Assembly: GCA_003505795.1 (NCBI GenBank)
Contig: DNXT01000303.1
Location: forward strand, 1-57,729
Source: Lysobacteraceae bacterium
GTDB taxonomy: Bacteria; Pseudomonadota; Gammaproteobacteria; Xanthomonadales; Xanthomonadaceae
DNA: 57,729 nt
Direction: 5' to 3'
Shown here: piece by piece, positions 1-57,729 of the stretch
How positions within the stretch are numbered: position 1 is the first letter of the stretch
Layout of the letters: each line of letters opens with the position of its first letter
Made by a program: the position numbers and the translations under genes
The notes under the pieces: model-generated
Databases searched by the model: none
Told to the model about the DNA's origin: nothing
Seen by the model: the letters and a program-made list of their open reading frames with translations, nothing else

Positions 1-1
1 G

Positions 2-199
2 TACAAGAACCAGCACTTCGTCTATGCCGGCGGCCAGCAGGTGGCGAGCCTGGACGAGGCCGGCAAGCTGGACGCGCTGAGCCGGATGACGGCCTTCAGC
101 AACACCGATACGGGCCGTACCCAGATCACCGTGCAGGCTGGCGACACCCTGCAGACGATCGCCCACGCCTACGCTTGGAACAATCTGGAAACGGCTTGA
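2..199 (+). CDS. 3' end (65 codons) of a CDS entering from upstream; C-terminus has a LysM-like stretch (ITVQAGDTLQTIAHAY)
   Basis: The frame is open from the window edge to TGA 197-199 with GC-rich third positions. The motif was recognised by eye only. Confidence 0.45.
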   Translation, partial: YKNQHFVYAGGQQVASLDEAGKLDALSRMTAFSNTDTGRTQITVQAGDTLQTIAHAYAWNNLETA

Positions 200-324
200 G
201 AGCCATGCCTCGTGCCGCATCCCCCGGCACCGTCATGGAGCTAAACTTTCCGACGCTTCATAGGACTATGGCTTGGCAAGGCACGATCCCGTGCACTTGC
301 GGGTCACATAGCCGGGGGTAGGGA

Positions 325-885
325 ATGGAACTGGAAAATCTGGACGACGACGAGCTGCTGGGCTTGTCGCTGGAGGCGTCGACCGCGGCGCGCGATGCCG
401 ACGCCGTGGCGCTGTTGAAGGTATTGGTGGAGCGCAACCCCCGGCATGCGCACGGGCAGTACCTGCTGGCGGCGCAGCATGCCCAGCTCGGGCTGCTGGA
501 TCGCGCCGAGCAAGGGTTTCGCGTGGCGGTGGAGCTTGCGCCCCGGTTCCCGATGGCGCGCTTCCAGCTCGGTCAGCTGCTCCTGGCGAAAGGCGAGGTC
601 GAGCAGGCAGCAAGCGAACTGCGCTCGGTTGGCTCGGCCGAACCCGCCCTCGCAGCCTATGCGGAAGGACTGTGCGCGCTGGCAGAAGGGATCCCGGCGG
701 AGGCCGTCGCCTCCTTGCGGCGCGGCCTGGCTGCGCCGCAGGCAATTCCGGCACTGGCCGAGGACATGCGCCGGCTACTCGAAAACCTCGCCGCGGATGC
801 GGGCCGGCCGGCCGAGGATGTCGACATGGCGACGAATCCGATGGCGGCGCCCATGTTGCTGTCCAACTACAACCGCTACAACTAA
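325..885 (+). CDS. Small TPR protein (186 aa), similar in size and architecture to class II type III secretion chaperones
   Basis: The ORF has an RBS-like GGGGGTAGGGA upstream. Helical TPR-like repeats are visible (GQYLLAAQHAQLGLLDRAEQGFRVAVELAP, ARFQLGQLLLAKGEVEQAASEL). The antisense ORF 266..892 is Arg/Pro-rich junk. Confidence 0.6.
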   Translation: MELENLDDDELLGLSLEASTAARDADAVALLKVLVERNPRHAHGQYLLAAQHAQLGLLDRAEQGFRVAVELAPRFPMARFQLGQLLLAKGEVEQAASELRSVGSAEPALAAYAEGLCALAEGIPAEAVASLRRGLAAPQAIPALAEDMRRLLENLAADAGRPAEDVDMATNPMAAPMLLSNYNRYN

Positions 886-894
886 ACTCCATCC

Positions 895-1284
895 ATGGAC
901 GTCAACCGCCTTTCCTCCACCAGCGCCCTGATCTCCGCACTGCGGAAAGAGGTGGTGGCCAGGAGCGGCGCCGCGGGGCGTCCGGCCACTACCCGCGAAA
1001 CGAACGCCTCCCAGGCCCAGGGGGCGCCATCGACGGTGCAGTTGCGTCGGCAGTTGGTCGAACTGGCCAGGGACGTGGACCTGCGGGACGAAGCCGCGGT
1101 GCGCCAGACCCGGAGCCGCTTCGTCCGTACGATTCTGCTGTGGGAATTCGGGCCCGGCCTGCGCGAGCATCCAGACTGGCGCGGTCTCATGGAAGGGGTC
1201 GAACAGTCCCTCGATGGCGCAGTCGCTGGCGGCGACCCCGCATTCATCCAACTGCTGAAGAGCCTCCAGGCCAAGCGCCGCTAG
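895..1284 (+). CDS. Hypothetical protein, 129 aa, no recognisable family
   Basis: The ORF starts 10 nt after the TPR gene stop on the same strand and has good GC3 bias. Confidence 0.5.
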   Translation: MDVNRLSSTSALISALRKEVVARSGAAGRPATTRETNASQAQGAPSTVQLRRQLVELARDVDLRDEAAVRQTRSRFVRTILLWEFGPGLREHPDWRGLMEGVEQSLDGAVAGGDPAFIQLLKSLQAKRR

Positions 1285-1497
1285 GTCGACTTCACGCCCT
1301 CTTGACAACCCTGATCGGGGTTGGATTAAAGTTGATACAGGGGGATACACAGCGAAATACGCAACGGATTGCAGTTGCGCGCACCTGCCCCGGGTAGGTG
1401 CGCCATATGCACGGCTGGCGTCGTAGATCGATGCGGATCCATGTGTTGCAAGGATTTGCCATGCCGGAACACGGCATGCCGCATTCATGGAAGTACC

Positions 1498-2646
1498 ATG
1501 CTGCCGCTGGATCGATTGACCAATTATCTGGCCGCTGACCCGGTCAATGCCGAACTGGCCTGTGCTCTGGCCGATCTGCATCTCGAAGCAGGGCACTTCG
1601 CGGAGGCCGGCCAGGTACTCGGTGGCTTGCCTGCTGGCGCGCAGTCGCAGGCCGGTGTGCAGTTCCGCCTGGCGCGCCTGGCGCTGATGGTGGGCGACTA
1701 CGCGGGAGCGGAGCAGGGCCTGCAGCAGTTGCTTGCCGCCGGGCAGGATGGTCCGGCGATTGCCCACGACCTCGCCTTTGCGCTGCTGTGCCAGCGTCGT
1801 CTCGATGCGGCGAGCCGAGTGCTGCAGGATTCACTCCAGCGTCATGGCACCAGCGTCGAACTGCTGGTGCTGCAGGCACGCATCGCACTGATGGAGCGGC
1901 AGTTCGCGCAGGCCGAGCAACACGTGGCCGCTGCATTGGCGCTGGAACCGGAGAACGCGGTGGCGATGGGCCTGCGTGCGCTGGGGCGGCTCGATGCCGG
2001 GGAGCTGCAGTCCGCCGGCGAGGCCGCGGCGCTGTGCCTGGCCCTGCATCCGGACCAGCACGAGGCGCTTCTGGCAGCAGGCTCGCTGGCGCTGTGGCAG
2101 CGTGACGACGGAACTGCCGAAATCCATTTCGCCAATGCGCTGGCGCGCTTCCCGAACTCGGGCCGGGCGCTGTCCGGCATGGGCCAGCTGCACATGCTGG
2201 CCGGGGAGCTGGAACAGGCGCGGGAGGTCCTGCGCCGTGCGGTCGAGACCATGCCCGATCACATCGGCACCTGGCATGCGTTGGCTTGGACCCAGTTGCT
2301 GCTGGGCGAGGTGACCGCGGCCGAGGAAAGCTATCGCAAGGCACTGGAGCTGGACCGCAACTTTGCCGAGTCGCACGGCGGACTGGCCATCGTCGACCTG
2401 CTGCTGGGACGCCCGCTCGAGGGCGAGGCCAACATGAAGCGCGCATTGAAGCTGGACCCGCGCTGCATCAGCGGCCGCTACGCCAGGACCCTATGGCTGG
2501 AGCAGCAGGGCGAACAGGCGCGCTCCACAAAACTGTTTGCCGAGCTGCTCGGCGAGGGTGCCCTGCCGGGCGTCAGCGGGCAGGATCCGCAGGCCATGGC
2601 CAGCCGACTCAAGTCCCGGATCCTGTCCGGCCCTTCCCGGCACTGA
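1498..2646 (+). CDS. TPR-repeat protein (~382 aa)
   Basis: There are multiple TPR-like repeats (AESHGGLAIVDLLLGRPLEGEANMKRALKLDP, GRALSGMGQLHMLAGELEQAREVLRRAVE). The start is placed at ATG 1498 after GGAAG; the track ORF start at 1369 lies in a structured non-coding leader. Confidence 0.7.
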   Translation: MLPLDRLTNYLAADPVNAELACALADLHLEAGHFAEAGQVLGGLPAGAQSQAGVQFRLARLALMVGDYAGAEQGLQQLLAAGQDGPAIAHDLAFALLCQRRLDAASRVLQDSLQRHGTSVELLVLQARIALMERQFAQAEQHVAAALALEPENAVAMGLRALGRLDAGELQSAGEAAALCLALHPDQHEALLAAGSLALWQRDDGTAEIHFANALARFPNSGRALSGMGQLHMLAGELEQAREVLRRAVETMPDHIGTWHALAWTQLLLGEVTAAEESYRKALELDRNFAESHGGLAIVDLLLGRPLEGEANMKRALKLDPRCISGRYARTLWLEQQGEQARSTKLFAELLGEGALPGVSGQDPQAMASRLKSRILSGPSRH

Positions 2647-2655
2647 AACCTGGCC

Positions 2656-2919
2656 ATGGACGCCGACACCGCCATGCAACTGCTGGCAGACACACTGATC
2701 GCGGCCGCCAAGGTCTCCGCGCCGGTGCTGCTGGTCGCGCTGCTGGTCGGCCTGGTGATCTCGGTGGTGCAGGTGGTGACCCAGGTGCAGGAAATGACCC
2801 TGACCTTCATCCCCAAGCTGATCGCCGTCGGCGCGGTGTGCCTGATGCTGGGCGGCTGGATGATCGCCACCACGGTCGAGCTGGCAAAGCGCCTGTTCGA
2901 TTTCGCCGCGGGACTGTGA
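2656..2919 (+). CDS. fliQ: Type III export gate protein FliQ (SctS family)
   Basis: 87 aa with two TM helices and a typical FliQ sequence (LLVALLVGLVISVVQVVTQVQEMTLTFIPKL). Confidence 0.9.
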   Translation: MDADTAMQLLADTLIAAAKVSAPVLLVALLVGLVISVVQVVTQVQEMTLTFIPKLIAVGAVCLMLGGWMIATTVELAKRLFDFAAGL

Positions 2920-2923
2920 CGGC

Positions 2924-3688
2924 ATGGAGTCGATGCAGCCCTTCCTCACCCTGTTCGGCCTGGCGACCCTGCGCTATCTGCCGCTGGCCGTGCTGCCGGC
3001 ACTGTCGCCGCTGGCGTGGGCACCGACCCTGGTACGGATCGTGGTGATGCTGGCGCTGGCATGGCTGACCGTGCTGGCACTGCCCGAAGGTGCGGGCTTC
3101 CAGGGCGGCGGTGGACGCCTGGTGCTGGCCATCCTCGGTGAATTGATGGTGGGCGCGGTATTCGGACTGGCCTTCATGCTGCCCAGCGCCGCGCTGCACA
3201 GCGCCGGCTGGGTGGTGGACATGCAGGCCGGCCTGGGCGCGGCGACGCTGTTCAACCCGGGCTCGGAGTCGGGCGCGGAGTCGCTGCTTGGCCATGCGCT
3301 GATGCTGGCCATGACCGTGCTGTTCTTCGTGCTGGACCTGCACCTGCTGCTGTTCCGCGCCATCGCCGCCAGCACCCAGTGGCTGCCGCCGGGGGGAGCC
3401 GGCATGCGCCTGGACGTGGAGGGCTTCATGCAGCTGCTCGGCGCCAGCTTCGTCGCCGGGGTGATGGTGGTCGCCCCTGTGGTGGTCGGGCTGTTCTGCG
3501 TCGATCTCGGGGTTGGCTATGCCTCGCGCTCGATGCCGCAGGCCAATGTCTACTTCCTGGCGCTACCGCTGAAGATCGCGGTGGCGATCGGACTGCTGGC
3601 GCTGACCCTGGCCTATGCGCCGGCGCTGATGGGGCGGCTGTTCGGCGAGGCGGCCGCACAGGTGCCGTCCGTGCTGGGAGGGCGCTGA
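2924..3688 (+). CDS. fliR: Type III export gate protein FliR (SctT family)
   Basis: 254-aa polytopic membrane protein located between fliQ and flhB. Its stop overlaps the flhB ATG (ATGA). Confidence 0.85.
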   Translation: MESMQPFLTLFGLATLRYLPLAVLPALSPLAWAPTLVRIVVMLALAWLTVLALPEGAGFQGGGGRLVLAILGELMVGAVFGLAFMLPSAALHSAGWVVDMQAGLGAATLFNPGSESGAESLLGHALMLAMTVLFFVLDLHLLLFRAIAASTQWLPPGGAGMRLDVEGFMQLLGASFVAGVMVVAPVVVGLFCVDLGVGYASRSMPQANVYFLALPLKIAVAIGLLALTLAYAPALMGRLFGEAAAQVPSVLGGR

Positions 3689-4749
3689 TGGCGCAGGGCG
3701 ACCAGGACAAGACCGAGAAGCCGACCCAGCATCGCCTGGAGGAAGCGCGGCGCCAGGGCCAGGTGGCCAAGAGTACCGAACTGGTCGGCGTGCTGAGCCT
3801 GCTGGTGTTCTCGGTGACGTTCCTGATGATTGCGGCGGGGCTGGCGACGGCGCTGGCCGGGACCATGCGCCAGCTGATCGGCATGGCCGGAGCGCGGCCG
3901 CATATCGGTGCAGGATTCGCGGCCTGGCTGGGCGAGTTGCATGCCGGCCTCGGCCCGCATCTGATCCCGCTGGTACTCGCGCTGCTGGTGGTCGCGGTGG
4001 CGGCGAACCTGCTGCAGACAGGGCCGATCTTCTCGGCGCACCCGATCAAGCCGGACTTCAAGCGCCTGCATCCCGGCAACGCGGTGAAGCGGCTGTTCTC
4101 GATGCGCGGCCTGTGGGAGCTGGGAAAGCTGACGGTCAAGCTGGGCCTGCTGGCCGCGCTGTGCTGGATGGCTGCGATTGCAGCGCCCGGCTTCGTCGGC
4201 AACATCGCCAATGCGGCGTCGGCGCGGCTGCCGGTCCTGCTGCTCGACAGTGCCTGGAAGACGTCGCTGTACCTGATCCTGGTGCTGGCGCTGATCGCCC
4301 TGGTCGACCTGTTGTTCGTGCGCCGCAATCATCTACGCCAACTGCGCATGAGCCGGCGCGAGCTACGCGACGAAACCAAGCGGCACAACGGCGATCCGGA
4401 GGTCAAGGCCCGGCAGAAGCGCAGCATCCGCGAGCTGCTGAAGAAGGTGCGCGCGGTGCAGCGCGTGGGTGATGCCGACGTGGTACTGACCAATCCCACC
4501 CATTACGCCGTGGCCCTGCAGTACCGGCCCCGGCAGATGCGTGCGCCGATCGTGCTGGCCAAGGGCCGCGGCTTCCTGGCCGGCCGCGTGCGCGACATGG
4601 CGCGCCGCGCCGGGGTGGCGGTCATGCCAGCGCCGCCGCTGGCACGCGCCCTGTATCGCCAGTGCGAGATCGATGCGCCTGTTCCCGAGGCGCTGTATGG
4701 GCAACTGGCGCCGATCTATCGCAAGCTGTATGCGCGGAGGAGTGCCTGA
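3688..4749 (+). CDS. flhB: Export switch protein FlhB (SctU family)
   Basis: The N-terminus is DKTEKPTQHRLEEARRQGQVAKS and the NPTH autocleavage motif is present (VVLTNPTHYAVAL). ATG 3688 overlaps the fliR TGA. Confidence 0.9.
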   Translation: MAQGDQDKTEKPTQHRLEEARRQGQVAKSTELVGVLSLLVFSVTFLMIAAGLATALAGTMRQLIGMAGARPHIGAGFAAWLGELHAGLGPHLIPLVLALLVVAVAANLLQTGPIFSAHPIKPDFKRLHPGNAVKRLFSMRGLWELGKLTVKLGLLAALCWMAAIAAPGFVGNIANAASARLPVLLLDSAWKTSLYLILVLALIALVDLLFVRRNHLRQLRMSRRELRDETKRHNGDPEVKARQKRSIRELLKKVRAVQRVGDADVVLTNPTHYAVALQYRPRQMRAPIVLAKGRGFLAGRVRDMARRAGVAVMPAPPLARALYRQCEIDAPVPEALYGQLAPIYRKLYARRSA

Positions 4750-6812
4750 TGAAGGCCTTGTTCTCGCTGATGTGGTCGGAGAAGCGCGACCTGCTGCTGG
4801 TGCTGCTGATCGTCGGCATCCTGATGGCGTTGTTCGTGCCGGTACCCGCTCCGCTGCTGGACTTCCTGCTGGTGATCAACATCAGCCTGGCGCTGCTGGT
4901 GCTGCTGGTGACTTTCTTCACGGAGTCGCCGCTCAATTTTTCCACGTTCCCGACGTTGCTGCTGATCGCCACGATGTTCCGCCTGGCGCTGAATGTCTCG
5001 GCCACCCGTTTGATCCTCGACGGCGCCGATGCCGGGCGGGTGATCGGCGCGATCGGCTCGTTCGTGATCGGTGGCAACTACGTGGTCGGCATCGTGGTGT
5101 TCCTGATCCTGGTGGTTGTGCAGTACGTGGTGGTCACCAACGGCGCGCAGCGCGTGGCCGAGGTTGCGGCGCGCTTCACCCTGGACAGCATGCCCGGCAA
5201 GCAGATGAGCATCGATGCCGACATGAACATGGGCCTGATCGACGAGCACGAGGCGCGCCGTCGCCGTGCCACGATCGAGAAGGAGGCCAACTTCTACGGC
5301 GCGATGGACGGCGCCACCAAGTTCGTCAAGGGCGACGCCATCGCGGGCATCGTCATCATCCTGATCAACATCGTCGGTGGCCTGGCCATCGGCATCGCCC
5401 AGATGGGCATGCCATGGACGGAAGCGGTGCAGCGCTTCACCCTGCTGACGGTGGGCGACGGCATCGTCACCCAGATTCCGTCGCTGGTGATCGCCGTGGC
5501 CACAGGCATCATCATCACCCGTGCCGCCGCCGACGCGCGGCTCGGCACCGAGATCCCGCGGCAGGTGCTGTCCAGCCCACGCGCCCTGGCGGTGGTGGCG
5601 CTGGCACTGATGGTGATCCTGCTGCTGCCGGGCTTCCCCAAGCTGCCGGTGCTGGTCGTGCTGGCCGGCGTGCTGGCATTGTGCTGGTACGCGTTCCGCC
5701 AGGCGTCGCAGCAGTCGGAAGAGGAGGAAGCCGATGCCGCCCACGCAGCGGATGCGCCGAGCCCGCAGCTGGACGCGCTGCAGCAGGCGCTGCGGGTGGA
5801 ACCGATCGAGATCCGCATGGGCGGCAGCGTGCATCAGCTGCTGTTGGGGCCGACGGGCGACCTGCAGGAGCGCATCGACCACCTGCGCACCCAGGTGGCG
5901 GGAGAGCTGGGTTTCATCGTCCCGCGTATCCAGACCAGCGTACGCCCGGAACTGGACACCCATGCCTACGAGCTGATGGTACAAGGCCATCGCGCAGGGC
6001 AGGGCAGCCTGCTGCCCGACCGCGTCCTGGCCATCAATCCGGGAGGCTCGCGGCCGCTGCTGGAGGGCACCGACACCCGCGATCCTGCATACGGCCTGCC
6101 CGCGCAGTGGATCGATCCGGCGGCACGCCAGTTCGCGCGCGGCGCCGGCTACACGCTGGTCGAGCCGGATACCGTGTTGATCACGCACCTCAACGAGGTG
6201 ATCAAGCGCCAGGCTCCGGAACTGCTGACCCGCGCCGAAACGGAACGGATGATCCGCCGCATGAAGGAGCAATGCGGGCCGATGATCGAGGAGCTGATCC
6301 CGAACATCCTCAGCTACTCCGACGTGCAGAAGACCCTGCAGCTGCTGCTGCGCGAACAGGTCAGCATCCGCAACCTGGAGGCCATCCTCGAAGTGCTGGT
6401 GGATGCCGGACGCAGTGTCAAGGCGCCGGAAGAACTGGCCGAGAAGGTCCGCGAGCGACTCGGACCCGGCATATGCCAGCGCTTCAACGATCCCAAGGGC
6501 GATTTCAACGTGCTGACCCTGGCGCCGGAAGTGGAGCGCGTGCTGATGGGCAACCAGCGCGCGGCCGACGGACGCGGCGCCCTGTTCACCGACATGGCCC
6601 AGTTCGACGCCTTCATCAAGCACCTGGCGCGGCAGTCCGAAGCGATGATGGGCCGCAGCCTCAACCCGGTATTGCTGTGCCCGGCCCCGCTGCGGCGGCC
6701 GCTGCGGGGCCTGATCCAGCGATCGCTGCCGCACGTGGCGGTGATCGGCCTGAACGAAATTCCATCCAGCGCCGTGGTGCGTTCTTTCGCGGCAGTGGGG
6801 ACATCCAGTTGA
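4749..6812 (+). CDS. flhA: Export gate protein FlhA (SctV family)
   Basis: 687 aa with an FHIPEP-type signature (VVQYVVVTNGAQRVAEVAARFTLDSMPGKQMSIDAD) and a large cytoplasmic C-domain. ATG 4749 overlaps the flhB TGA. Confidence 0.95.
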   Translation: MKALFSLMWSEKRDLLLVLLIVGILMALFVPVPAPLLDFLLVINISLALLVLLVTFFTESPLNFSTFPTLLLIATMFRLALNVSATRLILDGADAGRVIGAIGSFVIGGNYVVGIVVFLILVVVQYVVVTNGAQRVAEVAARFTLDSMPGKQMSIDADMNMGLIDEHEARRRRATIEKEANFYGAMDGATKFVKGDAIAGIVIILINIVGGLAIGIAQMGMPWTEAVQRFTLLTVGDGIVTQIPSLVIAVATGIIITRAAADARLGTEIPRQVLSSPRALAVVALALMVILLLPGFPKLPVLVVLAGVLALCWYAFRQASQQSEEEEADAAHAADAPSPQLDALQQALRVEPIEIRMGGSVHQLLLGPTGDLQERIDHLRTQVAGELGFIVPRIQTSVRPELDTHAYELMVQGHRAGQGSLLPDRVLAINPGGSRPLLEGTDTRDPAYGLPAQWIDPAARQFARGAGYTLVEPDTVLITHLNEVIKRQAPELLTRAETERMIRRMKEQCGPMIEELIPNILSYSDVQKTLQLLLREQVSIRNLEAILEVLVDAGRSVKAPEELAEKVRERLGPGICQRFNDPKGDFNVLTLAPEVERVLMGNQRAADGRGALFTDMAQFDAFIKHLARQSEAMMGRSLNPVLLCPAPLRRPLRGLIQRSLPHVAVIGLNEIPSSAVVRSFAAVGTSS

Positions 6813-6822
6813 GGAACATGCG

Positions 6823-7491
6823 ATGAGCGATACGATCCAGGCCCTGGCCCGCGCCCTGAACGTGGATATCCAGGGTATCAACGCGGTCAGCCACAACGTG
6901 GCCAACATCAACACTCCCGGATTCCAGGGTGCGCGCGCGGTGCCGGACTTCGCCGCCACCACCGGGCTGAGCCGGCAGGTGGCGCTGGGCGATGGCCCGC
7001 TGAAGCCCACCGCGCGTACGCTGGACCTGGCGCTGCGCGGCGACGGCTTCTTCGTCCTCGACCGTGCGGGCCAGCCGCTGCTTACCCGCGCCGGCAGCTT
7101 CGTGCGTGATGCCGAGGGCTATCTGGTGGCGCGCTCGGGCGACCGGGTAATGACCGACGCCGGCGCCCTGCTGCTGCCCGAGGGCGAGGTGCGGGTCGAC
7201 GAGCAGGGGGTGGTCTGGTCCGAGGACCGTCGCCTGGCCCAGCTGTCGATCATGGCGGTGGCCGATGCCAGCCAACTGCAGGCCGTCGACGGCGGCTACC
7301 GCTACGCGGGCAACCTGCTGGCCTGGAACGGCCGAGTGCAGCAGGGCGCCATCGAACAATCCAACGTGGATGCCGCCGCGCAGACCCTGCAACTGATCGA
7401 ACTGACCCGGCACGCCGAGTCCGTGCAGCGCGTGGTGTCCATCTACGACCGCACCCTGGACGTGGGCATCAACCGCATTGGCGACAACTAA
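6823..7491 (+). CDS. flgF: Flagellar basal-body rod protein, FlgF-like
   Basis: The N-terminal rod motif (SHNVANINTPGFQG) and C-terminal motif (AIEQSNVDAAAQTLQLIELTRHAESVQRV) are both present. Confidence 0.75.
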   Translation: MSDTIQALARALNVDIQGINAVSHNVANINTPGFQGARAVPDFAATTGLSRQVALGDGPLKPTARTLDLALRGDGFFVLDRAGQPLLTRAGSFVRDAEGYLVARSGDRVMTDAGALLLPEGEVRVDEQGVVWSEDRRLAQLSIMAVADASQLQAVDGGYRYAGNLLAWNGRVQQGAIEQSNVDAAAQTLQLIELTRHAESVQRVVSIYDRTLDVGINRIGDN

Positions 7492-7497
7492 GGAGCT

Positions 7498-8271
7498 TTG
7501 ACCGTGATCGATGCACTCTACATCTCGTCGACCGGCCTGCGCAGCCAGCAGGAGCAGATCGACGTCATCTCCAACAACGTGGCCAACATGCAGACCCCGG
7601 GCTTCAAGCGCGGGCGGGTCAACTTCGCCGAGATCGCGGCCGCGCCGATGCCGGGCGAGACCATGGGTACCATGGTTGGCACCCATGGCGGCGGCGCACG
7701 GGTGATGTCGACCTCGCAGGAGTTCGTGGCCGGTGCGCTGCAGCCCACCCGCGGCCCGCTGGACATTGCCATCGACGGCAACGGGTTCTTCGAGCTGGAA
7801 GACCTCAACGGCAACCGCTTCTACACCCGCTCCGGCCGCTTCCACATGGATGACCAGGGCTATCTCGCCGCAACCAACGGCATGCGCCTGACCGGCAGCC
7901 CGCAGGTTCCGCAGGGTGCCAGTGAGGTGCTGATCTCGGCCAATGGCGAACTCAGCGCGCTGCTGGACGGCGGCGAGGAGCGCAGCGTGCTCGGCAGTAT
8001 CGAACTGGTGCTGTTCGCCACCACCGACGGCCTGGAATCGATTGGCGACAACCTGTTCCGCGCCGGCACGCGCAACGGCGGGCCGTTGGCGTCGGTCGCC
8101 GGGGAGGGAGGAGCCGGGCGCCTGCAGCAGGGCTACCTGGAGGCCGCCAACGTCGACATGATCGACGAGATGACCGGCCTGGTGCTGGCGCAGCGCGCCT
8201 ATCAGCTCAATGCCCGGGTCCTGCAGGCATCGGACCAGGTGCTGGAAACCATCAACAACCTGCGCCGCTGA
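7498..8271 (+). CDS. flgG: Distal rod protein FlgG
   Basis: TTG start after AGGAG. Contains SNNVANMQTPGFKR and the C-terminus GYLEAANVDMIDEMTGLVLAQRAYQLNARVLQASDQVLETINNLRR. Confidence 0.85.
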   Translation: MTVIDALYISSTGLRSQQEQIDVISNNVANMQTPGFKRGRVNFAEIAAAPMPGETMGTMVGTHGGGARVMSTSQEFVAGALQPTRGPLDIAIDGNGFFELEDLNGNRFYTRSGRFHMDDQGYLAATNGMRLTGSPQVPQGASEVLISANGELSALLDGGEERSVLGSIELVLFATTDGLESIGDNLFRAGTRNGGPLASVAGEGGAGRLQQGYLEAANVDMIDEMTGLVLAQRAYQLNARVLQASDQVLETINNLRR

Positions 8272-8984
8272 TGCACCACCTCCTGCGCTCCTGCCTGGCC
8301 TTGTCCGTGCTGCTGCCGTCCGTCGCGGCCGCGGCGACGGCGGTGCCTGCCGATCGCCTGATCGCAGCCGCCCAACTGCGGTTGCAGGAACGCGCCGCGG
8401 GCATCCCGGGCGAGTGGCAGTTCCTGCCTGCCGGCACGGTCGGACCATCGACGGTGGAGCAGGACGGCGAACTCCGCGTCGAGGCCGGCGCCATCGACGG
8501 ACGCTGGCCACGCAGCCGCGTTGGCGTGCCGGTGCGGATCTTGGCGGGAGATGCGTTGCAGCAGGCGCGGATGCTGTGGTTCACCGTGCACGTCTGGCGC
8601 CAGGCGCAGGTGTATGCACGCGACATGCAGGCAGGTGAGCGCTCCGAAGACTTGGAGACGCAGGTGCGCCGCATCGACATCGCAGGGCACGGCGCCGAAG
8701 CGGCAATGCCGGACGGCGTCGGACTGCAGCCAGGCTTGCGCCTGCTGCGCAGCGTGCGCGCCGGACAACCGGTGCTGGCCAGCGACTTCGCGCAGATGCC
8801 GCTGGTGGCACGCAACACGCAGGTCGCGCTGCAGGTGCGGCGTGGCGGGGTGATGCTCAATACGGCGGCGACGGCGAGAGCGGACGCGGCCATCGGTGAA
8901 CGGGTGAGCGTGCTGCCCAGCGGGGCCACGCAATGGATCGAGGCGACGGTAAGGGGCCGCAATGAGGTGGCGATTGAAGACTGA
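8271..8984 (+). CDS. flgA: P-ring assembly chaperone FlgA
   Basis: Has a signal peptide and a C-terminal SAF-like part (GERVSVLPSGATQWIEATVRGRNEVAI). It sits upstream of flgH/flgI. Confidence 0.7.
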   Translation: MHHLLRSCLALSVLLPSVAAAATAVPADRLIAAAQLRLQERAAGIPGEWQFLPAGTVGPSTVEQDGELRVEAGAIDGRWPRSRVGVPVRILAGDALQQARMLWFTVHVWRQAQVYARDMQAGERSEDLETQVRRIDIAGHGAEAAMPDGVGLQPGLRLLRSVRAGQPVLASDFAQMPLVARNTQVALQVRRGGVMLNTAATARADAAIGERVSVLPSGATQWIEATVRGRNEVAIED

Positions 8985-9561
8985 CTCCATCATCGCGGCA
9001 GCGCTCGTGGCGCTGCTCGCCGGCCTGCCCGGCGCCGGCGCCGCGCAGCAAAGCCTGATCGAACCCGGCACCTACCGGGGCATCGCGGCCGACCGCCGCG
9101 CCTACCGAATAGGCGACATCCTGACCGTGAACGTGCTCGAAGCGGCGCGTGCGCGCTCCAGCGCCGCGACCGATGCCAATTCCGACGTGCGCGTGCGCGC
9201 TTCGGCGTCCACGCCCGGCTACCAAGGCAGCGCGACCGGCACGCTGAGCGCAGGCAGTACCGGCGGAGCCGAGACCTCGCGCGCCGGCGAGCTGCGTACC
9301 CAGTTGTCGGTACGGGTAACGGACGTGCTGCCGGACGGGACCCTGGCAGTCGAGGGCGCACAGTCGCTGGTCATCAATGGCGAGGACCAGAAGATCATGC
9401 TCAGCGGACTGGTGCGGCCGGAGGACATCCGCAGCGACAACAGCCTGTGGTCGCACCGCATCGCCAACGCCCAGGTGGAGTTCAGCGGCTCGGGCGTGGT
9501 CAGCCAGTCGCAGCGGACGAGCATCGTATACCGCGCCCTGAAATGGCTGAGGCTGCTGTGA
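8962..9561 (+). CDS. flgH: L-ring protein FlgH (no cysteine anywhere in the ORF)
   Basis: FlgH motifs are present (YRIGDILTVNVLE, LAVEGAQSLVINGEDQKIMLSGLVRPEDI). Confidence 0.8.
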   Translation: MRWRLKTDSIIAAALVALLAGLPGAGAAQQSLIEPGTYRGIAADRRAYRIGDILTVNVLEAARARSSAATDANSDVRVRASASTPGYQGSATGTLSAGSTGGAETSRAGELRTQLSVRVTDVLPDGTLAVEGAQSLVINGEDQKIMLSGLVRPEDIRSDNSLWSHRIANAQVEFSGSGVVSQSQRTSIVYRALKWLRLL

Positions 9562-10673
9562 GGGTCCTGCTGCTCCTGGCGCTGGCGTGCCTGCCGTCCC
9601 TGGTCTCCGCCGCCGAAACGGGCGATGTGCGGGTCAAGGACATCGCCCGCATCGCCGGCGTGCGCGACAACCCGCTGACCGGGTATGGCCTGGTGTTCGG
9701 CCTGTCCGGTTCCGGCGACTCGCCGCGCAACCGCGCCACCCTGCAGTCGGTGTCCAACACCCTGCGCAACTTCGGCGTCAACGTCGAGCTGGGCGACCTG
9801 TCGAGCCGCAATGTGGCGGCGGTGCTGGTCACCGCCCGGCTGCCGGCGTTCGCCGAGCCGGGTCAGCAACTGGACGTGCAGGTGGCTTCTTCCGGCGACG
9901 CCCGCAGCCTGGTGGGCGGCACCCTGATGCTGGTTCCGCTGAGCGGTCCGGACGGACGGGTGTATGCCATCGCGCAGGGACCGATCTCGGTGGGCGGCTA
10001 TCAGTTCGAGGCCATCACCGCCTCGGTGCAGAAGAACCATCCAACGGTCGGCTGGATCCCGGCGGGCGCGACGGTGGAGCAAGGCTCGCCGCTTGGAGTG
10101 GTCGGCGACGGGCGCTCGCTGAGCGTGCTGCTCAACGAGCCGGACTTCACCGTTGCTCAGCATATGACCCAGGCCATCCGCGCCGCCCTGCCAGGCACCA
10201 CGGCCGTGGCCGACCATGCGGGCAAGGTCACGGTGGGCTTCGGCGAGGAGCATCCGGACCTGGTCGCGCGCATCGCCCAGATCGAGAACATCCGCATCGT
10301 TCGCGAACGACGCTCGCGGGTGGTGGTCAACGAACGCACCGGCACCATCGTCGCCGGCGGCGACATCCGCATCGGCCGGGTGAGCATTACCCACGGCGAC
10401 TTGCGCGTGGAGGTCAATACGCGCTACAGCGTGTCGCAGCCAGACGGTCTGCTGCTGCGCCCGGGCAGCGATGTGCGCACGGTACTGGTGCCGGAGAGCC
10501 GCATCGATGTCCAGGAAGGCGTTGCGCCGGTGGTATCGGTTGCCGAGGGCACCAGCGTGGCCGAATTGGTTTCGGCTCTGCGCACGATCAAGCTGACGAC
10601 CCGCGACGTCATCGCGGTGCTGCAATCGATCAAGGCGGCCGGCGCGCTCGATGGCGAACTGGTCATCCAATGA
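9543..10673 (+). CDS. flgI: P-ring protein FlgI
   Basis: A signal peptide is followed by VRVKDIARIAGVRDNPLTGYGLVFGLSGSGDS, and the C-terminus is LRTIKLTTRDVIAVLQSIKAAGAL. The start at ATG 9543 overlaps the flgH end. Confidence 0.9.
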   Translation: MAEAAVRVLLLLALACLPSLVSAAETGDVRVKDIARIAGVRDNPLTGYGLVFGLSGSGDSPRNRATLQSVSNTLRNFGVNVELGDLSSRNVAAVLVTARLPAFAEPGQQLDVQVASSGDARSLVGGTLMLVPLSGPDGRVYAIAQGPISVGGYQFEAITASVQKNHPTVGWIPAGATVEQGSPLGVVGDGRSLSVLLNEPDFTVAQHMTQAIRAALPGTTAVADHAGKVTVGFGEEHPDLVARIAQIENIRIVRERRSRVVVNERTGTIVAGGDIRIGRVSITHGDLRVEVNTRYSVSQPDGLLLRPGSDVRTVLVPESRIDVQEGVAPVVSVAEGTSVAELVSALRTIKLTTRDVIAVLQSIKAAGALDGELVIQ

Positions 10674-10682
10674 CAGGGGGAA

Positions 10683-11063
10683 ATGATGGCAAGTGAACTG
10701 ACTGTGGACGCTGTGCGCATGGCGCTCGACCTGAGCCGGATGCGCGCCGAGGTTACGGGCTGGAACATCGTCAATGCTTCGGTGCCAGGCGCTTCGTTCT
10801 TCGTGGTCGACCAGAGTGCGGCCGAGTCCGCGCTGGGCGTGGCCGCCGGCGAGGACACCGCGGCTGGATACCAGGCGCTGTCTGCGGCACGGAACTCGAG
10901 CCTGGCCCTGGTAGAGGAGCGCTTCGATGTGGCTCGTCCGGGACTGGACGAGCTGGTGGCAGATTCGGTTTCCGCGGGCCTGCAGTACCAGCTGCTGAGC
11001 GAGGCGCTGGGCCGCCATTTCGGCCTGATGCGCCTGGCCGTGACCGGCAGGAGCGGCGCATGA
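10683..11063 (+). CDS. flgB: Proximal rod protein, FlgB-like (divergent)
   Basis: 126-aa ORF immediately upstream of flgC, overlapping it by 4 nt. The rod N-terminal motif is weak (NIVNASVPG). Confidence 0.55.
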   Translation: MMASELTVDAVRMALDLSRMRAEVTGWNIVNASVPGASFFVVDQSAAESALGVAAGEDTAAGYQALSAARNSSLALVEERFDVARPGLDELVADSVSAGLQYQLLSEALGRHFGLMRLAVTGRSGA

Positions 11064-11443
11064 GCATCGACGCGATCCTCGAGGCCAGCCGCATGGGCAT
11101 GCAGAACGAGCGCATCCGGATGGACCTGGCCAGCCGCAACGTGGCGTTGGCCAATCAGCCGATCGACCCGCGCGCGCTCGGCAGCAGCGGCGCCGGCTTT
11201 GCCAGCGCGCTGGGCCTGCAGGGCAGCGAAGCCGCCGGCCAAGCGCCGATCGCGACCCGCTCGGTGCTCGACCCGGGCCATCCCCTGGCCGACGCCGAGG
11301 GACGGGTGCATTACCCGGCGGTGGACATAGTGCAGGAGATGACCACCTTGCTGACCGCCAGCCGAGGCTACGAAGCCAACGTGAGGTCGTTCAACACCCT
11401 GCGCAGCATGGTGCTCAGGGCCATGGAGATCGGAGCGAAGTGA
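11060..11443 (+). CDS. flgC: Proximal rod protein FlgC
   Basis: The C-terminal signature is present (VHYPAVDIVQEMTTLLTASRGYEANVRSFNTLRSM). Confidence 0.85.
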   Translation: MSIDAILEASRMGMQNERIRMDLASRNVALANQPIDPRALGSSGAGFASALGLQGSEAAGQAPIATRSVLDPGHPLADAEGRVHYPAVDIVQEMTTLLTASRGYEANVRSFNTLRSMVLRAMEIGAK

Positions 11444-11739
11444 TGGGAATCGAAGCGATCGCCGCCCTGGGGGCGGCTGCGGGTCCGGCCGAGGCGCAGG
11501 CATCGATGGCGGTGCCGCGCAGCGATTTCGCCGCAGTGGTGGGCCAAGGCGTGCAGGGCGTGGACGGCACGCTGAAGAACGCCGATCAGTTGGTACGCGC
11601 GCTTGCGGCAGGGCAGGACGTGGCCACCCATGACGTGATGATCTCGCTGGAGGAGGCGCGCATGCAGTTGATGCTGCTGTCCGAAGTGCGCAACCGCGTG
11701 GTCGAGGCGTACCAGGAACTGTCGCGGATGCAACTGTAA
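11440..11739 (+). CDS. fliE: MS ring/rod adaptor FliE
   Basis: 99 aa with a C-terminus typical of FliE (HDVMISLEEARMQLMLLSEVRNRVVEAYQELSRMQL). Confidence 0.75.
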   Translation: MMGIEAIAALGAAAGPAEAQASMAVPRSDFAAVVGQGVQGVDGTLKNADQLVRALAAGQDVATHDVMISLEEARMQLMLLSEVRNRVVEAYQELSRMQL

Positions 11740-11741
11740 CG

Positions 11742-13115
11742 ATGGCTCCCTTGACCCCGGCGATGGACATGTTCAGATCGATGAGCCGCACCGCGCGCCT
11801 CGGCATCGTGATAGGTGGCGGCGTGATCCTGTTGGGCACGGCGCTGGCGTTGTGGCTGGTGCTGTCGCCACGACAGGAACTGCTGTTCGGCAATCTGGCC
11901 GAAACTGATGCCGCGGAGATCGCGGCGACCCTGGGCGAATGGAAGGTGCCGTACTCGCTGGCAGCCGATGGCACCGCGATCCTTGTGGACAGCAGGCACA
12001 TGCTCGACACGCGGATGCGACTGGTCTCCGCCGGAGTTCCCAAGGGCGGGCACGTCGGCTACGAGTTGTTCGACGACAACGAATTCGGCGTCACCGAGTT
12101 CGCCCAGCGCATCAACTACCAGCGCGCACTGCAGGGCGAACTGGAGCGCACCATCGGCAGCATCCCCGGCGTGCGCAACGTGCGCGTGCACCTGTCGATC
12201 CGCCGTGCCGGCTCCTTCCTTGGCGAGGACGCCAGTTCCAAGGCTTCGGTTGCACTGGCGCTGGAACCGGGAACCACGTTGGCGCGCAGGCAGGTGGCCG
12301 GCATCCGCAACCTGGTCGCCTCGGCCGTGGAAGGCCTGGGCCCGGAATCGGTAGTGGTCGTCGGCCCTGCCGGCCTGCAACTGGCAGGCGGCAACCAGGC
12401 CGAGGGCGAGGCGGTCGTGGAAGGCGCGGATGCAGCCTCGGACATGTCGGCACGAATCGAGACCCGGATCCAACAGCTGCTGGGCGACGCGCTGCAGGGG
12501 CAGCGTACCTCGGTATCGGTCGACGTGCGCATGAACTTCGACAAGGTCCGGCGGACGTCGGAGAAGCTGCTGACCATGCCCGGCTCGGACCATGGCGTGG
12601 TCGTGCGCCGCAACAGCGGCGGCGGCCGGCCGGCCGAAGGTCCCGGCGAGGCGGCGCTGACCAACGAGCAAGTCGAGTATGCCCACGGCAGCGAGCGCGA
12701 AGAAGTCACGCGCGTGGGCGGCGTGGTCGAACGCATCACGGTGGCGGTAGTGCTGCCGCGTGGCGTGGCTACTGCCGAGCAGGAGCACCTGACCCGGCTG
12801 GTTGCCGCCGCGGCAGGCCTGGACCCGGCTCGCGGCGATAGCATCGAGGTGAGCACAGCCGCCGAGCCGCCTGCGACTGGCAATGCGGTTGCCCGGGCAC
12901 CCGAGGCACAACCGGTACGATCGATGACGCAGACCGATGCGTCGTGGCAGCCGCAGGCCAGGCACGGCTGGCTGCTGTTCGCCTTCGTGCTGGGGCTGGG
13001 CGTTGGTGTGCTGGCGATGGCGCGGCGCCGGCGTGCACCGCCGCTGCTGAGCCGCGAGGAAAGCGAGCGGGCGGCGATCCAGGTCCGCGCCTGGCTGACG
13101 GATGGAGTGCGCTGA
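11742..13115 (+). CDS. fliF: MS-ring protein FliF (457 aa, short for the family)
   Basis: Contains a YscJ/FliF signature (YELFDDNEFGVTEFAQRINYQRALQGELERTIGSIPGVRNVRVHL), N- and C-terminal TM helices and a short cytoplasmic tail. Confidence 0.85.
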   Translation: MAPLTPAMDMFRSMSRTARLGIVIGGGVILLGTALALWLVLSPRQELLFGNLAETDAAEIAATLGEWKVPYSLAADGTAILVDSRHMLDTRMRLVSAGVPKGGHVGYELFDDNEFGVTEFAQRINYQRALQGELERTIGSIPGVRNVRVHLSIRRAGSFLGEDASSKASVALALEPGTTLARRQVAGIRNLVASAVEGLGPESVVVVGPAGLQLAGGNQAEGEAVVEGADAASDMSARIETRIQQLLGDALQGQRTSVSVDVRMNFDKVRRTSEKLLTMPGSDHGVVVRRNSGGGRPAEGPGEAALTNEQVEYAHGSEREEVTRVGGVVERITVAVVLPRGVATAEQEHLTRLVAAAAGLDPARGDSIEVSTAAEPPATGNAVARAPEAQPVRSMTQTDASWQPQARHGWLLFAFVLGLGVGVLAMARRRRAPPLLSREESERAAIQVRAWLTDGVR

Positions 13116-13564
13116 TGGAACCCAGCGCCATCCGCCGCGCCGCGATCGTGCTGGCCGCCATGCAGCCGCCGGTGCGCGTACGTCTGTTGGCCACGCTGGA
13201 CCCGGCCATGCGAGCCGAACTCGGCTCGGCCATGCAGGAGGCGATGCAGCGTGGCTGGAACACGCGCTCGCTGGCGTTGCGGATGCTGGATCCGACGCAA
13301 GCGGAGGCAGAGCCGCAGGGCGATCAGGGACTGCCGGCGGTGTTCGCGCTCGCCGACCACCTGGAACCCGCCGCGTTCGCGCGCGTGCTGCAGGCTACGG
13401 GCATGCGTAGCGATGACTTCCGGTTGAGCATGATCGACGACGCCGGCGCTGCGGCCCGGGTGCGCGAAGAGATGATGGACGCGCCGGCGATGTCCGCACG
13501 GCTGCGCGAGGCCACCCTCGCGGCCGCCAATTCCATGCTGGACGATCTACGGAGCGCCGGCTGA
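13115..13564 (+). CDS. fliG: FliG-position protein, 149 aa, with resemblance only to the FliG N-terminal domain
   Basis: ATG 13115 overlaps the fliF TGA. The N-terminus AIRRAAIVLAAMQPPVRVRLLATLDPAMRAELGSAM resembles the FliG_N helices. The length is less than half of canonical FliG. Confidence 0.55.
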   Translation: MEPSAIRRAAIVLAAMQPPVRVRLLATLDPAMRAELGSAMQEAMQRGWNTRSLALRMLDPTQAEAEPQGDQGLPAVFALADHLEPAAFARVLQATGMRSDDFRLSMIDDAGAAARVREEMMDAPAMSARLREATLAAANSMLDDLRSAG

Positions 13565-13565
13565 G

Positions 13566-14240
13566 ATGCGCCGGATCGACGCCTGCGACGTCGCTGCCGC
13601 GCCATTGTGGACGGGATCGGCGGCGGCCGGACCTGTCGCACCAGTCGTCGATGCAAGCGCCCAGGATGCACGTCGGCAGATGGAGGCACAGCAGGCGGCT
13701 GCGGTGGAGCGGGGCTATCAGGAGGGTCATGCACGCGGGTTGGCACAGGCACAGGAACGCGTGCGCCAGGAGAACCAGGCTTGGCGGCAGCAGCGCGAGC
13801 GCGAGCTCGATGCGGCACGCGAACAATTCGAACAGGCACGCGAGCGACTGGAGTCGCTGACCCGGCAGTTGCCGGTGCAGATCGCCGCCGAGGCCGCGCG
13901 TGCCGAAGAGCTGGCCATCGAGACCGCCTACGCGGCGGTGACCAGACTGCTTGGCTCCGACTATATCGAGCGCAACCTGATGCCGGCGCTGGTGCGTCAT
14001 GCGATGGGCAGCCTCGAGATGCGCGTGGACGCCATCCTGCTGTCGGCGCAGGACGTGGAACTGCTGCAGGGCATGGAAAACCTGAACGTTGCCGTCGATG
14101 CCCGTCTCAGGCCCGGGCAGTGCCGCCTGGAAACCCGGCTGGGCAGCTACGACACCGGCTTGGATGTCAGGCTGGACATGCTCAGGCAGGCCCTGCTGTC
14201 GGGACTGGCCGAGCATCGCGCGCACGAGGCGGAGCAATGA
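13566..14240 (+). CDS. fliH: ATPase regulator FliH-like
   Basis: 224 aa with a charged coiled-coil centre (QERVRQENQAWRQQRERELDAAREQFEQARERL). It lies directly upstream of fliI and overlaps it. Confidence 0.65.
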   Translation: MRRIDACDVAAAPLWTGSAAAGPVAPVVDASAQDARRQMEAQQAAAVERGYQEGHARGLAQAQERVRQENQAWRQQRERELDAAREQFEQARERLESLTRQLPVQIAAEAARAEELAIETAYAAVTRLLGSDYIERNLMPALVRHAMGSLEMRVDAILLSAQDVELLQGMENLNVAVDARLRPGQCRLETRLGSYDTGLDVRLDMLRQALLSGLAEHRAHEAEQ

Positions 14241-15562
14241 GTCTGCAGGTTCGACTGCAGTCCGCGCTGGATCGTACCGAGATGCATCGGCGACAGGGAC
14301 GCATCGTCGCCTTCAACGGCCTGGTCATCGAGGCGCAGGGACCGGACGCCGACATCGGCGAGCTGTGCGACATCGTGCCCGGCAACGGCCGCGCGACAGT
14401 GCCGGGCGAGGTGGTGGGCTTCCGGAAGGAACATGTGCTGCTGATGCCGTATGGCAATGTCAGCGGCATCTCCGCGCGCAGCCTGATCCGTGCCACGGGG
14501 CGGCCGCTGGATGTGCCGGTCGGCAAGGAACTGCTCGGCCGCGTGGTGGACGCCTTCTGCCGGCCGCTGGACGACAAGGGTGCGCTGCAGCCGGGCGGGC
14601 GTTATCCGCTGCACGCCGCGCCGATCAATCCGATGCAGCGCCAGGGCATCAGCGAGGTGCTGGAGACTGGACTGAGCGCGGTGGACACGCTGCTGACGTT
14701 GGGCAGAGGACAGCGCGTGGGCGTGTTCGCCGGCAGCGGTGTCGGCAAGAGCACCCTGCTGGGCATGCTGGCCCGGCATGTGCAGGCCGACGTCATCGTG
14801 CTGTGCCTGGTCGGCGAACGCGGACGCGAGGTCGGCGACTTCATCCGCGATACGCTGGGCGAGACGGGACTGCGCCGCGCGGTGGTCATGGCCGCCACCG
14901 CGGACCAGCCCGCCCTGGTACGCACCCATGCGGTGCACGCTTCGCACGCGGTGGCCGAGTATTTCCGCGACGAGGGCAAGTCGGTCCTGCTGGTGGTCGA
15001 TTCGATCACCCGCTTCGCGATGGCCCAGCGCGAGATCGGCCTGGCCATCGGCGAGCCGCCGACCTTCCGCGGCTATACGCCATCGGTGTTCGGCTGGCTC
15101 CCACGCATCGTCGAGCGCTGCGGCCGCCATGGCCGCGGCGATATCACCGCCATCTACAGTGTGCTGGTGGAGGGCGACGACATGAACGAACCCATCGCCG
15201 ACCACATGCGCGCCGTGCTGGACGGGCACATCGTGCTGACTCGCGAACTGGCACTGCGCGGCCATCTTCCCGCCATCGATGTCCTGCAGAGCACCAGCCG
15301 CCTGCTGCACACCCTTGCCCGGCCGGAAGAACTGGCGCTGGCCCGGGAGGCGCGACGCCTGCTGGCGCAGTACGAGGCGGCGCGCGACATGATCGAGCTC
15401 GGTGCCTACCAGCGTGGCAGCAACCAGGCGCTGGACCGGGCGGTCGAGGCCTGCAGCGCGCTCGACTCGCTGTTGTGCCAGTCGCCGGAGACGGCGGTGT
15501 CACGCCTACAGGCGCTGCAGCAGCTGGGCCGCATCGTCTCCGCCGGAGGCACGCATGCATAA
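14237..15562 (+). CDS. fliI: Type III export ATPase FliI
   Basis: Walker A (GSGVGKST) and Walker B region (VLLVVDSITRFAMAQREI) are present, and the protein is F1-beta-like throughout. Confidence 0.95.
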   Translation: MSLQVRLQSALDRTEMHRRQGRIVAFNGLVIEAQGPDADIGELCDIVPGNGRATVPGEVVGFRKEHVLLMPYGNVSGISARSLIRATGRPLDVPVGKELLGRVVDAFCRPLDDKGALQPGGRYPLHAAPINPMQRQGISEVLETGLSAVDTLLTLGRGQRVGVFAGSGVGKSTLLGMLARHVQADVIVLCLVGERGREVGDFIRDTLGETGLRRAVVMAATADQPALVRTHAVHASHAVAEYFRDEGKSVLLVVDSITRFAMAQREIGLAIGEPPTFRGYTPSVFGWLPRIVERCGRHGRGDITAIYSVLVEGDDMNEPIADHMRAVLDGHIVLTRELALRGHLPAIDVLQSTSRLLHTLARPEELALAREARRLLAQYEAARDMIELGAYQRGSNQALDRAVEACSALDSLLCQSPETAVSRLQALQQLGRIVSAGGTHA

Positions 15563-16007
15563 GCACCGGCTACAGCAGATGCAGGCACTGGCGCGCGTGC
15601 GCGGGCTGGCCGAGCAGCGGGCAGAATTGGTGACGCAGCAGGCGGCGCAGGCGCTGCGACACGCGAACGACCTGCTGCAGGAGGCGAACGACCGGGTGGA
15701 CGCGGCGACCCGCTGGAAGGCAGGGTCCGCCGTGGCGGCCGGGCTACGTCTGGGCCTGTACGAGCAAGCGCTGGTGTCCGAGCAGGTCCTGTCGGTTGCC
15801 GCCGAATCCGCCGACAGCACCCGGTCGCGGGTCAGGCAGGCTCACGAGCAGAGCAGGGAGCAGTTGCTCCAGGCCAGCCGCGCGCTCGAGGTCGCACAGC
15901 GACGGCTGCAACGCGGAACGCGCGCCGCTGCAGACGCGATGGAGCGCAAGCAGAGCGACGACGCGGCCGATCTCTGGTTGTCAAGGAAGCTCCATGCAGA
16001 TCGGTGA
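15555..16007 (+). CDS. fliJ: FliJ-like export chaperone/stalk
   Basis: 150-aa predicted coiled coil directly after fliI, overlapping it by 8 nt. Confidence 0.6.
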   Translation: MHKHRLQQMQALARVRGLAEQRAELVTQQAAQALRHANDLLQEANDRVDAATRWKAGSAVAAGLRLGLYEQALVSEQVLSVAAESADSTRSRVRQAHEQSREQLLQASRALEVAQRRLQRGTRAAADAMERKQSDDAADLWLSRKLHADR

Positions 16008-16725
16008 TCCAGCCATCCACGCCGTCACGCCGATCGCGGAACGGCAGCCGCAGGGCAAGCCGTCGAACCGCCAGGACTTTGAGCGGACGCTCGCTGCGGA
16101 TGCGCCTGCCGCCGATGTCCCGGCGTCGGCGGGCGTGCACGGAGACGCCATAGATGTGCCGACTGGTGCCGACGCACCCGTTGCACAGGATGGAGCCGGC
16201 CTGGACGGGCTGCCGGGCGGGGTGCTCTATCCTTGGCAGTTGATGGCGCAGACAGCAATGTCCCAGCTCGGCCAGCATGCGTACAGCACTGCCGCCCGGG
16301 CCGATGGCCTGACGACCCACGACGGGATACAGATCGTTCAGAAGGGCACGATATCCAATACTGCAGTTGCCCTCGCTGCCGCCGTTGCCTCCCATGGCAC
16401 GACTGAGGTTCATGCCGTAACCCTCGCGAGAAGCGGCGATACGGCATCCGCCATCATGAAAGACATGCGTGGCACCGCATCCGCAGGCGCCGAGCAGGCG
16501 TTGGCCTCGCTGCCCACCTGGTCCAAGCGTTTCCAGCGTCGGGTCGAGGACGCCCAGGGCCGTGCCACGGTCTGGCTGCGTGACTACCAGCTGGGCGAGC
16601 AGGGGCTGGCCTCCACCATCGACGAGATCATCGCGTCTTACGGCCCGTCGCGGCCGGTCTGGCGCATCGTGGTCAACGGCAGCGAAGTCTGGCGTCGACC
16701 GTCCAATCCATCCGAGGAGACGTAA
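15994..16725 (+). CDS. Short hook-length-control-like protein (FliK/SctP position), 243 aa
   Basis: The call is positional: it lies between fliJ and flgD. It has an Ala/Pro/Asp-rich low-complexity N-half and a structured C-terminus (ATVWLRDYQLGEQGLASTIDEIIA). Confidence 0.4.
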   Translation: MQIGDPAIHAVTPIAERQPQGKPSNRQDFERTLAADAPAADVPASAGVHGDAIDVPTGADAPVAQDGAGLDGLPGGVLYPWQLMAQTAMSQLGQHAYSTAARADGLTTHDGIQIVQKGTISNTAVALAAAVASHGTTEVHAVTLARSGDTASAIMKDMRGTASAGAEQALASLPTWSKRFQRRVEDAQGRATVWLRDYQLGEQGLASTIDEIIASYGPSRPVWRIVVNGSEVWRRPSNPSEET

Positions 16726-17141
16726 TGGCCATCGACGCAATCGGTGCCGTGGTGAACAACGGCAGTTCCAGCGTACAGGCGCGCAACACCATCGACCAGG
16801 AAGGCTTCATCAAGCTGTTCCTGTCGCAGCTGCAGTTCCAGGATCCGCTGGAGCCGGTGGACAACCGCGAATTCCTCGCACAGTTGGCGCAATTCAGCAA
16901 TCTGGAACAGTCCCGCCAGCTGAGCATCAACATGGAAGGCATGCTGACCATGGAGTCGTCCAGCCAGGCGCTGGGTTTGCTCAACCGCTCGGTGGACATC
17001 GTGCAGGCGGCCGGCGGCAACATCGCCGGCACTGTCACCGCCGTGCAGTTCACAACCTCCGGCCCGGAACTGACGGTGAACACCGCCGTCGGCGTGCTGA
17101 CCGGCATTCGACTGCCCCAGGTGAGCCTGGTCAAACTCTAG
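16725..17141 (+). CDS. flgD: Hook capping protein FlgD
   Basis: The FlgD signature FIKLFLSQLQFQDPLEPVDNREFLAQLAQFSNLEQ is present. Confidence 0.85.
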   Translation: MAIDAIGAVVNNGSSSVQARNTIDQEGFIKLFLSQLQFQDPLEPVDNREFLAQLAQFSNLEQSRQLSINMEGMLTMESSSQALGLLNRSVDIVQAAGGNIAGTVTAVQFTTSGPELTVNTAVGVLTGIRLPQVSLVKL

Positions 17142-17151
17142 GAATCCAACC

Positions 17152-18309
17152 GTGTTCCAAGCATTGTTCAACAGCCTCTCCGGCCTGTTCGGCTTCTCAC
17201 GCAGCCTGGATACGGTCAGCAACAACGTCGCAAATATGAATACCCCCGGCTTCCGGGGGCGCGACTCGTTCTTCGAGAACGTTGGTCGCGACCATGGCAC
17301 CCGGATCGCAGGCGAGGGCATGCGCACCGCCGCAGGCGACCTGCGCCAGACCGGCAATGCCACCGACGTGGCGGTGGACGGCGCCGGCTTCTTCGCGTTG
17401 CGCGACGAGTCGGGGACGCTGCACTACACGCGGGCCGGCCAGTTCATGTTCGACGACGACGGCATCCTGATCGACAGCGTCAGCCGCTTCCAGGTGATGG
17501 CACTGGACAGCTCGGGCAATCTTGCGTCGATCTCGCTGGAAGGCTATCGCTCGTTGCCTGCCGAGCCATCGACCAAGATCAACTTCAGCGGCAACCTCGC
17601 GCCGGCGGAGGAGACACACAAGGTCGAAGGCATCACGATCTACGACGCTTCCGGCAAGAGCCACGTGCTCACGGCGCAGTTCACCAACAACAAGAACGTG
17701 ACGCCGAACAGTTTCCTGGTCAAAGTCACCGATGCCCAAGGCAGCGAGGTGGGCAATGGCGAGCTGCGTTTCAGCGTGTCCGGGACTCTGGAGCCGGGCT
17801 ACGGCTCCATCGCGCTGGCGCTCGAGTTCGAGGGGACGGCGCAGGGGGTGGAGCTGTCGTTCGGCACACCGGGTACCTTCCAGGGCACGACCAGCCTGGC
17901 CGGCCTCAGCAACAACGTCAGCGCCACCGTGGCCGATGGCCGGCCGGTGCTGGGCATTACCCAGATGTCCTTCGACGAGAAAGGTACGCTGCAATTCAAC
18001 TATGGCACCAGCGAGAAACGCGAAGGCCAGAGGTTGGCGCTGGCCAGCTTCATCAGCGAAAGCACCCTGGACTTCAGTGGCGGACGCTTGGTATCCGGTG
18101 CCGATGCCCAGCGCCGGCTACTGGCGCATGCCGATACCGGAGGCCTGGGCAAGGTCATGGGTGGCACGCTGGAGATGTCCAACATCGACCTGACCCAGGA
18201 GTTCGCCGACATGCTGATCATCCAACGCGGCTACCAGGCCAGTTCGCGGGTGATGACCGTCAGCAACGAGATGATCGAGCAGCTCTACAACAGTACCCGC
18301 GGCGGCTGA
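17152..18309 (+). CDS. flgE: Hook protein FlgE (385 aa)
   Basis: GTG start. The N-terminal motif is SNNVANMNTPGFRG and the C-terminus is LEMSNIDLTQEFADMLIIQRGYQASSRVMTVSNEMIEQLYN. Confidence 0.85.
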   Translation: MFQALFNSLSGLFGFSRSLDTVSNNVANMNTPGFRGRDSFFENVGRDHGTRIAGEGMRTAAGDLRQTGNATDVAVDGAGFFALRDESGTLHYTRAGQFMFDDDGILIDSVSRFQVMALDSSGNLASISLEGYRSLPAEPSTKINFSGNLAPAEETHKVEGITIYDASGKSHVLTAQFTNNKNVTPNSFLVKVTDAQGSEVGNGELRFSVSGTLEPGYGSIALALEFEGTAQGVELSFGTPGTFQGTTSLAGLSNNVSATVADGRPVLGITQMSFDEKGTLQFNYGTSEKREGQRLALASFISESTLDFSGGRLVSGADAQRRLLAHADTGGLGKVMGGTLEMSNIDLTQEFADMLIIQRGYQASSRVMTVSNEMIEQLYNSTRGG

Positions 18310-18313
18310 ACAG

Positions 18314-19054
18314 ATGATACGGATCGGTTGGCAGGGAACGACGCGCGCGGCGCAGCTGAAACATTTGCTTGGCACAGGATTGCAGGCCTGGCGCGACGAC
18401 TGGTTGTCCGGGCGGTGGCCCGATGCCTGCATCAAGGAATGGGATCGGCAGGTGGAACCGGGCGACGGCAGCCGCCTCGATTGGTTGCTGCGCGACGCAC
18501 AAGGGGCGGCGATGTGGATCCGGGCAGATGCCGCAGTGGAGCAGCTCCTCGGTCGCGGCGTACTGGAACTGGACTGTGGACAGGGAGACCGCCTGGTCCG
18601 CGAGGTGGGCACGCGCTGCTTCGCCGCGTTGTGCGCGCAACTGTGGGGAGGCGAGGACACGCCGGCCGCGGAACTGGAAAACCGTGACGATTTCCGCGAG
18701 TTCGAGCTCCGTCACGGAGGCCTTGGGTTCTGCATCGATGGCCTTGCCGGCACCATCCGCATCGCCGTCAATCGTTCCTGGTGCGTGGAGCGGCTGCCGT
18801 TCTCCACACCGAACCTGGCGCGGCCGGCGCTATCGACCCGGCGCAGTGCGCTCGCGCCGGCTGCAGTCAAGATCCAGGCGGCTATCGAGCTGGGCAGCAT
18901 CGAGCTGCTCGATTCGCTGCAGCTCCAGGTGGGCGAAGTACTGCTCACCGACGTCTCGCGCAACCCTGCCGTCACGCTCTCCACCAGCTCCGGGCGCCTG
19001 GCAACCGGGCGGATCGATCCGGATCGGCAGGCCAGGACGGTCGTACTGGATTGA
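18314..19054 (+). CDS. C-ring protein with C-terminal SpoA domain (FliM/SctQ-like), lacking the FliM N-terminal CheY-P binding peptide
   Basis: The C-terminal SpoA-like segment is IQAAIELGSIELLDSLQLQVGEVLLTD...LSTSSGRLATGRI. It sits upstream of fliN. The N-terminus is unlike canonical FliM. Confidence 0.55.
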   Translation: MIRIGWQGTTRAAQLKHLLGTGLQAWRDDWLSGRWPDACIKEWDRQVEPGDGSRLDWLLRDAQGAAMWIRADAAVEQLLGRGVLELDCGQGDRLVREVGTRCFAALCAQLWGGEDTPAAELENRDDFREFELRHGGLGFCIDGLAGTIRIAVNRSWCVERLPFSTPNLARPALSTRRSALAPAAVKIQAAIELGSIELLDSLQLQVGEVLLTDVSRNPAVTLSTSSGRLATGRIDPDRQARTVVLD

Positions 19055-19110
19055 CCTCACCTTGCGCGGCCGCCTGCAGACCGCATCGCGAAATTCCTCT
19101 GGACGAACCC

Positions 19111-19365
19111 ATGAACAAAGAAATCGCAATCAACGAGAAGGACCTGAGCCTGCTGGGGCACGTCAAGGTTTCCTTGGTCGCCGAAATCGGCACTGCCGAA
19201 CTGACCGTGGAGCAGTTGTTCGCGCTGGGCAGCAAGGATCTGGTCACCCTTGACCAAGGCGTGGATGCGGAAGTGACCCTGTTGCTGAACGGTCGTCCCG
19301 TCGCCCGCGGCGAACTGGTGGCGATCGAGGACAAGCTGGGCATCCGCATCACGGAACTGGCCTGA
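19111..19365 (+). CDS. fliN: C-ring protein FliN (SpoA domain only, 84 aa)
   Basis: Sequence VSLVAEIGTAELTVEQLFALGSKDLVTLDQGVDAEVTLLLNGRPVARGELVAIEDKLGIRITEL is typical of FliN. Confidence 0.85.
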   Translation: MNKEIAINEKDLSLLGHVKVSLVAEIGTAELTVEQLFALGSKDLVTLDQGVDAEVTLLLNGRPVARGELVAIEDKLGIRITELA

Positions 19366-19367
19366 GC

Positions 19368-19742
19368 ATGCTCGTTGTGGCCCAACCGATACCATTCCGC
19401 TCCGATCCGGTGATCGGTGGCGACCAGGTGCTGTGGATCGTTCTGGCGACGGTCGGCCTGCTGGCGCTGGCCTTCGTCGTCCTCGTGCATCTGCGCAGGA
19501 AGGGTTGGCTGAATGCCTGGTCGGTCGGCAGGCCGCTACCGCAAGCACAGGTGCCGCCACGCTGGCAGGTGCAGAGCCAGCGCATCAGTCGTCGGACCAC
19601 AGTACACACGCTGAGTCGGGAGGGGAGTGCACTGCTGGTAGTGGAATCGCCCAACGGTGTCGCGGTGACTGCGCTGGACACGAAACCCGCCGTCCCGTCC
19701 ACCGAGGGAGGGATCGCCGATGGCACCAGCCAGTCTGAGTAA
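19368..19742 (+). CDS. fliO: FliO-like single-pass membrane protein
   Basis: Single TM helix (VLWIVLATVGLLALAFVVLVHL) in a gene located between fliN and fliP. Confidence 0.55.
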   Translation: MLVVAQPIPFRSDPVIGGDQVLWIVLATVGLLALAFVVLVHLRRKGWLNAWSVGRPLPQAQVPPRWQVQSQRISRRTTVHTLSREGSALLVVESPNGVAVTALDTKPAVPSTEGGIADGTSQSE

Positions 19743-20469
19743 AGTGCTTGCCGGCGTCACCCTGGTCGGCTTGCTGCTGGCCGGAGAGAGTCACGCGGCC
19801 GCACCGGCCGTGGACGCCGTGGGCGAAGCGGTGAAGCAGGACCTGGCACCGGCGCTGCGCACGTTCCTGGTGCTGAGCTTCATGTCGTTCATTCCGATCG
19901 CGTTGATCGGCATGACCTCGTTCACCCGCATCATCGTGGTGCTGGCGCTGTTGCGGCATGCATTGGGCATCCCGCAGACGCCGCCAAACAGCGTGCTGAT
20001 CACCCTGGCGATGTTCCTGACCCTGTTCTCGATGGGACCCGTGGCCGACCGCGTCTACAGCGAGGCCATCACACCCTATGTCACCGAACAGGTCAGCGCG
20101 AGCACTGCGATGGAACGCGCCAGCGAGCCCATCCGTGGCTTCATGGTGCGCCAGACCCGCGAATCCGACCTGCTGGCCGTGCTGGAGATGGCGCGGATCG
20201 AGCCGCCGAAGACCATGCAGGACATCCGCTTCACCCATCTCGCAGCGGCCTTCCTGCTCAGCGAGCTGAAGACGGCGTTCCAGATCGGCTTCGTCATTTT
20301 CCTGCCGTTCCTCCTGATCGACCTGGTGGTCGCGGCGATACTGATGGCGCTGGGCATGATCATGCTGCCACCGACGACCATCAGCCTGCCGCTGAAGATC
20401 CTGCTGTTCATCCTGATCGATGGCTGGGTGCTGGTATCCAGGACACTGCTGGGCAGCTTCTGGACCTGA
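19720..20469 (+). CDS. fliP: Export gate protein FliP (SctR family)
   Basis: A signal sequence is followed by FTRIIVVLALLRHALGIPQTPPNSVLITLAMFLTLFSM and LSELKTAFQIGFVIFLPFLLIDLVVA. Confidence 0.95.
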   Translation: MAPASLSKVLAGVTLVGLLLAGESHAAAPAVDAVGEAVKQDLAPALRTFLVLSFMSFIPIALIGMTSFTRIIVVLALLRHALGIPQTPPNSVLITLAMFLTLFSMGPVADRVYSEAITPYVTEQVSASTAMERASEPIRGFMVRQTRESDLLAVLEMARIEPPKTMQDIRFTHLAAAFLLSELKTAFQIGFVIFLPFLLIDLVVAAILMALGMIMLPPTTISLPLKILLFILIDGWVLVSRTLLGSFWT

Positions 20470-20485
20470 GGCACAACCGGTCTAC

Positions 20486-21160
20486 ATGGAATCGATCGAA
20501 CAGGAGTTGTGGCGGCGCCATGCGCAGGAAGGCGACACGGAGGCCCGTGATTTCCTGTTCCTGCGCTACAGCCCATGGGCCCGTTCGGTGGCGGCAGCGG
20601 TCGCGCGGCGGACTGGCCTGCGGATGATGGACTGGGCCGATCACGCGCAGAATGCCCAGGTCGGCTTGCTGGAGGCGATGTCGCGCTACGACGCCAGCCT
20701 CGGCGTGGACTTCATGGCCTACGCCAAGCCGCGCGTGCGCGGTGCCGTGTTCAACGGCATGCGCTGTTTTCTGCGGGCCGATGCCGCTGACAGCCGCAAG
20801 CGGATCTCGGTCGACCGCCTGGAATCGTTGCACGAATACGCGGACGACCCCCTGACAGCTTTCGTCGACACGGTGGTGGGGCTCGGACTGGGCCTCTTGC
20901 TGGACGGCGATTTGAGGGGTGACGACACCTCTGCCGGCATCGATGGGTACAGCCCGGTGCTGCGCGATGCGCTGCTCAAGGTACCTGGCCGGCATCGCGA
21001 AATCCTGATCGCACATTACCTCCGACAAATCCCGTTCCAGGATGTTGCGCGTGAGCTCGGGGTAACGAAGGGCAGAGTGTCGCAGCTACACAAGGAAGGC
21101 CTGGGCATGCTGCGCGGGATACTGAGGGAACGTAGATATGACAGAGATGCGTTCTTTTAG
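20486..21160 (+). CDS. fliA: FliA/sigma-28 family RNA polymerase sigma factor, last gene of the operon
   Basis: Region 2 (VGLLEAMSRYDASLGVDFMAYAKPRVRGAV) and the region 4.2 HTH (FQDVARELGVTKGRVSQLHKEGLGMLR) are present. The stop TAG at 21158-21160 overlaps the dif-like site. Confidence 0.8.
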   Translation: MESIEQELWRRHAQEGDTEARDFLFLRYSPWARSVAAAVARRTGLRMMDWADHAQNAQVGLLEAMSRYDASLGVDFMAYAKPRVRGAVFNGMRCFLRADAADSRKRISVDRLESLHEYADDPLTAFVDTVVGLGLGLLLDGDLRGDDTSAGIDGYSPVLRDALLKVPGRHREILIAHYLRQIPFQDVARELGVTKGRVSQLHKEGLGMLRGILRERRYDRDAFF

Positions 21161-21186
21161 GTTACATAATATACAGACAGCCCGAA
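21159..21186 (-). other. Left dif-like site: on the minus strand TTCGGGCTGTC-TGTATA-TTATGTAACCT (poor XerC arm, good XerD arm)
   Basis: Compared with E. coli dif GGTGCGCATAA-TGTATA-TTATGTTAAAT, the central region matches 6/6 and the XerD arm 8/11. Confidence 0.65.
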
Positions 21187-21527
21187 TCTGCAGGCTGGTC
21201 CATCTGCGGATTAGCCTTTGCAATCATATGGTTAGCCGACAGGCCGATTACGCATAGCATTCCTAGCGCCGTGGCGGCCAACTTACGCCACACGGCCTTT
21301 TCCTCGCGGCTTACTGCCCGGGCCTCTCCTACGATCCCCAGCACTTTCGCCAAGGGAATTCCCGACAGTCCAGCGATCGTGGCGCACACAACCGGATCAG
21401 GCAGCCGCACGCCTTTCCGGTAGCTGGACATTGCCTGTTTCGACACGCCTAGTCGCTTCGCTAATTCTCCGTCGGTAGCTGCTTTGGATTCTTCCTTGCA
21501 GCGGTCGAGTAGTAAATTCACGTCCAC
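21162..21527 (-). CDS. Phage HTH (Cro/CI-type) repressor-like protein with a C-terminal hydrophobic segment
   Basis: The HTH is ELAKRLGVSKQAMSSYRKG. It is divergent from the phage replication module. Its last codons and stop (CTG TAT ATT ATG TAA) are the dif core itself. Confidence 0.7.
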   Translation of the reverse strand: MDVNLLLDRCKEESKAATDGELAKRLGVSKQAMSSYRKGVRLPDPVVCATIAGLSGIPLAKVLGIVGEARAVSREEKAVWRKLAATALGMLCVIGLSANHMIAKANPQMDQPADSGCLYIM

Positions 21528-21592
21528 TAGTCCTCACCCTGTTGACTTAAGTCCTCACCCAGAGTACAACGCATCAAGTCCTCAGGCTGAGG
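21528..21592 (+). promoter_or_regulatory. Phage early promoter/operator region: three AGTCCTCA(CCC) repeats around TTGACT-N17-TACAAC
   Basis: Repeats lie at 21528-21539, 21549-21560 and 21576-21586. A palindrome CCTCAGGCTGAGG lies at 21580-21592. The -35 TTGACT is at 21541-21546 and the -10 TACAAC at 21564-21569. Confidence 0.5.
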
Positions 21593-21661
21593 ACCGCCCC
21601 TCGCCCCCGGTGCCCTAGCCGGGGCAGGGGCAACTAGGGCGGCTAGGGCAGGGGATAGGGC

Positions 21662-21847
21662 ATGGAATACCACGTGCAATACCGCGACGGTCGGCGTTGG
21701 GTAACGCTGGACGTGTGCGCGGATCGTCATGCAGTCATGGATCGCAGGGCAGAACGTATTGCCTCCCTGGTCGAGCGCGGCTGCAACTTTGTTGGCCTCG
21801 GTAAGGATTTCCGCGTGCGCGGCGTGCGCCAGCAGGTGGCGGCATGA
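21662..21847 (+). CDS. Phage hypothetical protein (61 aa)
   Basis: First ORF downstream of the operator region. Its stop overlaps the next start. Confidence 0.5.
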   Translation: MEYHVQYRDGRRWVTLDVCADRHAVMDRRAERIASLVERGCNFVGLGKDFRVRGVRQQVAA

Positions 21848-22119
21848 CCGATTTCATTATCTGGGTGGTACTTGCTTCGTGCTGCCTGTGCGTGGCCTTC
21901 GGCTTGGTGCGTCTCTCCACATGGCACGTGGCCTATTTGGATCGGAAAGCGGAAGCCGTGCTTCGCGCACATCAGTTGATCATTGGCGCTGAAATTGAAA
22001 CTGATTTGCAGCGCCTGGAAGACGCATGGCACATGCAAGACCAGTGCAATTGTGAGCATTGCGTCCGTGGTCGCGCCGAAGCGCAGCTGGAGAATTTGAT
22101 TGGCGAGGTGCGTCAATGA
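21844..22119 (+). CDS. Phage hypothetical protein (91 aa) with an N-terminal TM helix
   Basis: ATGA-type coupling occurs at both ends. A hydrophobic N-terminus (FIIWVVLASCCLCVAFGLV) is followed by a coiled coil. Confidence 0.5.
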   Translation: MTDFIIWVVLASCCLCVAFGLVRLSTWHVAYLDRKAEAVLRAHQLIIGAEIETDLQRLEDAWHMQDQCNCEHCVRGRAEAQLENLIGEVRQ

Positions 22120-22307
22120 GCCTTCTTTCTCCTGACCTGCAAAGTTTGCGACTAGTGGGGTTGGCGGTCGCTTGCGTCGTGGGCCTGTTGTGGCTTTTTC
22201 GTCTCGCCATTCGTCGTCCTGAGGTTGTCGGCCTCGCGTTTTGCCTGCTTTCCATGCTGGTGCTCACTGTCCAGTTGATCGTGGGTGCTGTGGAGCTGTT
22301 TCCATGA
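22116..22307 (+). CDS. Phage small membrane protein (63 aa, two TM helices)
   Basis: ATG 22116 overlaps the preceding TGA. The sequence is hydrophobic. Confidence 0.5.
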   Translation: MSLLSPDLQSLRLVGLAVACVVGLLWLFRLAIRRPEVVGLAFCLLSMLVLTVQLIVGAVELFP

Positions 22308-22501
22308 GCCGCCCGACCGACACCGAGCGCGGCGCCCGCATTGCCCTCGATTACGCCAGCGCGCTGCTCGCCGCGGCGAAGGGTAAGGATCTGTTTCCGG
22401 TTCGCCTCACGCCCAAGCATCGGCAGTTGTGGCTGGGAATCAAGCGGGTTTCCGAAGAGCAGTTGGCCGAGTGCCGCGCACTGCGGGAGGCCCGCGCATG
22501 A
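22304..22501 (+). CDS. Phage hypothetical protein (65 aa)
   Basis: ATGA overlaps are present on both sides. Confidence 0.5.
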   Translation: MSRPTDTERGARIALDYASALLAAAKGKDLFPVRLTPKHRQLWLGIKRVSEEQLAECRALREARA

Positions 22502-22623
22502 AACTGTGGCAGTTGTACGACCTGAAAAATCAAGCTAAGACCGAAGACGAACGCCACGAGCTCGACCGACTGATTGAGGAACGAATCAGGTGGATCGGCT
22601 CGGGGCAGGGCGATGAGTCATGA
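22498..22623 (+). CDS. Phage small protein (41 aa)
   Basis: ATGA overlap with the previous gene. The call rests on translational coupling only. Confidence 0.35.
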   Translation: MKLWQLYDLKNQAKTEDERHELDRLIEERIRWIGSGQGDES

Positions 22624-23239
22624 ACGCCCATTACCCCAACAGCCCGTGCTACCAGTGCGGGGGCAGCCTACAGACGCTCAATGCGACGGATGCTCGCCTG
22701 ATCTGCTGCACCAGCTGCGGAGCGTTGATCTGCAAGCGCAGGGATATGCCGAGCTACTCCAGCGCGTCCCGTGGCAGCAGTTCTGGACGCTCACTTTCCG
22801 CGTCAGCAAGTCCGGTCGTAACGGCGGCATGCACGATGAGGCAGCTGACAAAGCGTTCCGCTACTTCGTCTCCTGCCTCAATCGCAGCGTCTACGGCCCC
22901 AAGTGGTCCACGCGCTGGCACGGCGGCATCCAGTGGGCACGGGGACAGGAATTCCATCGCGATGGCCGCTTGCATTTCCACGCCGTCGCAGCTGCACCTA
23001 CCGATGATCTTAACCGCCTCGCCAGTCGCTACGAGTGGCACGAGTTCTGGTATCGCGAGTTCGGTCGCAACCGCATTGAAGCGCCGCGTAGCCAGGCGGA
23101 TATCACCGGCTACGTCAGCAAGTACGTAACAAAGGGCGGGACAGTCGATTTCAGCAGGAATTTCGGCGCGTGGATGCCACCGCCAATCGACTACACCCGC
23201 CGTCCCGAGCAAGACGGCCTGATCCAGCCGAGCCAGTAA
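22613..23239 (+). CDS. Rolling-circle replication initiator (HUH endonuclease); the 5' end is uncertain and may be frameshifted from an ORF starting at 22620
   Basis: Motifs found are FWTLTF, the HUH motif LHFHAV and the catalytic Tyr motif GYVSKYVTKG. See the finding on the frame switch. Confidence 0.75.
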   Translation: MSHERPLPQQPVLPVRGQPTDAQCDGCSPDLLHQLRSVDLQAQGYAELLQRVPWQQFWTLTFRVSKSGRNGGMHDEAADKAFRYFVSCLNRSVYGPKWSTRWHGGIQWARGQEFHRDGRLHFHAVAAAPTDDLNRLASRYEWHEFWYREFGRNRIEAPRSQADITGYVSKYVTKGGTVDFSRNFGAWMPPPIDYTRRPEQDGLIQPSQ

Positions 23240-23411
23240 CACCGGATCACCGGGCGGACTGATGCAAGCATCGCGCAACGGGTCAACGAGCTACTCACCG
23301 CGACCCGCCGCATGGGGGGGAAGGGGGGGCTTAGCTTGACCCCACAGTACCGCCCGAAATTTGCAGTTCGTAGTGAAGCCCATCAATCCAACTATGCAGA
23401 GAGAAAACGAA

Positions 23412-23711
23412 ATGAACGCTCCGAAGATCACGATCAATTCCGCTGTCGAGACTCGTACTGTCACCACGTCGAAGGGCATGCAAAAAGCCATCTACAGTCA
23501 GCGCGCTACGCTCGAAACGGATGCCATGCGGATTCAAATCGATGTTGAGGTGGACGGCCTGGACAAGGGCTATCCGGTGGGTGCGGTCAAGGAATGGGAT
23601 GTGACCACGGACCTTGTTCCCGGCCGCTTTGGCGTGGAGCTGGCACGTCGCATGACGCTGGTCGATGTGGTCAGCAGTGGTCGTCCGCAGCCGCAGCAGA
23701 AGGTGGCGTGA
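23412..23711 (+). CDS. ssDNA-binding protein (pV-like), 99 aa
   Basis: Size, its position after Rep and the RBS GAGAGAAAACGAA before ATG 23412 support the call. The assignment is by synteny with inoviruses. Confidence 0.55.
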   Translation: MNAPKITINSAVETRTVTTSKGMQKAIYSQRATLETDAMRIQIDVEVDGLDKGYPVGAVKEWDVTTDLVPGRFGVELARRMTLVDVVSSGRPQPQQKVA

Positions 23712-23714
23712 TTC

Positions 23715-23966
23715 ATGGCCGATGACGCTGCCCTGGTGGTGCAGGCAGAGACGCTCGTTCTTACCTGCAAGGTTGCCGATTTCGACGCCACCATTGGGCA
23801 GTGCTCGGCCCCTTATTACAGCCAGCCACCAACGCTCTTTCCGTATTTGAGCGCGGTGGATGGGCTCATGATCTCGTTCGCCATTGTGGGAACGTGGACT
23901 GTCGGGCTGGTCGCGCGGCTGATCATCCGGACAACGCAACTTGAAAGCCGTTCTAACTCCTACTGA
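23715..23966 (+). CDS. Phage small membrane protein (83 aa)
   Basis: Has a C-terminal TM helix (LMISFAIVGTWTVGLVARLII) and lies between the ssDNA-binding protein and coat genes. Confidence 0.5.
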   Translation: MADDAALVVQAETLVLTCKVADFDATIGQCSAPYYSQPPTLFPYLSAVDGLMISFAIVGTWTVGLVARLIIRTTQLESRSNSY

Positions 23967-23976
23967 GGACATAGCA

Positions 23977-24234
23977 ATGCAGAAGTTTATCCGCAATACC
24001 ACGAGCGCCGTCGGTGCGTTCGCTTCCAGGGCCCGCAATTTGATCGGTGTCGGTGCCGCTGTCGCCCTGGCTTCGCCGCCGGTGGCGTTCGCGCAGTCGG
24101 TCGCATCGGAAATCGGTGGCAGCGCCCAGACCGAGTTGACCGGCGCGCAGACGATCATTATCGGTTTGCTGACCACGCTGGTGCTGATCGCCATCGGCTT
24201 CGTGGTCTACAGCCTGATTAAGAAGGCTCGCTAA
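23977..24234 (+). CDS. Major coat protein (pVIII-like) precursor
   Basis: The signal peptide ends PPVAFA. The mature part has an acidic N-terminus (QSVASEIGGSAQTELTG), a hydrophobic core and a basic tail (SLIKKAR). Confidence 0.75.
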   Translation: MQKFIRNTTSAVGAFASRARNLIGVGAAVALASPPVAFAQSVASEIGGSAQTELTGAQTIIIGLLTTLVLIAIGFVVYSLIKKAR

Positions 24235-24297
24235 TTGGCGATGCATGACGGCATCAACGGGGCAGGGTGATCCTGCCCCTTTTCTAGGGGAACTAAC

Positions 24298-24363
24298 ATG
24301 ATCGGATACATCATCATTGTGGGCGTTCTGGGCGCAATCTGGCTGGCCTATGAGGCTGTTTGA
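24298..24363 (+). CDS. Tiny hydrophobic protein (21 aa, MIGYIIIVGVLGAIWLAYEAV), pVII/pIX-like minor coat candidate
   Basis: It is not in the ORF track because it is under 60 aa. AGGGGAA precedes ATG 24298, and it sits between the major coat and pIII-like genes. Confidence 0.4.
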   Translation: MIGYIIIVGVLGAIWLAYEAV

Positions 24364-24382
24364 TCGGCATCCTGGGGGCGGT

Positions 24383-25729
24383 ATGGCTCGCATTGGACAG
24401 CTGATTCTGATTGTGTTGTTCGGCTTGCCATCGATTGCCTTAGCGCAAGGTTGCCCGCGCGGTGGCGGCTGTGATCAGGGTGCGGCCTATGCTGCTGCAT
24501 CGACCATTGCAGCTCAATACGAGTACGAGACGCGCATCGTTCCGGGCACGCCGAACACTTCGAATTGCGCAACGGGTCAGGGATGCTATTACGTTCAAAG
24601 AGTCTCAACAGGAGCTTCGCTCGCGATCACCTATTTCGCTATGGCTGCGACGTGCGACAAGCGGTCGGACTACAACGGCGTTTTCCCTGGAACTTACGGC
24701 GCTCCTAAGAGTGGTTCGGTTCAATGCAATTCGGGCTGCATTCAGGTGTGGACGCCCAATGCAGATAGCACTTGGAACGGTACCTACGTGCTGAACGCGA
24801 CGTGCAATCCCACAGACAACACTGAAAATCAGTGTGCGGCGATGAGCCTGCCTGGGTACCACTACAACAATTACACCCACACCTGTGAGCCCGACACGCA
24901 GGAATGTCCCGCCGGCAAGGAGAAAAACGCGAAGGGCGAGTGCGCAGATCAGGCCTGCCCCAGTGGCATGAAGCTGTCGTCGTTCGGCATCTGCGAGCCC
25001 GAGGCTAACGAGTGCCCAGCTGGTCAGGTGAAGGCGCCCAGCGGCCAATGCCTTCCTGGTGATGGGCAATGTGCCCAGGGCGAAGCAAAGGGTAAGGACG
25101 GTACGTGCAAGCGGGATTCTGACGGCGATGGCCAGCCCGACGAAGGTGAGGACGATGGCTCCAGCGATCCCACTTTCTCCGGTGGTGATAGCTGCGACTC
25201 GCCGCCGTCATGCAGCGGCGACGTGATCATGTGCGGGCAGGCGCGCATCCAGTGGCGCATCGATTGCAACACGCGCAAGAACCGTAACGTCAGCGGCGGT
25301 ACGTGCGATCGCGCACCGGTTTGCACCGGCGAGAAGTGCGACGCGATGGAGTACAGCTCTCTGTTGTTTCAATGGCGTTCTGCCTGTGCAGCTGAAAAGC
25401 TTCTTTCTAAGGGTGGTGATGCCGGTAGCGGCGATTCTCAACCCGATTGGACCAAGGTTAGTGGTGATGGTACCGGTGGCGCTGGCGCTGAACCAGATAA
25501 GCCGCATAGGACTGTTTCGTTGGGTATTGGAATGCTTGATGAGGGCGGATTTCTTCCGGGCTCGGGGCAGTGTCCGAAATTTGGTTCTGTGGATGTGTGG
25601 AAGTTCGGCAAGGTGGACTTAGATCAGTGGCCTTGGATCTGTAGTTTTTTTGCTGCGGTTCGCATCGTGCTGATTGGCCTTGGGGCCTTCATAGCGTTCG
25701 GCATCCTTGCCGGAAGGACGATTTTTTGA
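24383..25729 (+). CDS. Adsorption/minor coat protein (pIII-like), Cys-rich
   Basis: It has a signal peptide, many Cys pairs, an acidic Gly/Asp linker (DSDGDGQPDEGEDDGSSD) and a C-terminal membrane anchor (VLIGLGAFIAFGILAG). Confidence 0.65.
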   Translation: MARIGQLILIVLFGLPSIALAQGCPRGGGCDQGAAYAAASTIAAQYEYETRIVPGTPNTSNCATGQGCYYVQRVSTGASLAITYFAMAATCDKRSDYNGVFPGTYGAPKSGSVQCNSGCIQVWTPNADSTWNGTYVLNATCNPTDNTENQCAAMSLPGYHYNNYTHTCEPDTQECPAGKEKNAKGECADQACPSGMKLSSFGICEPEANECPAGQVKAPSGQCLPGDGQCAQGEAKGKDGTCKRDSDGDGQPDEGEDDGSSDPTFSGGDSCDSPPSCSGDVIMCGQARIQWRIDCNTRKNRNVSGGTCDRAPVCTGEKCDAMEYSSLLFQWRSACAAEKLLSKGGDAGSGDSQPDWTKVSGDGTGGAGAEPDKPHRTVSLGIGMLDEGGFLPGSGQCPKFGSVDVWKFGKVDLDQWPWICSFFAAVRIVLIGLGAFIAFGILAGRTIF

Positions 25730-26049
25730 TGGACGCGATTTTGACCAAGTTGGTCGGCTTGCTTGTGACCGGTCTGAAACTCGCTGCTGGCAGCATCGTC
25801 GGTCGCGTGATGAGCGCGCTAGGCCTTACGTGGGTCAACGTGATTTACGCATTGCCACAGGTGAAACAATGGATCGCCGAGAAGTTCTCGGGTCTGCCTG
25901 ACAACGTGATGGCCATCCTGAGCGCAAGTGGGATCGACGTTTTCATGACCTTGATTGTGAGCGCCATCGTCGCTCGCGTTGGCATGCGCACGTTTACTAC
26001 CTCGATCACTGCATTGGAATCGCTTATTGGACAGGAGCAGGGCACGTGA
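25726..26049 (+). CDS. Minor coat protein (pVI-like)
   Basis: 107-aa hydrophobic protein located between the pIII-like and Zot genes, with ATGA/GTGA couplings. Confidence 0.55.
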   Translation: MMDAILTKLVGLLVTGLKLAAGSIVGRVMSALGLTWVNVIYALPQVKQWIAEKFSGLPDNVMAILSASGIDVFMTLIVSAIVARVGMRTFTTSITALESLIGQEQGT

Positions 26050-27227
26050 TTTATCAGTTCACCGGTCAGCCTGGGCATGGTAAGTCTCTGCATGCGCTTG
26101 ATCTGGCGCTTAAATTCAAGGATGAAGGCCGCGTGGTCTACGCCGGCAACATCCGCAAGCTCGATTACGACAAGTGCGGCCTGCTACCCATCACGCCGGA
26201 GCAATTCAAGGACTGGCCTAACTTCTTGCCCGATGGCGCTGTGTGCTTGATTGACGAATGCTATGAACACGAAATGCTTCCAAAGCGCGGCCCCGGTATG
26301 AAGGTTCCGCATTGGGTTGAGCAGCTGGCTAAGCATCGCCATCGTGGCCTAGATTTCATCTTTGTTTGCCAGTCGCCGGCAAAGCAGATGGATACCTTCG
26401 TGCACGATCTGATCGAGAAGCACACTCATGTGCGCCGCAGGTTCGGCATGAATTTCGTCCACTTGCGCATTTTTGACCGTTACGAGGCGCGGCCGGAGAA
26501 AGCGCACCCGTTGGTGCTTAAGCGCGTTCGCCTGCCTAAGCGACCGATGGGCATGTACGAGTCCACTGAACTGGACACTACCAAGCGAGGCGTGCCCTGG
26601 TACTACTACGCGGCCGGCGTCATCGTGGTTTGCGTCATCGGCGGCGTGGTGTTCGTGGGGACGCGCATCCATCATCAGCTTGATGCGGATCGATTTAAGG
26701 CAACTTCCAAGCCCGTGCCAGGGAGTGACAGAGCGATAGCGACGGCGCGCCCTGGCACGGGCTTGGTAGGCCAAAGCCGTGATCTCGGAACTGCGACGGA
26801 TTATGCGCGGCTGCACCGACCGCGCTTTGGCACGATGCCGTGGACGGCGCCTGCTTATGATGATCGTTCCATTACTGCGGATCCCGAGCTTTATTGCATG
26901 TCGAGTCTTGAGGGTAGGGATGCATTCGGTGTGCATCAGCAGGCAAGCTGCACATGTTTCACTGAGCAGGGAACGCGCTATGAGCTTGGCCAGCCTGAGT
27001 GCCGTACTGTTGCTCGCAATGGAGCGCCTTACAATCCGTATGGCAAGCGGGCTCTAGGAACGTCATCTACTTCATCCGCACCTGCATCTATCCCGGTCAC
27101 TGTTCAATCCGGTGCGTCGATTTCTGGCGTGGTGGTAGGCAAGGAGATTCGAAAGCAGGGGACGTTCCCGGAGTCGCCGAGCTACAACATCGGCAGCTAC
27201 ACACCTAGCACGTCGCGGGAGCTTTGA
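26046..27227 (+). CDS. Zonula occludens toxin-like assembly NTPase (pI/Zot family)
   Basis: An N-terminal P-loop (GQPGHGKS), a central TM helix (YYYAAGVIVVCVIGGVVFVG) and inovirus context support the call. Confidence 0.9.
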   Translation: MIYQFTGQPGHGKSLHALDLALKFKDEGRVVYAGNIRKLDYDKCGLLPITPEQFKDWPNFLPDGAVCLIDECYEHEMLPKRGPGMKVPHWVEQLAKHRHRGLDFIFVCQSPAKQMDTFVHDLIEKHTHVRRRFGMNFVHLRIFDRYEARPEKAHPLVLKRVRLPKRPMGMYESTELDTTKRGVPWYYYAAGVIVVCVIGGVVFVGTRIHHQLDADRFKATSKPVPGSDRAIATARPGTGLVGQSRDLGTATDYARLHRPRFGTMPWTAPAYDDRSITADPELYCMSSLEGRDAFGVHQQASCTCFTEQGTRYELGQPECRTVARNGAPYNPYGKRALGTSSTSSAPASIPVTVQSGASISGVVVGKEIRKQGTFPESPSYNIGSYTPSTSREL

Positions 27228-27232
27228 TTCCG

Positions 27233-27646
27233 TTAGCAGTGTTCTCCGGGGACATTTTCCCATCCACCACCGCGTATTGGCCGGAATGGTGTTCCGTTGA
27301 TGCATTTCCAGGTTTTTCGGTCTTTGGCGCTGCTATTGGCCTGCTCGGCTGAACGTTGCCGCATCTGCTGGATTAGGTATCTGTCTTCCGTGATGCGTTG
27401 TGCACGCTGAGCCAGCGTCATTGTTTGCCATTCGTGGCTGCCCTGGTCATAGACGGCGGGTGGGCGTTCTGAGCTTGAGGCCCGTGGTCGATTGAACCTG
27501 TCGGACCATGCAGCGTGGGTTTCTAAATAAAGCTTCACCCCGAGCGCCATCAGGATGGCAAAGGCGATGCCAATGACGGTTAGCCAAGGGAAGCCGCTGC
27601 GGTCCCTAGGTAATGAGTTCAGGTATTCCGGCCGTTCTCGCTCCAT
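27233..27646 (-). CDS. Reverse-strand phage accessory protein (137 aa), N-terminal TM helix, unknown function
   Basis: The ORF is convergent with zot. It has a TM helix (WLTVIGIAFAILMALGV) and no recognisable family. Confidence 0.5.
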   Translation of the reverse strand: MERERPEYLNSLPRDRSGFPWLTVIGIAFAILMALGVKLYLETHAAWSDRFNRPRASSSERPPAVYDQGSHEWQTMTLAQRAQRITEDRYLIQQMRQRSAEQANSSAKDRKTWKCINGTPFRPIRGGGWENVPGEHC

Positions 27647-27665
27647 GACGCGCCCCCGTGTCCGT

Positions 27666-27712
27666 CAGGGCTCATTGTAGCCCTCAGGGGTGTAGGGGGC
27701 ATGCCCCCTACG
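27666..27712 (+). other. Two strong hairpins in the phage non-coding region (candidate packaging signal or complementary-strand origin)
   Basis: One hairpin is AGGGCT-cattgt-AGCCCT at ~27668-27685. The other is the perfect 20-bp palindrome GTAGGGGGCATGCCCCCTAC at 27693-27712. Confidence 0.4.
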
Positions 27713-27813
27713 GAAAACGCTTCACGCGCGGCCTGTGCGCCTTTGCGCCGATAGCAGTGATGATCCCTTGCCGGTGCCGCATTCCCAAGCAGCCACCTCC
27801 TGCCGACCCGCTT

Positions 27814-28074
27814 CTAGCCAACCCGACCGAAGTGGCGTTCCCGCCAGTCGTCCAGTTCCACGATCACCACCTTGACCTTGGCTTGGTACTGCCGCGCTCT
27901 GGTGCCGGTCTCGGCCTTGCGTCGGCTGGCATAGCCAGCGAGGCGCAGTTCCATCTGGTCGCGCCACAGCAGGCCGCGCAGGCGCTCGGGGGTCATCCGT
28001 TCGCCTTGGGGGCTGACAAGGTAGTTGCCGGCAATGCGCCAGCCTGCGAACGGGGCGGTCAGATACTCACACAT
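27814..28074 (-). CDS. Small conserved inovirus-associated protein (86 aa; possibly the DUF3653 family)
   Basis: The ORF has good coding bias. A paralogous fragment lies at 28236-28361. The family assignment is from memory and needs an HMM search. Confidence 0.55.
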   Translation of the reverse strand: MCEYLTAPFAGWRIAGNYLVSPQGERMTPERLRGLLWRDQMELRLAGYASRRKAETGTRARQYQAKVKVVIVELDDWRERHFGRVG

Positions 28075-28190
28075 GCGTCAATGCTTCCGCGATCCTTGGG
28101 AACTCGTTGAGGCAAGAGGGATGCCAGCAGCAGCTTGAGTAAGCCACCGTAGTAGCCGACCGACCTGGCGCACCAGCCAAGCCATCCACG

Positions 28191-28218
28191 CCAGAACATA
28201 ATATACATTATGCGAAAT
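28191..28218 (-). other. Right dif-like site: on the minus strand ATTTCGCATAA-TGTATA-TTATGTTCTGG (good XerC arm, degenerate XerD arm)
   Basis: Against E. coli dif, the XerC arm matches 8/11 including CGCATAA, the central region 6/6 and the XerD arm 7/11. Confidence 0.7.
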
Positions 28219-28235
28219 TACGTAGTGTGGTGTAG

Positions 28236-28361
28236 CGGCGGCGATCAAGGAAATCGCCGCATGTCGCGGCACCGGCTACGTCTCCCGCAAATCGGCTGTT
28301 CAAGGTCGTGGTTGTGGACCTGGCTGACTGGCGCGCTCGCCACTTCGGCCGCGCCGGCTGA
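28236..28361 (+). pseudogene. 5'-truncated fragment of a second copy of the 27814-28074 phage gene, in mirrored orientation
   Basis: It translates to ...ANRLFKVVVVDLADWRARHFGRAG*, compared with ...YQAKVKVVIVELDDWRERHFGRVG* in the intact gene. The frame opens only 18 nt from the dif-like site. Confidence 0.55.
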
Positions 28362-28690
28362 TCAGCGATCGGCGATCAGTTTGATCTGGAAGATCGAAGC
28401 TGGAGTATTCATTGGATTGTCTCCAAGGATTTGCCCGTCACCACGGAACAAACGCCCATTTCTCGCTTTGCAGGAATGCCTCCTGCTCAGACGTCTCGAT
28501 GGCTCCTGGCCGAACCGCGCGGACAAGGCGCATGGCTTCTTTACGCGGGTAGTGTCTGCCCTCCTCCCCCCGCTCGGTGGCCGCGCTAGCGGAGTGAATT
28601 GGAGGGAGACCTTGGAGGGAGACTTCGACGCACATAGCCTTCGGGATTCGTCACCGAAGCCCAGCCGGCGATCAAGTACCGCTTGCCACG

Positions 28691-29455
28691 CTAAGTCCTG
28701 AAGGACGGGTCCTTGCGATCCAAGCGGCGCAGCAAACCAGGCCAAACCAGCCCTCCGCCGGCGCCCCGCGTCACTTGCTTGGCCTGGCTCTTGGCGGTCG
28801 AAATGATTTGCGGATGGACATGGATGAGGTCGCCATCCCCGGCTTGTGCTCGCACCTGAATCATGCAACTCGCCTCGAACAAATACATGAATACGAAGGT
28901 GTCAGCGATATTGCTGCCCACTGTCAGCAAACCGTGATTCCTCAGCATGAAAAAGTTGGCATCTCCCAGGTCCCTTACCAGCCTCGGCTTTTCTTCGTCA
29001 CGAAGAGCGACGCCTTCGTAGTCATGGGTTGCATAGGAAGACAGGACGAAGATACTTTGCTGGGAGAGCGGCAGCAGGCCGGCCTTCTGGGCACTGACCG
29101 CCACGCCATTGACGCTGTGGACATGCAGGACACACTGTGCGTCTTCCCGGGCGGCATGGATCGCACTGTGAATGGTGAAGCCGGCGGGATTGATGTCGTG
29201 CGGCGAATCCATGACCTTGTTGCCTTGCAAGTCCACCTTGACCAATGACGAAGCGGTAATTTCGTCGAACAGCCAGCCGTACGGATTGATGAGGAAGTGG
29301 TGGTCCGAGTTCGGCACCCGAGCGGATATATGGGTGAAAACAAGATCATCCCACCCATGCAGGGCGACGAGCCGATAGGCGGCAGCCAGGTTGACGCGGG
29401 TTTCCCATTCTTCCGGGCTTACCATCGAACGCACATCGCTGGTTTCGGTATTCAT
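28691..29455 (-). CDS. Class II aldolase/adducin-domain protein
   Basis: Family-typical sequence is present (FTHISARVP...HFLINPYG, AIHAAREDAQCVLHVHS, MLRNHGLLTVG). Confidence 0.85.
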   Translation of the reverse strand: MNTETSDVRSMVSPEEWETRVNLAAAYRLVALHGWDDLVFTHISARVPNSDHHFLINPYGWLFDEITASSLVKVDLQGNKVMDSPHDINPAGFTIHSAIHAAREDAQCVLHVHSVNGVAVSAQKAGLLPLSQQSIFVLSSYATHDYEGVALRDEEKPRLVRDLGDANFFMLRNHGLLTVGSNIADTFVFMYLFEASCMIQVRAQAGDGDLIHVHPQIISTAKSQAKQVTRGAGGGLVWPGLLRRLDRKDPSFRT

Positions 29456-29524
29456 AGCATTCCTCCCTTGGTTCGTTGTGGAAAAGACCGCTCATGGCCC
29501 TGAGCGCTCCTTCACCGATCTGCT

Positions 29525-30871
29525 TCAATCGTCGTTGAATGGAAGATCCTCTCGCCGCTTCCCCGGCGGGCCGGGTTGCGCAATCTCCGAGCAGTTGCTC
29601 GAAACCGTCTTGTTCTCCAGGACCGCATGCACGAAGGCAAGCGAGTCATCGAAGGACCCGTGCAGGGCACCGTCATGCCCATGGCCCTCGTAGCGGTTCC
29701 ATGTGACGTTGTTGCCGGCAGCGCACAGTGCGGAAACGGCGGCGTATTGCCGCACGGGGGGGATGGTGGCATCCGCCAGGCCGGTCCCTACAAGGAGCGG
29801 CACTCCGATATTTCCCATCGGCATGTCCGTTACCGGGATGCGGAGTTCCGCCAGGCGCTCCATGGGGATCGACAATGCCTCGCTCAGATCGGAGACGCGC
29901 AGTTTCCTGGCGAGCCGCACGACGTCTCCGGTGCAACCGCTACGCGCCGCTTCGAGGAGTTGGCGTCCCCTATCGCTGACGATATCGTCGATCTGGGGGC
30001 CGTCGTCACGCAGGCCTCCCGCAGCGAAGCTGAGGAACATGTTGCTGGAGTTGCGCACCGGCTGCGAAACCGGCCCCTCGGGGAAGGTGCTGACGAGTCC
30101 GGTCGCCACCGCGCCGAGCACGTTCAGCTCCGGCGCATATTCGCGGGCGAGCCTCGCCGCCCCCGCCGCGGCGCCGGAGCCCTGGGATTGACCGGCGACG
30201 AAGACGCGGTTCGACAGCTGGCGAGGACGGGCCGCGATGACCGACCGAACGGAATCCAGCACCGAGCGCCCCTCGGCCTGCCAGTTCAGATACGGATGCG
30301 GACCGGGCCCTCCCAGACCCTGATAGTCCGTCACCACCACGACGAAGCCCGCCTTGAGCCACCGGTTGATGTAGGTAGCATCCCGGGGCCGGAAGCCAGT
30401 CCAGGAAGGCGCGCATGCGTCTGCAATTCCCAAGGTCCCGTGCGCCCAGGCCATGACGGGCCAGCCCTCGGCCGGCGCCTTGCCGGCGGGCAAGTAGAGC
30501 GTGCCGCTGACCGGAATCTGGCCCGAATTCCAACGCACGTCCGTCGAGGTGTAGAGGATGCGCCGGCCCTCGCTCGCAGCGTCAATCTCCGGCTGTGCCG
30601 GCATCGCTTCTTCGCGCAGAAGCACGCCGGGTTCGCTGGGCAACGGGTCGGCGGCCCGATAGAACGACGACAGTTCCCTATCACCCGCCGCCGTGCCCAG
30701 CGGCAGACGCCCCTGCGCCGCCGCCACACCAGCCATGGCCGTCAACGCCAGCGCGGCGCATTTCAACGTCGCCCGAGTCATTGCGGGAACAACGGCCCAC
30801 GCCGACATTGCAGACCGACGCACCGGAAAGCGACTGCCGCTGGTGCCTGCACTCATCCTGCCCATATTCAT
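29525..30871 (-). CDS. Secreted lipase / alpha-beta hydrolase (LIP family-like)
   Basis: The nucleophile elbow is GQSQG, followed by YAPELNVLGAV. A signal peptide is present. The true start is probably the internal ATG at 30781 (MTRATLKCAALALTAMAGVAAAQG). Confidence 0.75.
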   Translation of the reverse strand: MNMGRMSAGTSGSRFPVRRSAMSAWAVVPAMTRATLKCAALALTAMAGVAAAQGRLPLGTAAGDRELSSFYRAADPLPSEPGVLLREEAMPAQPEIDAASEGRRILYTSTDVRWNSGQIPVSGTLYLPAGKAPAEGWPVMAWAHGTLGIADACAPSWTGFRPRDATYINRWLKAGFVVVVTDYQGLGGPGPHPYLNWQAEGRSVLDSVRSVIAARPRQLSNRVFVAGQSQGSGAAAGAARLAREYAPELNVLGAVATGLVSTFPEGPVSQPVRNSSNMFLSFAAGGLRDDGPQIDDIVSDRGRQLLEAARSGCTGDVVRLARKLRVSDLSEALSIPMERLAELRIPVTDMPMGNIGVPLLVGTGLADATIPPVRQYAAVSALCAAGNNVTWNRYEGHGHDGALHGSFDDSLAFVHAVLENKTVSSNCSEIAQPGPPGKRREDLPFNDD

Positions 30872-31006
30872 CTCCGCTCCTGCATTCGTGGTTACTCGTG
30901 TTCCATCTCGCGTGGCGCACGTCCTGGCTGTGTTCCGCTCATTCCCGCAATGACCAGGACACGGCCGATGTCTGCCTGATCGGGCAAGATCCGATGCACA
31001 GGCCGC

Positions 31007-32293
31007 TCATGCTTCGATGAACACGGCTCGGAAGTCATTGACGTTAGTGAATGTTGGCCCCGTGATGAGGGAGTCTCCAATGGCCTCGAAAAAATCATGT
31101 CCGCCATTTTGTTCAAGCCGGTCTTGCGGATTAATTCCCGACTGCCGTGCGCGGGACAAGGTGTCCGGATAGATGCAGCCCCCCGCGATTTCGCGCGAAC
31201 CGTCGACGCCGTCCGTGTCGGCCATGAGCGCATGGACGCCGCGTTCCCCCTCCAACGCGATCGCCATCGCCAGCAGACCGTCGACATTGCGACCACCGCT
31301 GCCGGATCCTCGGACCGTCACGGTCGTTTCGCCACCCGAAAGCAATATGCAAGGCGGCGTGAATGGCTGTCCGGCCTTCGCCACCTGGCGCGCAATCGCC
31401 GCCAGCACCTTTCCCACCTCCCTCGCCTCGCCCTCCAGTGCATCACTCAGGACGTACGCGGGAATTCCCGCTTCTGCGGCCACTGCTGCAGCGGCGTCGA
31501 GTGCCATCTGCGGGGTCGCAACCACCCGGATCTCGCTGCGCGCCAGGCGCGGATCGCCAGGCTTGATGGATTCCAGATGCCCGCCTCCGAGCAGATCGGC
31601 GACCTTCGCCGGTACCTCGATCCGGTAGCGACGCAGAATCGCAAGCGCGTCGGCGCATGTCGTGGGGTCCGCGACGGTTGGGCCCGAGGCGATGTCGATC
31701 GGATTGTCGCCCGGCACATCGGATATCAGGAGCGTCAGCACGCGCGCCGGGTAGCAGGCAACCGCCAAACGGCCGCCCTTGACGGCCGAGAGGTGCCGAC
31801 GCACGCAATTGATCTCGCTGATCGTGGCGCCACTGCGGAGCAGGCCCCGGCCTATGGCCTGCTTGTCCTCCAATGCGATCCCGTGAGCCGGCAGCGCCAG
31901 GAGGGACGAGCCTCCGCCGGACATCAGGCACAGGACCAGGTCGTCGGCGCCAAGTCCTTCCACCATACTCAACATCCGCGAGGCCGCGGCCATGCCGGTA
32001 TCGTCCGGAACAGGATGCGCCGCTTCGACAACCTCGATCGAGCGGCACGGCACGCCGTATCCATACCTGGTTACTACGAGGCCGCTGAGCCCGCCGGCCC
32101 AATGGTTCTCCACGGTGCATGCCATCGCTGCCGACGCCTTCCCCGCGCCGATGACGACGAGCCGGCCGGCCGGCGGCGGCGGAAGATGCGCCGGCAGGCA
32201 GGTGGCTGCCTGGGCACGGGCAACCGCCGCGCCAAACATCCGGCTCAGCAGTCGGGCCTGTGCGGACCGCTCAAAGCCGTAGCCACGCGTCAT
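31007..32293 (-). CDS. Glycerate 2-kinase / putative hydroxypyruvate reductase (TtuD, MOFRL family)
   Basis: Contains VVIGAGKASAAMA, LLSGGGSSLL and GGETTVTV blocks. ATG 32293 overlaps the stop of the upstream gene. Confidence 0.85.
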   Translation of the reverse strand: MTRGYGFERSAQARLLSRMFGAAVARAQAATCLPAHLPPPPAGRLVVIGAGKASAAMACTVENHWAGGLSGLVVTRYGYGVPCRSIEVVEAAHPVPDDTGMAAASRMLSMVEGLGADDLVLCLMSGGGSSLLALPAHGIALEDKQAIGRGLLRSGATISEINCVRRHLSAVKGGRLAVACYPARVLTLLISDVPGDNPIDIASGPTVADPTTCADALAILRRYRIEVPAKVADLLGGGHLESIKPGDPRLARSEIRVVATPQMALDAAAAVAAEAGIPAYVLSDALEGEAREVGKVLAAIARQVAKAGQPFTPPCILLSGGETTVTVRGSGSGGRNVDGLLAMAIALEGERGVHALMADTDGVDGSREIAGGCIYPDTLSRARQSGINPQDRLEQNGGHDFFEAIGDSLITGPTFTNVNDFRAVFIEA

Positions 32294-33312
32294 GGCCGAA
32301 CGCCCTCGGCTGCATGACGACCGTCCGCGACCACGCATTGCGCCGGCGGTGCCTTTCCGTCCAATACAGCAACGACGCACTGGGCGGCTACCATGTTTGT
32401 GCGATCCAGGCCTTCTCGCGTGGAGGCGCCGGAGTGCGGTTGCGTAATGACATTGGGCAGCCCCGCAAGCTCCAGGGTGACGTCGGCGTACGAGGGGTCG
32501 GATTCGCTCATGAACACGTCCAGCCCGGCACCGGCCAGACGCTGCGCCTTCAACGCCACCAGCAGGTCACGATCCTCGACGAGTCCGCCTCGCGCGGTGT
32601 TGATCACGAAAGCGCCAGGCTTCATGATTCGGATGGTCTCGTCCCGAATCATGCATCGGGTCTCTGCCGTCAGCGGCGCGTGGAGCGTGACGTAGTCGCT
32701 TTGCGACAACAGCGTTTCCACATCCACATAGCGCACGTCGTCGCCAGCGGCCAAGGCCTCATCTCGGCGGGGCGCATGCACCAGTATCTGCGTATCGAAC
32801 CCTTTGAGCCGCTTGATCACGCTCGTACCGATGCGGCCTGCACCGACAACCCCCACTGTCTTGCCGTACAGGTCCGTCCCCAGCGGAATCGAAAACGAGC
32901 CTTTGGCTACATTGGCTTGCCCTTCACGGAATCTGCGGCCGAGCGCAAGCATCAAGCCGATCGCCTGATCGGCGACCGTGGCGTCGTTGCCCCCGGCGGC
33001 AATCGTCGCCACACGGCCAAGCCCGTGGACAGCCTTGGTATCCACACGCTCGTACCCTACCCCGCGACGAGCGATGACCCGGAGCTCCGGCAGGGCCTCG
33101 AGAAGTTCGCGCGTCACGCGAGCATGGCCGACGATCCAGCCTGCAGCCCCGGCGAGCCATTGCAGGAGCGTCTCGACGGGAACGTCGCCATCGCCTTTGC
33201 CCGGCGGCAAGTCCGCAATGACGACCTCGCAACCGTTTGCCTCCAGGTATGCAACGGTCCTGTCGTCGAAAAAACGCTGCGTAACGACCACTTTTCGGAT
33301 TCCGGACATCAT
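32290..33312 (-). CDS. D-isomer-specific 2-hydroxyacid dehydrogenase
   Basis: The NAD-binding motif is GVVGAGRIGTSV and the catalytic region is NTARGGLVD...H. The start is chosen at ATG 33312 after AGGGA. Confidence 0.85.
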   Translation of the reverse strand: MMSGIRKVVVTQRFFDDRTVAYLEANGCEVVIADLPPGKGDGDVPVETLLQWLAGAAGWIVGHARVTRELLEALPELRVIARRGVGYERVDTKAVHGLGRVATIAAGGNDATVADQAIGLMLALGRRFREGQANVAKGSFSIPLGTDLYGKTVGVVGAGRIGTSVIKRLKGFDTQILVHAPRRDEALAAGDDVRYVDVETLLSQSDYVTLHAPLTAETRCMIRDETIRIMKPGAFVINTARGGLVEDRDLLVALKAQRLAGAGLDVFMSESDPSYADVTLELAGLPNVITQPHSGASTREGLDRTNMVAAQCVVAVLDGKAPPAQCVVADGRHAAEGVRP

Positions 33313-33341
33313 TCTGGGTCCCTTGTCCGCCATGTACCAGA

Positions 33342-33650
33342 TCAATCCAAGGCGATGTCCAGTAGGCGCACGTATTGCTGTCCGCAATGCATGTCGCGCT
33401 CGACCACACCACCTTGCGAGCTGGTCCGTGGGTAGGAAATCTTCACGGTATTGAGGCCGGGAACCGAGAAGCGCTTCACCAGCTTCGGATCCGCCCCGTA
33501 CAGCTTGGCAACGCTCGCAGCGCTCAATGCCTCACTTTCGCTGTACCTGGCAAAGTTCTCGGGACCATCGAAGAACAGATCGATGGTCACCCAAAAGGGG
33601 CCGGCCGCCTTGGAACGCAGGTTGCGGCACACATCCTTGACGGTCTTCAT
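33342..33650 (-). CDS. DUF4387-type small protein (102 aa), the usual partner of AtuA/DUF1446
   Basis: MKTVKDVCRNLRSKAAGPFWVTIDLFFD... The ATG overlaps the upstream TGA. The longer track ORF (to 34169) is out of context. Confidence 0.7.
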   Translation of the reverse strand: MKTVKDVCRNLRSKAAGPFWVTIDLFFDGPENFARYSESEALSAASVAKLYGADPKLVKRFSVPGLNTVKISYPRTSSQGGVVERDMHCGQQYVRLLDIALD

Positions 33651-35032
33651 CAAGCGGCCTCCGCCTTCTTCCCGTCGATCCATTTCGTGCGCACGAGTTC
33701 CATGGGGTGCTCGGTTTCGATGACATGGTTGAGCTTGAACTCGAAGACCTGTCCCCGCTCGATGTCGGCCGGGGAGAACGCAAAGCCGTACGACGGGAGT
33801 TCTTCTTCCATGTCGATCGGGAAATGGAAGAAATAGGGATTGCAGGCCTTGGCGATCTGGGTCGCGATTTCCTGGGTGTCTGCAGTGGCCACGAACAGCA
33901 TGCCGATCTCCCGCGGCGGTGCAGTGCCTTCGGGAGGCTTGTCCCCCGATACGGCATTCCAACCGTACATGCGCAGGGAGATGTGGAAGTCCCCTGCCGC
34001 GACACCGACCGTGCGGCGGGTGCGCTCGTACAGCGCTTCCAGCATCTTGTCGTGGAATTCGTCGAGGCGAGCCAGCACCTTGGGATCCTGAATGCCGATC
34101 AGCATGATCGTCTGATAACGACCACCCCCGGCTCCCTCCAGCTTCATGGTGTAGGGCTGCGGCTCCCATGCGGATCCGGTAACCCGGACCACCCGCTCGG
34201 AGACCTGCTCATAGAGGGCTTCGGTAACGTTGAGGATGCCGCCCGGCTCCACCAGGCGAAAGGGATCGCTGTTCTCGTAGAGCATATGCGCCGACACGCT
34301 TTCCGGGCTGCAGCGATTCGCCGCCTTCAGCGGCTCGACTTCGAACCCGTTGGCGTCGATGCTGATCAACACGCCCATGCCCATGCGTTCCACGGCGCAC
34401 TGCGCCCCGCACTCGGCGATCTTGGCGGCGTGCCAAGCCGGGCCGGCCGGTGCACCTTTCATGAGCGCATAGCTGGCGAGCACGGCGGTATCGGTCGTGC
34501 GGCCACCCAGCACGATGTCGGCTCCGGCCCGCAAAGCCTCGATGTAGGGCTCTGCGCCCATGACGGCGACGATGTGGTCGCATGCGTCGATCGAGCTATC
34601 CTCAAGCGCGCCCAGCGGAGGAAGCGGTCGAATCCTGCCAGCGGCGTTCTTCGCTTTCAGCAACGCCTTGTCCTGTTCCGAATACAGCAGCGCGATGCGC
34701 GGGTTCTGTCCTAGCTCCCGGGCGACTTCCAACACGATGTCGCACGTCCAATCGACGTTCTTGTCGCCGCCGGCCTGGCCGCAGGTTCCGACGATCAGCG
34801 GAATGCCCGCTTCGGCACGCGCCTTCATGAGCAGTTCCAGGTCCCGCTTGACGGCTCCGCGGTTGTTCTTCGAGATACCGAGAGCCAAGTAAGCTGCACC
34901 GCTGTCGGTCGAGCCGGCATCCGTCGCAATGGCATGCGCCCCTTGGGCGACGCCGTAACGCACTTCCTCCTCGTCGGCACCAGCGCCGAGGCTCCCGACG
35001 GGAACGAGGATCTTGATGGGAGACTGCAACAT
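33650..35032 (-). CDS. AtuA-like acyclic terpene utilisation family protein (DUF1446)
   Basis: The N-terminus is IKILVPVGSLGAGADEEEVRYGVAQGAHAIATDAGSTDSGAAYLA. The start at ATG 35032 follows GGAGAA. Confidence 0.8.
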   Translation of the reverse strand: MLQSPIKILVPVGSLGAGADEEEVRYGVAQGAHAIATDAGSTDSGAAYLALGISKNNRGAVKRDLELLMKARAEAGIPLIVGTCGQAGGDKNVDWTCDIVLEVARELGQNPRIALLYSEQDKALLKAKNAAGRIRPLPPLGALEDSSIDACDHIVAVMGAEPYIEALRAGADIVLGGRTTDTAVLASYALMKGAPAGPAWHAAKIAECGAQCAVERMGMGVLISIDANGFEVEPLKAANRCSPESVSAHMLYENSDPFRLVEPGGILNVTEALYEQVSERVVRVTGSAWEPQPYTMKLEGAGGGRYQTIMLIGIQDPKVLARLDEFHDKMLEALYERTRRTVGVAAGDFHISLRMYGWNAVSGDKPPEGTAPPREIGMLFVATADTQEIATQIAKACNPYFFHFPIDMEEELPSYGFAFSPADIERGQVFEFKLNHVIETEHPMELVRTKWIDGKKAEAA

Positions 35033-35103
35033 CGGAAGGGTTCTCCAGAATGGCTTGATCGGCACCGGGCACTGCGCTGCCTGCTCACGGCATCTTATTC
35101 CAT

Positions 35104-35132
35104 GGATTCAATGTGTCAATGTTTTGGATCCA
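35104..35132 (-). promoter_or_regulatory. Promoter/operator copy c: GGATCC box, TTGACA, GAATCC box (read on the minus strand), upstream of the atuA-like operon
   Basis: The minus strand reads TGGATCCAAAACATTGACACATTGAATCC, then TAAGAT lies 16 nt after TTGACA. The architecture matches 40321-40357 and 41464-41499. Confidence 0.4.
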
Positions 35133-35258
35133 TTTTTTGCCGGAGATAGAAACACCCGATCACGCCCGCGGCATGCCGCCACCGGGGATCAGGTGTCCAG
35201 GCGCGCCGATGTCCCGCAGAGCGAGTTCATGGGGAGGGCGTACCTGAACCTGGTTGGC

Positions 35259-36335
35259 TTATTCGATCGCGTCGGCGATCGCCCGCCCACAAGCGATGGT
35301 TCCCGCGGATCCCCCCAGATCGGGCGTTCGGAACGCGGGCTCGGCGAGAACCCGCTCGATCGCCTTGACGATGGCGGCGGCGGCGGCGTGCTCGCCCAGG
35401 TGATCGAGCATCAACGCCGCCGCCCAGATCTGTCCTACCGGGTTGGCGACCCCCTTGCCGGCAATATCCGGAGCGGAGCCGTGAACCGGCTCGAACAGCG
35501 ACGGGAACTTCCGCTCCGGATTGATGTTGGCGGCCGGCGCGATGCCGATGGTGCCCGTGCATGCAGGACCGAGGTCCGACAGGATATCGCCGAACAGATT
35601 TGACGCCACGACGACGTCGAACCAGTCCGGATGCTGCACGAAGTGTGCAGTCAGGATGTCGATGTGGTACTTGTCCCAGCGAATGTCGGGATAGCTGGCG
35701 GCCATGGCCTCCACCCGCTCGTCCCAATACGGCATCGTGATGGAAATGCCGTTCGACTTGGTCGCCGATGTCAGATGCCTTTTCTCGCGGCGGCGAGCGA
35801 GCTCGAATGCATAGCTGAGGACGCGATCGATGCCGATACGCGTCATGACGGTCTCCTGCAGCACGAATTCGCGCTCGGTCCCCGGGAACATCCGTCCACC
35901 GATGGACGAGTACTCCCCCTCGGTGTTTTCCCGCACCACATAGAAATCGATGTCGCCTGGCTTGCGTCCAGCCAGAGGACATGGAACCCCCGGCATCAGC
36001 TTGACCGGTCGCAGGTTGACGTACTGGTCGAATTCGCGCCTGAACTGGATCAGCGAACCCCAAAGCGACACATGGTCCGGCACCGACTCCGGCCAACCTA
36101 CCGCGCCGAAGAAGATGGCGTCGTGCGCTCCGATCTGATTCTTCCAATCGGGGGGCATCATGCTGCCGTGCTTCAGATGGTAATCGCACGAGGCGAAGTC
36201 GAAGTGGTCGTATTCGAAGCCACAGCCGTAACGGCGAGAAATGGACTCCAGGACGCGGATCCCCTCGGGCACCACCTCCTTCCCGATGCCGTCGCCAGGG
36301 ATAACTGCGATCCTATGTTTGCGCGCTGGACTCAT
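35259..36335 (-). CDS. Tartrate dehydrogenase/decarboxylase / D-malate dehydrogenase (isopropylmalate dehydrogenase superfamily)
   Basis: Strong family match: HRIAVIPGDGIGKEVVPEG, FDFASCDYHLKHGSMMPPDW, DAIFFGAVGWPESVPDHVSLWGSLIQFRREFDQYVNLRP, NLFGDILSDL. Confidence 0.9.
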   Translation of the reverse strand: MSPARKHRIAVIPGDGIGKEVVPEGIRVLESISRRYGCGFEYDHFDFASCDYHLKHGSMMPPDWKNQIGAHDAIFFGAVGWPESVPDHVSLWGSLIQFRREFDQYVNLRPVKLMPGVPCPLAGRKPGDIDFYVVRENTEGEYSSIGGRMFPGTEREFVLQETVMTRIGIDRVLSYAFELARRREKRHLTSATKSNGISITMPYWDERVEAMAASYPDIRWDKYHIDILTAHFVQHPDWFDVVVASNLFGDILSDLGPACTGTIGIAPAANINPERKFPSLFEPVHGSAPDIAGKGVANPVGQIWAAALMLDHLGEHAAAAAIVKAIERVLAEPAFRTPDLGGSAGTIACGRAIADAIE

Positions 36336-36586
36336 GTCGATTCTCCTTGCTCGTTCCTGCACTCGACTGGATTTCGATCCCCTCACGCACGCCGACGCCA
36401 AGCGTTCCACGCGGGGAAATCGGTTTTACGGGCGTGTTCAAGTCTTTGCTCATCATCCAGCCCGCGCAGACGCATGTGCACTGCGCGAATCGTTGCCCCG
36501 AGATGCCCGGCATTCCCGCCGAAGAAAGCCCCAACGCTTTCGCCATGCTGGATCTGTCGGCGAGGAGATCGACATTCAGGCCATGA

Positions 36587-37867
36587 CTAGAACGCCTTCC
36601 ATGTGCCATCTTTCAGCCGGTTGTACGTCGCTCGCTGACATTCGGCGAAAATTCCCAGATAACGATCGATGCCGTCAGGCCCCATGGCGAACGGGTTTGG
36701 TCCATCGGGGCGAGCCTTGAGTTGCCGGAGATGGTAGAACATGGCCGACTGATATCCATGGGTATTGATGACCGTGTCCGCGCCAACCTGCCCGGCAATC
36801 GCCCGAAGATAGTTCGTGGATTCGGCATACTGCCTCGCCTGCTCGGGTCCGTCGTTGCCGCTCATGACCAGAAGATGCCGCATCTGACCGTGGTCTTTCA
36901 CTGGAACGATGTAATGGGTCTGCCCGGGCGTGTGCCCTGGGGCAAGGACAGCGTAAACTCGTGTGGACGGACCGACTTCGATGACGTCCATCCCGGTCCT
37001 TACGCCAGGATCGGACTTCACCAGGATATCGAACTTGCCGGGAATCGCTTCCAGGCGACGAGCGCGCAGCGCCGCCTTCCCTTCCGGCGTATCGGCCGTC
37101 TCGTCACCGAAAGGCATCGCTTTTCGTTCCATCAAAGTATCAGGCGTCGTGCCGGCCAGAACCGCCTTGCGCGCATTCATCATCAGCTCGGCGTCTGGCT
37201 CGCCGATAACGACTGGCGCATTTGGAGCCAGCTTGCTGGCGGCATTGATTCCGCCAGTATGATCCCAGTGGTAATGACCGATGAAGATATAGCGGATTTC
37301 CGTCGGATCAAGGCCGGCCGCCTTCATCTGGGAGGCGACTAGTCTGTACTGCCCGGGATTGGTCATCGTATCGAAGAGAAGCAGGCCGTCAGTCGACTTC
37401 ACCACTACCACCCCAAGACCGTCCGCACCGAAATACCAGACGTTGTCCAGGAACCGTACGCCATCCTCCGGCATCAATCGGTCCGCGGTGTCCTTGTGGA
37501 AGAACCCTCCCGGCGAAATGTAGTCGCGCTCGATATCCAGGGGCTTGTCCACGTCCTGCCCGGCCCCCGCGTCTTCCGGGTCGCGGTAACCCGTCTCGCA
37601 CCAGATGCGGTATTCCCAGCCAATCAGCGGATTGTCGTCAGCGCCCGCCAGGGCCCTGGCGGCGTCGTTGTAGGCCTTCGCCAATGGAAGGTCGGGCTTC
37701 AGCGGTCCACGGAAGGGTTTCGCTTCAACTACGGAGCGGCTCGCACTTGCGGGGCCCGGCGCTTGCGCGAAGGCACAGCCTGCGACCAGGCATCCGACCA
37801 GGACAATCGAGATCGACTGGGTTTTCAAAACGGGGCTCCGGATGCGTTGCCGATATGGCGCGAACAT
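36587..37867 (-). CDS. Secreted MBL-fold metallo-hydrolase
   Basis: A signal/lipobox-like N-terminus (LVGCLVAGCAFAQA) and the metal motif HYHWDH are present. The gene starts 29 nt after the TonB-receptor stop. Confidence 0.8.
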   Translation of the reverse strand: MFAPYRQRIRSPVLKTQSISIVLVGCLVAGCAFAQAPGPASASRSVVEAKPFRGPLKPDLPLAKAYNDAARALAGADDNPLIGWEYRIWCETGYRDPEDAGAGQDVDKPLDIERDYISPGGFFHKDTADRLMPEDGVRFLDNVWYFGADGLGVVVVKSTDGLLLFDTMTNPGQYRLVASQMKAAGLDPTEIRYIFIGHYHWDHTGGINAASKLAPNAPVVIGEPDAELMMNARKAVLAGTTPDTLMERKAMPFGDETADTPEGKAALRARRLEAIPGKFDILVKSDPGVRTGMDVIEVGPSTRVYAVLAPGHTPGQTHYIVPVKDHGQMRHLLVMSGNDGPEQARQYAESTNYLRAIAGQVGADTVINTHGYQSAMFYHLRQLKARPDGPNPFAMGPDGIDRYLGIFAECQRATYNRLKDGTWKAF

Positions 37868-37896
37868 CGTTCGAATGCACTACGCGGCCTGTGACG

Positions 37897-40278
37897 TCAG
37901 TGTTTCCAGGAAAGAGTCAGGCCATACGTGGTCGGCTCGTTGAACTGGGCAAAATTCGATCCTAGCAGTCCGCCTTGCCACACCCGGGTTCGCTCGTCTG
38001 TCAGGTTCTTGCCCCATAGCGACAGGGAAAGGCCATTGCCAAAATTCTCCAGCACGATGCGGGCGTCGATGAAGTGCGTGGGATCCCGAAGTTCAGGGGG
38101 CTGGTTGGTGTTGTCATCGAAGATCTTGCTCGTGTATCGGTAGTCCACAGCGAAGGTCAGCCATGGTCCGTTCGGAAGAATCGTGCTGTAGCTAGGCGAG
38201 ATCGTCAGCTTGTGCTTTGGAGTCCTCGATATCCGGTTTCCGGAATAGTCGACCCCTCCTTCCGTGAACTCGTCGAAAGTGGCATCCATGTACGCATAGG
38301 CGATAGAGGCGCCGAAGCCATTGGACGCATTGGCTATGAGCTGGGTCTCGTATCCGAAGACATGCGCCCTGCCTGCATTGCTGATGACGTTCCGTCCGTT
38401 CTCGCGCTGCGACGTCTGCATATCCGAATAGTCCAGATAGAAGAGCGTGTTGTTCCAGATCAGCGAGCCACCCAAGAACGCGCTCTTCTGCCCGATCTCG
38501 TACTGGATCGCATGCTCGGGCCGGTAAGGAACCGCGGCCGCGGCCGCGTCGCCGGCATCGCTATTGAGACCGCCACTCCTGTAGCCGCGCGCCACCGATG
38601 CATAAAGCATGTCGTCGGAAGTCACCTGGTATTTCGCCCCCGCCCGCCAGGTCCAGTCATCGTAGTGGACCGACGAATCCACGTCGTAGAATTCGTCTGC
38701 CCGCAATGGCGCATCGCTGTTGAGGTTGTTCACGCTCATGGTCTTGTCGTCATAGGAGTAGCGCAAGCCCCCGAATACGGACCATTTTTCGCCAACGGGA
38801 ACCGTCAGGTCGCCAAACGCCGCGTAGCTTTTCGTCGTCGCGTCCGCGTAGAATTCTTCGTAAATCGGGATTGGCGCAACAACGGCTGCATCCAGAGTAA
38901 GGATGTCGGACTTTCGCACCTTCTGATTGTAGTAGTAGAGGCCAACCACCCAGTCGATTTCACTGCTCGGCAGGGAGGCCAGGCGAAGCTCCAGACTGGA
39001 CATGTCCGAGTTTTCGTCCTCGCCGCCGCCGATATTGATCTGGTTATAGCCGGGCGACATCGGGTTCGGGTTGCCGCCATCGAAATCGTAGCGGAATCCC
39101 AGTTCGAGTTCGCGATACCCGCCCAGGACCGTCATGGTTCCGAAATCGAAGTCATTGGAGACTTCTGCTCGCAAGCCCCAGGTGTCGCGATTCTGATAGC
39201 CAGGATAGGATCCATACGTCACATCGGGATCCGGATTTGGCGTATAGAAATTCGAGAGCGGATTGGATGCATCCGGCTCCATGACATGGCCGGCAGGGCC
39301 CGTCGCACGGTCCCTGGTCCCATCAATTGAGAGAAGCACACGCAGTGAGTCAGTTGGTTCTGCAGCATATTGGAGCCGGGCACTCGTCGTCTCCTGGTCA
39401 TCGACATCCCGGTGGATTTCCGGATTTCTGACATATCCATCGTGCGAGCGACGGGATGCGGTGAGGCGCAGGGCGCTGCGATCCGACACCGGGAGGTTGA
39501 CGAAGCCGGAGCCATCAACGCGGTTATAGTTGCCGTAGGTGGCGCTGACGGATGCGTCGAAGGCACCGATCTCGGGCTTTTTAGTAATGACATTGACCGC
39601 GCCACCGACGACGTTGCGTCCGTAAAGTGTCCCTTGCGGACCCTTCAGCACCTCGATTCGTTCGACGTCGAAAACATCAAACGCAAAGGCCCCGGAACGA
39701 CCGATATAGATATCGTCCAGGAATGCAGCCGCGCTCGGTTCGTCGCCCGCTCCGCGGGCTGATGCCCCCATTCCCCGGATGAAAATCCGGGGCTGCGAAG
39801 GTGGAAATGCATCGAAGTCCATCCCTGGGGTTCTGGCCACAATGTCGCCGATTTGTTGTATGCGGGCCTCTTCGATTTCCTGCGCGCTGAATGCGGTTAT
39901 GGTGACAGGGACGTTCTGCAGCCTTTCCTCACGGCGCTGGGCGGTAACGACTACCTCTGCCAGATTGACGGTTTCTTGGGTTCCGTCCCTGGCACGGACT
40001 CCCGCAGGCACGCCCGCCGGTTGGGCCTGGTCCGGCACGGATTCCGTTTGCGGAGAAACCGCGGCGTCGACCCGTTGGTTTTCCGTCTGTTGCGCCGCAG
40101 CGGCCCCCGAATCCGCTTCCGCAGCCGTTTGGTCGACCGAATCTGACGCCGCCGTCTGCGCCAATGCAGCGCCGCCGGTAGCGACGGCAGCCACGACTAC
40201 GCCCCACGTGCAGGCAGCACGCTTCATCGTCCTCATAACCCCTCCCAGAGTCCCAGAGTTCGAGCTAGTTCTAGCCAT
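37897..40278 (-). CDS. TonB-dependent receptor
   Basis: It has a signal peptide, a plug (VVVTAQRREERLQNVPVTITAF), barrel motifs and a C-terminal ...YGLTLSWKH. The real start is probably ATG 40236 (MRTMKRAAC...). Confidence 0.9.
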   Translation of the reverse strand: MARTSSNSGTLGGVMRTMKRAACTWGVVVAAVATGGAALAQTAASDSVDQTAAEADSGAAAAQQTENQRVDAAVSPQTESVPDQAQPAGVPAGVRARDGTQETVNLAEVVVTAQRREERLQNVPVTITAFSAQEIEEARIQQIGDIVARTPGMDFDAFPPSQPRIFIRGMGASARGAGDEPSAAAFLDDIYIGRSGAFAFDVFDVERIEVLKGPQGTLYGRNVVGGAVNVITKKPEIGAFDASVSATYGNYNRVDGSGFVNLPVSDRSALRLTASRRSHDGYVRNPEIHRDVDDQETTSARLQYAAEPTDSLRVLLSIDGTRDRATGPAGHVMEPDASNPLSNFYTPNPDPDVTYGSYPGYQNRDTWGLRAEVSNDFDFGTMTVLGGYRELELGFRYDFDGGNPNPMSPGYNQINIGGGEDENSDMSSLELRLASLPSSEIDWVVGLYYYNQKVRKSDILTLDAAVVAPIPIYEEFYADATTKSYAAFGDLTVPVGEKWSVFGGLRYSYDDKTMSVNNLNSDAPLRADEFYDVDSSVHYDDWTWRAGAKYQVTSDDMLYASVARGYRSGGLNSDAGDAAAAAVPYRPEHAIQYEIGQKSAFLGGSLIWNNTLFYLDYSDMQTSQRENGRNVISNAGRAHVFGYETQLIANASNGFGASIAYAYMDATFDEFTEGGVDYSGNRISRTPKHKLTISPSYSTILPNGPWLTFAVDYRYTSKIFDDNTNQPPELRDPTHFIDARIVLENFGNGLSLSLWGKNLTDERTRVWQGGLLGSNFAQFNEPTTYGLTLSWKH

Positions 40279-40357
40279 TCCCAGCGATCAGCGTCGCCAG
40301 GGCGGATGGAGGGTACGTACAATGAATCCTTGTTGTCAACAAATTGGATCCAATTTG
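40137..40357 (-). repeat. Left arm of an inverted duplication (promoter plus the first ~40 codons of the TonB receptor)
   Basis: By manual alignment the reverse complement matches 41464-41686 at roughly nine of ten positions, with two small indels. Confidence 0.8.
40321..40357 (-). promoter_or_regulatory. Promoter/operator copy a: the 18-bp perfect palindrome CAAATTGGATCCAATTTG overlapping the palindrome TTGTTGTCAACAA (contains TTGACA), followed by GGATTC
   Basis: The palindromes lie at 40340-40357 and 40330-40342. On the minus strand the GGATCC and GGATTC boxes are 22 bp apart and bracket TTGACA, with TACCCT 18 nt downstream. Confidence 0.45.
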
Positions 40358-40389
40358 TCTCGTATCCGGGCCATGTCTCCCCCGCCGGG

Positions 40390-40665
40390 CCGTGGGCACG
40401 ATGATTGGCAGGCCGAAGAACCTCCAGGCTGCATACACTCCCGACAGGAGGATGATCCATCGCTCCGACCGCGAGCGGCACCTGCCGACCGGCGATGCCG
40501 AGCGGCTGGCCGAAGCCGGGATCGAATCGGTGGTAGGTAGTGTGGGCGACAGCTACGATGACGCGCTGGCCGAGACGATCAACCGGCTGTACAGGTTGAG
40601 GTGATCGGTCGGCGATCGTGGAAGAACCGCCAGCGCTGGCATCCGGACATAAGTTGGGAGTTCCA
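40390..40665 (+). mobile_element. Remnant of an IS3-family transposase (C-terminal part of the integrase core), frameshifted and truncated
   Basis: IHRSDRE...AERLAEAGIESVVGSVGDSYDDALAETINRLY resembles the IS3 orfB block HSDRGSQY...LAEAGI..SVGSVGDSYDNALAE. It continues in another frame (EVIGRRSWKN). No intact ORF or terminal repeats were seen. Confidence 0.6.
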
Positions 40666-40670
40666 AGACA

Positions 40671-41438
40671 GTGAAGCGAAAGAAGAGGGACGAGGCGGTG
40701 GACCTCGCCGGGCTCGCCGATCCGCAGCATACGGAGCCGGCCATCCATACGGTTCTGATCCGGCTACGCGAGATGATCGTGACCGGTCAGATCGCGCCGG
40801 GCACCCGGTTGCGTGCCGAAGGAATCGCCGATGAGTTGCAGGTATCGAGAACGCCGGTACGCAGCGCCCTTGCGGTTCTGTCGGCTGAAGGCTTGGTGAC
40901 GTACAGCACGAACCGCGGATATACGGTGCATGCCGTGACGATCAGGGATGTGCTGGATTCGATCGAGGTGCGGGCCAACCTCGAGAGCCTGGCATGCCGG
41001 CTTTGTGTGGATCGCGGCTGGGCGGCGGACGACCTCGACCGGTTGGAGGGCATCGTGCGGCGTGGCCGCGAGATCGTCGATCGCGGTGATTGGTCCGAGC
41101 AGATCGAGACCAGCTGGTATATCCAGAACTTCGCCTTCCATCGGTCCATCCATCGCGCCACGAACAACGCCGTACTGAGAAATTCGATTCGGATGACCGT
41201 GATCTATCCGGTGTTCGGTGATGTAATTCGCGTTTGCCCGATCGTGGCTGCGCATGTACCACACCGGGCGCGCCTGATTCCGGAAGCCCCTCCCTCGCAT
41301 GTTGTGCAGTCGCAAGGCGAACACGAGCAGCTGCTTGACGCCATGCGCCGTGGCGATATCGAAGAGTCTGGCCGGATCATGTGCGAGCACGTGATCTCGA
41401 CCAAGACGCGGGTGCACGCGGCCGCCACCTTGCGCTGA
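40671..41438 (+). CDS. GntR/FadR-family transcriptional regulator
   Basis: GTG start. It has a winged HTH (LRAEGIADELQVSRTPVRSALAVLSAEGLVTYSTNRGYTV) and a helical FCD-like C-domain. Confidence 0.85.
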   Translation: MKRKKRDEAVDLAGLADPQHTEPAIHTVLIRLREMIVTGQIAPGTRLRAEGIADELQVSRTPVRSALAVLSAEGLVTYSTNRGYTVHAVTIRDVLDSIEVRANLESLACRLCVDRGWAADDLDRLEGIVRRGREIVDRGDWSEQIETSWYIQNFAFHRSIHRATNNAVLRNSIRMTVIYPVFGDVIRVCPIVAAHVPHRARLIPEAPPSHVVQSQGEHEQLLDAMRRGDIEESGRIMCEHVISTKTRVHAAATLR

Positions 41439-41463
41439 GGCGATCGACATCCAAAAAATGCAT

Positions 41464-41499
41464 CAATTGAATCCAATTTGTTGACATCAAGGATTCATT
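41464..41499 (+). promoter_or_regulatory. Promoter/operator copy b: GAATCC box, TTGACA, GGATTC box upstream of the leader ORF and citrate-transporter operon
   Basis: The sequence is CAATTGAATCCAATTTGTTGACATCAAGGATTCATT. The boxes are 22 bp apart and TACCCT lies 18 nt after TTGACA. Confidence 0.4.
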
Positions 41500-41686
41500 G
41501 TGCATACCCTCCTTCCGCCCCGGCGATGCTGATCGCTGGGGATGGCTAGAACTGGCTCGAACTCTGGAACTCTGGGAGGGGTTATGAGGACGATGAAGCG
41601 TGCTGCCTGCACGTGGGGCGTAGTCGTGGCTGCCGTCGCTACCGGCGGCGCTGCAGTGGTGCAGACGGCGGCGGCGGTCGATTCGG
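41464..41686 (+). repeat. Right arm of the inverted duplication
   Basis: See the 40137-40357 feature. Confidence 0.8.
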
Positions 41687-41928
41687 CGGCCCTGACTCCG
41701 GGGGAAACGGGCTCAGGGGAGGTTTCCGCAGCGCGGCAAGCGCAAGCCTCGCGGCCCGATGGCGTGGGTTCTCCGGAGACAGCGGAAGCCGTGACGAGTC
41801 GGGCCCTGCCGGCAGCGCATCCGGGAGTCGGGAGCGCGCGCCGCACCGTTGTTCTCGATACCTGCACATCGACGATTCCCCAGCGTGCAGCCGAGTGCCC
41901 GGCGCAATCTGGAGGAAAGCCGCTTTGA
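41542..41928 (+). pseudogene. Truncated paralogue of the TonB-receptor 5' end (signal peptide plus N-terminal extension only), possibly acting as a leader ORF
   Basis: The first ~40 aa are nearly identical to the receptor N-terminus (MRTMKRAACTWGVVVAAVATGGAA). Weaker similarity follows (SPETAEAVTSRALPAAHPGVGSAR versus SPQTESVPDQAQPAGVPAGVRAR). No plug or barrel is present. Its TGA overlaps the next start. Confidence 0.55.
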
Positions 41929-43295
41929 CCATCACGACACTCCTGTCTCCCGCCCTCTTGGGAACCTTGATGATCGCCACCTTCATGGTGCTCATCATGA
42001 CCAAGAGAATGTCGGCCATTGCAGCGCTAATCGTCGTGCCGATCACCTTCGGGATTCTCGCCGGCGCGGGGCCGGGCCTGGGACCCATGATGATCGAGGG
42101 GGTATCGAAGGTCGCCCCGACCGCACTGATGCTGGCATTTGCGGTCCTTTACTTCGCGGTAATGATGGACGCCGGCCTTTTTGACCCATTGGTGCGCAAG
42201 GTTCTTTCCCTGGTAGGCGAAGACCCGATGCGGATCAGCATCGGAACCGCCGTGCTCACGATGCTGGTGTCGATCGACGGCGATGGCACGACCACCGCAC
42301 TGATCATCATCACCGCCTTCCTGCCGGTCTACCGCCGAATCGGCATGAATCCCCTCGTGCTCGCCACACTTCTGTGCCTGGGGAATTCGGTAATGAACTT
42401 CGTGCCCTGGGGCGGCCCTACCGCCAGGGCCGCAACCGCCGTTCACGCCGATATTCTCGATGTCTTTCTTCCCATGGTGCCGGCGATGCTGATCGGCCTG
42501 CTGACGGTACTCGGCGTGGCATTCTGGCTCGGACGCTCGGAACGCGCCCGCCTGTCATGGACCCCTGGAGGGGCGGGAAGCGTCGAATCCAGCCCGGGCG
42601 CGCCCGACGGCATTGCGGCCCCGGGACCGGCCGATGATGCACGCAGGCCCCGATTGTTCTGGGTCAACCTCGTGCTGACGCTGGCGTTGGTTCTCGGTCT
42701 CGCGTCGGGCCTCGCACCACTGCCCGTGCTCATGATGGGAGCCTTTGCAATCGGCATCACCATCAACTATCCGAACCTGAAGGATCAACGCAAGCGGATT
42801 TCCGCACACTCCGACAACGTGGTGAACGTCGTCGTCCTCATCTTCGCCGCCGGCGCCTTCACCGGCATCCTGGATGGAAGCGGCATGGTCGATGCGATGG
42901 CCAACGCTACGTTGTCGATCATGCCGCAAGAGGTCGGCCGGTATCTTGCTCCCATTACAGCGCTGCTGAGCATGCCGCTCACGTTCGTGATGTCCAATGA
43001 CGCCTACTATTTCGGCGTCGTGCCGGTCATCGCGCGAACGGCGGCCGAATTTGGCGTCACCCCGGATGCCATTGCCCGCGCCTCGCTACTCGGCCAGCCC
43101 GTTCATTCCTTGAGCCCATTGTTGGCACCTGTCTATCTCGCTTGCGGACTTCTGGGTGTCGATGTAGCGGATGCCCAGCGTTTCTCGCTGAAGTGGGCGG
43201 CTGCGATCTGCCTGGTACTCATTCTTGCATCGCTGCTGACCGGTGCGTTCCCCCTTTACACGAACGGCGTTCCCCTGCCTGCCGCCGCATCATGA
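41925..43295 (+). CDS. CitMHS-family citrate/metal:H+ symporter
   Basis: IATFMVLIMTKRMSAIAALIVVPITFGILAG is typical of CitM/CitH, and the protein is polytopic. The proposed TTG start at 41925 lies 8 nt after GGAGGA. Confidence 0.8.
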   Translation: MTITTLLSPALLGTLMIATFMVLIMTKRMSAIAALIVVPITFGILAGAGPGLGPMMIEGVSKVAPTALMLAFAVLYFAVMMDAGLFDPLVRKVLSLVGEDPMRISIGTAVLTMLVSIDGDGTTTALIIITAFLPVYRRIGMNPLVLATLLCLGNSVMNFVPWGGPTARAATAVHADILDVFLPMVPAMLIGLLTVLGVAFWLGRSERARLSWTPGGAGSVESSPGAPDGIAAPGPADDARRPRLFWVNLVLTLALVLGLASGLAPLPVLMMGAFAIGITINYPNLKDQRKRISAHSDNVVNVVVLIFAAGAFTGILDGSGMVDAMANATLSIMPQEVGRYLAPITALLSMPLTFVMSNDAYYFGVVPVIARTAAEFGVTPDAIARASLLGQPVHSLSPLLAPVYLACGLLGVDVADAQRFSLKWAAAICLVLILASLLTGAFPLYTNGVPLPAAAS

Positions 43296-44374
43296 GGTCT
43301 TGTGGCCTGCAAAGGGCTGCGTCATGGATGCTGCTTGCGGCGATGTCGTTCGTCGTCGCGACCATCATGCATCGCCTTCGTGTCCCGGCTGCATTCATGC
43401 TGGGACCCATGCTGGTGGCAATTTGCGTCGGCTTGAGCGGCGCCGGCATCCGCCTGCGTAAGGAATTCTCCCTGGGGGCCCAGGCGATCATGGGCTGCCT
43501 GATCGCGAACCTCATCAATCCCGCTTTGCTGGCGGCACTAGGCAGCCACTGGCTTGCGCTCCTCGCTGTCAATATCGCGGCGATGCTGCTCATCTTTGCG
43601 CTTGGCCTTTTCATAGCGCGGCGGGAATGGCTACCTGACACCACCGCGATATGGGGCCTGTCGCCGGGAGCGGCTCCGGCAATGGTGCTGCTCGCAGACA
43701 GCCATGGCGCCGACGCACGCCTCGTCGCCATGATGCAGTATTCCCGCGTTCCGCTGGTTTCAATGACAGCCATAGCGGTCGCGGCCGCCCTTCCACACGC
43801 ATACAGCAGCACCGCGCCCGCAGTGCCGGGGATACTGGCCGATACCTGGTTCCCGCCGATCCACCTCCAAGCCGCGCTGTCGGCGCTTTCACTCGCCCTG
43901 CTCGGATACCTATCAAGCCGGTACACCGGAGTATCCAGTCTGGCGCTGTTCATCCCTGCGTTCGGCGGGGCGTTGCTGACTGGATTCGGAGCGATCACGC
44001 TGCAAGTCCCCGTGGTGGCCTCCACGCTCGCGTTCGCCGTCACTGGCTGGCATGTGGGCTTGTCCTTTACACGCAAGTCGGCGCTCCATTGCCTTCGCCT
44101 GTTCCCACGCATGCTCCTGGCCATCGCCACGCTGATTCTCATTTGCGGCTTGCTTTCGTTGCTGCTGGCACGCTGGATCCCAGGCATCGATGCGCTGACG
44201 GCCTATCTCGCGCTGAGCCCCGGTGGCATCGAAACTTCGGTCCTGATTGCGAGCGGCACGAGTGTATCTCTCTCGCTGGTTCTGGCTTCGCAGTTCGTGC
44301 GGTTGATCCTGGTCATGTCGGCAGGCCCCCTGATCGCCAAATTGGCGGCGAAGATGGTCGCCCAACACCGATGA
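43292..44374 (+). CDS. AbrB-duplication family membrane protein (putative transporter/regulator of unknown role)
   Basis: 360-aa polytopic protein with an internal duplication and family-like blocks (GLSPGGIETSVLIA; GLSPGAAPAMVLLA). The ATG overlaps the citM-like TGA. Confidence 0.7.
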   Translation: MRSCGLQRAASWMLLAAMSFVVATIMHRLRVPAAFMLGPMLVAICVGLSGAGIRLRKEFSLGAQAIMGCLIANLINPALLAALGSHWLALLAVNIAAMLLIFALGLFIARREWLPDTTAIWGLSPGAAPAMVLLADSHGADARLVAMMQYSRVPLVSMTAIAVAAALPHAYSSTAPAVPGILADTWFPPIHLQAALSALSLALLGYLSSRYTGVSSLALFIPAFGGALLTGFGAITLQVPVVASTLAFAVTGWHVGLSFTRKSALHCLRLFPRMLLAIATLILICGLLSLLLARWIPGIDALTAYLALSPGGIETSVLIASGTSVSLSLVLASQFVRLILVMSAGPLIAKLAAKMVAQHR

Positions 44375-44420
44375 CGACGGGATGCGGTGCGTCATATCGG
44401 CGGACCAGGTTGCTTCATAA

Positions 44421-44977
44421 GAAACCGATCGCCCAGTCCTGGTCAACAACGCCAGCGCGATCTGGCTGCACGGCACGCTGGACACGCCGATCAAGCGCTT
44501 CGACCTGATGCAGCAGGTCAACGCGCGCGGCACCTTGCTGTGTTCGCAGGCCTGCCTGCCGCACCTGCTGCGCGCGGCCAACCCGCACATCCTGACGCTG
44601 GCACCCCACCCAGCCTCGATCCGAAATGGTGGGCGCCGCACGCGGTCTGCACGCTGGCGAAGATGGGCATGAGCTTCGTCACCTTGGGCCTGGCGGCCGA
44701 GTTCGGGCCACAGGGAGTGGCGATCAACGCGTTGTGGCCGCGCACGCTGATCGCCACCGATGCGCTGAACATGATCCCCGGCGTCTCCGCGGCCAACGGC
44801 CGCAAGCCGGAGATCGTGGCCGACACCGCGCACGCGGTCCTGACCCGCGAAGCGAAGGGTTTCAGCGGCCACTGCCTGATCGACAAAGACGTGCTGGCGG
44901 CAGCGGGTACGACCGATCTGCCCGGCTACGCGGTCGATCCGTCGCAGCCGCTGCTGCCCGGCCTGTTCCTCGACTGA
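44421..44977 (+). pseudogene. SDR-family oxidoreductase (HSDL2-like), 5'-truncated and frameshifted
   Basis: The frame-0 segment is LVNNASAIWLHGTLDTPIKRFDLMQQVNARGTLLCSQACLPHLLRAANPHILTLAP. After the run GCACCCCACCC (~44603-44613) the homology continues in another frame (DPKWWAPHAVCTLAKMGMSFVTLGLAAEFGPQGVAINALWPRT...). The N-terminal Rossmann GxxxGxG part is absent. Confidence 0.7.
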
Positions 44978-45304
44978 TCACGCCGTTGCAGGACCGGTCT
45001 CGATCCGCCTTTGCAACGTCGCGGCGATCCGAAGGCCGGCCGGAGGGTGCTACCTGTCGCAGTGCATTCCGCATGCCGAACGAGGCGGCCGAGCAATCGC
45101 CTGCCACCAGCGCAAAGCGACGTCCGACTGTCGGCGGCGTCTGGGTGCCGCGCAACAGAAGGTGGGCCCGAACATCGCCCCTGCGGTCGATGACCTGCAG
45201 CTACCTCAGGATCAGGCGGGCGGCCCGCTGGATGCGCCAGAACGGTTCGGCGACCCGAGCCGGGTGATGCCGAGGCTTTGCACGACGGATGAAGTTTCAC
45301 TTAG

Positions 45305-45323
45305 AATGGGAACAATTCTCATT
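45305..45323 (+). promoter_or_regulatory. Fur box overlapping a TTGCAC-N18-TAGAAT promoter upstream of the ECF sigma gene
   Basis: AATGGGAACAATTCTCATT is a near-palindrome of the AATGAGAATCATTCTCATT type. The -10 TAGAAT lies at 45302-45307. Confidence 0.6.
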
Positions 45324-45360
45324 AACGGCGCCGCGCCCGATGTTGCGCCACGAGCCCTCT

Positions 45361-45870
45361 ATGTCCGTCGCCGAAGCGGCTACGCACCATTCCGTTAACG
45401 CCTTGTACGATGCCCACCACGGCTGGCTGTGTGGATGGCTGCTGCGGCGTCTGGGCAATGCCAGTGACGCCGCCGACCTGGCCCAGGACACGTTCGTCAG
45501 CGTGCTGGTGGGCGGGCAGGCCGGTGCCATCCGGGAGCCGCGTCCCTTCCTGGCGACGGTTGCAGGGCGCCTTGTCGCCCACCGCTATCGGCGACGGGCA
45601 CTGGAACAGGCCTATCTGGATGCGCTGGCGGCGCTGCCCGAGGAACTGGCGCCGTCTCCCGAAGCCAGATTGCTGGCACTCGAGGTACTCCAGGAACTGG
45701 ATCGGGTCCTGCAAGGCATGCCCTCGCGAGTCCGCAAGGTGTTCCTGTTGGCACACCTCGAAGCGCTCTCCTACCGCGAGATTGCCGAACGCCTGCGGAT
45801 CTCGGCCAGTTCGGTGAAGCAACACCTGACTCGCGCGAACCGGCAGTGCCTGTTTGCGTTGACGGCCTGA
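45361..45870 (+). CDS. ECF sigma factor, FecI-type
   Basis: Region 2 (DAADLAQDTFVSVL) and region 4 (LSYREIAERLRISASSVKQHLTRA) are present. ATG 45340 is an alternative start. Confidence 0.85.
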   Translation: MSVAEAATHHSVNALYDAHHGWLCGWLLRRLGNASDAADLAQDTFVSVLVGGQAGAIREPRPFLATVAGRLVAHRYRRRALEQAYLDALAALPEELAPSPEARLLALEVLQELDRVLQGMPSRVRKVFLLAHLEALSYREIAERLRISASSVKQHLTRANRQCLFALTA

Positions 45871-46904
45871 TCGCGGTGCGCGCACCACCAGCCGGAAAGT
45901 CCCCTCCCTCTACTTCACCCGGGCCCGTGGCCGGCGGGCGGCCAATCGCACCCGCGGTGGCCGACGCCGCCGCGGCGTGGCTGACGGTATTAATGTCGGG
46001 CGAAGCCAGCCCGCAGGACCAGCAGCGCTGGCAGGACTGGCACTCAGCCGACCCGGAGCACGCCCGCGCCTGGAGCCACATCGAAGCGGTGACCGCGCGC
46101 ATGGGCCTGCTGGATCCCGGCGCTGCCTATCGCAGCTTGGCGTCCGGCCAGCCGAGTTCGTCTGGCCGGCGCCGAGCCCTCAAGCTGCTGGCCTGGTCGG
46201 GCGCCGTGGGCGCCAGCGGCCTGCTGCTTACCCGCCTCCCGGCCTGGCAGCAAGCCATGGCTGATTACCGTACCGGCACCGGGGAGCAGCGCGACCTGGT
46301 GCTCGACGACGGCAGCCGGATAACTCTCAATACCGCCAGCGCGCTCGACGTCCGTTTCGATGCGCGGCAGCGACGGTTGCACCTGCTCCGTGGAGAGGCC
46401 TACATCGTCACCGGCCACGGCACTCCTGCCGCCAACGAGCAGCGGCCATTCCTGTTCGACACTGCAGCTGGCCGGGTACAGGCACTGGGCACCCGCTTCA
46501 TGCTGCGGCACCAGGGCGATCGCACCGAGGTCTGGGTGTTCGAAGGCGCGGTGCGGGTGACCCCGGGCGCCGCCCGTGCCGCGACACGGATCGTGCAGTC
46601 CGGACAACGCCTGGCCTTCGACGCCCGGGGATTGGGGCCGCTCGGTACCGCCGACGAGCAATCGGCGGCCTGGAAGGACGGGCTCATCGTCGCCGACCAG
46701 ATCCGTCTCGACGAGTTCCTCGCCGACCTCGGGCGCTACCGCAGCGGGATCCTGTCCTGCGATCCCGCGATCGCAGGCCTCAAGGTCTCAGGAGTATTCC
46801 CGTTGCGCAATACCGATCAGATCCTGGCGACCCTGCCGCAGGTACTGCCGGTGCGCGTCCGCGCACCCACTCGCTACTGGGTCACGCTGGAGGCGGCGCA
46901 CTGA
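45846..46904 (+). CDS. FecR-type anti-sigma factor / transmembrane sensor
   Basis: AAAWLTVLMSGEASPQDQQRWQDWHSADPEHARAW is followed by a TM helix and a FecR periplasmic domain (RITLNTASALDVRF...). GTG 45876 is an alternative start. Confidence 0.8.
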   Translation: MPVCVDGLIAVRAPPAGKSPPSTSPGPVAGGRPIAPAVADAAAAWLTVLMSGEASPQDQQRWQDWHSADPEHARAWSHIEAVTARMGLLDPGAAYRSLASGQPSSSGRRRALKLLAWSGAVGASGLLLTRLPAWQQAMADYRTGTGEQRDLVLDDGSRITLNTASALDVRFDARQRRLHLLRGEAYIVTGHGTPAANEQRPFLFDTAAGRVQALGTRFMLRHQGDRTEVWVFEGAVRVTPGAARAATRIVQSGQRLAFDARGLGPLGTADEQSAAWKDGLIVADQIRLDEFLADLGRYRSGILSCDPAIAGLKVSGVFPLRNTDQILATLPQVLPVRVRAPTRYWVTLEAAH

Positions 46905-47080
46905 CCCGGGCCCGGAGCGATGGCGTCCGGTGGCCGCTTCGTTGCGGCAGGAACATCGCCGCCGCCAAAGCATGAACGCAGATTGAATGCAGGCCTGGTG
47001 GATCACTGCCCGATCCGCGCGCTCGCGGCACCTATTTCGTGACGGTTGTTTTTTCCCCACGAATTCGGACCCGACGCTCT

Positions 47081-49567
47081 ATGCCAATTGCCTCACAGTC
47101 CTGTCCACCTCACCCTGCTCGCAAGCCTGTTCGCTCCTTGGCCCGCATGCTGACGCTGGCGATCTCGGGCGCCGTGCTGGCTGCGACGGGATCGGTGCCC
47201 GCACTGGCGCAGGAGGATGGCTCAGCGGTCAGCGCCCGCGATTACGACATCCCTGCGGGCCCCTTGGCCGATGGGCTGCGGCGGCTCGGCAGTTCGGCCG
47301 GCGTGCTGCTGATCTTCACCGGAGCGCAGACCGAAGGCCGAAGCAGCCCCGGTCTGCATGGGCGCTACAGCCTGGACGAGGCCTTCTCGCGCCTGCTGGA
47401 AGGCAGCGGACTGCGCGCCATCCGCGCAGCGGGCGGCGGCTACGTGCTGGGCCAGGCCGCATCGGAGCCCCCGCCGCGGACCGGCGCGGTGGCGGAGTTC
47501 CCGACCCTCCAGGTCGTGGCGCGCGCCTCACCGGCCCCGGTCGAGGCCGATGACAGTTACAAGCCGACGCCCGATGCGTCCACCCTACGCTCCACCGCGG
47601 CAATGCTTGACGTGCCCCAGGTGGTCAACGTGGTGTCGGCGCAGGTGATCCGCGACCAGCGCCCCCGCACGCTGGATGACGTCCTGACCAATGTCAGCGG
47701 CATCACCCAGGGCAATACCTTGGCCGGCACCCAGGACACCATCATGAAGCGCGGCTTCGGCGGAAACCGCGACGGCTCGATCATGCACAACGGCATGCCG
47801 CTGGTGCAGGGCCATGGCATGAATGCCGCCGCCGAGAGCGTGGAGCTGCTGAAAGGTCCGTCATCGTTGCTTTACGGCATCATGGATCCGGGCGGCGTGG
47901 TCAACGTGGTCAGCAAGAAGCCACGCCTGGAGGCCAAGAACACGCTATCGCTCTCGGCCTCCGGTTACGCCGGCGCGCGCAACGGCTCCGGCGCCACGTT
48001 GGACAGCACCGGCCCGCTTGGCGCCTCCGGCCTGGCCTATCGGGTGATCCTCGATCACGTGGACGAGGACTACTGGCGCAACTTCGGCACCCATCGCGAA
48101 ACCCTGTTCGCCCCCTCACTCGCCTGGTACGGCCAGAAGACCCAGGCGGTGGTCTGGTACGAATACCGAAACTTCCTGATCCCGTTCGATCGCGGCACCG
48201 CGCTCGACCCGGTCACCGATCGGCCGCTGGCGATTCCAAAAACCCGGCGCCTGGATGAGCCGTTCAACCAGATGGAGGGTGAAAGCCACCTGCTCCAGGC
48301 ATCGGTGGATCACCGGCTCGGCGGCGACTGGGCGGCGCATGCCAGCGCCAGCTACAACCGCGAGACCTACGACGCCAATCAATTGCGCGTCAACGGGGTG
48401 GACGCGGCCGCCGGCACCCTGGTGCGCAGCAACGATGCCACCCACGGCGCGCTGAGCACCGACAGCTACGGTACCGCCTATCTCGATGGCAGCGTCGAAT
48501 GGGGTGGACTGCGCCACGCCCTGCAGCTCGGCGTCGACGCTGAATATCGGCGGATCTATCGCCGGGACCTGCTGCGCGAATCCACTACGGCGACCTTCAG
48601 CTATCTGGATCCGGTGTACGGGCAGGAAGTGCCGTCGCGCACGGTCTCGGCCAGCGACAGCGATCAGACCGACACGCTGCACAATCAATCATTGTTCCTG
48701 CAGGACACGGTGAATCTGGGCGAGCGCTGGATCGTCACCGGTGGCGTGCGTTACCTCGCCTGGCAGCAAGTGGCCGGACGTGGCAGGCCGTTCAAGGCCA
48801 ATACCGACATCGACAGTTCCAAGTGGCTGCCGCGGCTTGGGGCGATCTACAAGTTGACGCCGGAGCTGTCGGCTTATGGCAGCTATACGCAGTCGCTGAA
48901 GCCGGCATCGAGCATCGCGCCACTGAGTGGTGGCACCGTGATCGACTCGGGGCTGAAGCCCGAAGAAGCCGAGTCGTGGGAAATGGGCCTCAAGTACGAC
49001 GACGCGGGCACGATCAGCGGCAGCCTGGCGCTGTTCAACATCGACAAGAAGAACGTGCTGGTGCAGCAGTACAACGACCAGACGAAGCTGACCGACTGGC
49101 GTACCTCGGGCGCCGCGCGCTCGCGCGGTGTCGAACTGGATCTCGCCGGCCGGATCGACGAGCACTGGAGCGTGATCGCCAGCGCCGCCTTGATCGACGC
49201 CAGGACCACCGAAGACCCGGACTACGCCGGCAACCGGCTGTGGAACGTCGCCCGGCAGACGGCCTCACTTTCGGCGGTCTACGACGCAGGGCCGGTCTTC
49301 GGTTCAGGCCGCGTGCGCGTGGGCGGCGGTGGCCGCTACGTCGGCAAGCGCCCCGGCGATTCGGCCAACAGCTTCGAGCTGCCGGCCTATAGCGTGGCCG
49401 ACCTGTTCGCCAGTTACGACACCCGTCTGGGCCGGCATCCGGTGAAGGTCCAGATCAACGTCAAGAACCTGTTCGACCGCACCTACTACACCTCGAGCGT
49501 CAACAAGTACTTCGTCTCGATGGGCGACGCACGGCAGATCCTGCTGCAGGCCGTCCTCGATTTCTAA
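47081..49567 (+). CDS. TonB-dependent siderophore receptor/transducer with an N-terminal STN signalling domain (FecA/FpvA type)
   Basis: The STN segment is YDIPAGPLADGLRRLGSSAGVLLIF...GRYSLDEAFSRLLEGSGL, followed by a plug, a barrel and a terminal ...LLQAVLDF. Confidence 0.9.
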   Translation: MPIASQSCPPHPARKPVRSLARMLTLAISGAVLAATGSVPALAQEDGSAVSARDYDIPAGPLADGLRRLGSSAGVLLIFTGAQTEGRSSPGLHGRYSLDEAFSRLLEGSGLRAIRAAGGGYVLGQAASEPPPRTGAVAEFPTLQVVARASPAPVEADDSYKPTPDASTLRSTAAMLDVPQVVNVVSAQVIRDQRPRTLDDVLTNVSGITQGNTLAGTQDTIMKRGFGGNRDGSIMHNGMPLVQGHGMNAAAESVELLKGPSSLLYGIMDPGGVVNVVSKKPRLEAKNTLSLSASGYAGARNGSGATLDSTGPLGASGLAYRVILDHVDEDYWRNFGTHRETLFAPSLAWYGQKTQAVVWYEYRNFLIPFDRGTALDPVTDRPLAIPKTRRLDEPFNQMEGESHLLQASVDHRLGGDWAAHASASYNRETYDANQLRVNGVDAAAGTLVRSNDATHGALSTDSYGTAYLDGSVEWGGLRHALQLGVDAEYRRIYRRDLLRESTTATFSYLDPVYGQEVPSRTVSASDSDQTDTLHNQSLFLQDTVNLGERWIVTGGVRYLAWQQVAGRGRPFKANTDIDSSKWLPRLGAIYKLTPELSAYGSYTQSLKPASSIAPLSGGTVIDSGLKPEEAESWEMGLKYDDAGTISGSLALFNIDKKNVLVQQYNDQTKLTDWRTSGAARSRGVELDLAGRIDEHWSVIASAALIDARTTEDPDYAGNRLWNVARQTASLSAVYDAGPVFGSGRVRVGGGGRYVGKRPGDSANSFELPAYSVADLFASYDTRLGRHPVKVQINVKNLFDRTYYTSSVNKYFVSMGDARQILLQAVLDF

Positions 49568-49578
49568 GGTGACCGACC

Positions 49579-50295
49579 ATGCGCTTCTTCATGTCTGACA
49601 TCCGCGCCGCCCTGGCGGCGCTCGTCCTGTACGCGCTTGCGGGCTCCGCCGTCGCCGCATCCGGCCCGGCGCCGGGTGCGGGGCTGGAGGTTCTGCTGGT
49701 CTCGCAACGGGGTGGACCCAATCGCGCCCAGGACGACGCCGTGGCCACGCGCCTGCGTCAGCGCGGCTACCGCGTACGGCTGGAGGATCAAACCCTGGCA
49801 CCGGACAGGGCAGCTGGGGCCGGTCTCGTGATCATCTCGTCCAGCGTCTCGAGCAAGGACGTGGCGCCGGGCTGGCGCCAGCTGCCGGTCCCGCTGCTGA
49901 CCTGGGAAAACGACCTGCTCGACGATCTGGCGATGGCCGGCAAGCGCCACGACGTCGACTTCGGCAGCGTCGCGAAGGAGCGCTACCTGTGGCTGGTCAA
50001 CGCCCCGCATGCGATGTCGGCCGGGCTCCCCGCCGGCGTTGCCAACGTCCATCTCAAGCAGGCCGGGATGAGCTGGGGCAAACCGGGGCTGGGCGCGACG
50101 CTCATCGCCACGCTGTACGGCCAGCCCGAGAAAGCCGCGATCTTCGGCTACGAAACGGGCGCGACCATGGACTACGAGACATTGGCGCCGGCACGTCGGG
50201 TGATGTTCTTCCTCGACAACGACACCTTCGGCAATCTCTCGCCCACAGGCCTGCGCTTGTTCGATGCCGCGGTGGACTGGGCGGCAGGTCGCTAG
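49579..50295 (+). CDS. Secreted protein of unknown family (paralogue of 52556-53317)
   Basis: It has a signal peptide and shares blocks with the paralogue: VPVPLLTWENDL, FGYE.GATMDY, APARR..FFLDNDTF..LSP.G..LFDA.V.W. Confidence 0.6.
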   Translation: MRFFMSDIRAALAALVLYALAGSAVAASGPAPGAGLEVLLVSQRGGPNRAQDDAVATRLRQRGYRVRLEDQTLAPDRAAGAGLVIISSSVSSKDVAPGWRQLPVPLLTWENDLLDDLAMAGKRHDVDFGSVAKERYLWLVNAPHAMSAGLPAGVANVHLKQAGMSWGKPGLGATLIATLYGQPEKAAIFGYETGATMDYETLAPARRVMFFLDNDTFGNLSPTGLRLFDAAVDWAAGR

Positions 50296-50389
50296 CGACG
50301 CCATGTTCAATGATCCTCCCAGCAGACGCCAAGAGGTTCCCTGCCCGGCTGCCGACTGCGGCCACACCTCCCCGACGCCCTGGAACCAC

Positions 50390-52537
50390 ATGATTCGCCC
50401 GACTCTCCCGCTGCGCCTCCTTCCGCTGTGCTCGCTTACGCTGCTGGCCGCCTCTCCCGTCTTTGCAGCCGAAAGCGATGCCCCGGTCGATACTGCCGCA
50501 TCCACTCCCACCGACCTCGATGCAGTGAAGGTCGTCGGCCTGCGTCAGAACGGCTTCACCGTCCCCGACAGCCAGACGGGCCCGTACCGTGGACTGGATA
50601 TGCTGGACGTGCCGGCCAACGTCAACGTGGTCACGCGCGACCTGCTCGATGCGCAAGGGGCGACGGGACTTTACGACGCGCTGCGCAACGTCGCCGGCGT
50701 GGTCCGTCAGCAGCAGAGCGGCGTGGCCTACGACCAGTTGTCGATCCGCGGCATCAACCTGGACAACCGCTCCAGCTATCTGTTCAACGGCGTGCTGCCG
50801 TTCGACAACAACGTGCCGATCCCGATGGAGGACAAGGAGCGCGTCGAGGTGCTCAAGGGTGCGGCCGCGCTCTACTACGGGTTCGTCACGCCGGGTGGCG
50901 TGGTCAACCTGGTGACCAAGCGCGCGACCGTCGCGCCGGTCACCTCGGTCGCCCTGTCAGGTGACGACCAGGGATCGAGCCAGGTCCATTTGGATTTCGG
51001 CCGGCGCTTCGGCGACGATGGCCAGTTCGGCATCCGCGTCAACGCGGTCGACCAGAACATCCATCTGCCGATCGAGGACGACAACGGCTATCGGCGCATG
51101 ATCAGCGCGGCGCTGGATTGGGACGTCAACAGCAACTTCAGCCTGCACTACGACATGGAGCGCATCCGCGCGCGCATCACCGAACAGGCTGCCATCGTTC
51201 CGCCGCCGGCGGTCAACGGGGTGATCACGCTGCCCAGGGTGCCCGATCCCGGTACGCTGCTGTCGATGAAGGGCAAGGACACCCTGTCCGATGCCACCAC
51301 CCATCTGCTCAGCGGCGAGTATGCGTTGAATGCGCTTTGGACGGCCCACTTCAGCGTGGGCCGGTCGGTGACGCGTCGCGACCGCTGGCTGTGGATCTTC
51401 GACAACTACGACATGGATTCCGGTGTTGGCACCGTCTACGGCGCCGACCAGAAGGGACAGGAATATACCAACACCAATGCCAGGGCCAGCATTGACGGCA
51501 CCTTCCACACGGGCAGCGCGACGCACGATCTCCAGGTTGGTGTCGATGCCAACAAGCTCTACCAGCCCAGCTTCAACACGTACATGTACACCGCGGCGCA
51601 GAACATGTACGACCCGGTGACCGTCAGGTCATTGACCCGCTCGCCGACCGGCTCCAAAACCACATTGCGCGATCGCGCATTCTACGAGCAGACCATCCGC
51701 GACAGCGGCGTGTACGCGATGGATCGGGTCAGCATCGGCGAGCGCTGGCAGGTCATCGGCGCCCTGCGCCACGCCCGTTACAGCACGCGCCAACTCAATG
51801 CCGTCGACTACGACGTCAGCGCCACGACCCCGTCTTTCAGCGTGACCTACAAGCTCTCGCCGAAGGCCTCGATTTATGGCAGCTACGTCGAGGGCCTGGA
51901 GTCGGGTGGCACGGCGCCATCCTCGGCGATCAACGCCGGCCAGGCGCTGCCGGCGGCGGTCAGTCGCCAGAAGGAAATCGGTACCCGCTACCGCATGGAC
52001 AACGGCACACTGCTGTCCGCCTCTGTGTTTCGTCTCGACCAGGCCTCGGCCGACACCGACGACAGCGGGTTGTATGCGCTCAACGGCAAAGCGCGGTACC
52101 AGGGCATGGAATTCTCCGTGCAGGGCAATCTGACCGAGAACCTCTCCGCGGTCGTCACCGGGATGCTGTTGGATGCGGAGATCGTGCAGGCCACCACCGC
52201 CAGCCTGGAAGGCAATACGCCGAGCAACACCCCCAAGCGCACCGGGACGCTGTTCTTCAACTACCGTGTACCGACGCTCGACGGTCTTTCGCTGAGCGCT
52301 GGCGCCTTCACCATGGCGTCGCGGCCGATCGACGACCAGAATCGCGCCAGCATTCCGGGGTACACCACCTATATCGCCGGCGCCGCCTACGCCACGCGCC
52401 TGCACGGCGTGCCGACCACGTTCAAGCTCAACGTCGAGAACCTGGGCGACAAGCGCTATTGGAGTGCGGCCGGCAGCGGCCAACTCGCGGTAGGCCTGCC
52501 GCGCACCATCAACTTCAGCTCGACCTTCGATTTCTGA
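50390..52537 (+). CDS. TonB-dependent siderophore receptor (no STN domain)
   Basis: It has a signal peptide (LLPLCSLTLLAASPVFA), a plug (LDAVKVVGL...VNVVTRDLLDAQGA), a barrel and a terminal ...INFSSTFDF. Confidence 0.9.
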   Translation: MIRPTLPLRLLPLCSLTLLAASPVFAAESDAPVDTAASTPTDLDAVKVVGLRQNGFTVPDSQTGPYRGLDMLDVPANVNVVTRDLLDAQGATGLYDALRNVAGVVRQQQSGVAYDQLSIRGINLDNRSSYLFNGVLPFDNNVPIPMEDKERVEVLKGAAALYYGFVTPGGVVNLVTKRATVAPVTSVALSGDDQGSSQVHLDFGRRFGDDGQFGIRVNAVDQNIHLPIEDDNGYRRMISAALDWDVNSNFSLHYDMERIRARITEQAAIVPPPAVNGVITLPRVPDPGTLLSMKGKDTLSDATTHLLSGEYALNALWTAHFSVGRSVTRRDRWLWIFDNYDMDSGVGTVYGADQKGQEYTNTNARASIDGTFHTGSATHDLQVGVDANKLYQPSFNTYMYTAAQNMYDPVTVRSLTRSPTGSKTTLRDRAFYEQTIRDSGVYAMDRVSIGERWQVIGALRHARYSTRQLNAVDYDVSATTPSFSVTYKLSPKASIYGSYVEGLESGGTAPSSAINAGQALPAAVSRQKEIGTRYRMDNGTLLSASVFRLDQASADTDDSGLYALNGKARYQGMEFSVQGNLTENLSAVVTGMLLDAEIVQATTASLEGNTPSNTPKRTGTLFFNYRVPTLDGLSLSAGAFTMASRPIDDQNRASIPGYTTYIAGAAYATRLHGVPTTFKLNVENLGDKRYWSAAGSGQLAVGLPRTINFSSTFDF

Positions 52538-52555
52538 CCCGCCGAGACCAGACCA

Positions 52556-53317
52556 ATGACAAATCGCATTAACTCGGTTGCCAGGCTCATGCTGCTCGCC
52601 ATGATGTCCGGCCCGGTTGGCGCTGCGCTTGCAGCCGAGCCGGGATTGGCCGGCAAACGTGTGTTCTACGTGACGCGCCTGAACGAGGTTCCGGGTGCCA
52701 CCGAGCGGCACCGTCAAATCCAGCAGCAGGGCCTGGCGGCGGACCGGCGCGTCGCGGCGCACCTGGAGTCAATGGGCCTCAAGGTCACCTTCGTCGACCA
52801 GACCGTGTCGCCGTCCAAGGCCGCGGGTTTCGACCTGGTGGTCCTCTCTTCGGTGGTGCAGTCGCGCGAAATGGCCGACACCGGTTTCAAGGATGTGCCG
52901 GTCCCGCTGCTGACCTGGGAAAACGATCTGATGGACTCGCTGCGCCTGACCGGGCGCCGTAAGGGCGTGGACTACGGCGAAGTCGAGAAGGAACACTACA
53001 TCCGCGTCATCAATGCACCGCATCCTTTGGCGGGTGGGGTGCCGGCCGGCAAGACCTACGTGTACCCTCGCGACGTGATGATGGGCTGGGGCGTACCGGC
53101 GCGCGCCGCCAATGTCATCGCCACCTTGCCGGGCGATCCGGACAAGGCGGTGGTGTTCGGCTACGAGAAGGGGGCCACGATGGACTATGACTTCGTGGCT
53201 CCCGCTCGCAGGGCCGCGCTGTTCCTGGACAACGACACGTTCTCCCAACTCAGCCCGGACGGGGTCAAGCTGTTCGACGCGTCCGTGGAGTGGGTGGTCT
53301 CAGGACACGGGATTTAG
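52556..53317 (+). CDS. Secreted protein of unknown family (paralogue of 49579-50295)
   Basis: It has a signal peptide, the shared blocks listed for 49579-50295, and the same position immediately after a TonB receptor. Confidence 0.6.
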   Translation: MTNRINSVARLMLLAMMSGPVGAALAAEPGLAGKRVFYVTRLNEVPGATERHRQIQQQGLAADRRVAAHLESMGLKVTFVDQTVSPSKAAGFDLVVLSSVVQSREMADTGFKDVPVPLLTWENDLMDSLRLTGRRKGVDYGEVEKEHYIRVINAPHPLAGGVPAGKTYVYPRDVMMGWGVPARAANVIATLPGDPDKAVVFGYEKGATMDYDFVAPARRAALFLDNDTFSQLSPDGVKLFDASVEWVVSGHGI

Positions 53318-53640
53318 GAGGGAACGGAATACCTCCAGGTGACGGCAGCCGACAGAAGTCGTGCTGGCCGCGGCCATGCCGGCCGGCCCGGAGATCGCCG
53401 CGCGGCCATCTGCCGGACCGCCCTGCCCCGCGCGGGCACGAAGAGCGCCAGGCGTTGTGCCGAGTATGGATCGGAACCGGCGGTTGAACTCGGAGATATC
53501 CGAAAAGCCCGCATCCAGCGCTATCCGCAGCACGCTCTCGTCGTCGCTGCGCAATCGCCTGGCCGAGCGCCGCAGGCGCAATGCGAGGATGAACCGGTAC
53601 GGCGTCGTTCCGGTGACCGGGCAGCCCCCCGCCAGGACCG
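53300..53640 (-). pseudogene. AraC-family regulator remnant (C-terminal HTH only)
   Basis: The minus strand reads ...GTTPYRFILALRLRRSARRLRSDDESVLRIALDAGFSDISEFNRRFRSILGTTPGALR. The N-terminal ~200 aa of the family are missing. Confidence 0.5.
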
Positions 53641-53649
53641 ATCGCCAGC

Positions 53650-54136
53650 ATCAGGCTGGACGGCGGTTCTCCGAGCCTGGACTTCGCCAACACGATCCTG
53701 ACCCGCACGCCGCGGTGATCGAGGACTACCTCGGGTCGCCGGAACGGTTGTTCGAATGGAGCCGGGCCGCCGGCGTCCTGATGCCGGACGAGGCGGTCGC
53801 CGCCGCTTCCTCGGCGCGGGAGAGGCAGGGCCTGGTCGGCCAGACCGTTGCGCTGAGGGAGGCGGTGCACACGCTGTTGGCGGCGCGCATCGACGGTGGG
53901 AGCGCGCCGCCGCAGGCCATGCAACCACTGGATCATTGGGTGCACGCGGCATGCAGGAACCGGGGGCTTCGATCCGCGGCCGGAGCCGGCCTCGCCTGGA
54001 GCACGGTCGCGGTGACGCCTTGGCTGCCGCTCGAGCGCGTGGCGCTTTCGGCGCTGGATGACCTGACCACCATCGCCGCACGATGGAAACCTGCGGCTCC
54101 ATCGATAAGATGCGGCGCTATCGCCACCGGACTTGA
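53650..54136 (+). pseudogene. Degraded ABATE/CGNR zinc-finger family gene (several frame changes)
   Basis: GGSPSLDFANTILTRTP runs into a stop, then another frame continues IEDYLGSPERLFEWSRAAGVLMPDEA. The C-terminal ...METCGSIDKMRRYRHRT* lies in a third frame. The family assignment was made by eye. Confidence 0.35.
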
Positions 54137-54214
54137 ACGCCGATTGCGGCCGAACCACCCATGCCCGCCAACAGGCGGGACCAATCCCGCTCACCACAGG
54201 AACATGCAATCTCC

Positions 54215-54913
54215 ATGAAGATCAACACCACGGCTCCGAACGCCTTCGCTCCGCTGTGCCTGGCCCTGGCGGGGCTGGCATCTCCTGCCTCGGCCCAGCA
54301 GGCGCCGCCCGCCCGTCCATCGGTCGCCGCGCTGGAGCGGATCATCGAGACGCGGACGCCGGAGACGCGCGTGGCGTCTCCGGACCAGGAGCGCATCACC
54401 GCCCGCCGCATCGACATCGTCGACGAGAACGGCGTGATCCGCATGACCCTGTCGGGGCGGACGCCGGCGCCGATCATCGACGGCATTCAGTACCGGCGTG
54501 CGTTCGATGTCGCGGGCATGGTGCTTTACGACGAGAACGGCAGCGAGCGCGGCGGCTTCGGCACCGCCGACGTCGAAGGCGGGATGGCGGTGCTGGCGCT
54601 GGACCACCCGGCCATGGACGCCGTCGGCTGGCGCGTTTCGCCCGATGGCGAGGTACGGTTCTCGATCAATCAGGCACCGCCCCTGCTGCGCGAACCTGCA
54701 CTGGACAACCGTCTCGTCCCCGGCGTGGAGGCCCCGACCCGCATCCGCCTGGTCGTGGCCGCGGACGGAACCCCCGCGATCGCGCTGAACGACAAGGCCG
54801 ACCAGACCCGTCTGCGCCTGACGGTCACCGAGAAAGGTCACGGCGCCATCGAGTTCCTGAACGCCAAGGGCGAGGTGATCCACACCATCGCCCCGGAAGC
54901 CGGTCTGCGCTGA
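54215..54913 (+). CDS. Secreted hypothetical protein (232 aa) with repeated DxNG-type beta motifs
   Basis: The signal peptide is APLCLALAGLASPASA. Repeats are IVDENGVIRMTL, VLYDENGSERGGF, ALNDKADQTRLRLTV and FLNAKGEVIHTI. Confidence 0.55.
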   Translation: MKINTTAPNAFAPLCLALAGLASPASAQQAPPARPSVAALERIIETRTPETRVASPDQERITARRIDIVDENGVIRMTLSGRTPAPIIDGIQYRRAFDVAGMVLYDENGSERGGFGTADVEGGMAVLALDHPAMDAVGWRVSPDGEVRFSINQAPPLLREPALDNRLVPGVEAPTRIRLVVAADGTPAIALNDKADQTRLRLTVTEKGHGAIEFLNAKGEVIHTIAPEAGLR

Positions 54914-54920
54914 CCGTCCC

Positions 54921-54939
54921 GGCGGCCGGCAAGGCCGCC
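54921..54939 (+). terminator. GC hairpin after the hypothetical gene (GGCGGCC-ggcaa-GGCCGCC)
   Basis: A 7-bp perfect stem lies 8 nt after the stop. There is no U-tract, so intrinsic termination is uncertain. Confidence 0.3.
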
Positions 54940-55181
54940 AGGTTCGGCAAGTCGTTGTCGGGACCGAGTCGAGGCCATCCCCTACCCTCCGTGCTCGCCC
55001 GGCAGCGAGGGCATGCGACGACGCGATGGGCGCAACCATCCCGGGGGGCGGCGCTTTCACGGGAGTCGTTCCGGTTGCCACGAACGAGGGCGAATCCCGG
55101 GCCGGATCCGGCGCGGGTGCGCCGGCCCCGGAACAGGCTGGCGCACCGCTCATGACGGCAAGTCGGCGATCGCTGCCGGCC

Positions 55182-57728
55182 TCAGAACCGGAAACGCACG
55201 CCGAGCGAGTACAGCGTCTCCAGATACTTGACCTGGCGCGTGTAGCTGTCGCCCTCGACGTTGTAGGTGCGCGAGTTGGTGATCGGGTCGCCCAGGATGT
55301 TGCTCACGTCGAAGGCGAACGTCAGCGACGGGATCGGGGTGTAGTTGAGCGACAGGTCGAGCGTGCCGCGGTCGTCCTGCACCAGCGGCATGAACGGTCC
55401 GGGTGCGCCGAGCGCGGGGTCGTAGACCTGCGAGTACTCCTGCACCCATTTCGAGCGCCAGTTGTAGGCCAGGCGTGCGGAGAACACCGGCTTCTCGTAC
55501 ATCAGCACCAGGTTGTAGGAATTCTTCGACACGCCGGGCACGCGCGGCTTGCCGGGAATCGACGCGGCCACGGTCGGCCCCTGCTCCGCGCCGGCGTCGA
55601 CATAGGTGTAGTTGGCCTGCACGCCGAAGGCATGCGCCCATTCCGGCAACGCGTCGAAGTCCAGGAAGCTGGTGAAGGCCGCCTCCACGCCCTGCAGCCT
55701 GCCCTCCCCTCCGTTCTCGGGGCGGGTCAACCGCAGCGAGCCGTACAGCGGATCCGGCTGATCGGTGGTGACGTTGGCGATGAAGCCCTGCACGTCGCGC
55801 CGGAACAGGGCCAGGGTGGCCGAGCCGGACGGCGAGAAGTAGTACTCGAACGACAGGTCGTAGTTCTTCGACTCCAGCGGGCTCAGCGCCGGGTTGCCGC
55901 CGGTTGCGCTGCGGAAGCAGTTGCTGCCGTTCGGATCGGTGTTGCACGCGCCTTCCGGCGGGTTGATCACCGTCGACGGGTTGAGCTGGTCGAAATTCGG
56001 CCGGGTACGGGTCTTGGTGGCCGCGGCGCGGATCTGGAAGGTGTCGGTGAGGCGGAACCTCACGCTCGCGTTGGGCAGGTAGTCGGTGTAGCGGCTGCGG
56101 CTGGTGATCGGCGTGAACGTGCTGGTCTCCACGTCGCGCGAGGTGCCGGTCACCTGCGTTTCGGTCCGCACCGCGCGCATGCCCAGCGCTCCGTCGATCG
56201 GGACGGCGGTATCGAAGGCATACTTGACCTGCGCGTAGGCGGTGGAGGCCTTCTCGTTGGCGGTGAAGGTCTCCAGGTCGCTGTACGCCGGATCGCCGGG
56301 GGCATCGAAGTCGGTGTTGTCGGCCGGCAGCAGCGAATCGGTCAGCTGGCGCAGCGCATCGGCGTTGCGGCGGATGCTGTCGCGGGTCGGGCTGAGCCAG
56401 CTGCGCGGCGGTGCATGGCGCGATCCCTCGAATCCGCCGCCGGTGGTGCCCAGGCCCACCGGAAGGTCGAGGTAGGTCAGGCCGGCATCCTCCACGTAGC
56501 CGTAGCGCTGGCCGTTATGACGCTCGGCATCGCGGTCGGTATAGCGCAGGCCCGCCTGGTAGCGGGTGATCGGGCCGCTCTCCGGAGTGAACTCGAAATC
56601 CGTGCGCGCCTGCACGTCGTTGCCGGAGGCTTCGTAGTTGCGGTCGAACAGGCCGCGGAAGAGGTAGTTCTGCGGATCGTACAGATCGAAATCGCGGAAA
56701 CCGTACGTGGGCCCGCCATCGCCCGGCGTGTTGAACGCGACGTCGCGCACCGGCGTCGAGGCGAATGCCCAGTCGATGTTGTTCTGGCGCAGCTCGTACG
56801 TGGTGTCGGTCGCGGCCAGGTCGGCCGACCAGCGCACGCCCTCGTTGCGGTACACCGCGCCGAGGCCGACCTGGTAGGTATCGGTCTTGGCGTTGGTGGC
56901 GGCCTGGTATCCCTCCGGGCGCAGGCCGCCGGTCGCGGTGAAGCCTTGTGCCTGCGGCGCCTGCGCTCCCGGGGTCACGGTCACGTCGGAGAATTGGGTA
57001 TCGGCCGCGTACAGCGGCACGAACATGTAGCTGTCGTGGTCGCGGCTGCGGAACCCCTGATAGAGGAAGTCGGCGTTGATTTCCCAGTTCTCGTTCGGCC
57101 GCCACTGGAAGGCGGCATTGAGCGACGGGCGGGTCCGCATGCCCTGGCCGTAGAACGTGCCGACGCCGTCGGGATAGCGGAAGCCGGGCTGGTCGGTCTG
57201 GTCCGCCTGCGCCACGCCCATCACCAGCGAGTTCTCGCGCGTGGAATCCAGGAAGCGGAGCCGGTTCCACGCCGCATTGACCAGGAAGCCCATCTCGCCC
57301 GCCCCGCTGTCCCAGCGATCGCTGAACAGGAAGTTGCCGTTGAGGTCGCCCTTGTCGGCCTGGTCCATGTAGACGTAGTTGGCCGAGCCGGACAGTTCGC
57401 GCCCCTCGAAGTCGAACGGCCGCCGCGAACGCACGTTGATCAGCCCGGCGATACCGCCTTCGATCATCTCCGCGGTGCCGGACTTGTAGACGTCCAGCCC
57501 GGCCACGCCGCCGGCCGGGAAATCCTGCAGCGCCACGCTGCGGTTCTCGGCCGTGAATATCTCGCGGCCGTTGTAGGTCGTGGTCAGGTTGGGCAGGCCA
57601 CGCACCTGCACGTCCGCCGCCTCGCCGGCCGCGCGCGTCACCTGCACGCCGGTCACGCGCGCCAGCGATGCCGACGCGGTGATGTCCGGCAATTTGCCCA
57701 GGTCCTCGGCCACGATCGAGTCGACGAT
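55182..57728 (-). CDS. TonB-dependent receptor, 5'-partial (continues beyond the window end)
   Basis: The plug starts at the window edge (IVDSIVAEDLGKLPDITASASLARVTGVQV). The protein has a long barrel and a terminal ...YSLGVRFRF. Confidence 0.9.
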   Translation of the reverse strand: MVDSIVAEDLGKLPDITASASLARVTGVQVTRAAGEAADVQVRGLPNLTTTYNGREIFTAENRSVALQDFPAGGVAGLDVYKSGTAEMIEGGIAGLINVRSRRPFDFEGRELSGSANYVYMDQADKGDLNGNFLFSDRWDSGAGEMGFLVNAAWNRLRFLDSTRENSLVMGVAQADQTDQPGFRYPDGVGTFYGQGMRTRPSLNAAFQWRPNENWEINADFLYQGFRSRDHDSYMFVPLYAADTQFSDVTVTPGAQAPQAQGFTATGGLRPEGYQAATNAKTDTYQVGLGAVYRNEGVRWSADLAATDTTYELRQNNIDWAFASTPVRDVAFNTPGDGGPTYGFRDFDLYDPQNYLFRGLFDRNYEASGNDVQARTDFEFTPESGPITRYQAGLRYTDRDAERHNGQRYGYVEDAGLTYLDLPVGLGTTGGGFEGSRHAPPRSWLSPTRDSIRRNADALRQLTDSLLPADNTDFDAPGDPAYSDLETFTANEKASTAYAQVKYAFDTAVPIDGALGMRAVRTETQVTGTSRDVETSTFTPITSRSRYTDYLPNASVRFRLTDTFQIRAAATKTRTRPNFDQLNPSTVINPPEGACNTDPNGSNCFRSATGGNPALSPLESKNYDLSFEYYFSPSGSATLALFRRDVQGFIANVTTDQPDPLYGSLRLTRPENGGEGRLQGVEAAFTSFLDFDALPEWAHAFGVQANYTYVDAGAEQGPTVAASIPGKPRVPGVSKNSYNLVLMYEKPVFSARLAYNWRSKWVQEYSQVYDPALGAPGPFMPLVQDDRGTLDLSLNYTPIPSLTFAFDVSNILGDPITNSRTYNVEGDSYTRQVKYLETLYSLGVRFRF

Positions 57729-57729
57729 C

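Follow-up and report, generated by a model that had tools for sequence, protein, structure and literature searches.

A flagellin-less flagellar-type operon with a linked giant RHS gene in the Stenotrophomonas lineage: a probable non-rotating type III exporter

In 2015, Lysobacter genomes were reported to contain a flagellin-less flagellar gene cluster, whose genes were called apparently non-functional (PMC4657364). In L. enzymogenes OH11, export components were later found to be expressed, to be needed for secretion of FlgD and to affect toxin export, which is impaired in a fliI mutant (2020; PMC7688988). No fliC, fliD, flgKL or motAB genes are present in the cluster-bearing Lysobacter species, which are non-flagellated (PMC9927559). 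The cluster described here, in the 57,729-nt stretch of DNA that we analyzed (the window), is the Stenotrophomonas-type copy of the one already studied in Lysobacter, and the caution in the original prediction that part of it might be known from that genus was justified (PMC4657364, PMC7688988). Its FlhA is 69% identical to that of the L. enzymogenes FT3SS-like system (PMC4657364, PMC7277350, PMC7688988, PMC9927559), in which the order TPR-fliQ-fliR-flhB-flhA-flgF-flgG is as in the window; Novilysobacter has the full layout, including the RHS gene. Both systems lack fliC, fliD, flgKL and motAB. They differ in host lineage, and the Lysobacter papers report scattered remnants that "did not form an operon", whereas the window genes form one operon. 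The same papers list flgB, fliE, fliG, fliM, fliH and fliJ as lost, whereas we found syntenic, divergent counterparts, and they make no mention of the RHS gene, the TPR genes or sigma-28-type promoters.

We identified 25 intact, tightly packed ORFs on the same strand (2656-21160), encoding an export gate, an ATPase complex, MS ring, rod, L and P rings, hook cap, hook, a reduced C-ring and a FliA-like sigma factor (Table 1). The largest intergenic gap is 56 bp (between the fliM-like gene and fliN), and the six start/stop overlaps cited in support of a single compact, co-directional operon are all real, so that this part of the original prediction holds. The predicted terminators within the unit (10, compared with 6.8 +/- 2.7 in shuffles) are not enriched. 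The predicted gene set also stands, but not the start at fliQ: TPR382, whose stop codon lies 9 bp from the fliQ start, belongs to the unit and is most likely its true first gene. It is directly 5' of fliQ in all Xanthomonadales loci examined, including those of Lysobacter. The motif ahead of TPR382 also precedes it in Stenotrophomonas, Xanthomonas, Pseudoxanthomonas and Rhodanobacter loci, and the whole operon would most likely be transcribed from there.

Table 1. Features of the cluster and its surroundings, in window positions
Feature	Position	Strand	Description and evidence
RHS/YD-repeat protein gene, 3' end	1-199	+	4865 residues; start ~14.4 kb upstream of window (locus gene table)
sigma-28-type promoter motif	241-268	+	CTAAAC-N16-RGAYTR (= TAAA-N15-xxxGAYTA); ends 56 bp 5' of TPR186 start codon
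TPR186	325-885	+	small TPR protein, candidate export chaperone; TPR families
orf129	895-1284	+	conserved small protein of unknown family; paired/co-transcribed with TPR186
candidate promoter, TPR382-to-sigma operon	1302-1332	+	TTGACA-N19-TAAAGT; conserved motif, unique in window
TPR382	1498-2646	+	TPR protein; weak SctY (39 bits) and LcrH/SycD similarity
fliQ	2656-2919	+	Pfam
fliR	2924-3688	+	Pfam
flhB	3688-4749	+	Pfam; NPTH autocleavage motif present
flhA	4749-6812	+	Pfam
flgF	6823-7491	+	Pfam
flgG	7498-8271	+	Pfam
flgA	8271-8984	+	Pfam
flgH	8962-9561	+	Pfam
flgI	9558-10673	+	Pfam
FlgB-like	10683-11063	+	TIGR01396, E=7e-4
flgC	11060-11443	+	Pfam
fliE	11440-11739	+	Pfam
fliF	11742-13115	+	MS ring, 457 residues; Pfam
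FliG-like	13115-13564	+	149 residues; N-terminal FliG-type domain only, weak FliG_N signature
FliH	13566-14240	+	weak evidence
fliI	14237-15562	+	Pfam
FliJ-like	15555-16007	+	weak/positional evidence
FliK-position protein	15994-16725	+	positional assignment only
flgD	16725-17141	+	hook cap, 138 residues; Pfam
flgE	17152-18309	+	hook; Pfam
FliM-like	18314-19054	+	SpoA C-terminus
fliN	19111-19365	+	Pfam
FliO-like	19368-19742	+	position and ortholog evidence
fliP	19720-20469	+	Pfam
FliA/WhiG-like sigma factor	20486-21160	+	divergent, terminal operon gene; Pfam
dif half-site	21164-21175	.	ACATAATATACA, 12 bp; left junction of integrated inovirus
repeat partner of half-site	28196-28207		within complete dif
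complete dif	28193-28218		far side of 7-kb filamentous prophage

Pfam identified 18 of the 25 genes above threshold; the remaining seven were assigned from position and from weak or ortholog-level evidence. Flg_bb_rod is matched by three of ten FlgB-like orthologs, FliO by two of ten FliO-like orthologs, and FliJ (PF02050, E=0.002) by a single protein among the 11 scanned for that position (the window copy and 10 orthologs). The FliK-position protein has no Pfam or PDB match; in alignment, its N-terminal part is Pro/Ala-rich and variable, whereas its C-terminal domain (~60 residues) is conserved. The identities of the FliG-like, FliJ-like and FliK-position proteins are tentative, given evidence that is weak or positional. 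The FliI Walker A motif ([AG]xxxxGK[ST]) was read by eye in the translation as AGSGVGKS; a stricter regular expression gave no match.

Genes for flagellin, FliD, FlgK/L, MotAB, chemotaxis (che) and junction proteins are absent from the window, as predicted. Its remainder comprises an inovirus prophage, metabolic genes, TonB-dependent receptors and an ECF sigma/FecR pair. The operon does not end on a dif site, as had been claimed, but on a 12-bp half-site left by the filamentous prophage, with the real dif on the far side.

The lack of a filament, the reduced, SctQ-like C-ring and the faint SctY- and SycD-like character of the TPR proteins recall an injectisome-like non-flagellar T3SS. We hold this reading to be scarcely credible. 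FlgH/FlgI rings, an FlgBCFG rod, FliE, FlgD and FlgE are all present and a secretin, needle or translocon gene is not, and FlhA scores higher against flagellar FlhA (484 bits) than against injectisome SctV proteins (385 and 330 bits).

The profile of the FliG-like protein matches FliG_N (5tdy_B, E=0.008), seven of its 15 PDB matches are FliG, and three of 12 orthologs have a weak FliG_N match. The truncated FliG of the original prediction fits these weak matches, and the size of the protein leaves no room for a torque-generating C-terminal domain. The FliM-position protein lacks both the FliM middle domain and the CheY-binding N-terminus, in agreement with its description as CheY-blind. Its proposed place as one of two SpoA-type C-ring proteins is supported through orthologs (FliMN_C match in 14 of 17), although the window copy itself has no Pfam match. 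Because a FliG torque domain, stator, CheY interface, junction and filament are all lacking, the hook-basal body would be non-rotating.

Orthologous syntenic clusters occur in Stenotrophomonas, Pseudoxanthomonas, Xanthomonas, Rhodanobacter, Arenimonas, Lysobacter, Novilysobacter and Achromobacter. The closest FlhA proteins (86-89% identical) are in Stenotrophomonas, and among matches listed from 1.84 billion representatives, identity to any full-length FlhA outside the group is at most 51%, the nearest being that of the Achromobacter cluster. All 28 genes have dN/dS of 0.05-0.58 and are under purifying selection, with flgD and flgE (0.06-0.11) among the lowest of the cluster and the FliG-like gene at 0.23-0.58; dN/dS below 0.6 across all 28 genes was not found in the searched literature. 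It is thus very unlikely that the locus is a decaying, non-functional remnant of an ancestral flagellar locus, the Lysobacter view of 2015 and implicit in papers on "lost" genes. That view accords with the missing filament, junction, stator and switch functions, with components too divergent for Pfam, with the description of the genes as apparently non-functional (PMC4657364) and with the listing of flgB, fliE, fliG and fliM as lost (PMC9927559). However, the 25 ORFs are intact and translationally coupled, selection extends to the divergent genes, "lost" genes have syntenic counterparts, and Achromobacter, at 51% FlhA identity, still shares the 25-gene order of the Xanthomonadales. In OH11, moreover, the proteins are made and secretion depends on them (PMC7688988). 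Finally, the cluster is present in X. arboricola pv. juglandis CFBP 2528, which also has a canonical flagellar cluster with fliC (PMC4686621), a coexistence that was not found in the searched literature. The cluster is therefore a separate paralogous system rather than debris, and alone does not imply a non-flagellated host. The predicted flagellum-derived, non-rotating secretion or hook-only device is consistent with the reduced FliG and FliM and with the absence of stator, junction and filament genes from the window and from the flanks examined in relatives, but has to be qualified by this occurrence in a flagellated host.

The sigma gene is the final cluster gene in 70 related loci. The FliA-type assignment in the original prediction is correct as to FliA/WhiG-like character, but the score (71.7 bits) is far under the family cut-off (189.6). 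The sigma-28-type motif at 241-268 is the sole match in the window (0.01 expected). It also occurs 63-104 bp 5' of TPR186 orthologs and directly 5' of RHS starts in other loci; it was found once each in 13 of 106 loci (~1.4 Mb), always on the gene strand and directly 5' of RHS or TPR186. From its resemblance to the sigma-28 consensus, we infer that the cluster sigma factor reads these promoters. TPR186 scores 28 bits against the SycD/LcrH chaperone model, under its cut-off, and has orthologs in related loci, with dN/dS of 0.19-0.28. There are 11 orthologs of orf129 (51% mean column identity) and no Pfam, NCBIfam or PDB match; the hhalign probability against FlgM is 1.4%. Both genes are absent from Xanthomonas loci.

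The FliA-like sigma factor and the sigma-28-type promoters, the complete rod, rings and hook and the NPTH switch motif kept in FlhB would suit a true second flagellum that, under the same sigma factor, draws its filament, junction and stator proteins from genes elsewhere or borrows them from the canonical system; fliC and motAB do lie elsewhere in some hosts (PMC4686621). We consider this unlikely, as the FliG-like protein has no torque domain, the FliM substitute no FliM domain, and no genes other than RHS and TPR186-orf129 were found to follow the sigma-28-type motif, while cluster-bearing Lysobacter without filament, junction and stator genes are non-flagellated (PMC9927559). In two relatives, the 10 kb that follow the sigma gene contain no stator, junction or filament genes, and none were found upstream of the RHS gene in Stenotrophomonas MYb238. 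No flagellin-like sequence was detected in 102 loci, although this test is weak.

The original prediction did not include the features that bear most on function, namely the giant RHS gene upstream, the TPR genes and the promoter of sigma-28 type. The RHS proteins of the cluster have ~4,300-4,900 residues and an N-terminus conserved from residue 1 (first ~35 residues). The last 2513 residues of the window protein include 10 He_PIG domains, Big_9 and RHS repeats. Its homology to relatives ends inside a LysM motif, and the C-terminal toxin part is therefore missing there; relatives end in polymorphic toxin domains (e.g., RNase_A_bac in MYb238), and a SUKH immunity-type gene lies near RHS in X. 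sacchari. Where classical Rhs toxins carry a DPxGL cleavage motif, this family has none. Of 16 Xanthomonadales loci for which at least ~2 kb upstream is available, 15 have RHS homology 5' of the cluster, and in 11 more distant metagenomic loci the gene starts 130-1100 bp 3' of the sigma gene. Neither the link by position and shared promoter nor RHS export by this machine was found in the searched literature.

We infer that RHS is exported cargo of the machine. Possibly, although this is the less likely case, the secretion or regulatory device is as described and RHS is merely co-located or co-regulated in a competition island, leaving by another route. In L. enzymogenes, L. capsici and Ralstonia, the RHS gene lies apart from the cluster, the substrate candidates named in the OH11 secretome work are other proteins (PMC7688988), and type III substrates are not usually very large and beta-rich; a folded shell of >4,000 residues would need unfolding to pass the channel. 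Arguing for the cargo role, linkage persists in two gene arrangements across wide divergence, the unlinked RHS genes retain the N-terminus and sigma-28-type promoter, and the protein has no Sec signal, no PAAR domain and no recognizable signal for any other secretion route.

Thus, the locus is probably a self-contained, flagellum-derived, non-rotating type III exporter with sigma-28-type late genes and RHS as the best cargo candidate. The export gate (FliPQR and FlhAB) and FliHIJ ATPase complex would serve an MS ring, rod, L/P rings, hook cap and hook, with a cytoplasmic ring apparently reduced to the FliG N-terminal-domain protein, the SctQ-like FliM substitute and FliN. The open hook may be the secretion conduit. 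The sigma factor encoded by the terminal gene would read the promoters ahead of TPR186-orf129 and the giant RHS gene, a pairing that would make these the late genes and place RHS in the regulatory position of flagellin. Rich in extracellular-type Ig and LysM domains, RHS may be the cargo and the TPR proteins its chaperones.

The canonical flagellum (Salmonella or Xanthomonas type) is a hook-basal body with a sigma-28/FlgM late-gene checkpoint. The window cluster shares its gate, ATPase, MS ring, rod, L/P rings, hook cap, hook and FlhB NPTH motif, along with a FliA-like sigma factor and TAAA-N15-xxxGAYTA promoters. It differs in its single operon and non-canonical gene order, in a FliG without middle and C-terminal domains, and in lacking a FliM domain, MotAB, FlgK/L, FliD, FliC, FlgJ and detectable FlgM/FlgN. 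Its FlhA is ~40-44% identical to most flagellar FlhA, and the late promoter precedes RHS rather than flagellin.

Buchnera aphidicola has filament-less hook-basal bodies, proposed to be protein exporters, and has lost flagellin and motor genes through reductive decay of its single flagellar system. The window cluster likewise has basal body and hook genes without flagellin or motor genes, and is likewise read as a secretion device, but it is a separately conserved paralog that encodes a sigma factor of its own and is linked to a candidate cargo gene. Flag-2 and the Xanthomonas CFBP 8444 cluster (bioRxiv 10.1101/2022.10.10.511549) are also extra flagellar-type clusters beside a canonical one in some hosts; they encode a lateral flagellin (lafA/fliC), and their expected product is a flagellum, whereas the window cluster lacks flagellin, junction and stator genes. 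With T6SS Rhs toxins such as PAAR-Rhs Le1893 of L. enzymogenes (PMC11762177), the window-type RHS shares a YD/RHS shell and, in relatives, variable C-terminal toxins. Unlike them, it has no PAAR domain or terminal DPxGL, is 3-4 times larger, and has He_PIG/Big_9 Ig domains, LysM and a conserved N-terminus distinct from theirs. A sigma-28-type promoter precedes it, and its linkage is to a flagellar-type T3SS, not to a T6SS.

The window corresponds, in reverse orientation, to part of the 76-kb contig DAIPHD010000001.1 (assembly GCA_036771515.1). The operon comprises 25 ORFs that all run in one direction, and every start/stop overlap cited for it in the original prediction is real. The longest intergenic gap is 56 bp, and hairpins resembling terminators are not enriched within it. 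The predicted content of this transcription unit stands, but both boundaries move. The unit most likely starts one gene earlier, with a gene for a 382-residue TPR protein (TPR382) that ends 9 bp before fliQ, and its end, placed at a dif site in that prediction, abuts a filamentous prophage (see table). Because the only complete dif site is the one tabulated, the operon adjoins the prophage junction and not dif itself, although it would have stood next to dif prior to phage integration.

Features of the window around the flagellar-type operon
Feature	Position	Strand	Remark
RHS/YD-repeat protein gene (RHS), 3' end	1-199		
Sigma-28-type site	241-268		sole match to the promoter motif in the window
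TPR186	325-885		
orf129	895-1284		
TTGACA-N19-TAAAGT	1302-1332		before TPR382
Conserved region with leader	1302-1500		before TPR382
TPR382	1498-2646		
25 ORFs, fliQ to sigma factor	2656-21160		
Filamentous (Inoviridae) prophage	21161-28218		parts 70-73% identical to XacF13, Xf109, SMA6
Repressor-like gene	21162-21527	minus	in prophage
12-bp direct repeat ACATAATATACA	21164-21175 and 28196-28207		flanks prophage
Complete dif site	28193-28218		sole complete copy
Metabolic genes, GntR regulator, citrate transporter, TonB-dependent receptors	28 to 57.7 kb		
ECF sigma, FecR-like anti-sigma and STN-domain TonB-dependent receptor	45289-49567		typical iron-uptake signalling module
Three more TonB-dependent receptor genes	37897-40278, 50264-52537, 55182-57713		

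Pfam matches identify FliQ, FliR, FlhB, FlhA, FlgF, FlgG, FlgA, FlgH, FlgI, FlgC, FliE, FliF, FliI, FlgD, FlgE, FliN, FliP and a sigma-70-family factor; the seven remaining ORFs fall below Pfam thresholds and were named from weaker evidence. The type III export gate (FliPQR/FlhAB) is encoded along with FliHIJ, of which FliH and FliJ are weakly recognized, and genes for the rod, L/P rings and hook are all represented. FlhB keeps the NPTH motif, and the Walker A sequence AGSGVGKS, missed by a stricter regular expression, is present in the FliI translation.

Among the divergent proteins, the FlgB-like protein has a weak match to TIGR01396, with Flg_bb_rod matched by three of ten orthologs, and FliH has weak matches to both FliH and SctL models. 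A PF02050-type FliJ match was identified in one of 11 FliJ-position proteins (10 orthologs and the window copy), and a FliO match in two of ten orthologs of the FliO-like protein. In the PDB, a profile of the FliG-like protein (149 residues) matches N-terminal domains of FliG (strongest with 5tdy_B, E=0.008), and FliG accounts for 7 of the 15 matches. The SpoA domain FliMN_C is present in 14 of 17 orthologs of the FliM-like protein, none of which matches the FliM domain PF02154; its N-terminus reads MIRIGWQG... and has no LSQxEIDALL-type CheY-binding motif. The FliK-position protein is named for its position only (no homolog was detected by Pfam scan or PDB profile search), and profiles of this protein, the FliJ-position protein and orf129, the conserved 129-residue protein encoded upstream of TPR382, gave no significant PDB sequence match. 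AlphaFold2 run without an alignment returned unusable models for the FliG-like (pLDDT 52) and FliM-like (pLDDT 43.6) proteins. A Flagellin_N match in a pooled scan (E=0.0012) was dismissed as noise from one coiled-coil FliJ-like member.

Lacking are genes for the filament, junction, stator and chemotaxis interface, an absence already predicted and one that holds within the window. FliC, FliD, FlgK and FlgL were not identified in the window, in the flanks of relatives or in 102 loci (the last by a weak tblastn test), and no flagellar or chemotaxis genes occur at 28-57.7 kb of the window. As for torque generation, the FliG-like protein carries a FliG_N-type signal only and MotAB was not found in the window. 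We infer that the operon product is a non-rotating hook-basal body.

The FlhA proteins closest to the window copy are those of Stenotrophomonas MAGs and isolates (80-89% identity), followed by Pseudoxanthomonas (78%), Rhodanobacter, Xanthomonas arboricola and X. sacchari (75%), and Arenimonas, Novilysobacter and Lysobacter enzymogenes (69%). The gene order is common to 14 GTDB species representatives, two X. sacchari strains, L. enzymogenes and Novilysobacter, and the 3' half (flgD-flgE-fliM-like-fliN-fliO-fliP-sigma) is common to 80 metagenomic loci. Complete genomes with the cluster include S. nitritireducens STE1 (CP158790), X. sacchari (CP189890), A. deleyi (Achromobacter; CP074375) and L. 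enzymogenes (CP040656). Outside this group, the best full-length FlhA among the matches listed in a search of 1.84 billion representative proteins is 51% identical; it belongs to Achromobacter deleyi and A. marplatensis, where the cluster order matches. Most flagellar FlhA proteins in the representative search are 37-44% identical. When compared with proteins of solved structure, the window FlhA reaches 484, 437 and 435 bits with flagellar FlhA versus 385 and 330 bits with the injectisome SctV. Thus, the machine is flagellar in type and of a separate lineage, with a FlhA that, judged from the representative-protein search, appears set apart from canonical FlhA. The injectisome secretin SctC, needle SctF and translocon families were not identified in the window, and FlgH/FlgI stand in the place of the secretin. 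The flagellin (lafA) and motor genes that a Flag-2/lateral-type system would carry were not found in the window or in the flanks of relatives.

The original prediction missed what lies upstream. On the operon strand, the end of a gene for a giant RHS/YD-repeat protein (4865 residues) is followed by genes for a 186-residue TPR protein (TPR186), orf129 and TPR382. TPR382 precedes fliQ in all Xanthomonadales loci examined, Lysobacter included. Of the 16 Xanthomonadales loci whose sequence extends at least about 2 kb upstream, 15 have RHS homology ahead of the cluster. In the Stenotrophomonas relative MYb238, the RHS gene opens the island and adjoins divergently oriented housekeeping genes. The RHS gene starts 130-1100 bp past the sigma gene in 11 more distant metagenomic loci, and thus the linkage outlasts rearrangement. 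Both TPR186 and TPR382 follow the sigma gene, rather than precede fliQ, in three of four distant metagenomic loci (L054, L056 and L061), and TPR382 only does so in the fourth (L052). Together with the RHS genes that lie past the sigma gene, this suggests a cyclically permuted module order.

The RHS N-terminus is conserved (M-x-A-V-x-S/T-G-N-G-L-G-L-F/G-N-T/S-S-L-x-Q-L-G), and no signal peptide, PAAR or other known secretion-targeting domain was found there. Beyond it lie some 50 YD repeats, Ig-like domains of the He_PIG/Big_9 kind and a LysM domain. The C-terminus varies in relatives: that of MYb238 (P0140) is a CdiA-type RNase A toxin (RNase_A_bac), and that of L. capsici has a faint CdiA_C match. 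A DPxGL cleavage motif ahead of the C-terminus was not found in the RHS family. A SUKH immunity-type gene lies near RHS in one X. sacchari strain. The window copy, followed in a locus that reaches upstream of the window (L001 1-7544), ends inside LysM, and the homology ceases at residue 3576 of the 4322 in MYb238. It is without about 745 residues present in MYb238 and has neither the C-terminal toxin region nor an immunity gene, perhaps through a deletion or as an artefact of MAG assembly.

RHS genes also occur apart from the cluster. In L. enzymogenes, RHS lies away from the flagellar-type cluster and is broken into two ORFs, of 1881 and 2999 residues (CP040656.1; L106 4515-19000). After it come small ORFs resembling immunity genes and orphan RHS fragments, an arrangement typical of polymorphic toxin loci. 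A stand-alone LysM-RHS of 3500 residues with the same N-terminal motif is encoded on the Ralstonia pseudosolanacearum megaplasmid CP051172.1 (noted at L020 9862-10001), where it adjoins genes for a lytic transglycosylase and a NEL effector. The RHS family may be part of the ordinary flagellar regulon in flagellated beta-proteobacteria. The Rhs toxin of a 2025 PNAS paper on Lysobacter was rejected as a relative, being an unrelated T6SS PAAR-Rhs.

The upstream regions of RHS share the motif CTAAAC-N16-RGAYTR, equivalent to TAAA-N15-xxxGAYTA and close to the sigma-28 consensus TAAA-N15-GCCGATAA. Exactly one match each was identified in 13 of 106 loci (about 1.4 Mb, both strands), where about 0.35 matches are expected by chance in a back-of-envelope estimate from base composition. 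Each of these is oriented with the genes and sits immediately ahead of RHS or at 63-104 bp from the TPR186 start, and because the TPR186 sites were left out of the pattern derivation they provide independent confirmation. Weaker sites before TPR186 were found in four more loci using a position weight matrix. The unlinked RHS genes of L. enzymogenes, L. capsici and Ralstonia keep the N-terminus and a sigma-28-type site roughly 80-115 bp upstream, which is CTAAACTTTTCCGAAAATCTGCCGAGTA in L. enzymogenes and a near-canonical TAAA-N15-TTGGATAA in R. pseudosolanacearum. Two Arenimonas loci have an extra minus-strand sigma-28-type site between orf129 and TPR382 (L015 4466 and L017 6690), which suggests a divergent late gene there. 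The link of the cluster to a giant RHS protein and a sigma-28-type late promoter is strong and was not found in the papers searched, and literature searches for a connection of Rhs with FliA or the flagellar T3SS returned nothing relevant.

The last gene of the operon encodes a divergent sigma factor, for which the best models are FliA/WhiG (71.7 bits versus a cut-off of 189.6). We predict from sequence that this factor recognizes the sigma-28-type promoters of RHS and TPR186. TTGACA-N19-TAAAGT precedes TPR382 in most loci and is likely the promoter of the TPR382-to-sigma operon; it was not called by a standard sigma-70 scan because the spacer is 19 nt. After it comes a conserved CAGGGGGAYAC and then a leader of about 170-190 nt, with motifs that recur across genera. 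This leader has no Rfam match and may be a regulatory 5' leader. The sole positional candidate for the anti-sigma role of FlgM is orf129, which has no FlgM match in Pfam or NCBIfam. Its alignment (hhalign) with an approximate Salmonella FlgM sequence covered the first 7 residues only, at 1.4% probability, and so its assignment as FlgM is a positional guess.

The locus encodes a complete flagellar-type export apparatus, rod, rings and hook with a minimal cytoplasmic ring, and its features are compatible with a scheme in which a non-rotating hook-basal body is built. The hook tip would be left open, without FlgK, FlgL and FliD, and late substrates would therefore be released. The FliK-position protein would switch the specificity of FlhB at hook completion, and the sigma factor would next drive the TPR186-orf129 pair and the RHS gene. 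The TPR proteins would hold RHS, which would be exported unfolded and fold outside the cell. That RHS is the exported cargo is a tentative proposal drawn from sequence patterns. Slightly more tentative is the full scenario, in which a giant RHS polymorphic toxin has replaced the filament in a distinct and widespread machine lineage (Xanthomonadales and at least Achromobacter): upon hook completion, the machine's own FliA-like sigma factor would turn on RHS together with the TPR proteins that serve as its chaperones, and RHS, at 4,000-5,000 residues, would leave via the non-rotating hook and act against bacteria or fungi nearby. With RHS as cargo, delivery via a flagellar T3SS would be a route for Rhs toxins not recognized before and a clear case of a flagellum converted to a weapon.

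The proposal of a flagellum-derived, non-rotating device is supported in part, and, as suspected when it was made, is largely known for Lysobacter. Twenty-two flagellar genes followed by a sigma-70-family factor were described in L. enzymogenes, L. capsici and L. gummosus and deemed apparently non-functional (De Bruijn et al., 2015; PMC4657364), and Lysobacter flagellar genes are said elsewhere to form no operon (PMC7277350). In L. enzymogenes OH11, export components are expressed, secretion of FlgD requires them, and a fliI mutant is impaired in secreting three yeast-toxic proteins (Fulano et al., 2020; PMC7688988). The window cluster and this FT3SS-like cluster encode orthologous proteins in matching order, with the sigma factor last.

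The genes flgB, fliE, fliG, fliM, fliH and fliJ are given as lost in Lysobacter (PMC9927559, PMC7688988). In Novilysobacter erysipheiresistens (L105 15959-21316), syntenic, divergent ORFs of the expected sizes occupy the flgB, fliE, fliG, fliH and fliJ positions; FliE is Pfam-positive, and the fliM position is beyond the end of the locus. Several genes reported as lost thus appear to be present in diverged form, and the lists probably reflect the limits of BLAST, with divergence past its range probably accounting for the reports better than true loss. Pairwise dN/dS with four relatives is 0.05-0.58 across all 28 genes from TPR186 to sigma, with the lowest values for FlgD, FlgE, FliP, FliN and FlgI; the ratios are rough because synonymous sites are near saturation. 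The cluster is not debris of flagellar loss and is a conserved module of 26-28 genes under purifying selection. It probably encodes a working exporter of flagellar descent that is orthologous to the Lysobacter system.

X. arboricola pv. juglandis CFBP 2528 carries a cluster of the window type (L013) and also a canonical flagellar cluster with fliC, flgB, flgE, fliE and fliM, which is non-functional in this strain owing to a nine-gene deletion (PMC4686621). Thus, at least one lineage with a canonical flagellar locus, that of the plant pathogen X. arboricola, has the window-type cluster in addition, as a second and paralogous system. The "second atypical flagellar cluster" of Xanthomonas CFBP 8444 was rejected as the same system: it is of the lateral type and bears flagellin, whereas the window cluster has none. 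The window cluster is itself not new and is a re-discovery of the flagellin-less cluster of Lysobacter in a Stenotrophomonas-like genome. If the proposed role of RHS is correct, the "flagellar remnants" of Lysobacter would be recast as a dedicated weapon, present also in flagellated Xanthomonas and Stenotrophomonas, and L. enzymogenes OH11 already offers fliI, flhA and flhB mutants and secretion assays with which the RHS-cargo hypothesis can be addressed.

Follow-up and report, generated by a model that had tools for sequence, protein, structure and literature searches.

A 57,729-nucleotide contig of a Lysobacteraceae bacterium (GenBank assembly GCA_003505795.1, contig DNXT01000303.1; hereafter the window) carries a long cluster of flagellum-derived genes that encodes an export gate, an ATPase, an MS ring, a rod, L and P rings, a hook and a hook cap, and that contains no flagellin gene (Table 1). 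What converts a type III export apparatus into a rotary motor is a single protein, FliG. Canonical FliG comprises about 330 residues, and its C-terminal domain bears the charged helix that contacts MotA. Here, the slot between fliF and fliH is filled by a gene for a much shorter protein, which we term mini-FliG. We examined this protein, its family and its neighbors in order to assign it a role.

Table 1. Coordinates of the cluster and of the genes and protein segments discussed in the text.
Feature	Position	Strand	Description
Whole cluster	2656..21160	+	fliQ, fliR, flhB, flhA, flgF, flgG, flgA, flgH, flgI, flgB-like, flgC, fliE, fliF, mini-fliG, fliH, fliI, fliJ-like, fliK-like, flgD, flgE, fliM-like, fliN, fliO-like, fliP, fliA-like sigma
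fliF	11742..13115	+	457 aa, ~100 aa shorter than E. coli FliF; Pfam YscJ_FliF 9.9e-53, YscJ_FliF_C 4.6e-15; NCBIfam fliF 7.8e-59
FliF cytoplasmic C-terminal tail (LLSREESERAAIQVRAWLTDGVR)	13044..13112	+	terminal-helix motif kept
mini-FliG gene	13115..13564	+	149 aa + stop; translationally coupled to fliF, abuts fliH
mini-FliG N-terminal module, residues 1-62	13115..13300	+	four predicted helices; matches first ARM-like half of FliG_N, equally FliG_M
mini-FliG linker, residues 63-74	13301..13336	+	variable, low confidence; no conserved column
mini-FliG C-terminal module, residues 75-149	13337..13561	+	five predicted helices; second FliG N/M-type module, best match FliG_M
fliH-like gene	13566..14240	+	224 aa, very diverged; Pfam FliH 0.0033; NCBIfam FliH / SctL-HrpE 5e-9 to 1e-3, none approaching the cut-off
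fliI export ATPase	14237..15562	+	441 aa; ~46% to E. coli and Ralstonia FliI, ~44% to YscN
FliM homolog	18314..19054	+	246 aa, C-terminal SpoA domain; HHalign 96.8%, E 2.5e-10, to FliM 51-339; jackhmmer FliN/FliM matches to orthologs
fliN	19111..19365	+	84 aa, SpoA domain only; Pfam FliMN_C 3.9e-19

The gene order of the cluster is shared by eight related loci. Further loci of this type were located by scanning genomes with FlgE, which is far better conserved than mini-FliG; the 39-member mini-FliG alignment is too diverse to yield sequence patterns, and a genome scan with such patterns gave no matches. FlgE orthologs with 51-58% identity and the same neighborhood occur in Lysobacter hankyongensis, L. 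brunescens, Lysobacter sp. Root690, Lysobacter sp. BL-A-41-H3 and L. enzymogenes 521. Mini-FliG is present in all of these except L. enzymogenes 521, whose contig stops short of the fliG position. Betaproteobacterial loci of this type are present in Achromobacter, Caballeronia and Ralstonia YC45, and complete genomes with the cluster include those of Kangiella, Lysobacter, Dyella acidisoli and Xanthomonas arboricola. The copy in R. solanacearum YC45 is visibly decayed.

No homologs of MotA, FliC, FliD, FlgL or FliL were detected in the window, which bears out the lack of the stator gene motA remarked on in a preliminary description of this DNA. The same proteins, as well as canonical FliG, were missing within ±10 kb of flgE in about 40 atypical loci, whereas canonical control loci did show them in the same search. 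These absence claims cover motA, fliC, flgL, fliD and fliL; a jackhmmer query with FlgK cross-matched rod and hook proteins. The FliI protein of the cluster shares only about 46% identity with beta- and gammaproteobacterial FliI, as against 65% between the latter two, and on this sequence comparison the system was not recently copied from beta- or gammaproteobacterial flagellar genes. For this point alone we used a neighbor-joining FliI tree, the deep nodes of which are poor (38% for monophyly of the main atypical group and 8% for flagellar monophyly), and in which a single bootstrap replicate out of 200 joins the main atypical group to the NF-T3SS clade. Xanthomonas arboricola also has a canonical flagellum (PMC4686621). 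Since the cluster occurs beside a normal flagellum in Xanthomonas, and since diverged fliG, fliM, fliH, fliJ, flgB and fliE are in place, it looks like a machine in its own right, found side by side with ordinary flagella in Xanthomonas and Pseudomonas, rather than a leftover.

Mini-FliG is a real, constrained gene. Its ATG (13115-13117) overlaps the fliF TGA (13113-13115) in an ATGA, a GGAG lies 8 nt 5' of the start codon, and its own TGA (13562-13564) is followed 1 nt further on by the fliH ATG at 13566. GC contents at the three codon positions (0.75/0.52/0.86) equal those of the neighboring genes and differ from those of the two other frames. Against one 90%-identical ortholog, dN/dS is 0.27, compared with 0.12 for fliF and 0.39 for fliH; a fliE pair whose alignment had slipped was left out of this comparison. 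The preliminary description had reported a product of about 150 residues with firm ends in the fliG slot, and these boundaries hold. It had also named a downstream frame encoding the remainder of FliG as a possible complication; profile hidden Markov models (HMMs) of the FliG domains, scanned over the entire window in six frames, gave matches to mini-FliG alone, and these came from none but the N and M models.

Its suggestion to look for short FliG orthologs in related genomes led to a family of about 150 residues that spans dozens of genera. An exhaustive HMMER search returned 43 cluster representatives at E<=0.001, 40 of them 132-157 residues long and the other three (81-111 residues) probably fragments. 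Among the 1.84 billion representatives searched, no full-length FliG was reached by the family profile at this threshold. Some 30 further mini-FliGs from named genomes have 128-173 residues, mostly 141-160, and carriers with the gene at the same place include Xanthomonas, Lysobacter, Dyella and Pseudomonas. The fliF overlap, a fliH start 1-2 nt downstream, the product length and the fliF-mini-fliG-fliH-fliI synteny are all found again in orthologous loci with as little as 21% identity. Short length is a defining trait of the family and not a peculiarity of the window.

By profile and fold comparison, mini-FliG belongs to the FliG superfamily. The preliminary description had likened its N-terminus to the FliF-binding N domain, a resemblance that is weak for the single sequence (Pfam FliG_N, E=0.076, residues 6-42, below threshold; no NCBIfam match) but significant for the family. 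A profile of four mini-FliG sequences matched nothing in the PDB, and the signal emerged only with the 39-sequence family profile, which found the Thermotoga maritima FliG_N chain 5tdy_B (E 4.6e-5, residues 5-64) and Aquifex FliG (E 6.2e-5), with FliG accounting for 10 of the 11 matches. Individually, 11 of the 39 members match Pfam FliG_N (best 2.2e-5), and the family HMM matches canonical FliG from Nitrospirota (3.6e-7). When residues 1-62 were aligned by HHalign to a FliG profile built from tblastn matches on plasmids and chromids plus canonical loci, they scored 88.6% to FliG 1-62, 86% to the FliG_M core and 1.2% to FliG_C. Of the ~100-residue FliG_N domain, the clear match takes in no more than the first ~60 residues. 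This module is modeled by AlphaFold2 (AF2) with a pLDDT of 86-97, and R7, K8, A10, L11, R21, L25, L28, P29 and L58 are conserved in it. Ten of the 39 members also weakly match Pfam MgtE_N (best 2.7e-4) because FliG and MgtE_N share a fold; a protein with an MgtE N-terminal domain was rejected as an identity for mini-FliG, which has 149 residues and neither CBS nor membrane part.

Beyond a linker whose residues 65-72 have pLDDT values below 50, the C-terminal module conserves L79, L83, A89, R90, L92, A94, F102, L107, D/E108, A113, V116, P127, L130 and A133. In HHalign, residues 72-149 aligned end-to-end with FliG 113-188, i.e., FliG_M (64%, E 6.5e-5), and scored 35% to FliG_N1, 9.5% to FliG_C and 1.6% to ARM_C. 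In a control, FliG_C against FliG_N/M gave a background of 9-20%, and the FliG_C scores of both mini-FliG modules are no better than this. Pfam FliG_M is matched by 7 of the 39 members (best 3.3e-3) and FliG_C by a single one (E 0.075), while the FliG_C HMM at maximum sensitivity found nothing at E<=1 in six frames of the whole window. Neither the charge pattern of the torque helix (R...DD...R) nor the FliM-binding EHPQR motif is conserved across the family; of the latter, the proline alone persists in about half of the members. A by-eye likeness of the C-terminal helices to the torque helix, together with a 'GPVR' motif, was rejected on the HHalign score to FliG_C.

Aligned as a whole, mini-FliG found its top HHalign register at FliG 126-282, covering M and ARM_C (75-79%), with 38% for FliG 2-175; the extension into ARM_C was unsupported when the modules were aligned separately. 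FliG_N and FliG_M are internal repeats that score 95% to each other, so sequence cannot settle which of the two each module descends from. AF2 predicts a well-packed two-module fold (pLDDT 88). Its top 17 Foldseek matches in the PDB are all FliG, each individually non-significant (E 0.4-9). Superposed locally, the model fits FliG_C-only chains best (1qc7 and 8ucs_H, TM 0.58-0.63 of target, E 2.5-9), and FliG_M-only chains are absent from its matches. Given these superpositions, the second module could conceivably have a degenerate FliG_C-like fold. Together, profiles and model describe mini-FliG as a pair of helical modules of FliG N/M type with a disordered linker between them; the second module is most like FliG_M. 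The earlier statement that the gene leaves no room for the torque-generating domain thus agrees with the HHalign, Pfam and six-frame results. The reading of the protein as an N domain stands in part: an N-type module suited to FliF docking is present, but so is a second N/M-type module at residues 75-149.

The prospective partners of both modules are encoded nearby. The FliF tail follows the same pattern as those of E. coli (...VVALVIRQWINNDHE) and Rossellomorea (...VVKLLRTWMNEDR) and is kept in distant orthologous loci. In canonical systems, the FliF terminal helix inserts into FliG_N, as established by the structures 5tdy and 5wuj. The FliM homolog lacks the first ~50 residues of FliM, and with them the CheY-P-binding segment, and orthologs of the FliN protein also match Pfam SepQ_C.

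We consider it likely that mini-FliG serves as a static adaptor between FliF and the C-ring in a non-rotating hook-basal-body secretion machine, with FliG_C either lost or never present. The N-terminal module would bind the conserved FliF C-terminal helix as FliG_N does, and the second, FliG_M-like module would dock a reduced C-ring consisting of the FliM homolog without CheY-binding peptide and the short FliN. This ring would hold the FliH-FliI-FliJ export ATPase complex beneath the export gate. With FliG_C, stators and CheY input all missing, the MS-ring and C-ring would constitute a static platform and not a rotor, and we infer from the gene complement that the machine almost certainly cannot rotate. 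It is expected to assemble the rod, L/P rings and hook, whereas junction, filament and cap would be missing. By analogy to the activity reported for Lysobacter enzymogenes, it is probably a type III export or secretion device. The central proposal of the preliminary description, an adaptor without a rotor-stator interface, gains support from the FliF-docking N-type module and the lack of both FliG_C and motA.

Other readings of the protein were weighed against this one. Mini-FliG might combine FliG_M with a degenerate FliG_C, in which case the second module could engage stators encoded elsewhere, for instance those of the host flagellum, and the machine would rotate. Both the best whole-protein HHalign register and the best local Foldseek matches, which are FliG_C chains (1qc7, TM 0.58-0.63; 8ucs_H, 0.59) including the MotAB-bound one, are compatible with this arrangement, and stators do exist in some host cells, because hosts such as Xanthomonas and Pseudomonas own a canonical flagellum. 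We regard it as unlikely, however, as residues 72-149 score at or below background to FliG_C and ARM_C, the sole Pfam FliG_C match among the 39 members is insignificant, and no charged residues are conserved in the manner of a torque helix. FliF moreover retains its FliG_N-binding motif, and an N-type first module is therefore to be expected. No motA occurs in the ~40 loci, there is no filament to turn, and Lysobacter, which has no motAB at all, keeps and uses the system (PMC9927559). That mini-FliG is a small helical protein acting as an export chaperone or as a regulator (FliS/FliT/FlgN-like or of anti-sigma type) which merely fills the fliF-fliH slot would suit the subthreshold single-sequence FliG_N match and the fact that small all-helical proteins of flagellar operons are often chaperones. 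Yet the family profile is specific to FliG in both PDB sequence and Foldseek searches, no chaperone family surfaced in Pfam, NCBIfam or PDB searches, and the position, the coupling to fliF and the preserved FliF tail motif befit a stoichiometric structural partner, which makes this identity very improbable.

A more evolutionary set of alternatives concerns the cluster as a whole. The order in ysc and hrp operons is sctJ-sctK-sctL, and the fliF-X-fliH order runs parallel to it, so that mini-FliG could be a flagellar counterpart or ancestor-like form of SctK within a flagellum-injectisome intermediate. Similar size, the same predicted linking role, a FliI about equidistant from FliI and SctN, and the SepQ_C matches of FliN orthologs speak for such a relationship. 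Among PDB sequence and Foldseek matches at E<=10, however, there is no SctK, OrgA or PscK chain; the main atypical FliI group almost never joins the NF-T3SS clade in the bootstraps; and the cluster retains FlgB/C/F/G, FliE, the L/P rings and the hook while having no secretin, needle or SctD. We accordingly give this reading little credence. Only marginally less doubtful is a third, ancient type III branch, neither ordinary flagellum nor injectisome, in which a FliG with N and M parts alone would represent a pre-motility state or a first step towards a static platform; if true, this would be a counterpart, or even a forerunner, of SctK-type adaptors. This idea leans on the FliI equidistance and on the branching of Xylophilus FlhA3 outside the flagellar clade (PMC13436205). 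Finally, mini-FliG could be a truncated, functionless fliG pseudogene in a cluster that is being lost, as might be surmised from the decayed YC45 copy and from the Lysobacter literature, which speaks of genes 'remaining' after flagellar loss (PMC7688988, PMC9927559). Such decay is extremely hard to reconcile with a constant length of ~150 residues, intact translational coupling and orthologs of 21-90% identity in many genera, or with the dN/dS and GC3 values and the well-packed model; coexistence with a canonical flagellum in Xanthomonas (PMC4686621) points to a separate system, and FliI is far more distant from its beta- and gammaproteobacterial counterparts than these are from each other.

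If mini-FliG is a static adaptor, a conserved and widespread docking-only FliG would amount to a natural experiment in which the role of the C-ring in assembly and export is separated from its role in the motor, accompanied by a FliM without CheY-binding peptide, no stators and no filament. Such a system would bear on the exaptation of a flagellum into a secretion device, a step postulated for the origin of the injectisome, and it is tractable, given that both L. enzymogenes and X. arboricola can be cultured and genetically manipulated. A family HMM could further let annotation pipelines name a gene that is now called 'hypothetical protein'.

Mini-FliG shares with canonical FliG the gene position right after fliF and before fliH, an N-terminal ARM-like module homologous to FliG_N/FliG_M, a fold recognized as FliG-like and a FliF partner that retains the FliG_N-binding tail motif. 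It differs in having less than half the length, in missing FliG_C, ARM_C, the second half of FliG_N and helix NM, and in the lack of conserved EHPQR and torque-helix charges. With SctK it shares, as an analogy only, a gene for a small cytoplasmic protein between an inner-ring gene and sctL/fliH and a predicted function as static link from the membrane ring to FliM/SctQ-type pods; the membrane partner of SctK, in contrast, is SctD, which is absent from the cluster.

The closest described system is the 'FT3SS-like' one of L. enzymogenes OH11, a non-flagellated host without flagellin, in which flgC, D, E, G, H, I, fliF, fliN, fliI and flhA/B are present, fliC, fliD, flgK/L and motA/B are absent, and fliG, fliM, fliH, fliJ, flgB and fliE are counted as lost or undetectable (PMC7688988, PMC9927559). 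Lysobacter has been reported to lack motAB and fliC (PMC9927559), and its cluster has been seen as the genes remaining after loss of the flagellum (PMC7688988, PMC9927559). The system is nevertheless expressed and secretes FlgD, and toxin export and yeast killing require FliI/FlhB (PMC7688988, PMC9927559); protein export without motility is known from the OH11 experiments only (PMC7688988). By gene content and host genera, the cluster described here matches this system, a comparison made via Lysobacter loci, including that of L. enzymogenes 521. It differs in that the diverged forms of the six genes counted as lost are all in place, which would correct the published picture for fliG, fliM, fliH and fliJ, and probably that of the Xylophilus 'FlhA3' system too. 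The latter comprises FlgABCDEFGHI, FlhAB and FliAEFHIJMNOPQR without flagellin, and its FlhA3 branches outside the ordinary flagellar clade with a patchy distribution (PMC13436205, 2026). The OH11 and FlhA3 papers treat fliG as absent, or as a gene that may be concealed among the hypothetical proteins (PMC7688988, PMC9927559, PMC13436205), and the FlhA3 paper contains no analysis of the protein in the fliG position (PMC13436205). Because the inventory is identical, and judging from gene content and betaproteobacterial loci, the two clusters are probably the same system.

Buchnera aphidicola forms hook-basal bodies without filament and keeps a FliG of normal length. The reduced 'Myxo' T3SS of Myxococcales lacks FlgBCDEK, FliE, FliG and FlgH altogether (Abby & Rocha 2012, PMC3459982). 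Both are, like the present cluster, flagellum-derived systems that shed motility parts and are thought to serve protein export; compared with the Myxo systems, the cluster in the window keeps the whole axial structure plus a cut-down FliG.

The ORF in the fliG position (mini-FliG) is a genuine gene under constraint, and its boundaries are firm, as judged from its codon-position GC, dN/dS and junctions. Its ATG runs into the fliF TGA in an ATGA overlap, a GGAG lies 8 nt upstream, and the fliH-like ORF starts at 13566, directly past the stop, so that the boundaries proposed in the preliminary description are confirmed. GC at codon positions 1/2/3 (0.75/0.52/0.86) resembles that of fliF, fliH and flgE and differs from that of the two other frames. 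When compared with an ortholog of 90% identity found in a different metagenome, the gene had a dN/dS of 0.27, between the values obtained for fliF (0.12) and fliH (0.39) in the same comparison.

Mini-FliG belongs to one flagellar-type cluster with the order fliQ, fliR, flhB, flhA, flgF, flgG, flgA, flgH, flgI, flgB-like, flgC, fliE, fliF, mini-FliG, fliH-like, fliI, fliJ-like, fliK-like (243 aa), flgD, flgE, a 246-aa gene, fliN (84 aa), fliO-like, fliP and a FliA-type sigma factor. The FlgB-, FliH-, FliJ- and FliK-like ORFs gave no match or scores far below cut-off in Pfam and NCBIfam, a divergence that probably explains their listing as ‘lost’ in Lysobacter papers. A homology search of the window for MotA, FliC, FliD, FlgL and FliL found no homolog of any of them, which upholds the motA part of the earlier statement that motAB are absent. 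No frame across the whole window gave a FliG_C signal, and a downstream frame encoding the remaining part of FliG is thereby discounted.

Coordinates of the flagellar-type cluster, selected genes and the adjoining prophage
Feature	Position	Strand	Remarks
Flagellar-type cluster	2656-21160	+	one cluster
FlgB-like ORF	10683-11063	+	highly diverged
fliF	11742-13115	+	457 aa; stop TGA 13113-13115
Mini-FliG ORF	13115-13564	+	149 codons; ATG 13115-13117; stop 13562-13564
FliH-like ORF	13566-14240	+	highly diverged
fliI	14237-15562	+	
FliJ-like ORF	about 15555-16007	+	highly diverged
FliK-like ORF	about 16003-16725	+	highly diverged
FliM homolog	18314-19054	+	246 aa, 3' of flgE; no Pfam match
Prophage HTH regulator	21162-21527	-	
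Prophage Rep ORF2/G2P protein	22574-23239		
Prophage small coat-like ORFs	23715-24234		
Prophage phrog_4454 protein			470 aa
Prophage minor coat protein	25726-26049		
Prophage Zot-like assembly ATPase	26046-27227		

Immediately 5' of fliQ (325-2646), in the same orientation, are genes for two proteins with TPR repeats (186 and 425 aa), along with a 129-aa ORF that gave no match. An integrated filamentous (inovirus-like) prophage (21162-27227), in which GC falls to 58-60%, adjoins the cluster's sigma-factor gene. The remainder comprises metabolic genes and, at 45846-57713, a FecR-type anti-sigma regulator, then three TonB-dependent receptors (842, 757 and 843 aa), one with an STN signalling domain, as is characteristic of cell-surface signalling and of iron uptake; this stretch appears unconnected with mini-FliG.

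Ten of the 11 matches of the family profile among all PDB sequences were FliG. The top match was T. maritima FliG_N in the FliF_C:FliG_N complex (5tdy_B; E 4.6e-5, residues 5-64 against 8-68), in agreement with the resemblance to FliG_N noted previously. Full-length Aquifex FliG was matched in both its N and M repeats (E 6.2e-5), and within the locus set the family HMM picked up a canonical Nitrospirota FliG at 3.6e-7. Across 39 members, Pfam detected FliG_N in 11 (best 2.2e-5), MgtE_N in 10, FliG_M in seven and FliG_C in one (0.075). AlphaFold2 with a 39-sequence alignment (pLDDT 88) predicted that residues 3-58 form four helices and residues 75-148 another five, with a disordered linker (63-74) in between. 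A 67-sequence alignment of the family was then compared, one domain at a time, with a 15-sequence FliG profile drawn from Proteobacteria, Bacillota, Actinomycetota, Nitrospirota and Vulcanimicrobiota. Residues 1-62 scored 88.6% against FliG 1-62 (N1; E 2.6e-6), 86% against the FliG_M core, 0.9% against ARM_C and 1.2% against the FliG_C bundle. The corresponding values for residues 72-149 were 35%, 64% (E 6.5e-5, end-to-end with FliG 113-188), 1.6% and 9.5%. As controls, FliG_N matched FliG_M at 95%, because these are internal repeats of each other, and FliG_C matched FliG N/M at 9-20%; the two mini-FliG halves matched one another at 63%. Given these domain scores and the control background, both modules appear to be of N/M type, and neither rises above background against FliG_C. 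The torque-generating C-terminal domain is thus missing, as first proposed, and the supposed lone N domain appears to be an N-type module followed by a second, M-like one. Within the family, the EHPQR motif is shrunk to one Pro, in about half of members.

FliF, one of the partner proteins, falls about 100 aa short of its E. coli counterpart (457 vs 552 aa) and has only ~30 cytoplasmic residues past the second membrane helix, yet its C-terminal end, ...ERAAIQVRAWLTDGVR, keeps the terminal FliG-binding motif ‘...IQVRAWLTD’. This pattern matches E. coli ...VVALVIRQWINNDHE and Rossellomorea ...VVKLLRTWMNEDR and is kept in distant orthologous clusters (...AAAKIRAWLAEE..., ...REKLKVWLAED...); the FliF terminal helix is the part gripped by FliG_N in solved complexes. 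Collinearity and the FliF evidence favour an N-like then M-like order. The 246-aa family aligned by HHalign to FliM 51-339 only (96.8%, E 2.5e-10) and therefore lacks the N-terminal CheY-P-binding peptide, a truncation implying that the system would receive no chemotactic switching input. With FliN a bare SpoA domain, the three switch proteins FliG, FliM and FliN are all cut down to structural cores.

A word-indexed protein search returned only four relatives of mini-FliG, all of 149 aa. An exhaustive HMMER search over 1.84 billion cluster representatives (E<=0.001) recovered 43, none of them a full-length FliG: 40 had 132-157 aa, and the other three (81-111 aa) are probably fragments. Synteny was kept in contigs with members down to 21% identity, which carry fliF (~452 aa), the mini gene, fliH-like (223 aa), fliI, fliJ-like, fliK-like, flgD and flgE (385 aa). 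A scan of named genomes seeded with the well-conserved FlgE located the cluster in Xanthomonas arboricola, X. prunicola, Xanthomonas sp. NCPPB 1128, several Lysobacter including L. enzymogenes 521, Dyella, Rhodanobacter, Stenotrophomonas ginsengisoli, Arenimonas, Novilysobacter, Pseudomonas paralcaligenes, Kangiella, Pleionea, Pseudoalteromonas, Achromobacter, Caballeronia, Sphingomonas deserti and others. The family HMM detected mini-FliG at 30 of these loci, ~4 kb upstream of flgE (128-173 aa, mostly 141-160). The orthologous short FliGs that the preliminary description proposed to look for in related genomes thus exist, and the short form constitutes a widespread family. Within 10 kb of flgE, ~40 loci of the atypical type held no MotA, FliC, FliD, FlgL, FliL or canonical FliG, all of which are carried by canonical flagellar loci from the same scan. 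At two loci (Povalibacter uvarum and a Steroidobacter MAG), the gene in the fliG position has a ~180-aa product with weak matches to the mini-FliG HMM as well as to the full FliG one; the FliIs of these loci pair with each other (100% support) apart from the main group, and the two loci may represent another kind of reduced system or an intermediate.

The system's FliI shows ~46% identity to the FliIs of E. coli and Ralstonia (65% to each other) and, at about the same distance, ~44% to the injectisome SctN protein YscN; a rough neighbour-joining tree did not nest it within beta- or gamma-proteobacterial flagella, with which it grouped in 3 of 200 bootstraps. X. arboricola additionally possesses an ordinary flagellar cluster (PMC4686621). 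These identities and the co-resident flagellum mark the system as an additional, old lineage rather than a degenerate version of the host's own flagellum. Separately, the Ralstonia solanacearum YC45 megaplasmid (CP011998.1, 509096-538397) carries a decayed copy of the cluster, with FlgI and FliF broken into several ORFs, flgD/flgE gone, fliI intact (55.6% identical to the window's) and the mini-FliG homolog annotated ‘hypothetical protein’ (ACH51_18925); a canonical fliI and the gene of an injectisome ATPase lie on this replicon as well.

In the picture we consider most likely, and hold with fair assurance, module 1 would bind the FliF tail and module 2 would hold a ring of FliN and the truncated FliM, which would position FliH-FliI-FliJ beneath the export gate. 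Since FliG_C, stators, CheY input and filament are lacking, the machine would be a static export platform that builds rod, bushing and hook. The earlier reading of an adaptor without a rotor-stator interface is supported by the lack of a FliG_C signal and of MotA in the window or the ~40 loci.

Four rivals are each less likely than this static adaptor. An M+C architecture still meeting stators would accord with the best local Foldseek superpositions, which were FliG_C-only chains (1qc7, 8ucs_H; RMSD 3.1-3.8 Å, TM 0.58-0.63 of target); the family alignment lacks any conserved counterpart of the charged triad R281/D288/D289 in E. coli FliG, and we regard this architecture as unlikely. Somewhat less probable again is an SctK-like evolutionary intermediate; in the FliI tree, whose deep nodes are poorly supported, 1 of 200 bootstraps grouped the main atypical FliIs with the injectisome clade. 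An unrelated chaperone is quite improbable; the top 17 Foldseek matches in the PDB were FliG chains only, all with weak E-values (0.4-6). A pseudogene, set beside the coding constraint described, is the most improbable of the four.

While the short, torque-less FliG of the preliminary description stands, the M-like module, the widespread family and a host system already partly known from the literature are new elements. In the openly accessible literature, we found no identification or analysis of the fliG-position protein. The non-flagellated L. enzymogenes OH11 is reported to keep flgC, D, E, G, H, I, fliF, fliN, fliI and flhA/B and to lack fliC, fliD, flgK/L and motA/B; it expresses these genes, secretes FlgD, and depends on FliI and FlhB both to export three toxic proteins and to kill yeast (PMC7688988, PMC9927559). 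By analogy with OH11, the present machine probably secretes proteins. Whereas fliG, fliM, fliH, fliJ, flgB and fliE were reported as ‘missing’ or too diverged to detect in OH11 (PMC7688988, PMC9927559), diverged homologs of these are in place in the window. The Xylophilus ‘FlhA3’ cluster (2026), likewise without flagellin, has exactly the same inventory as the window's cluster (PMC13436205).
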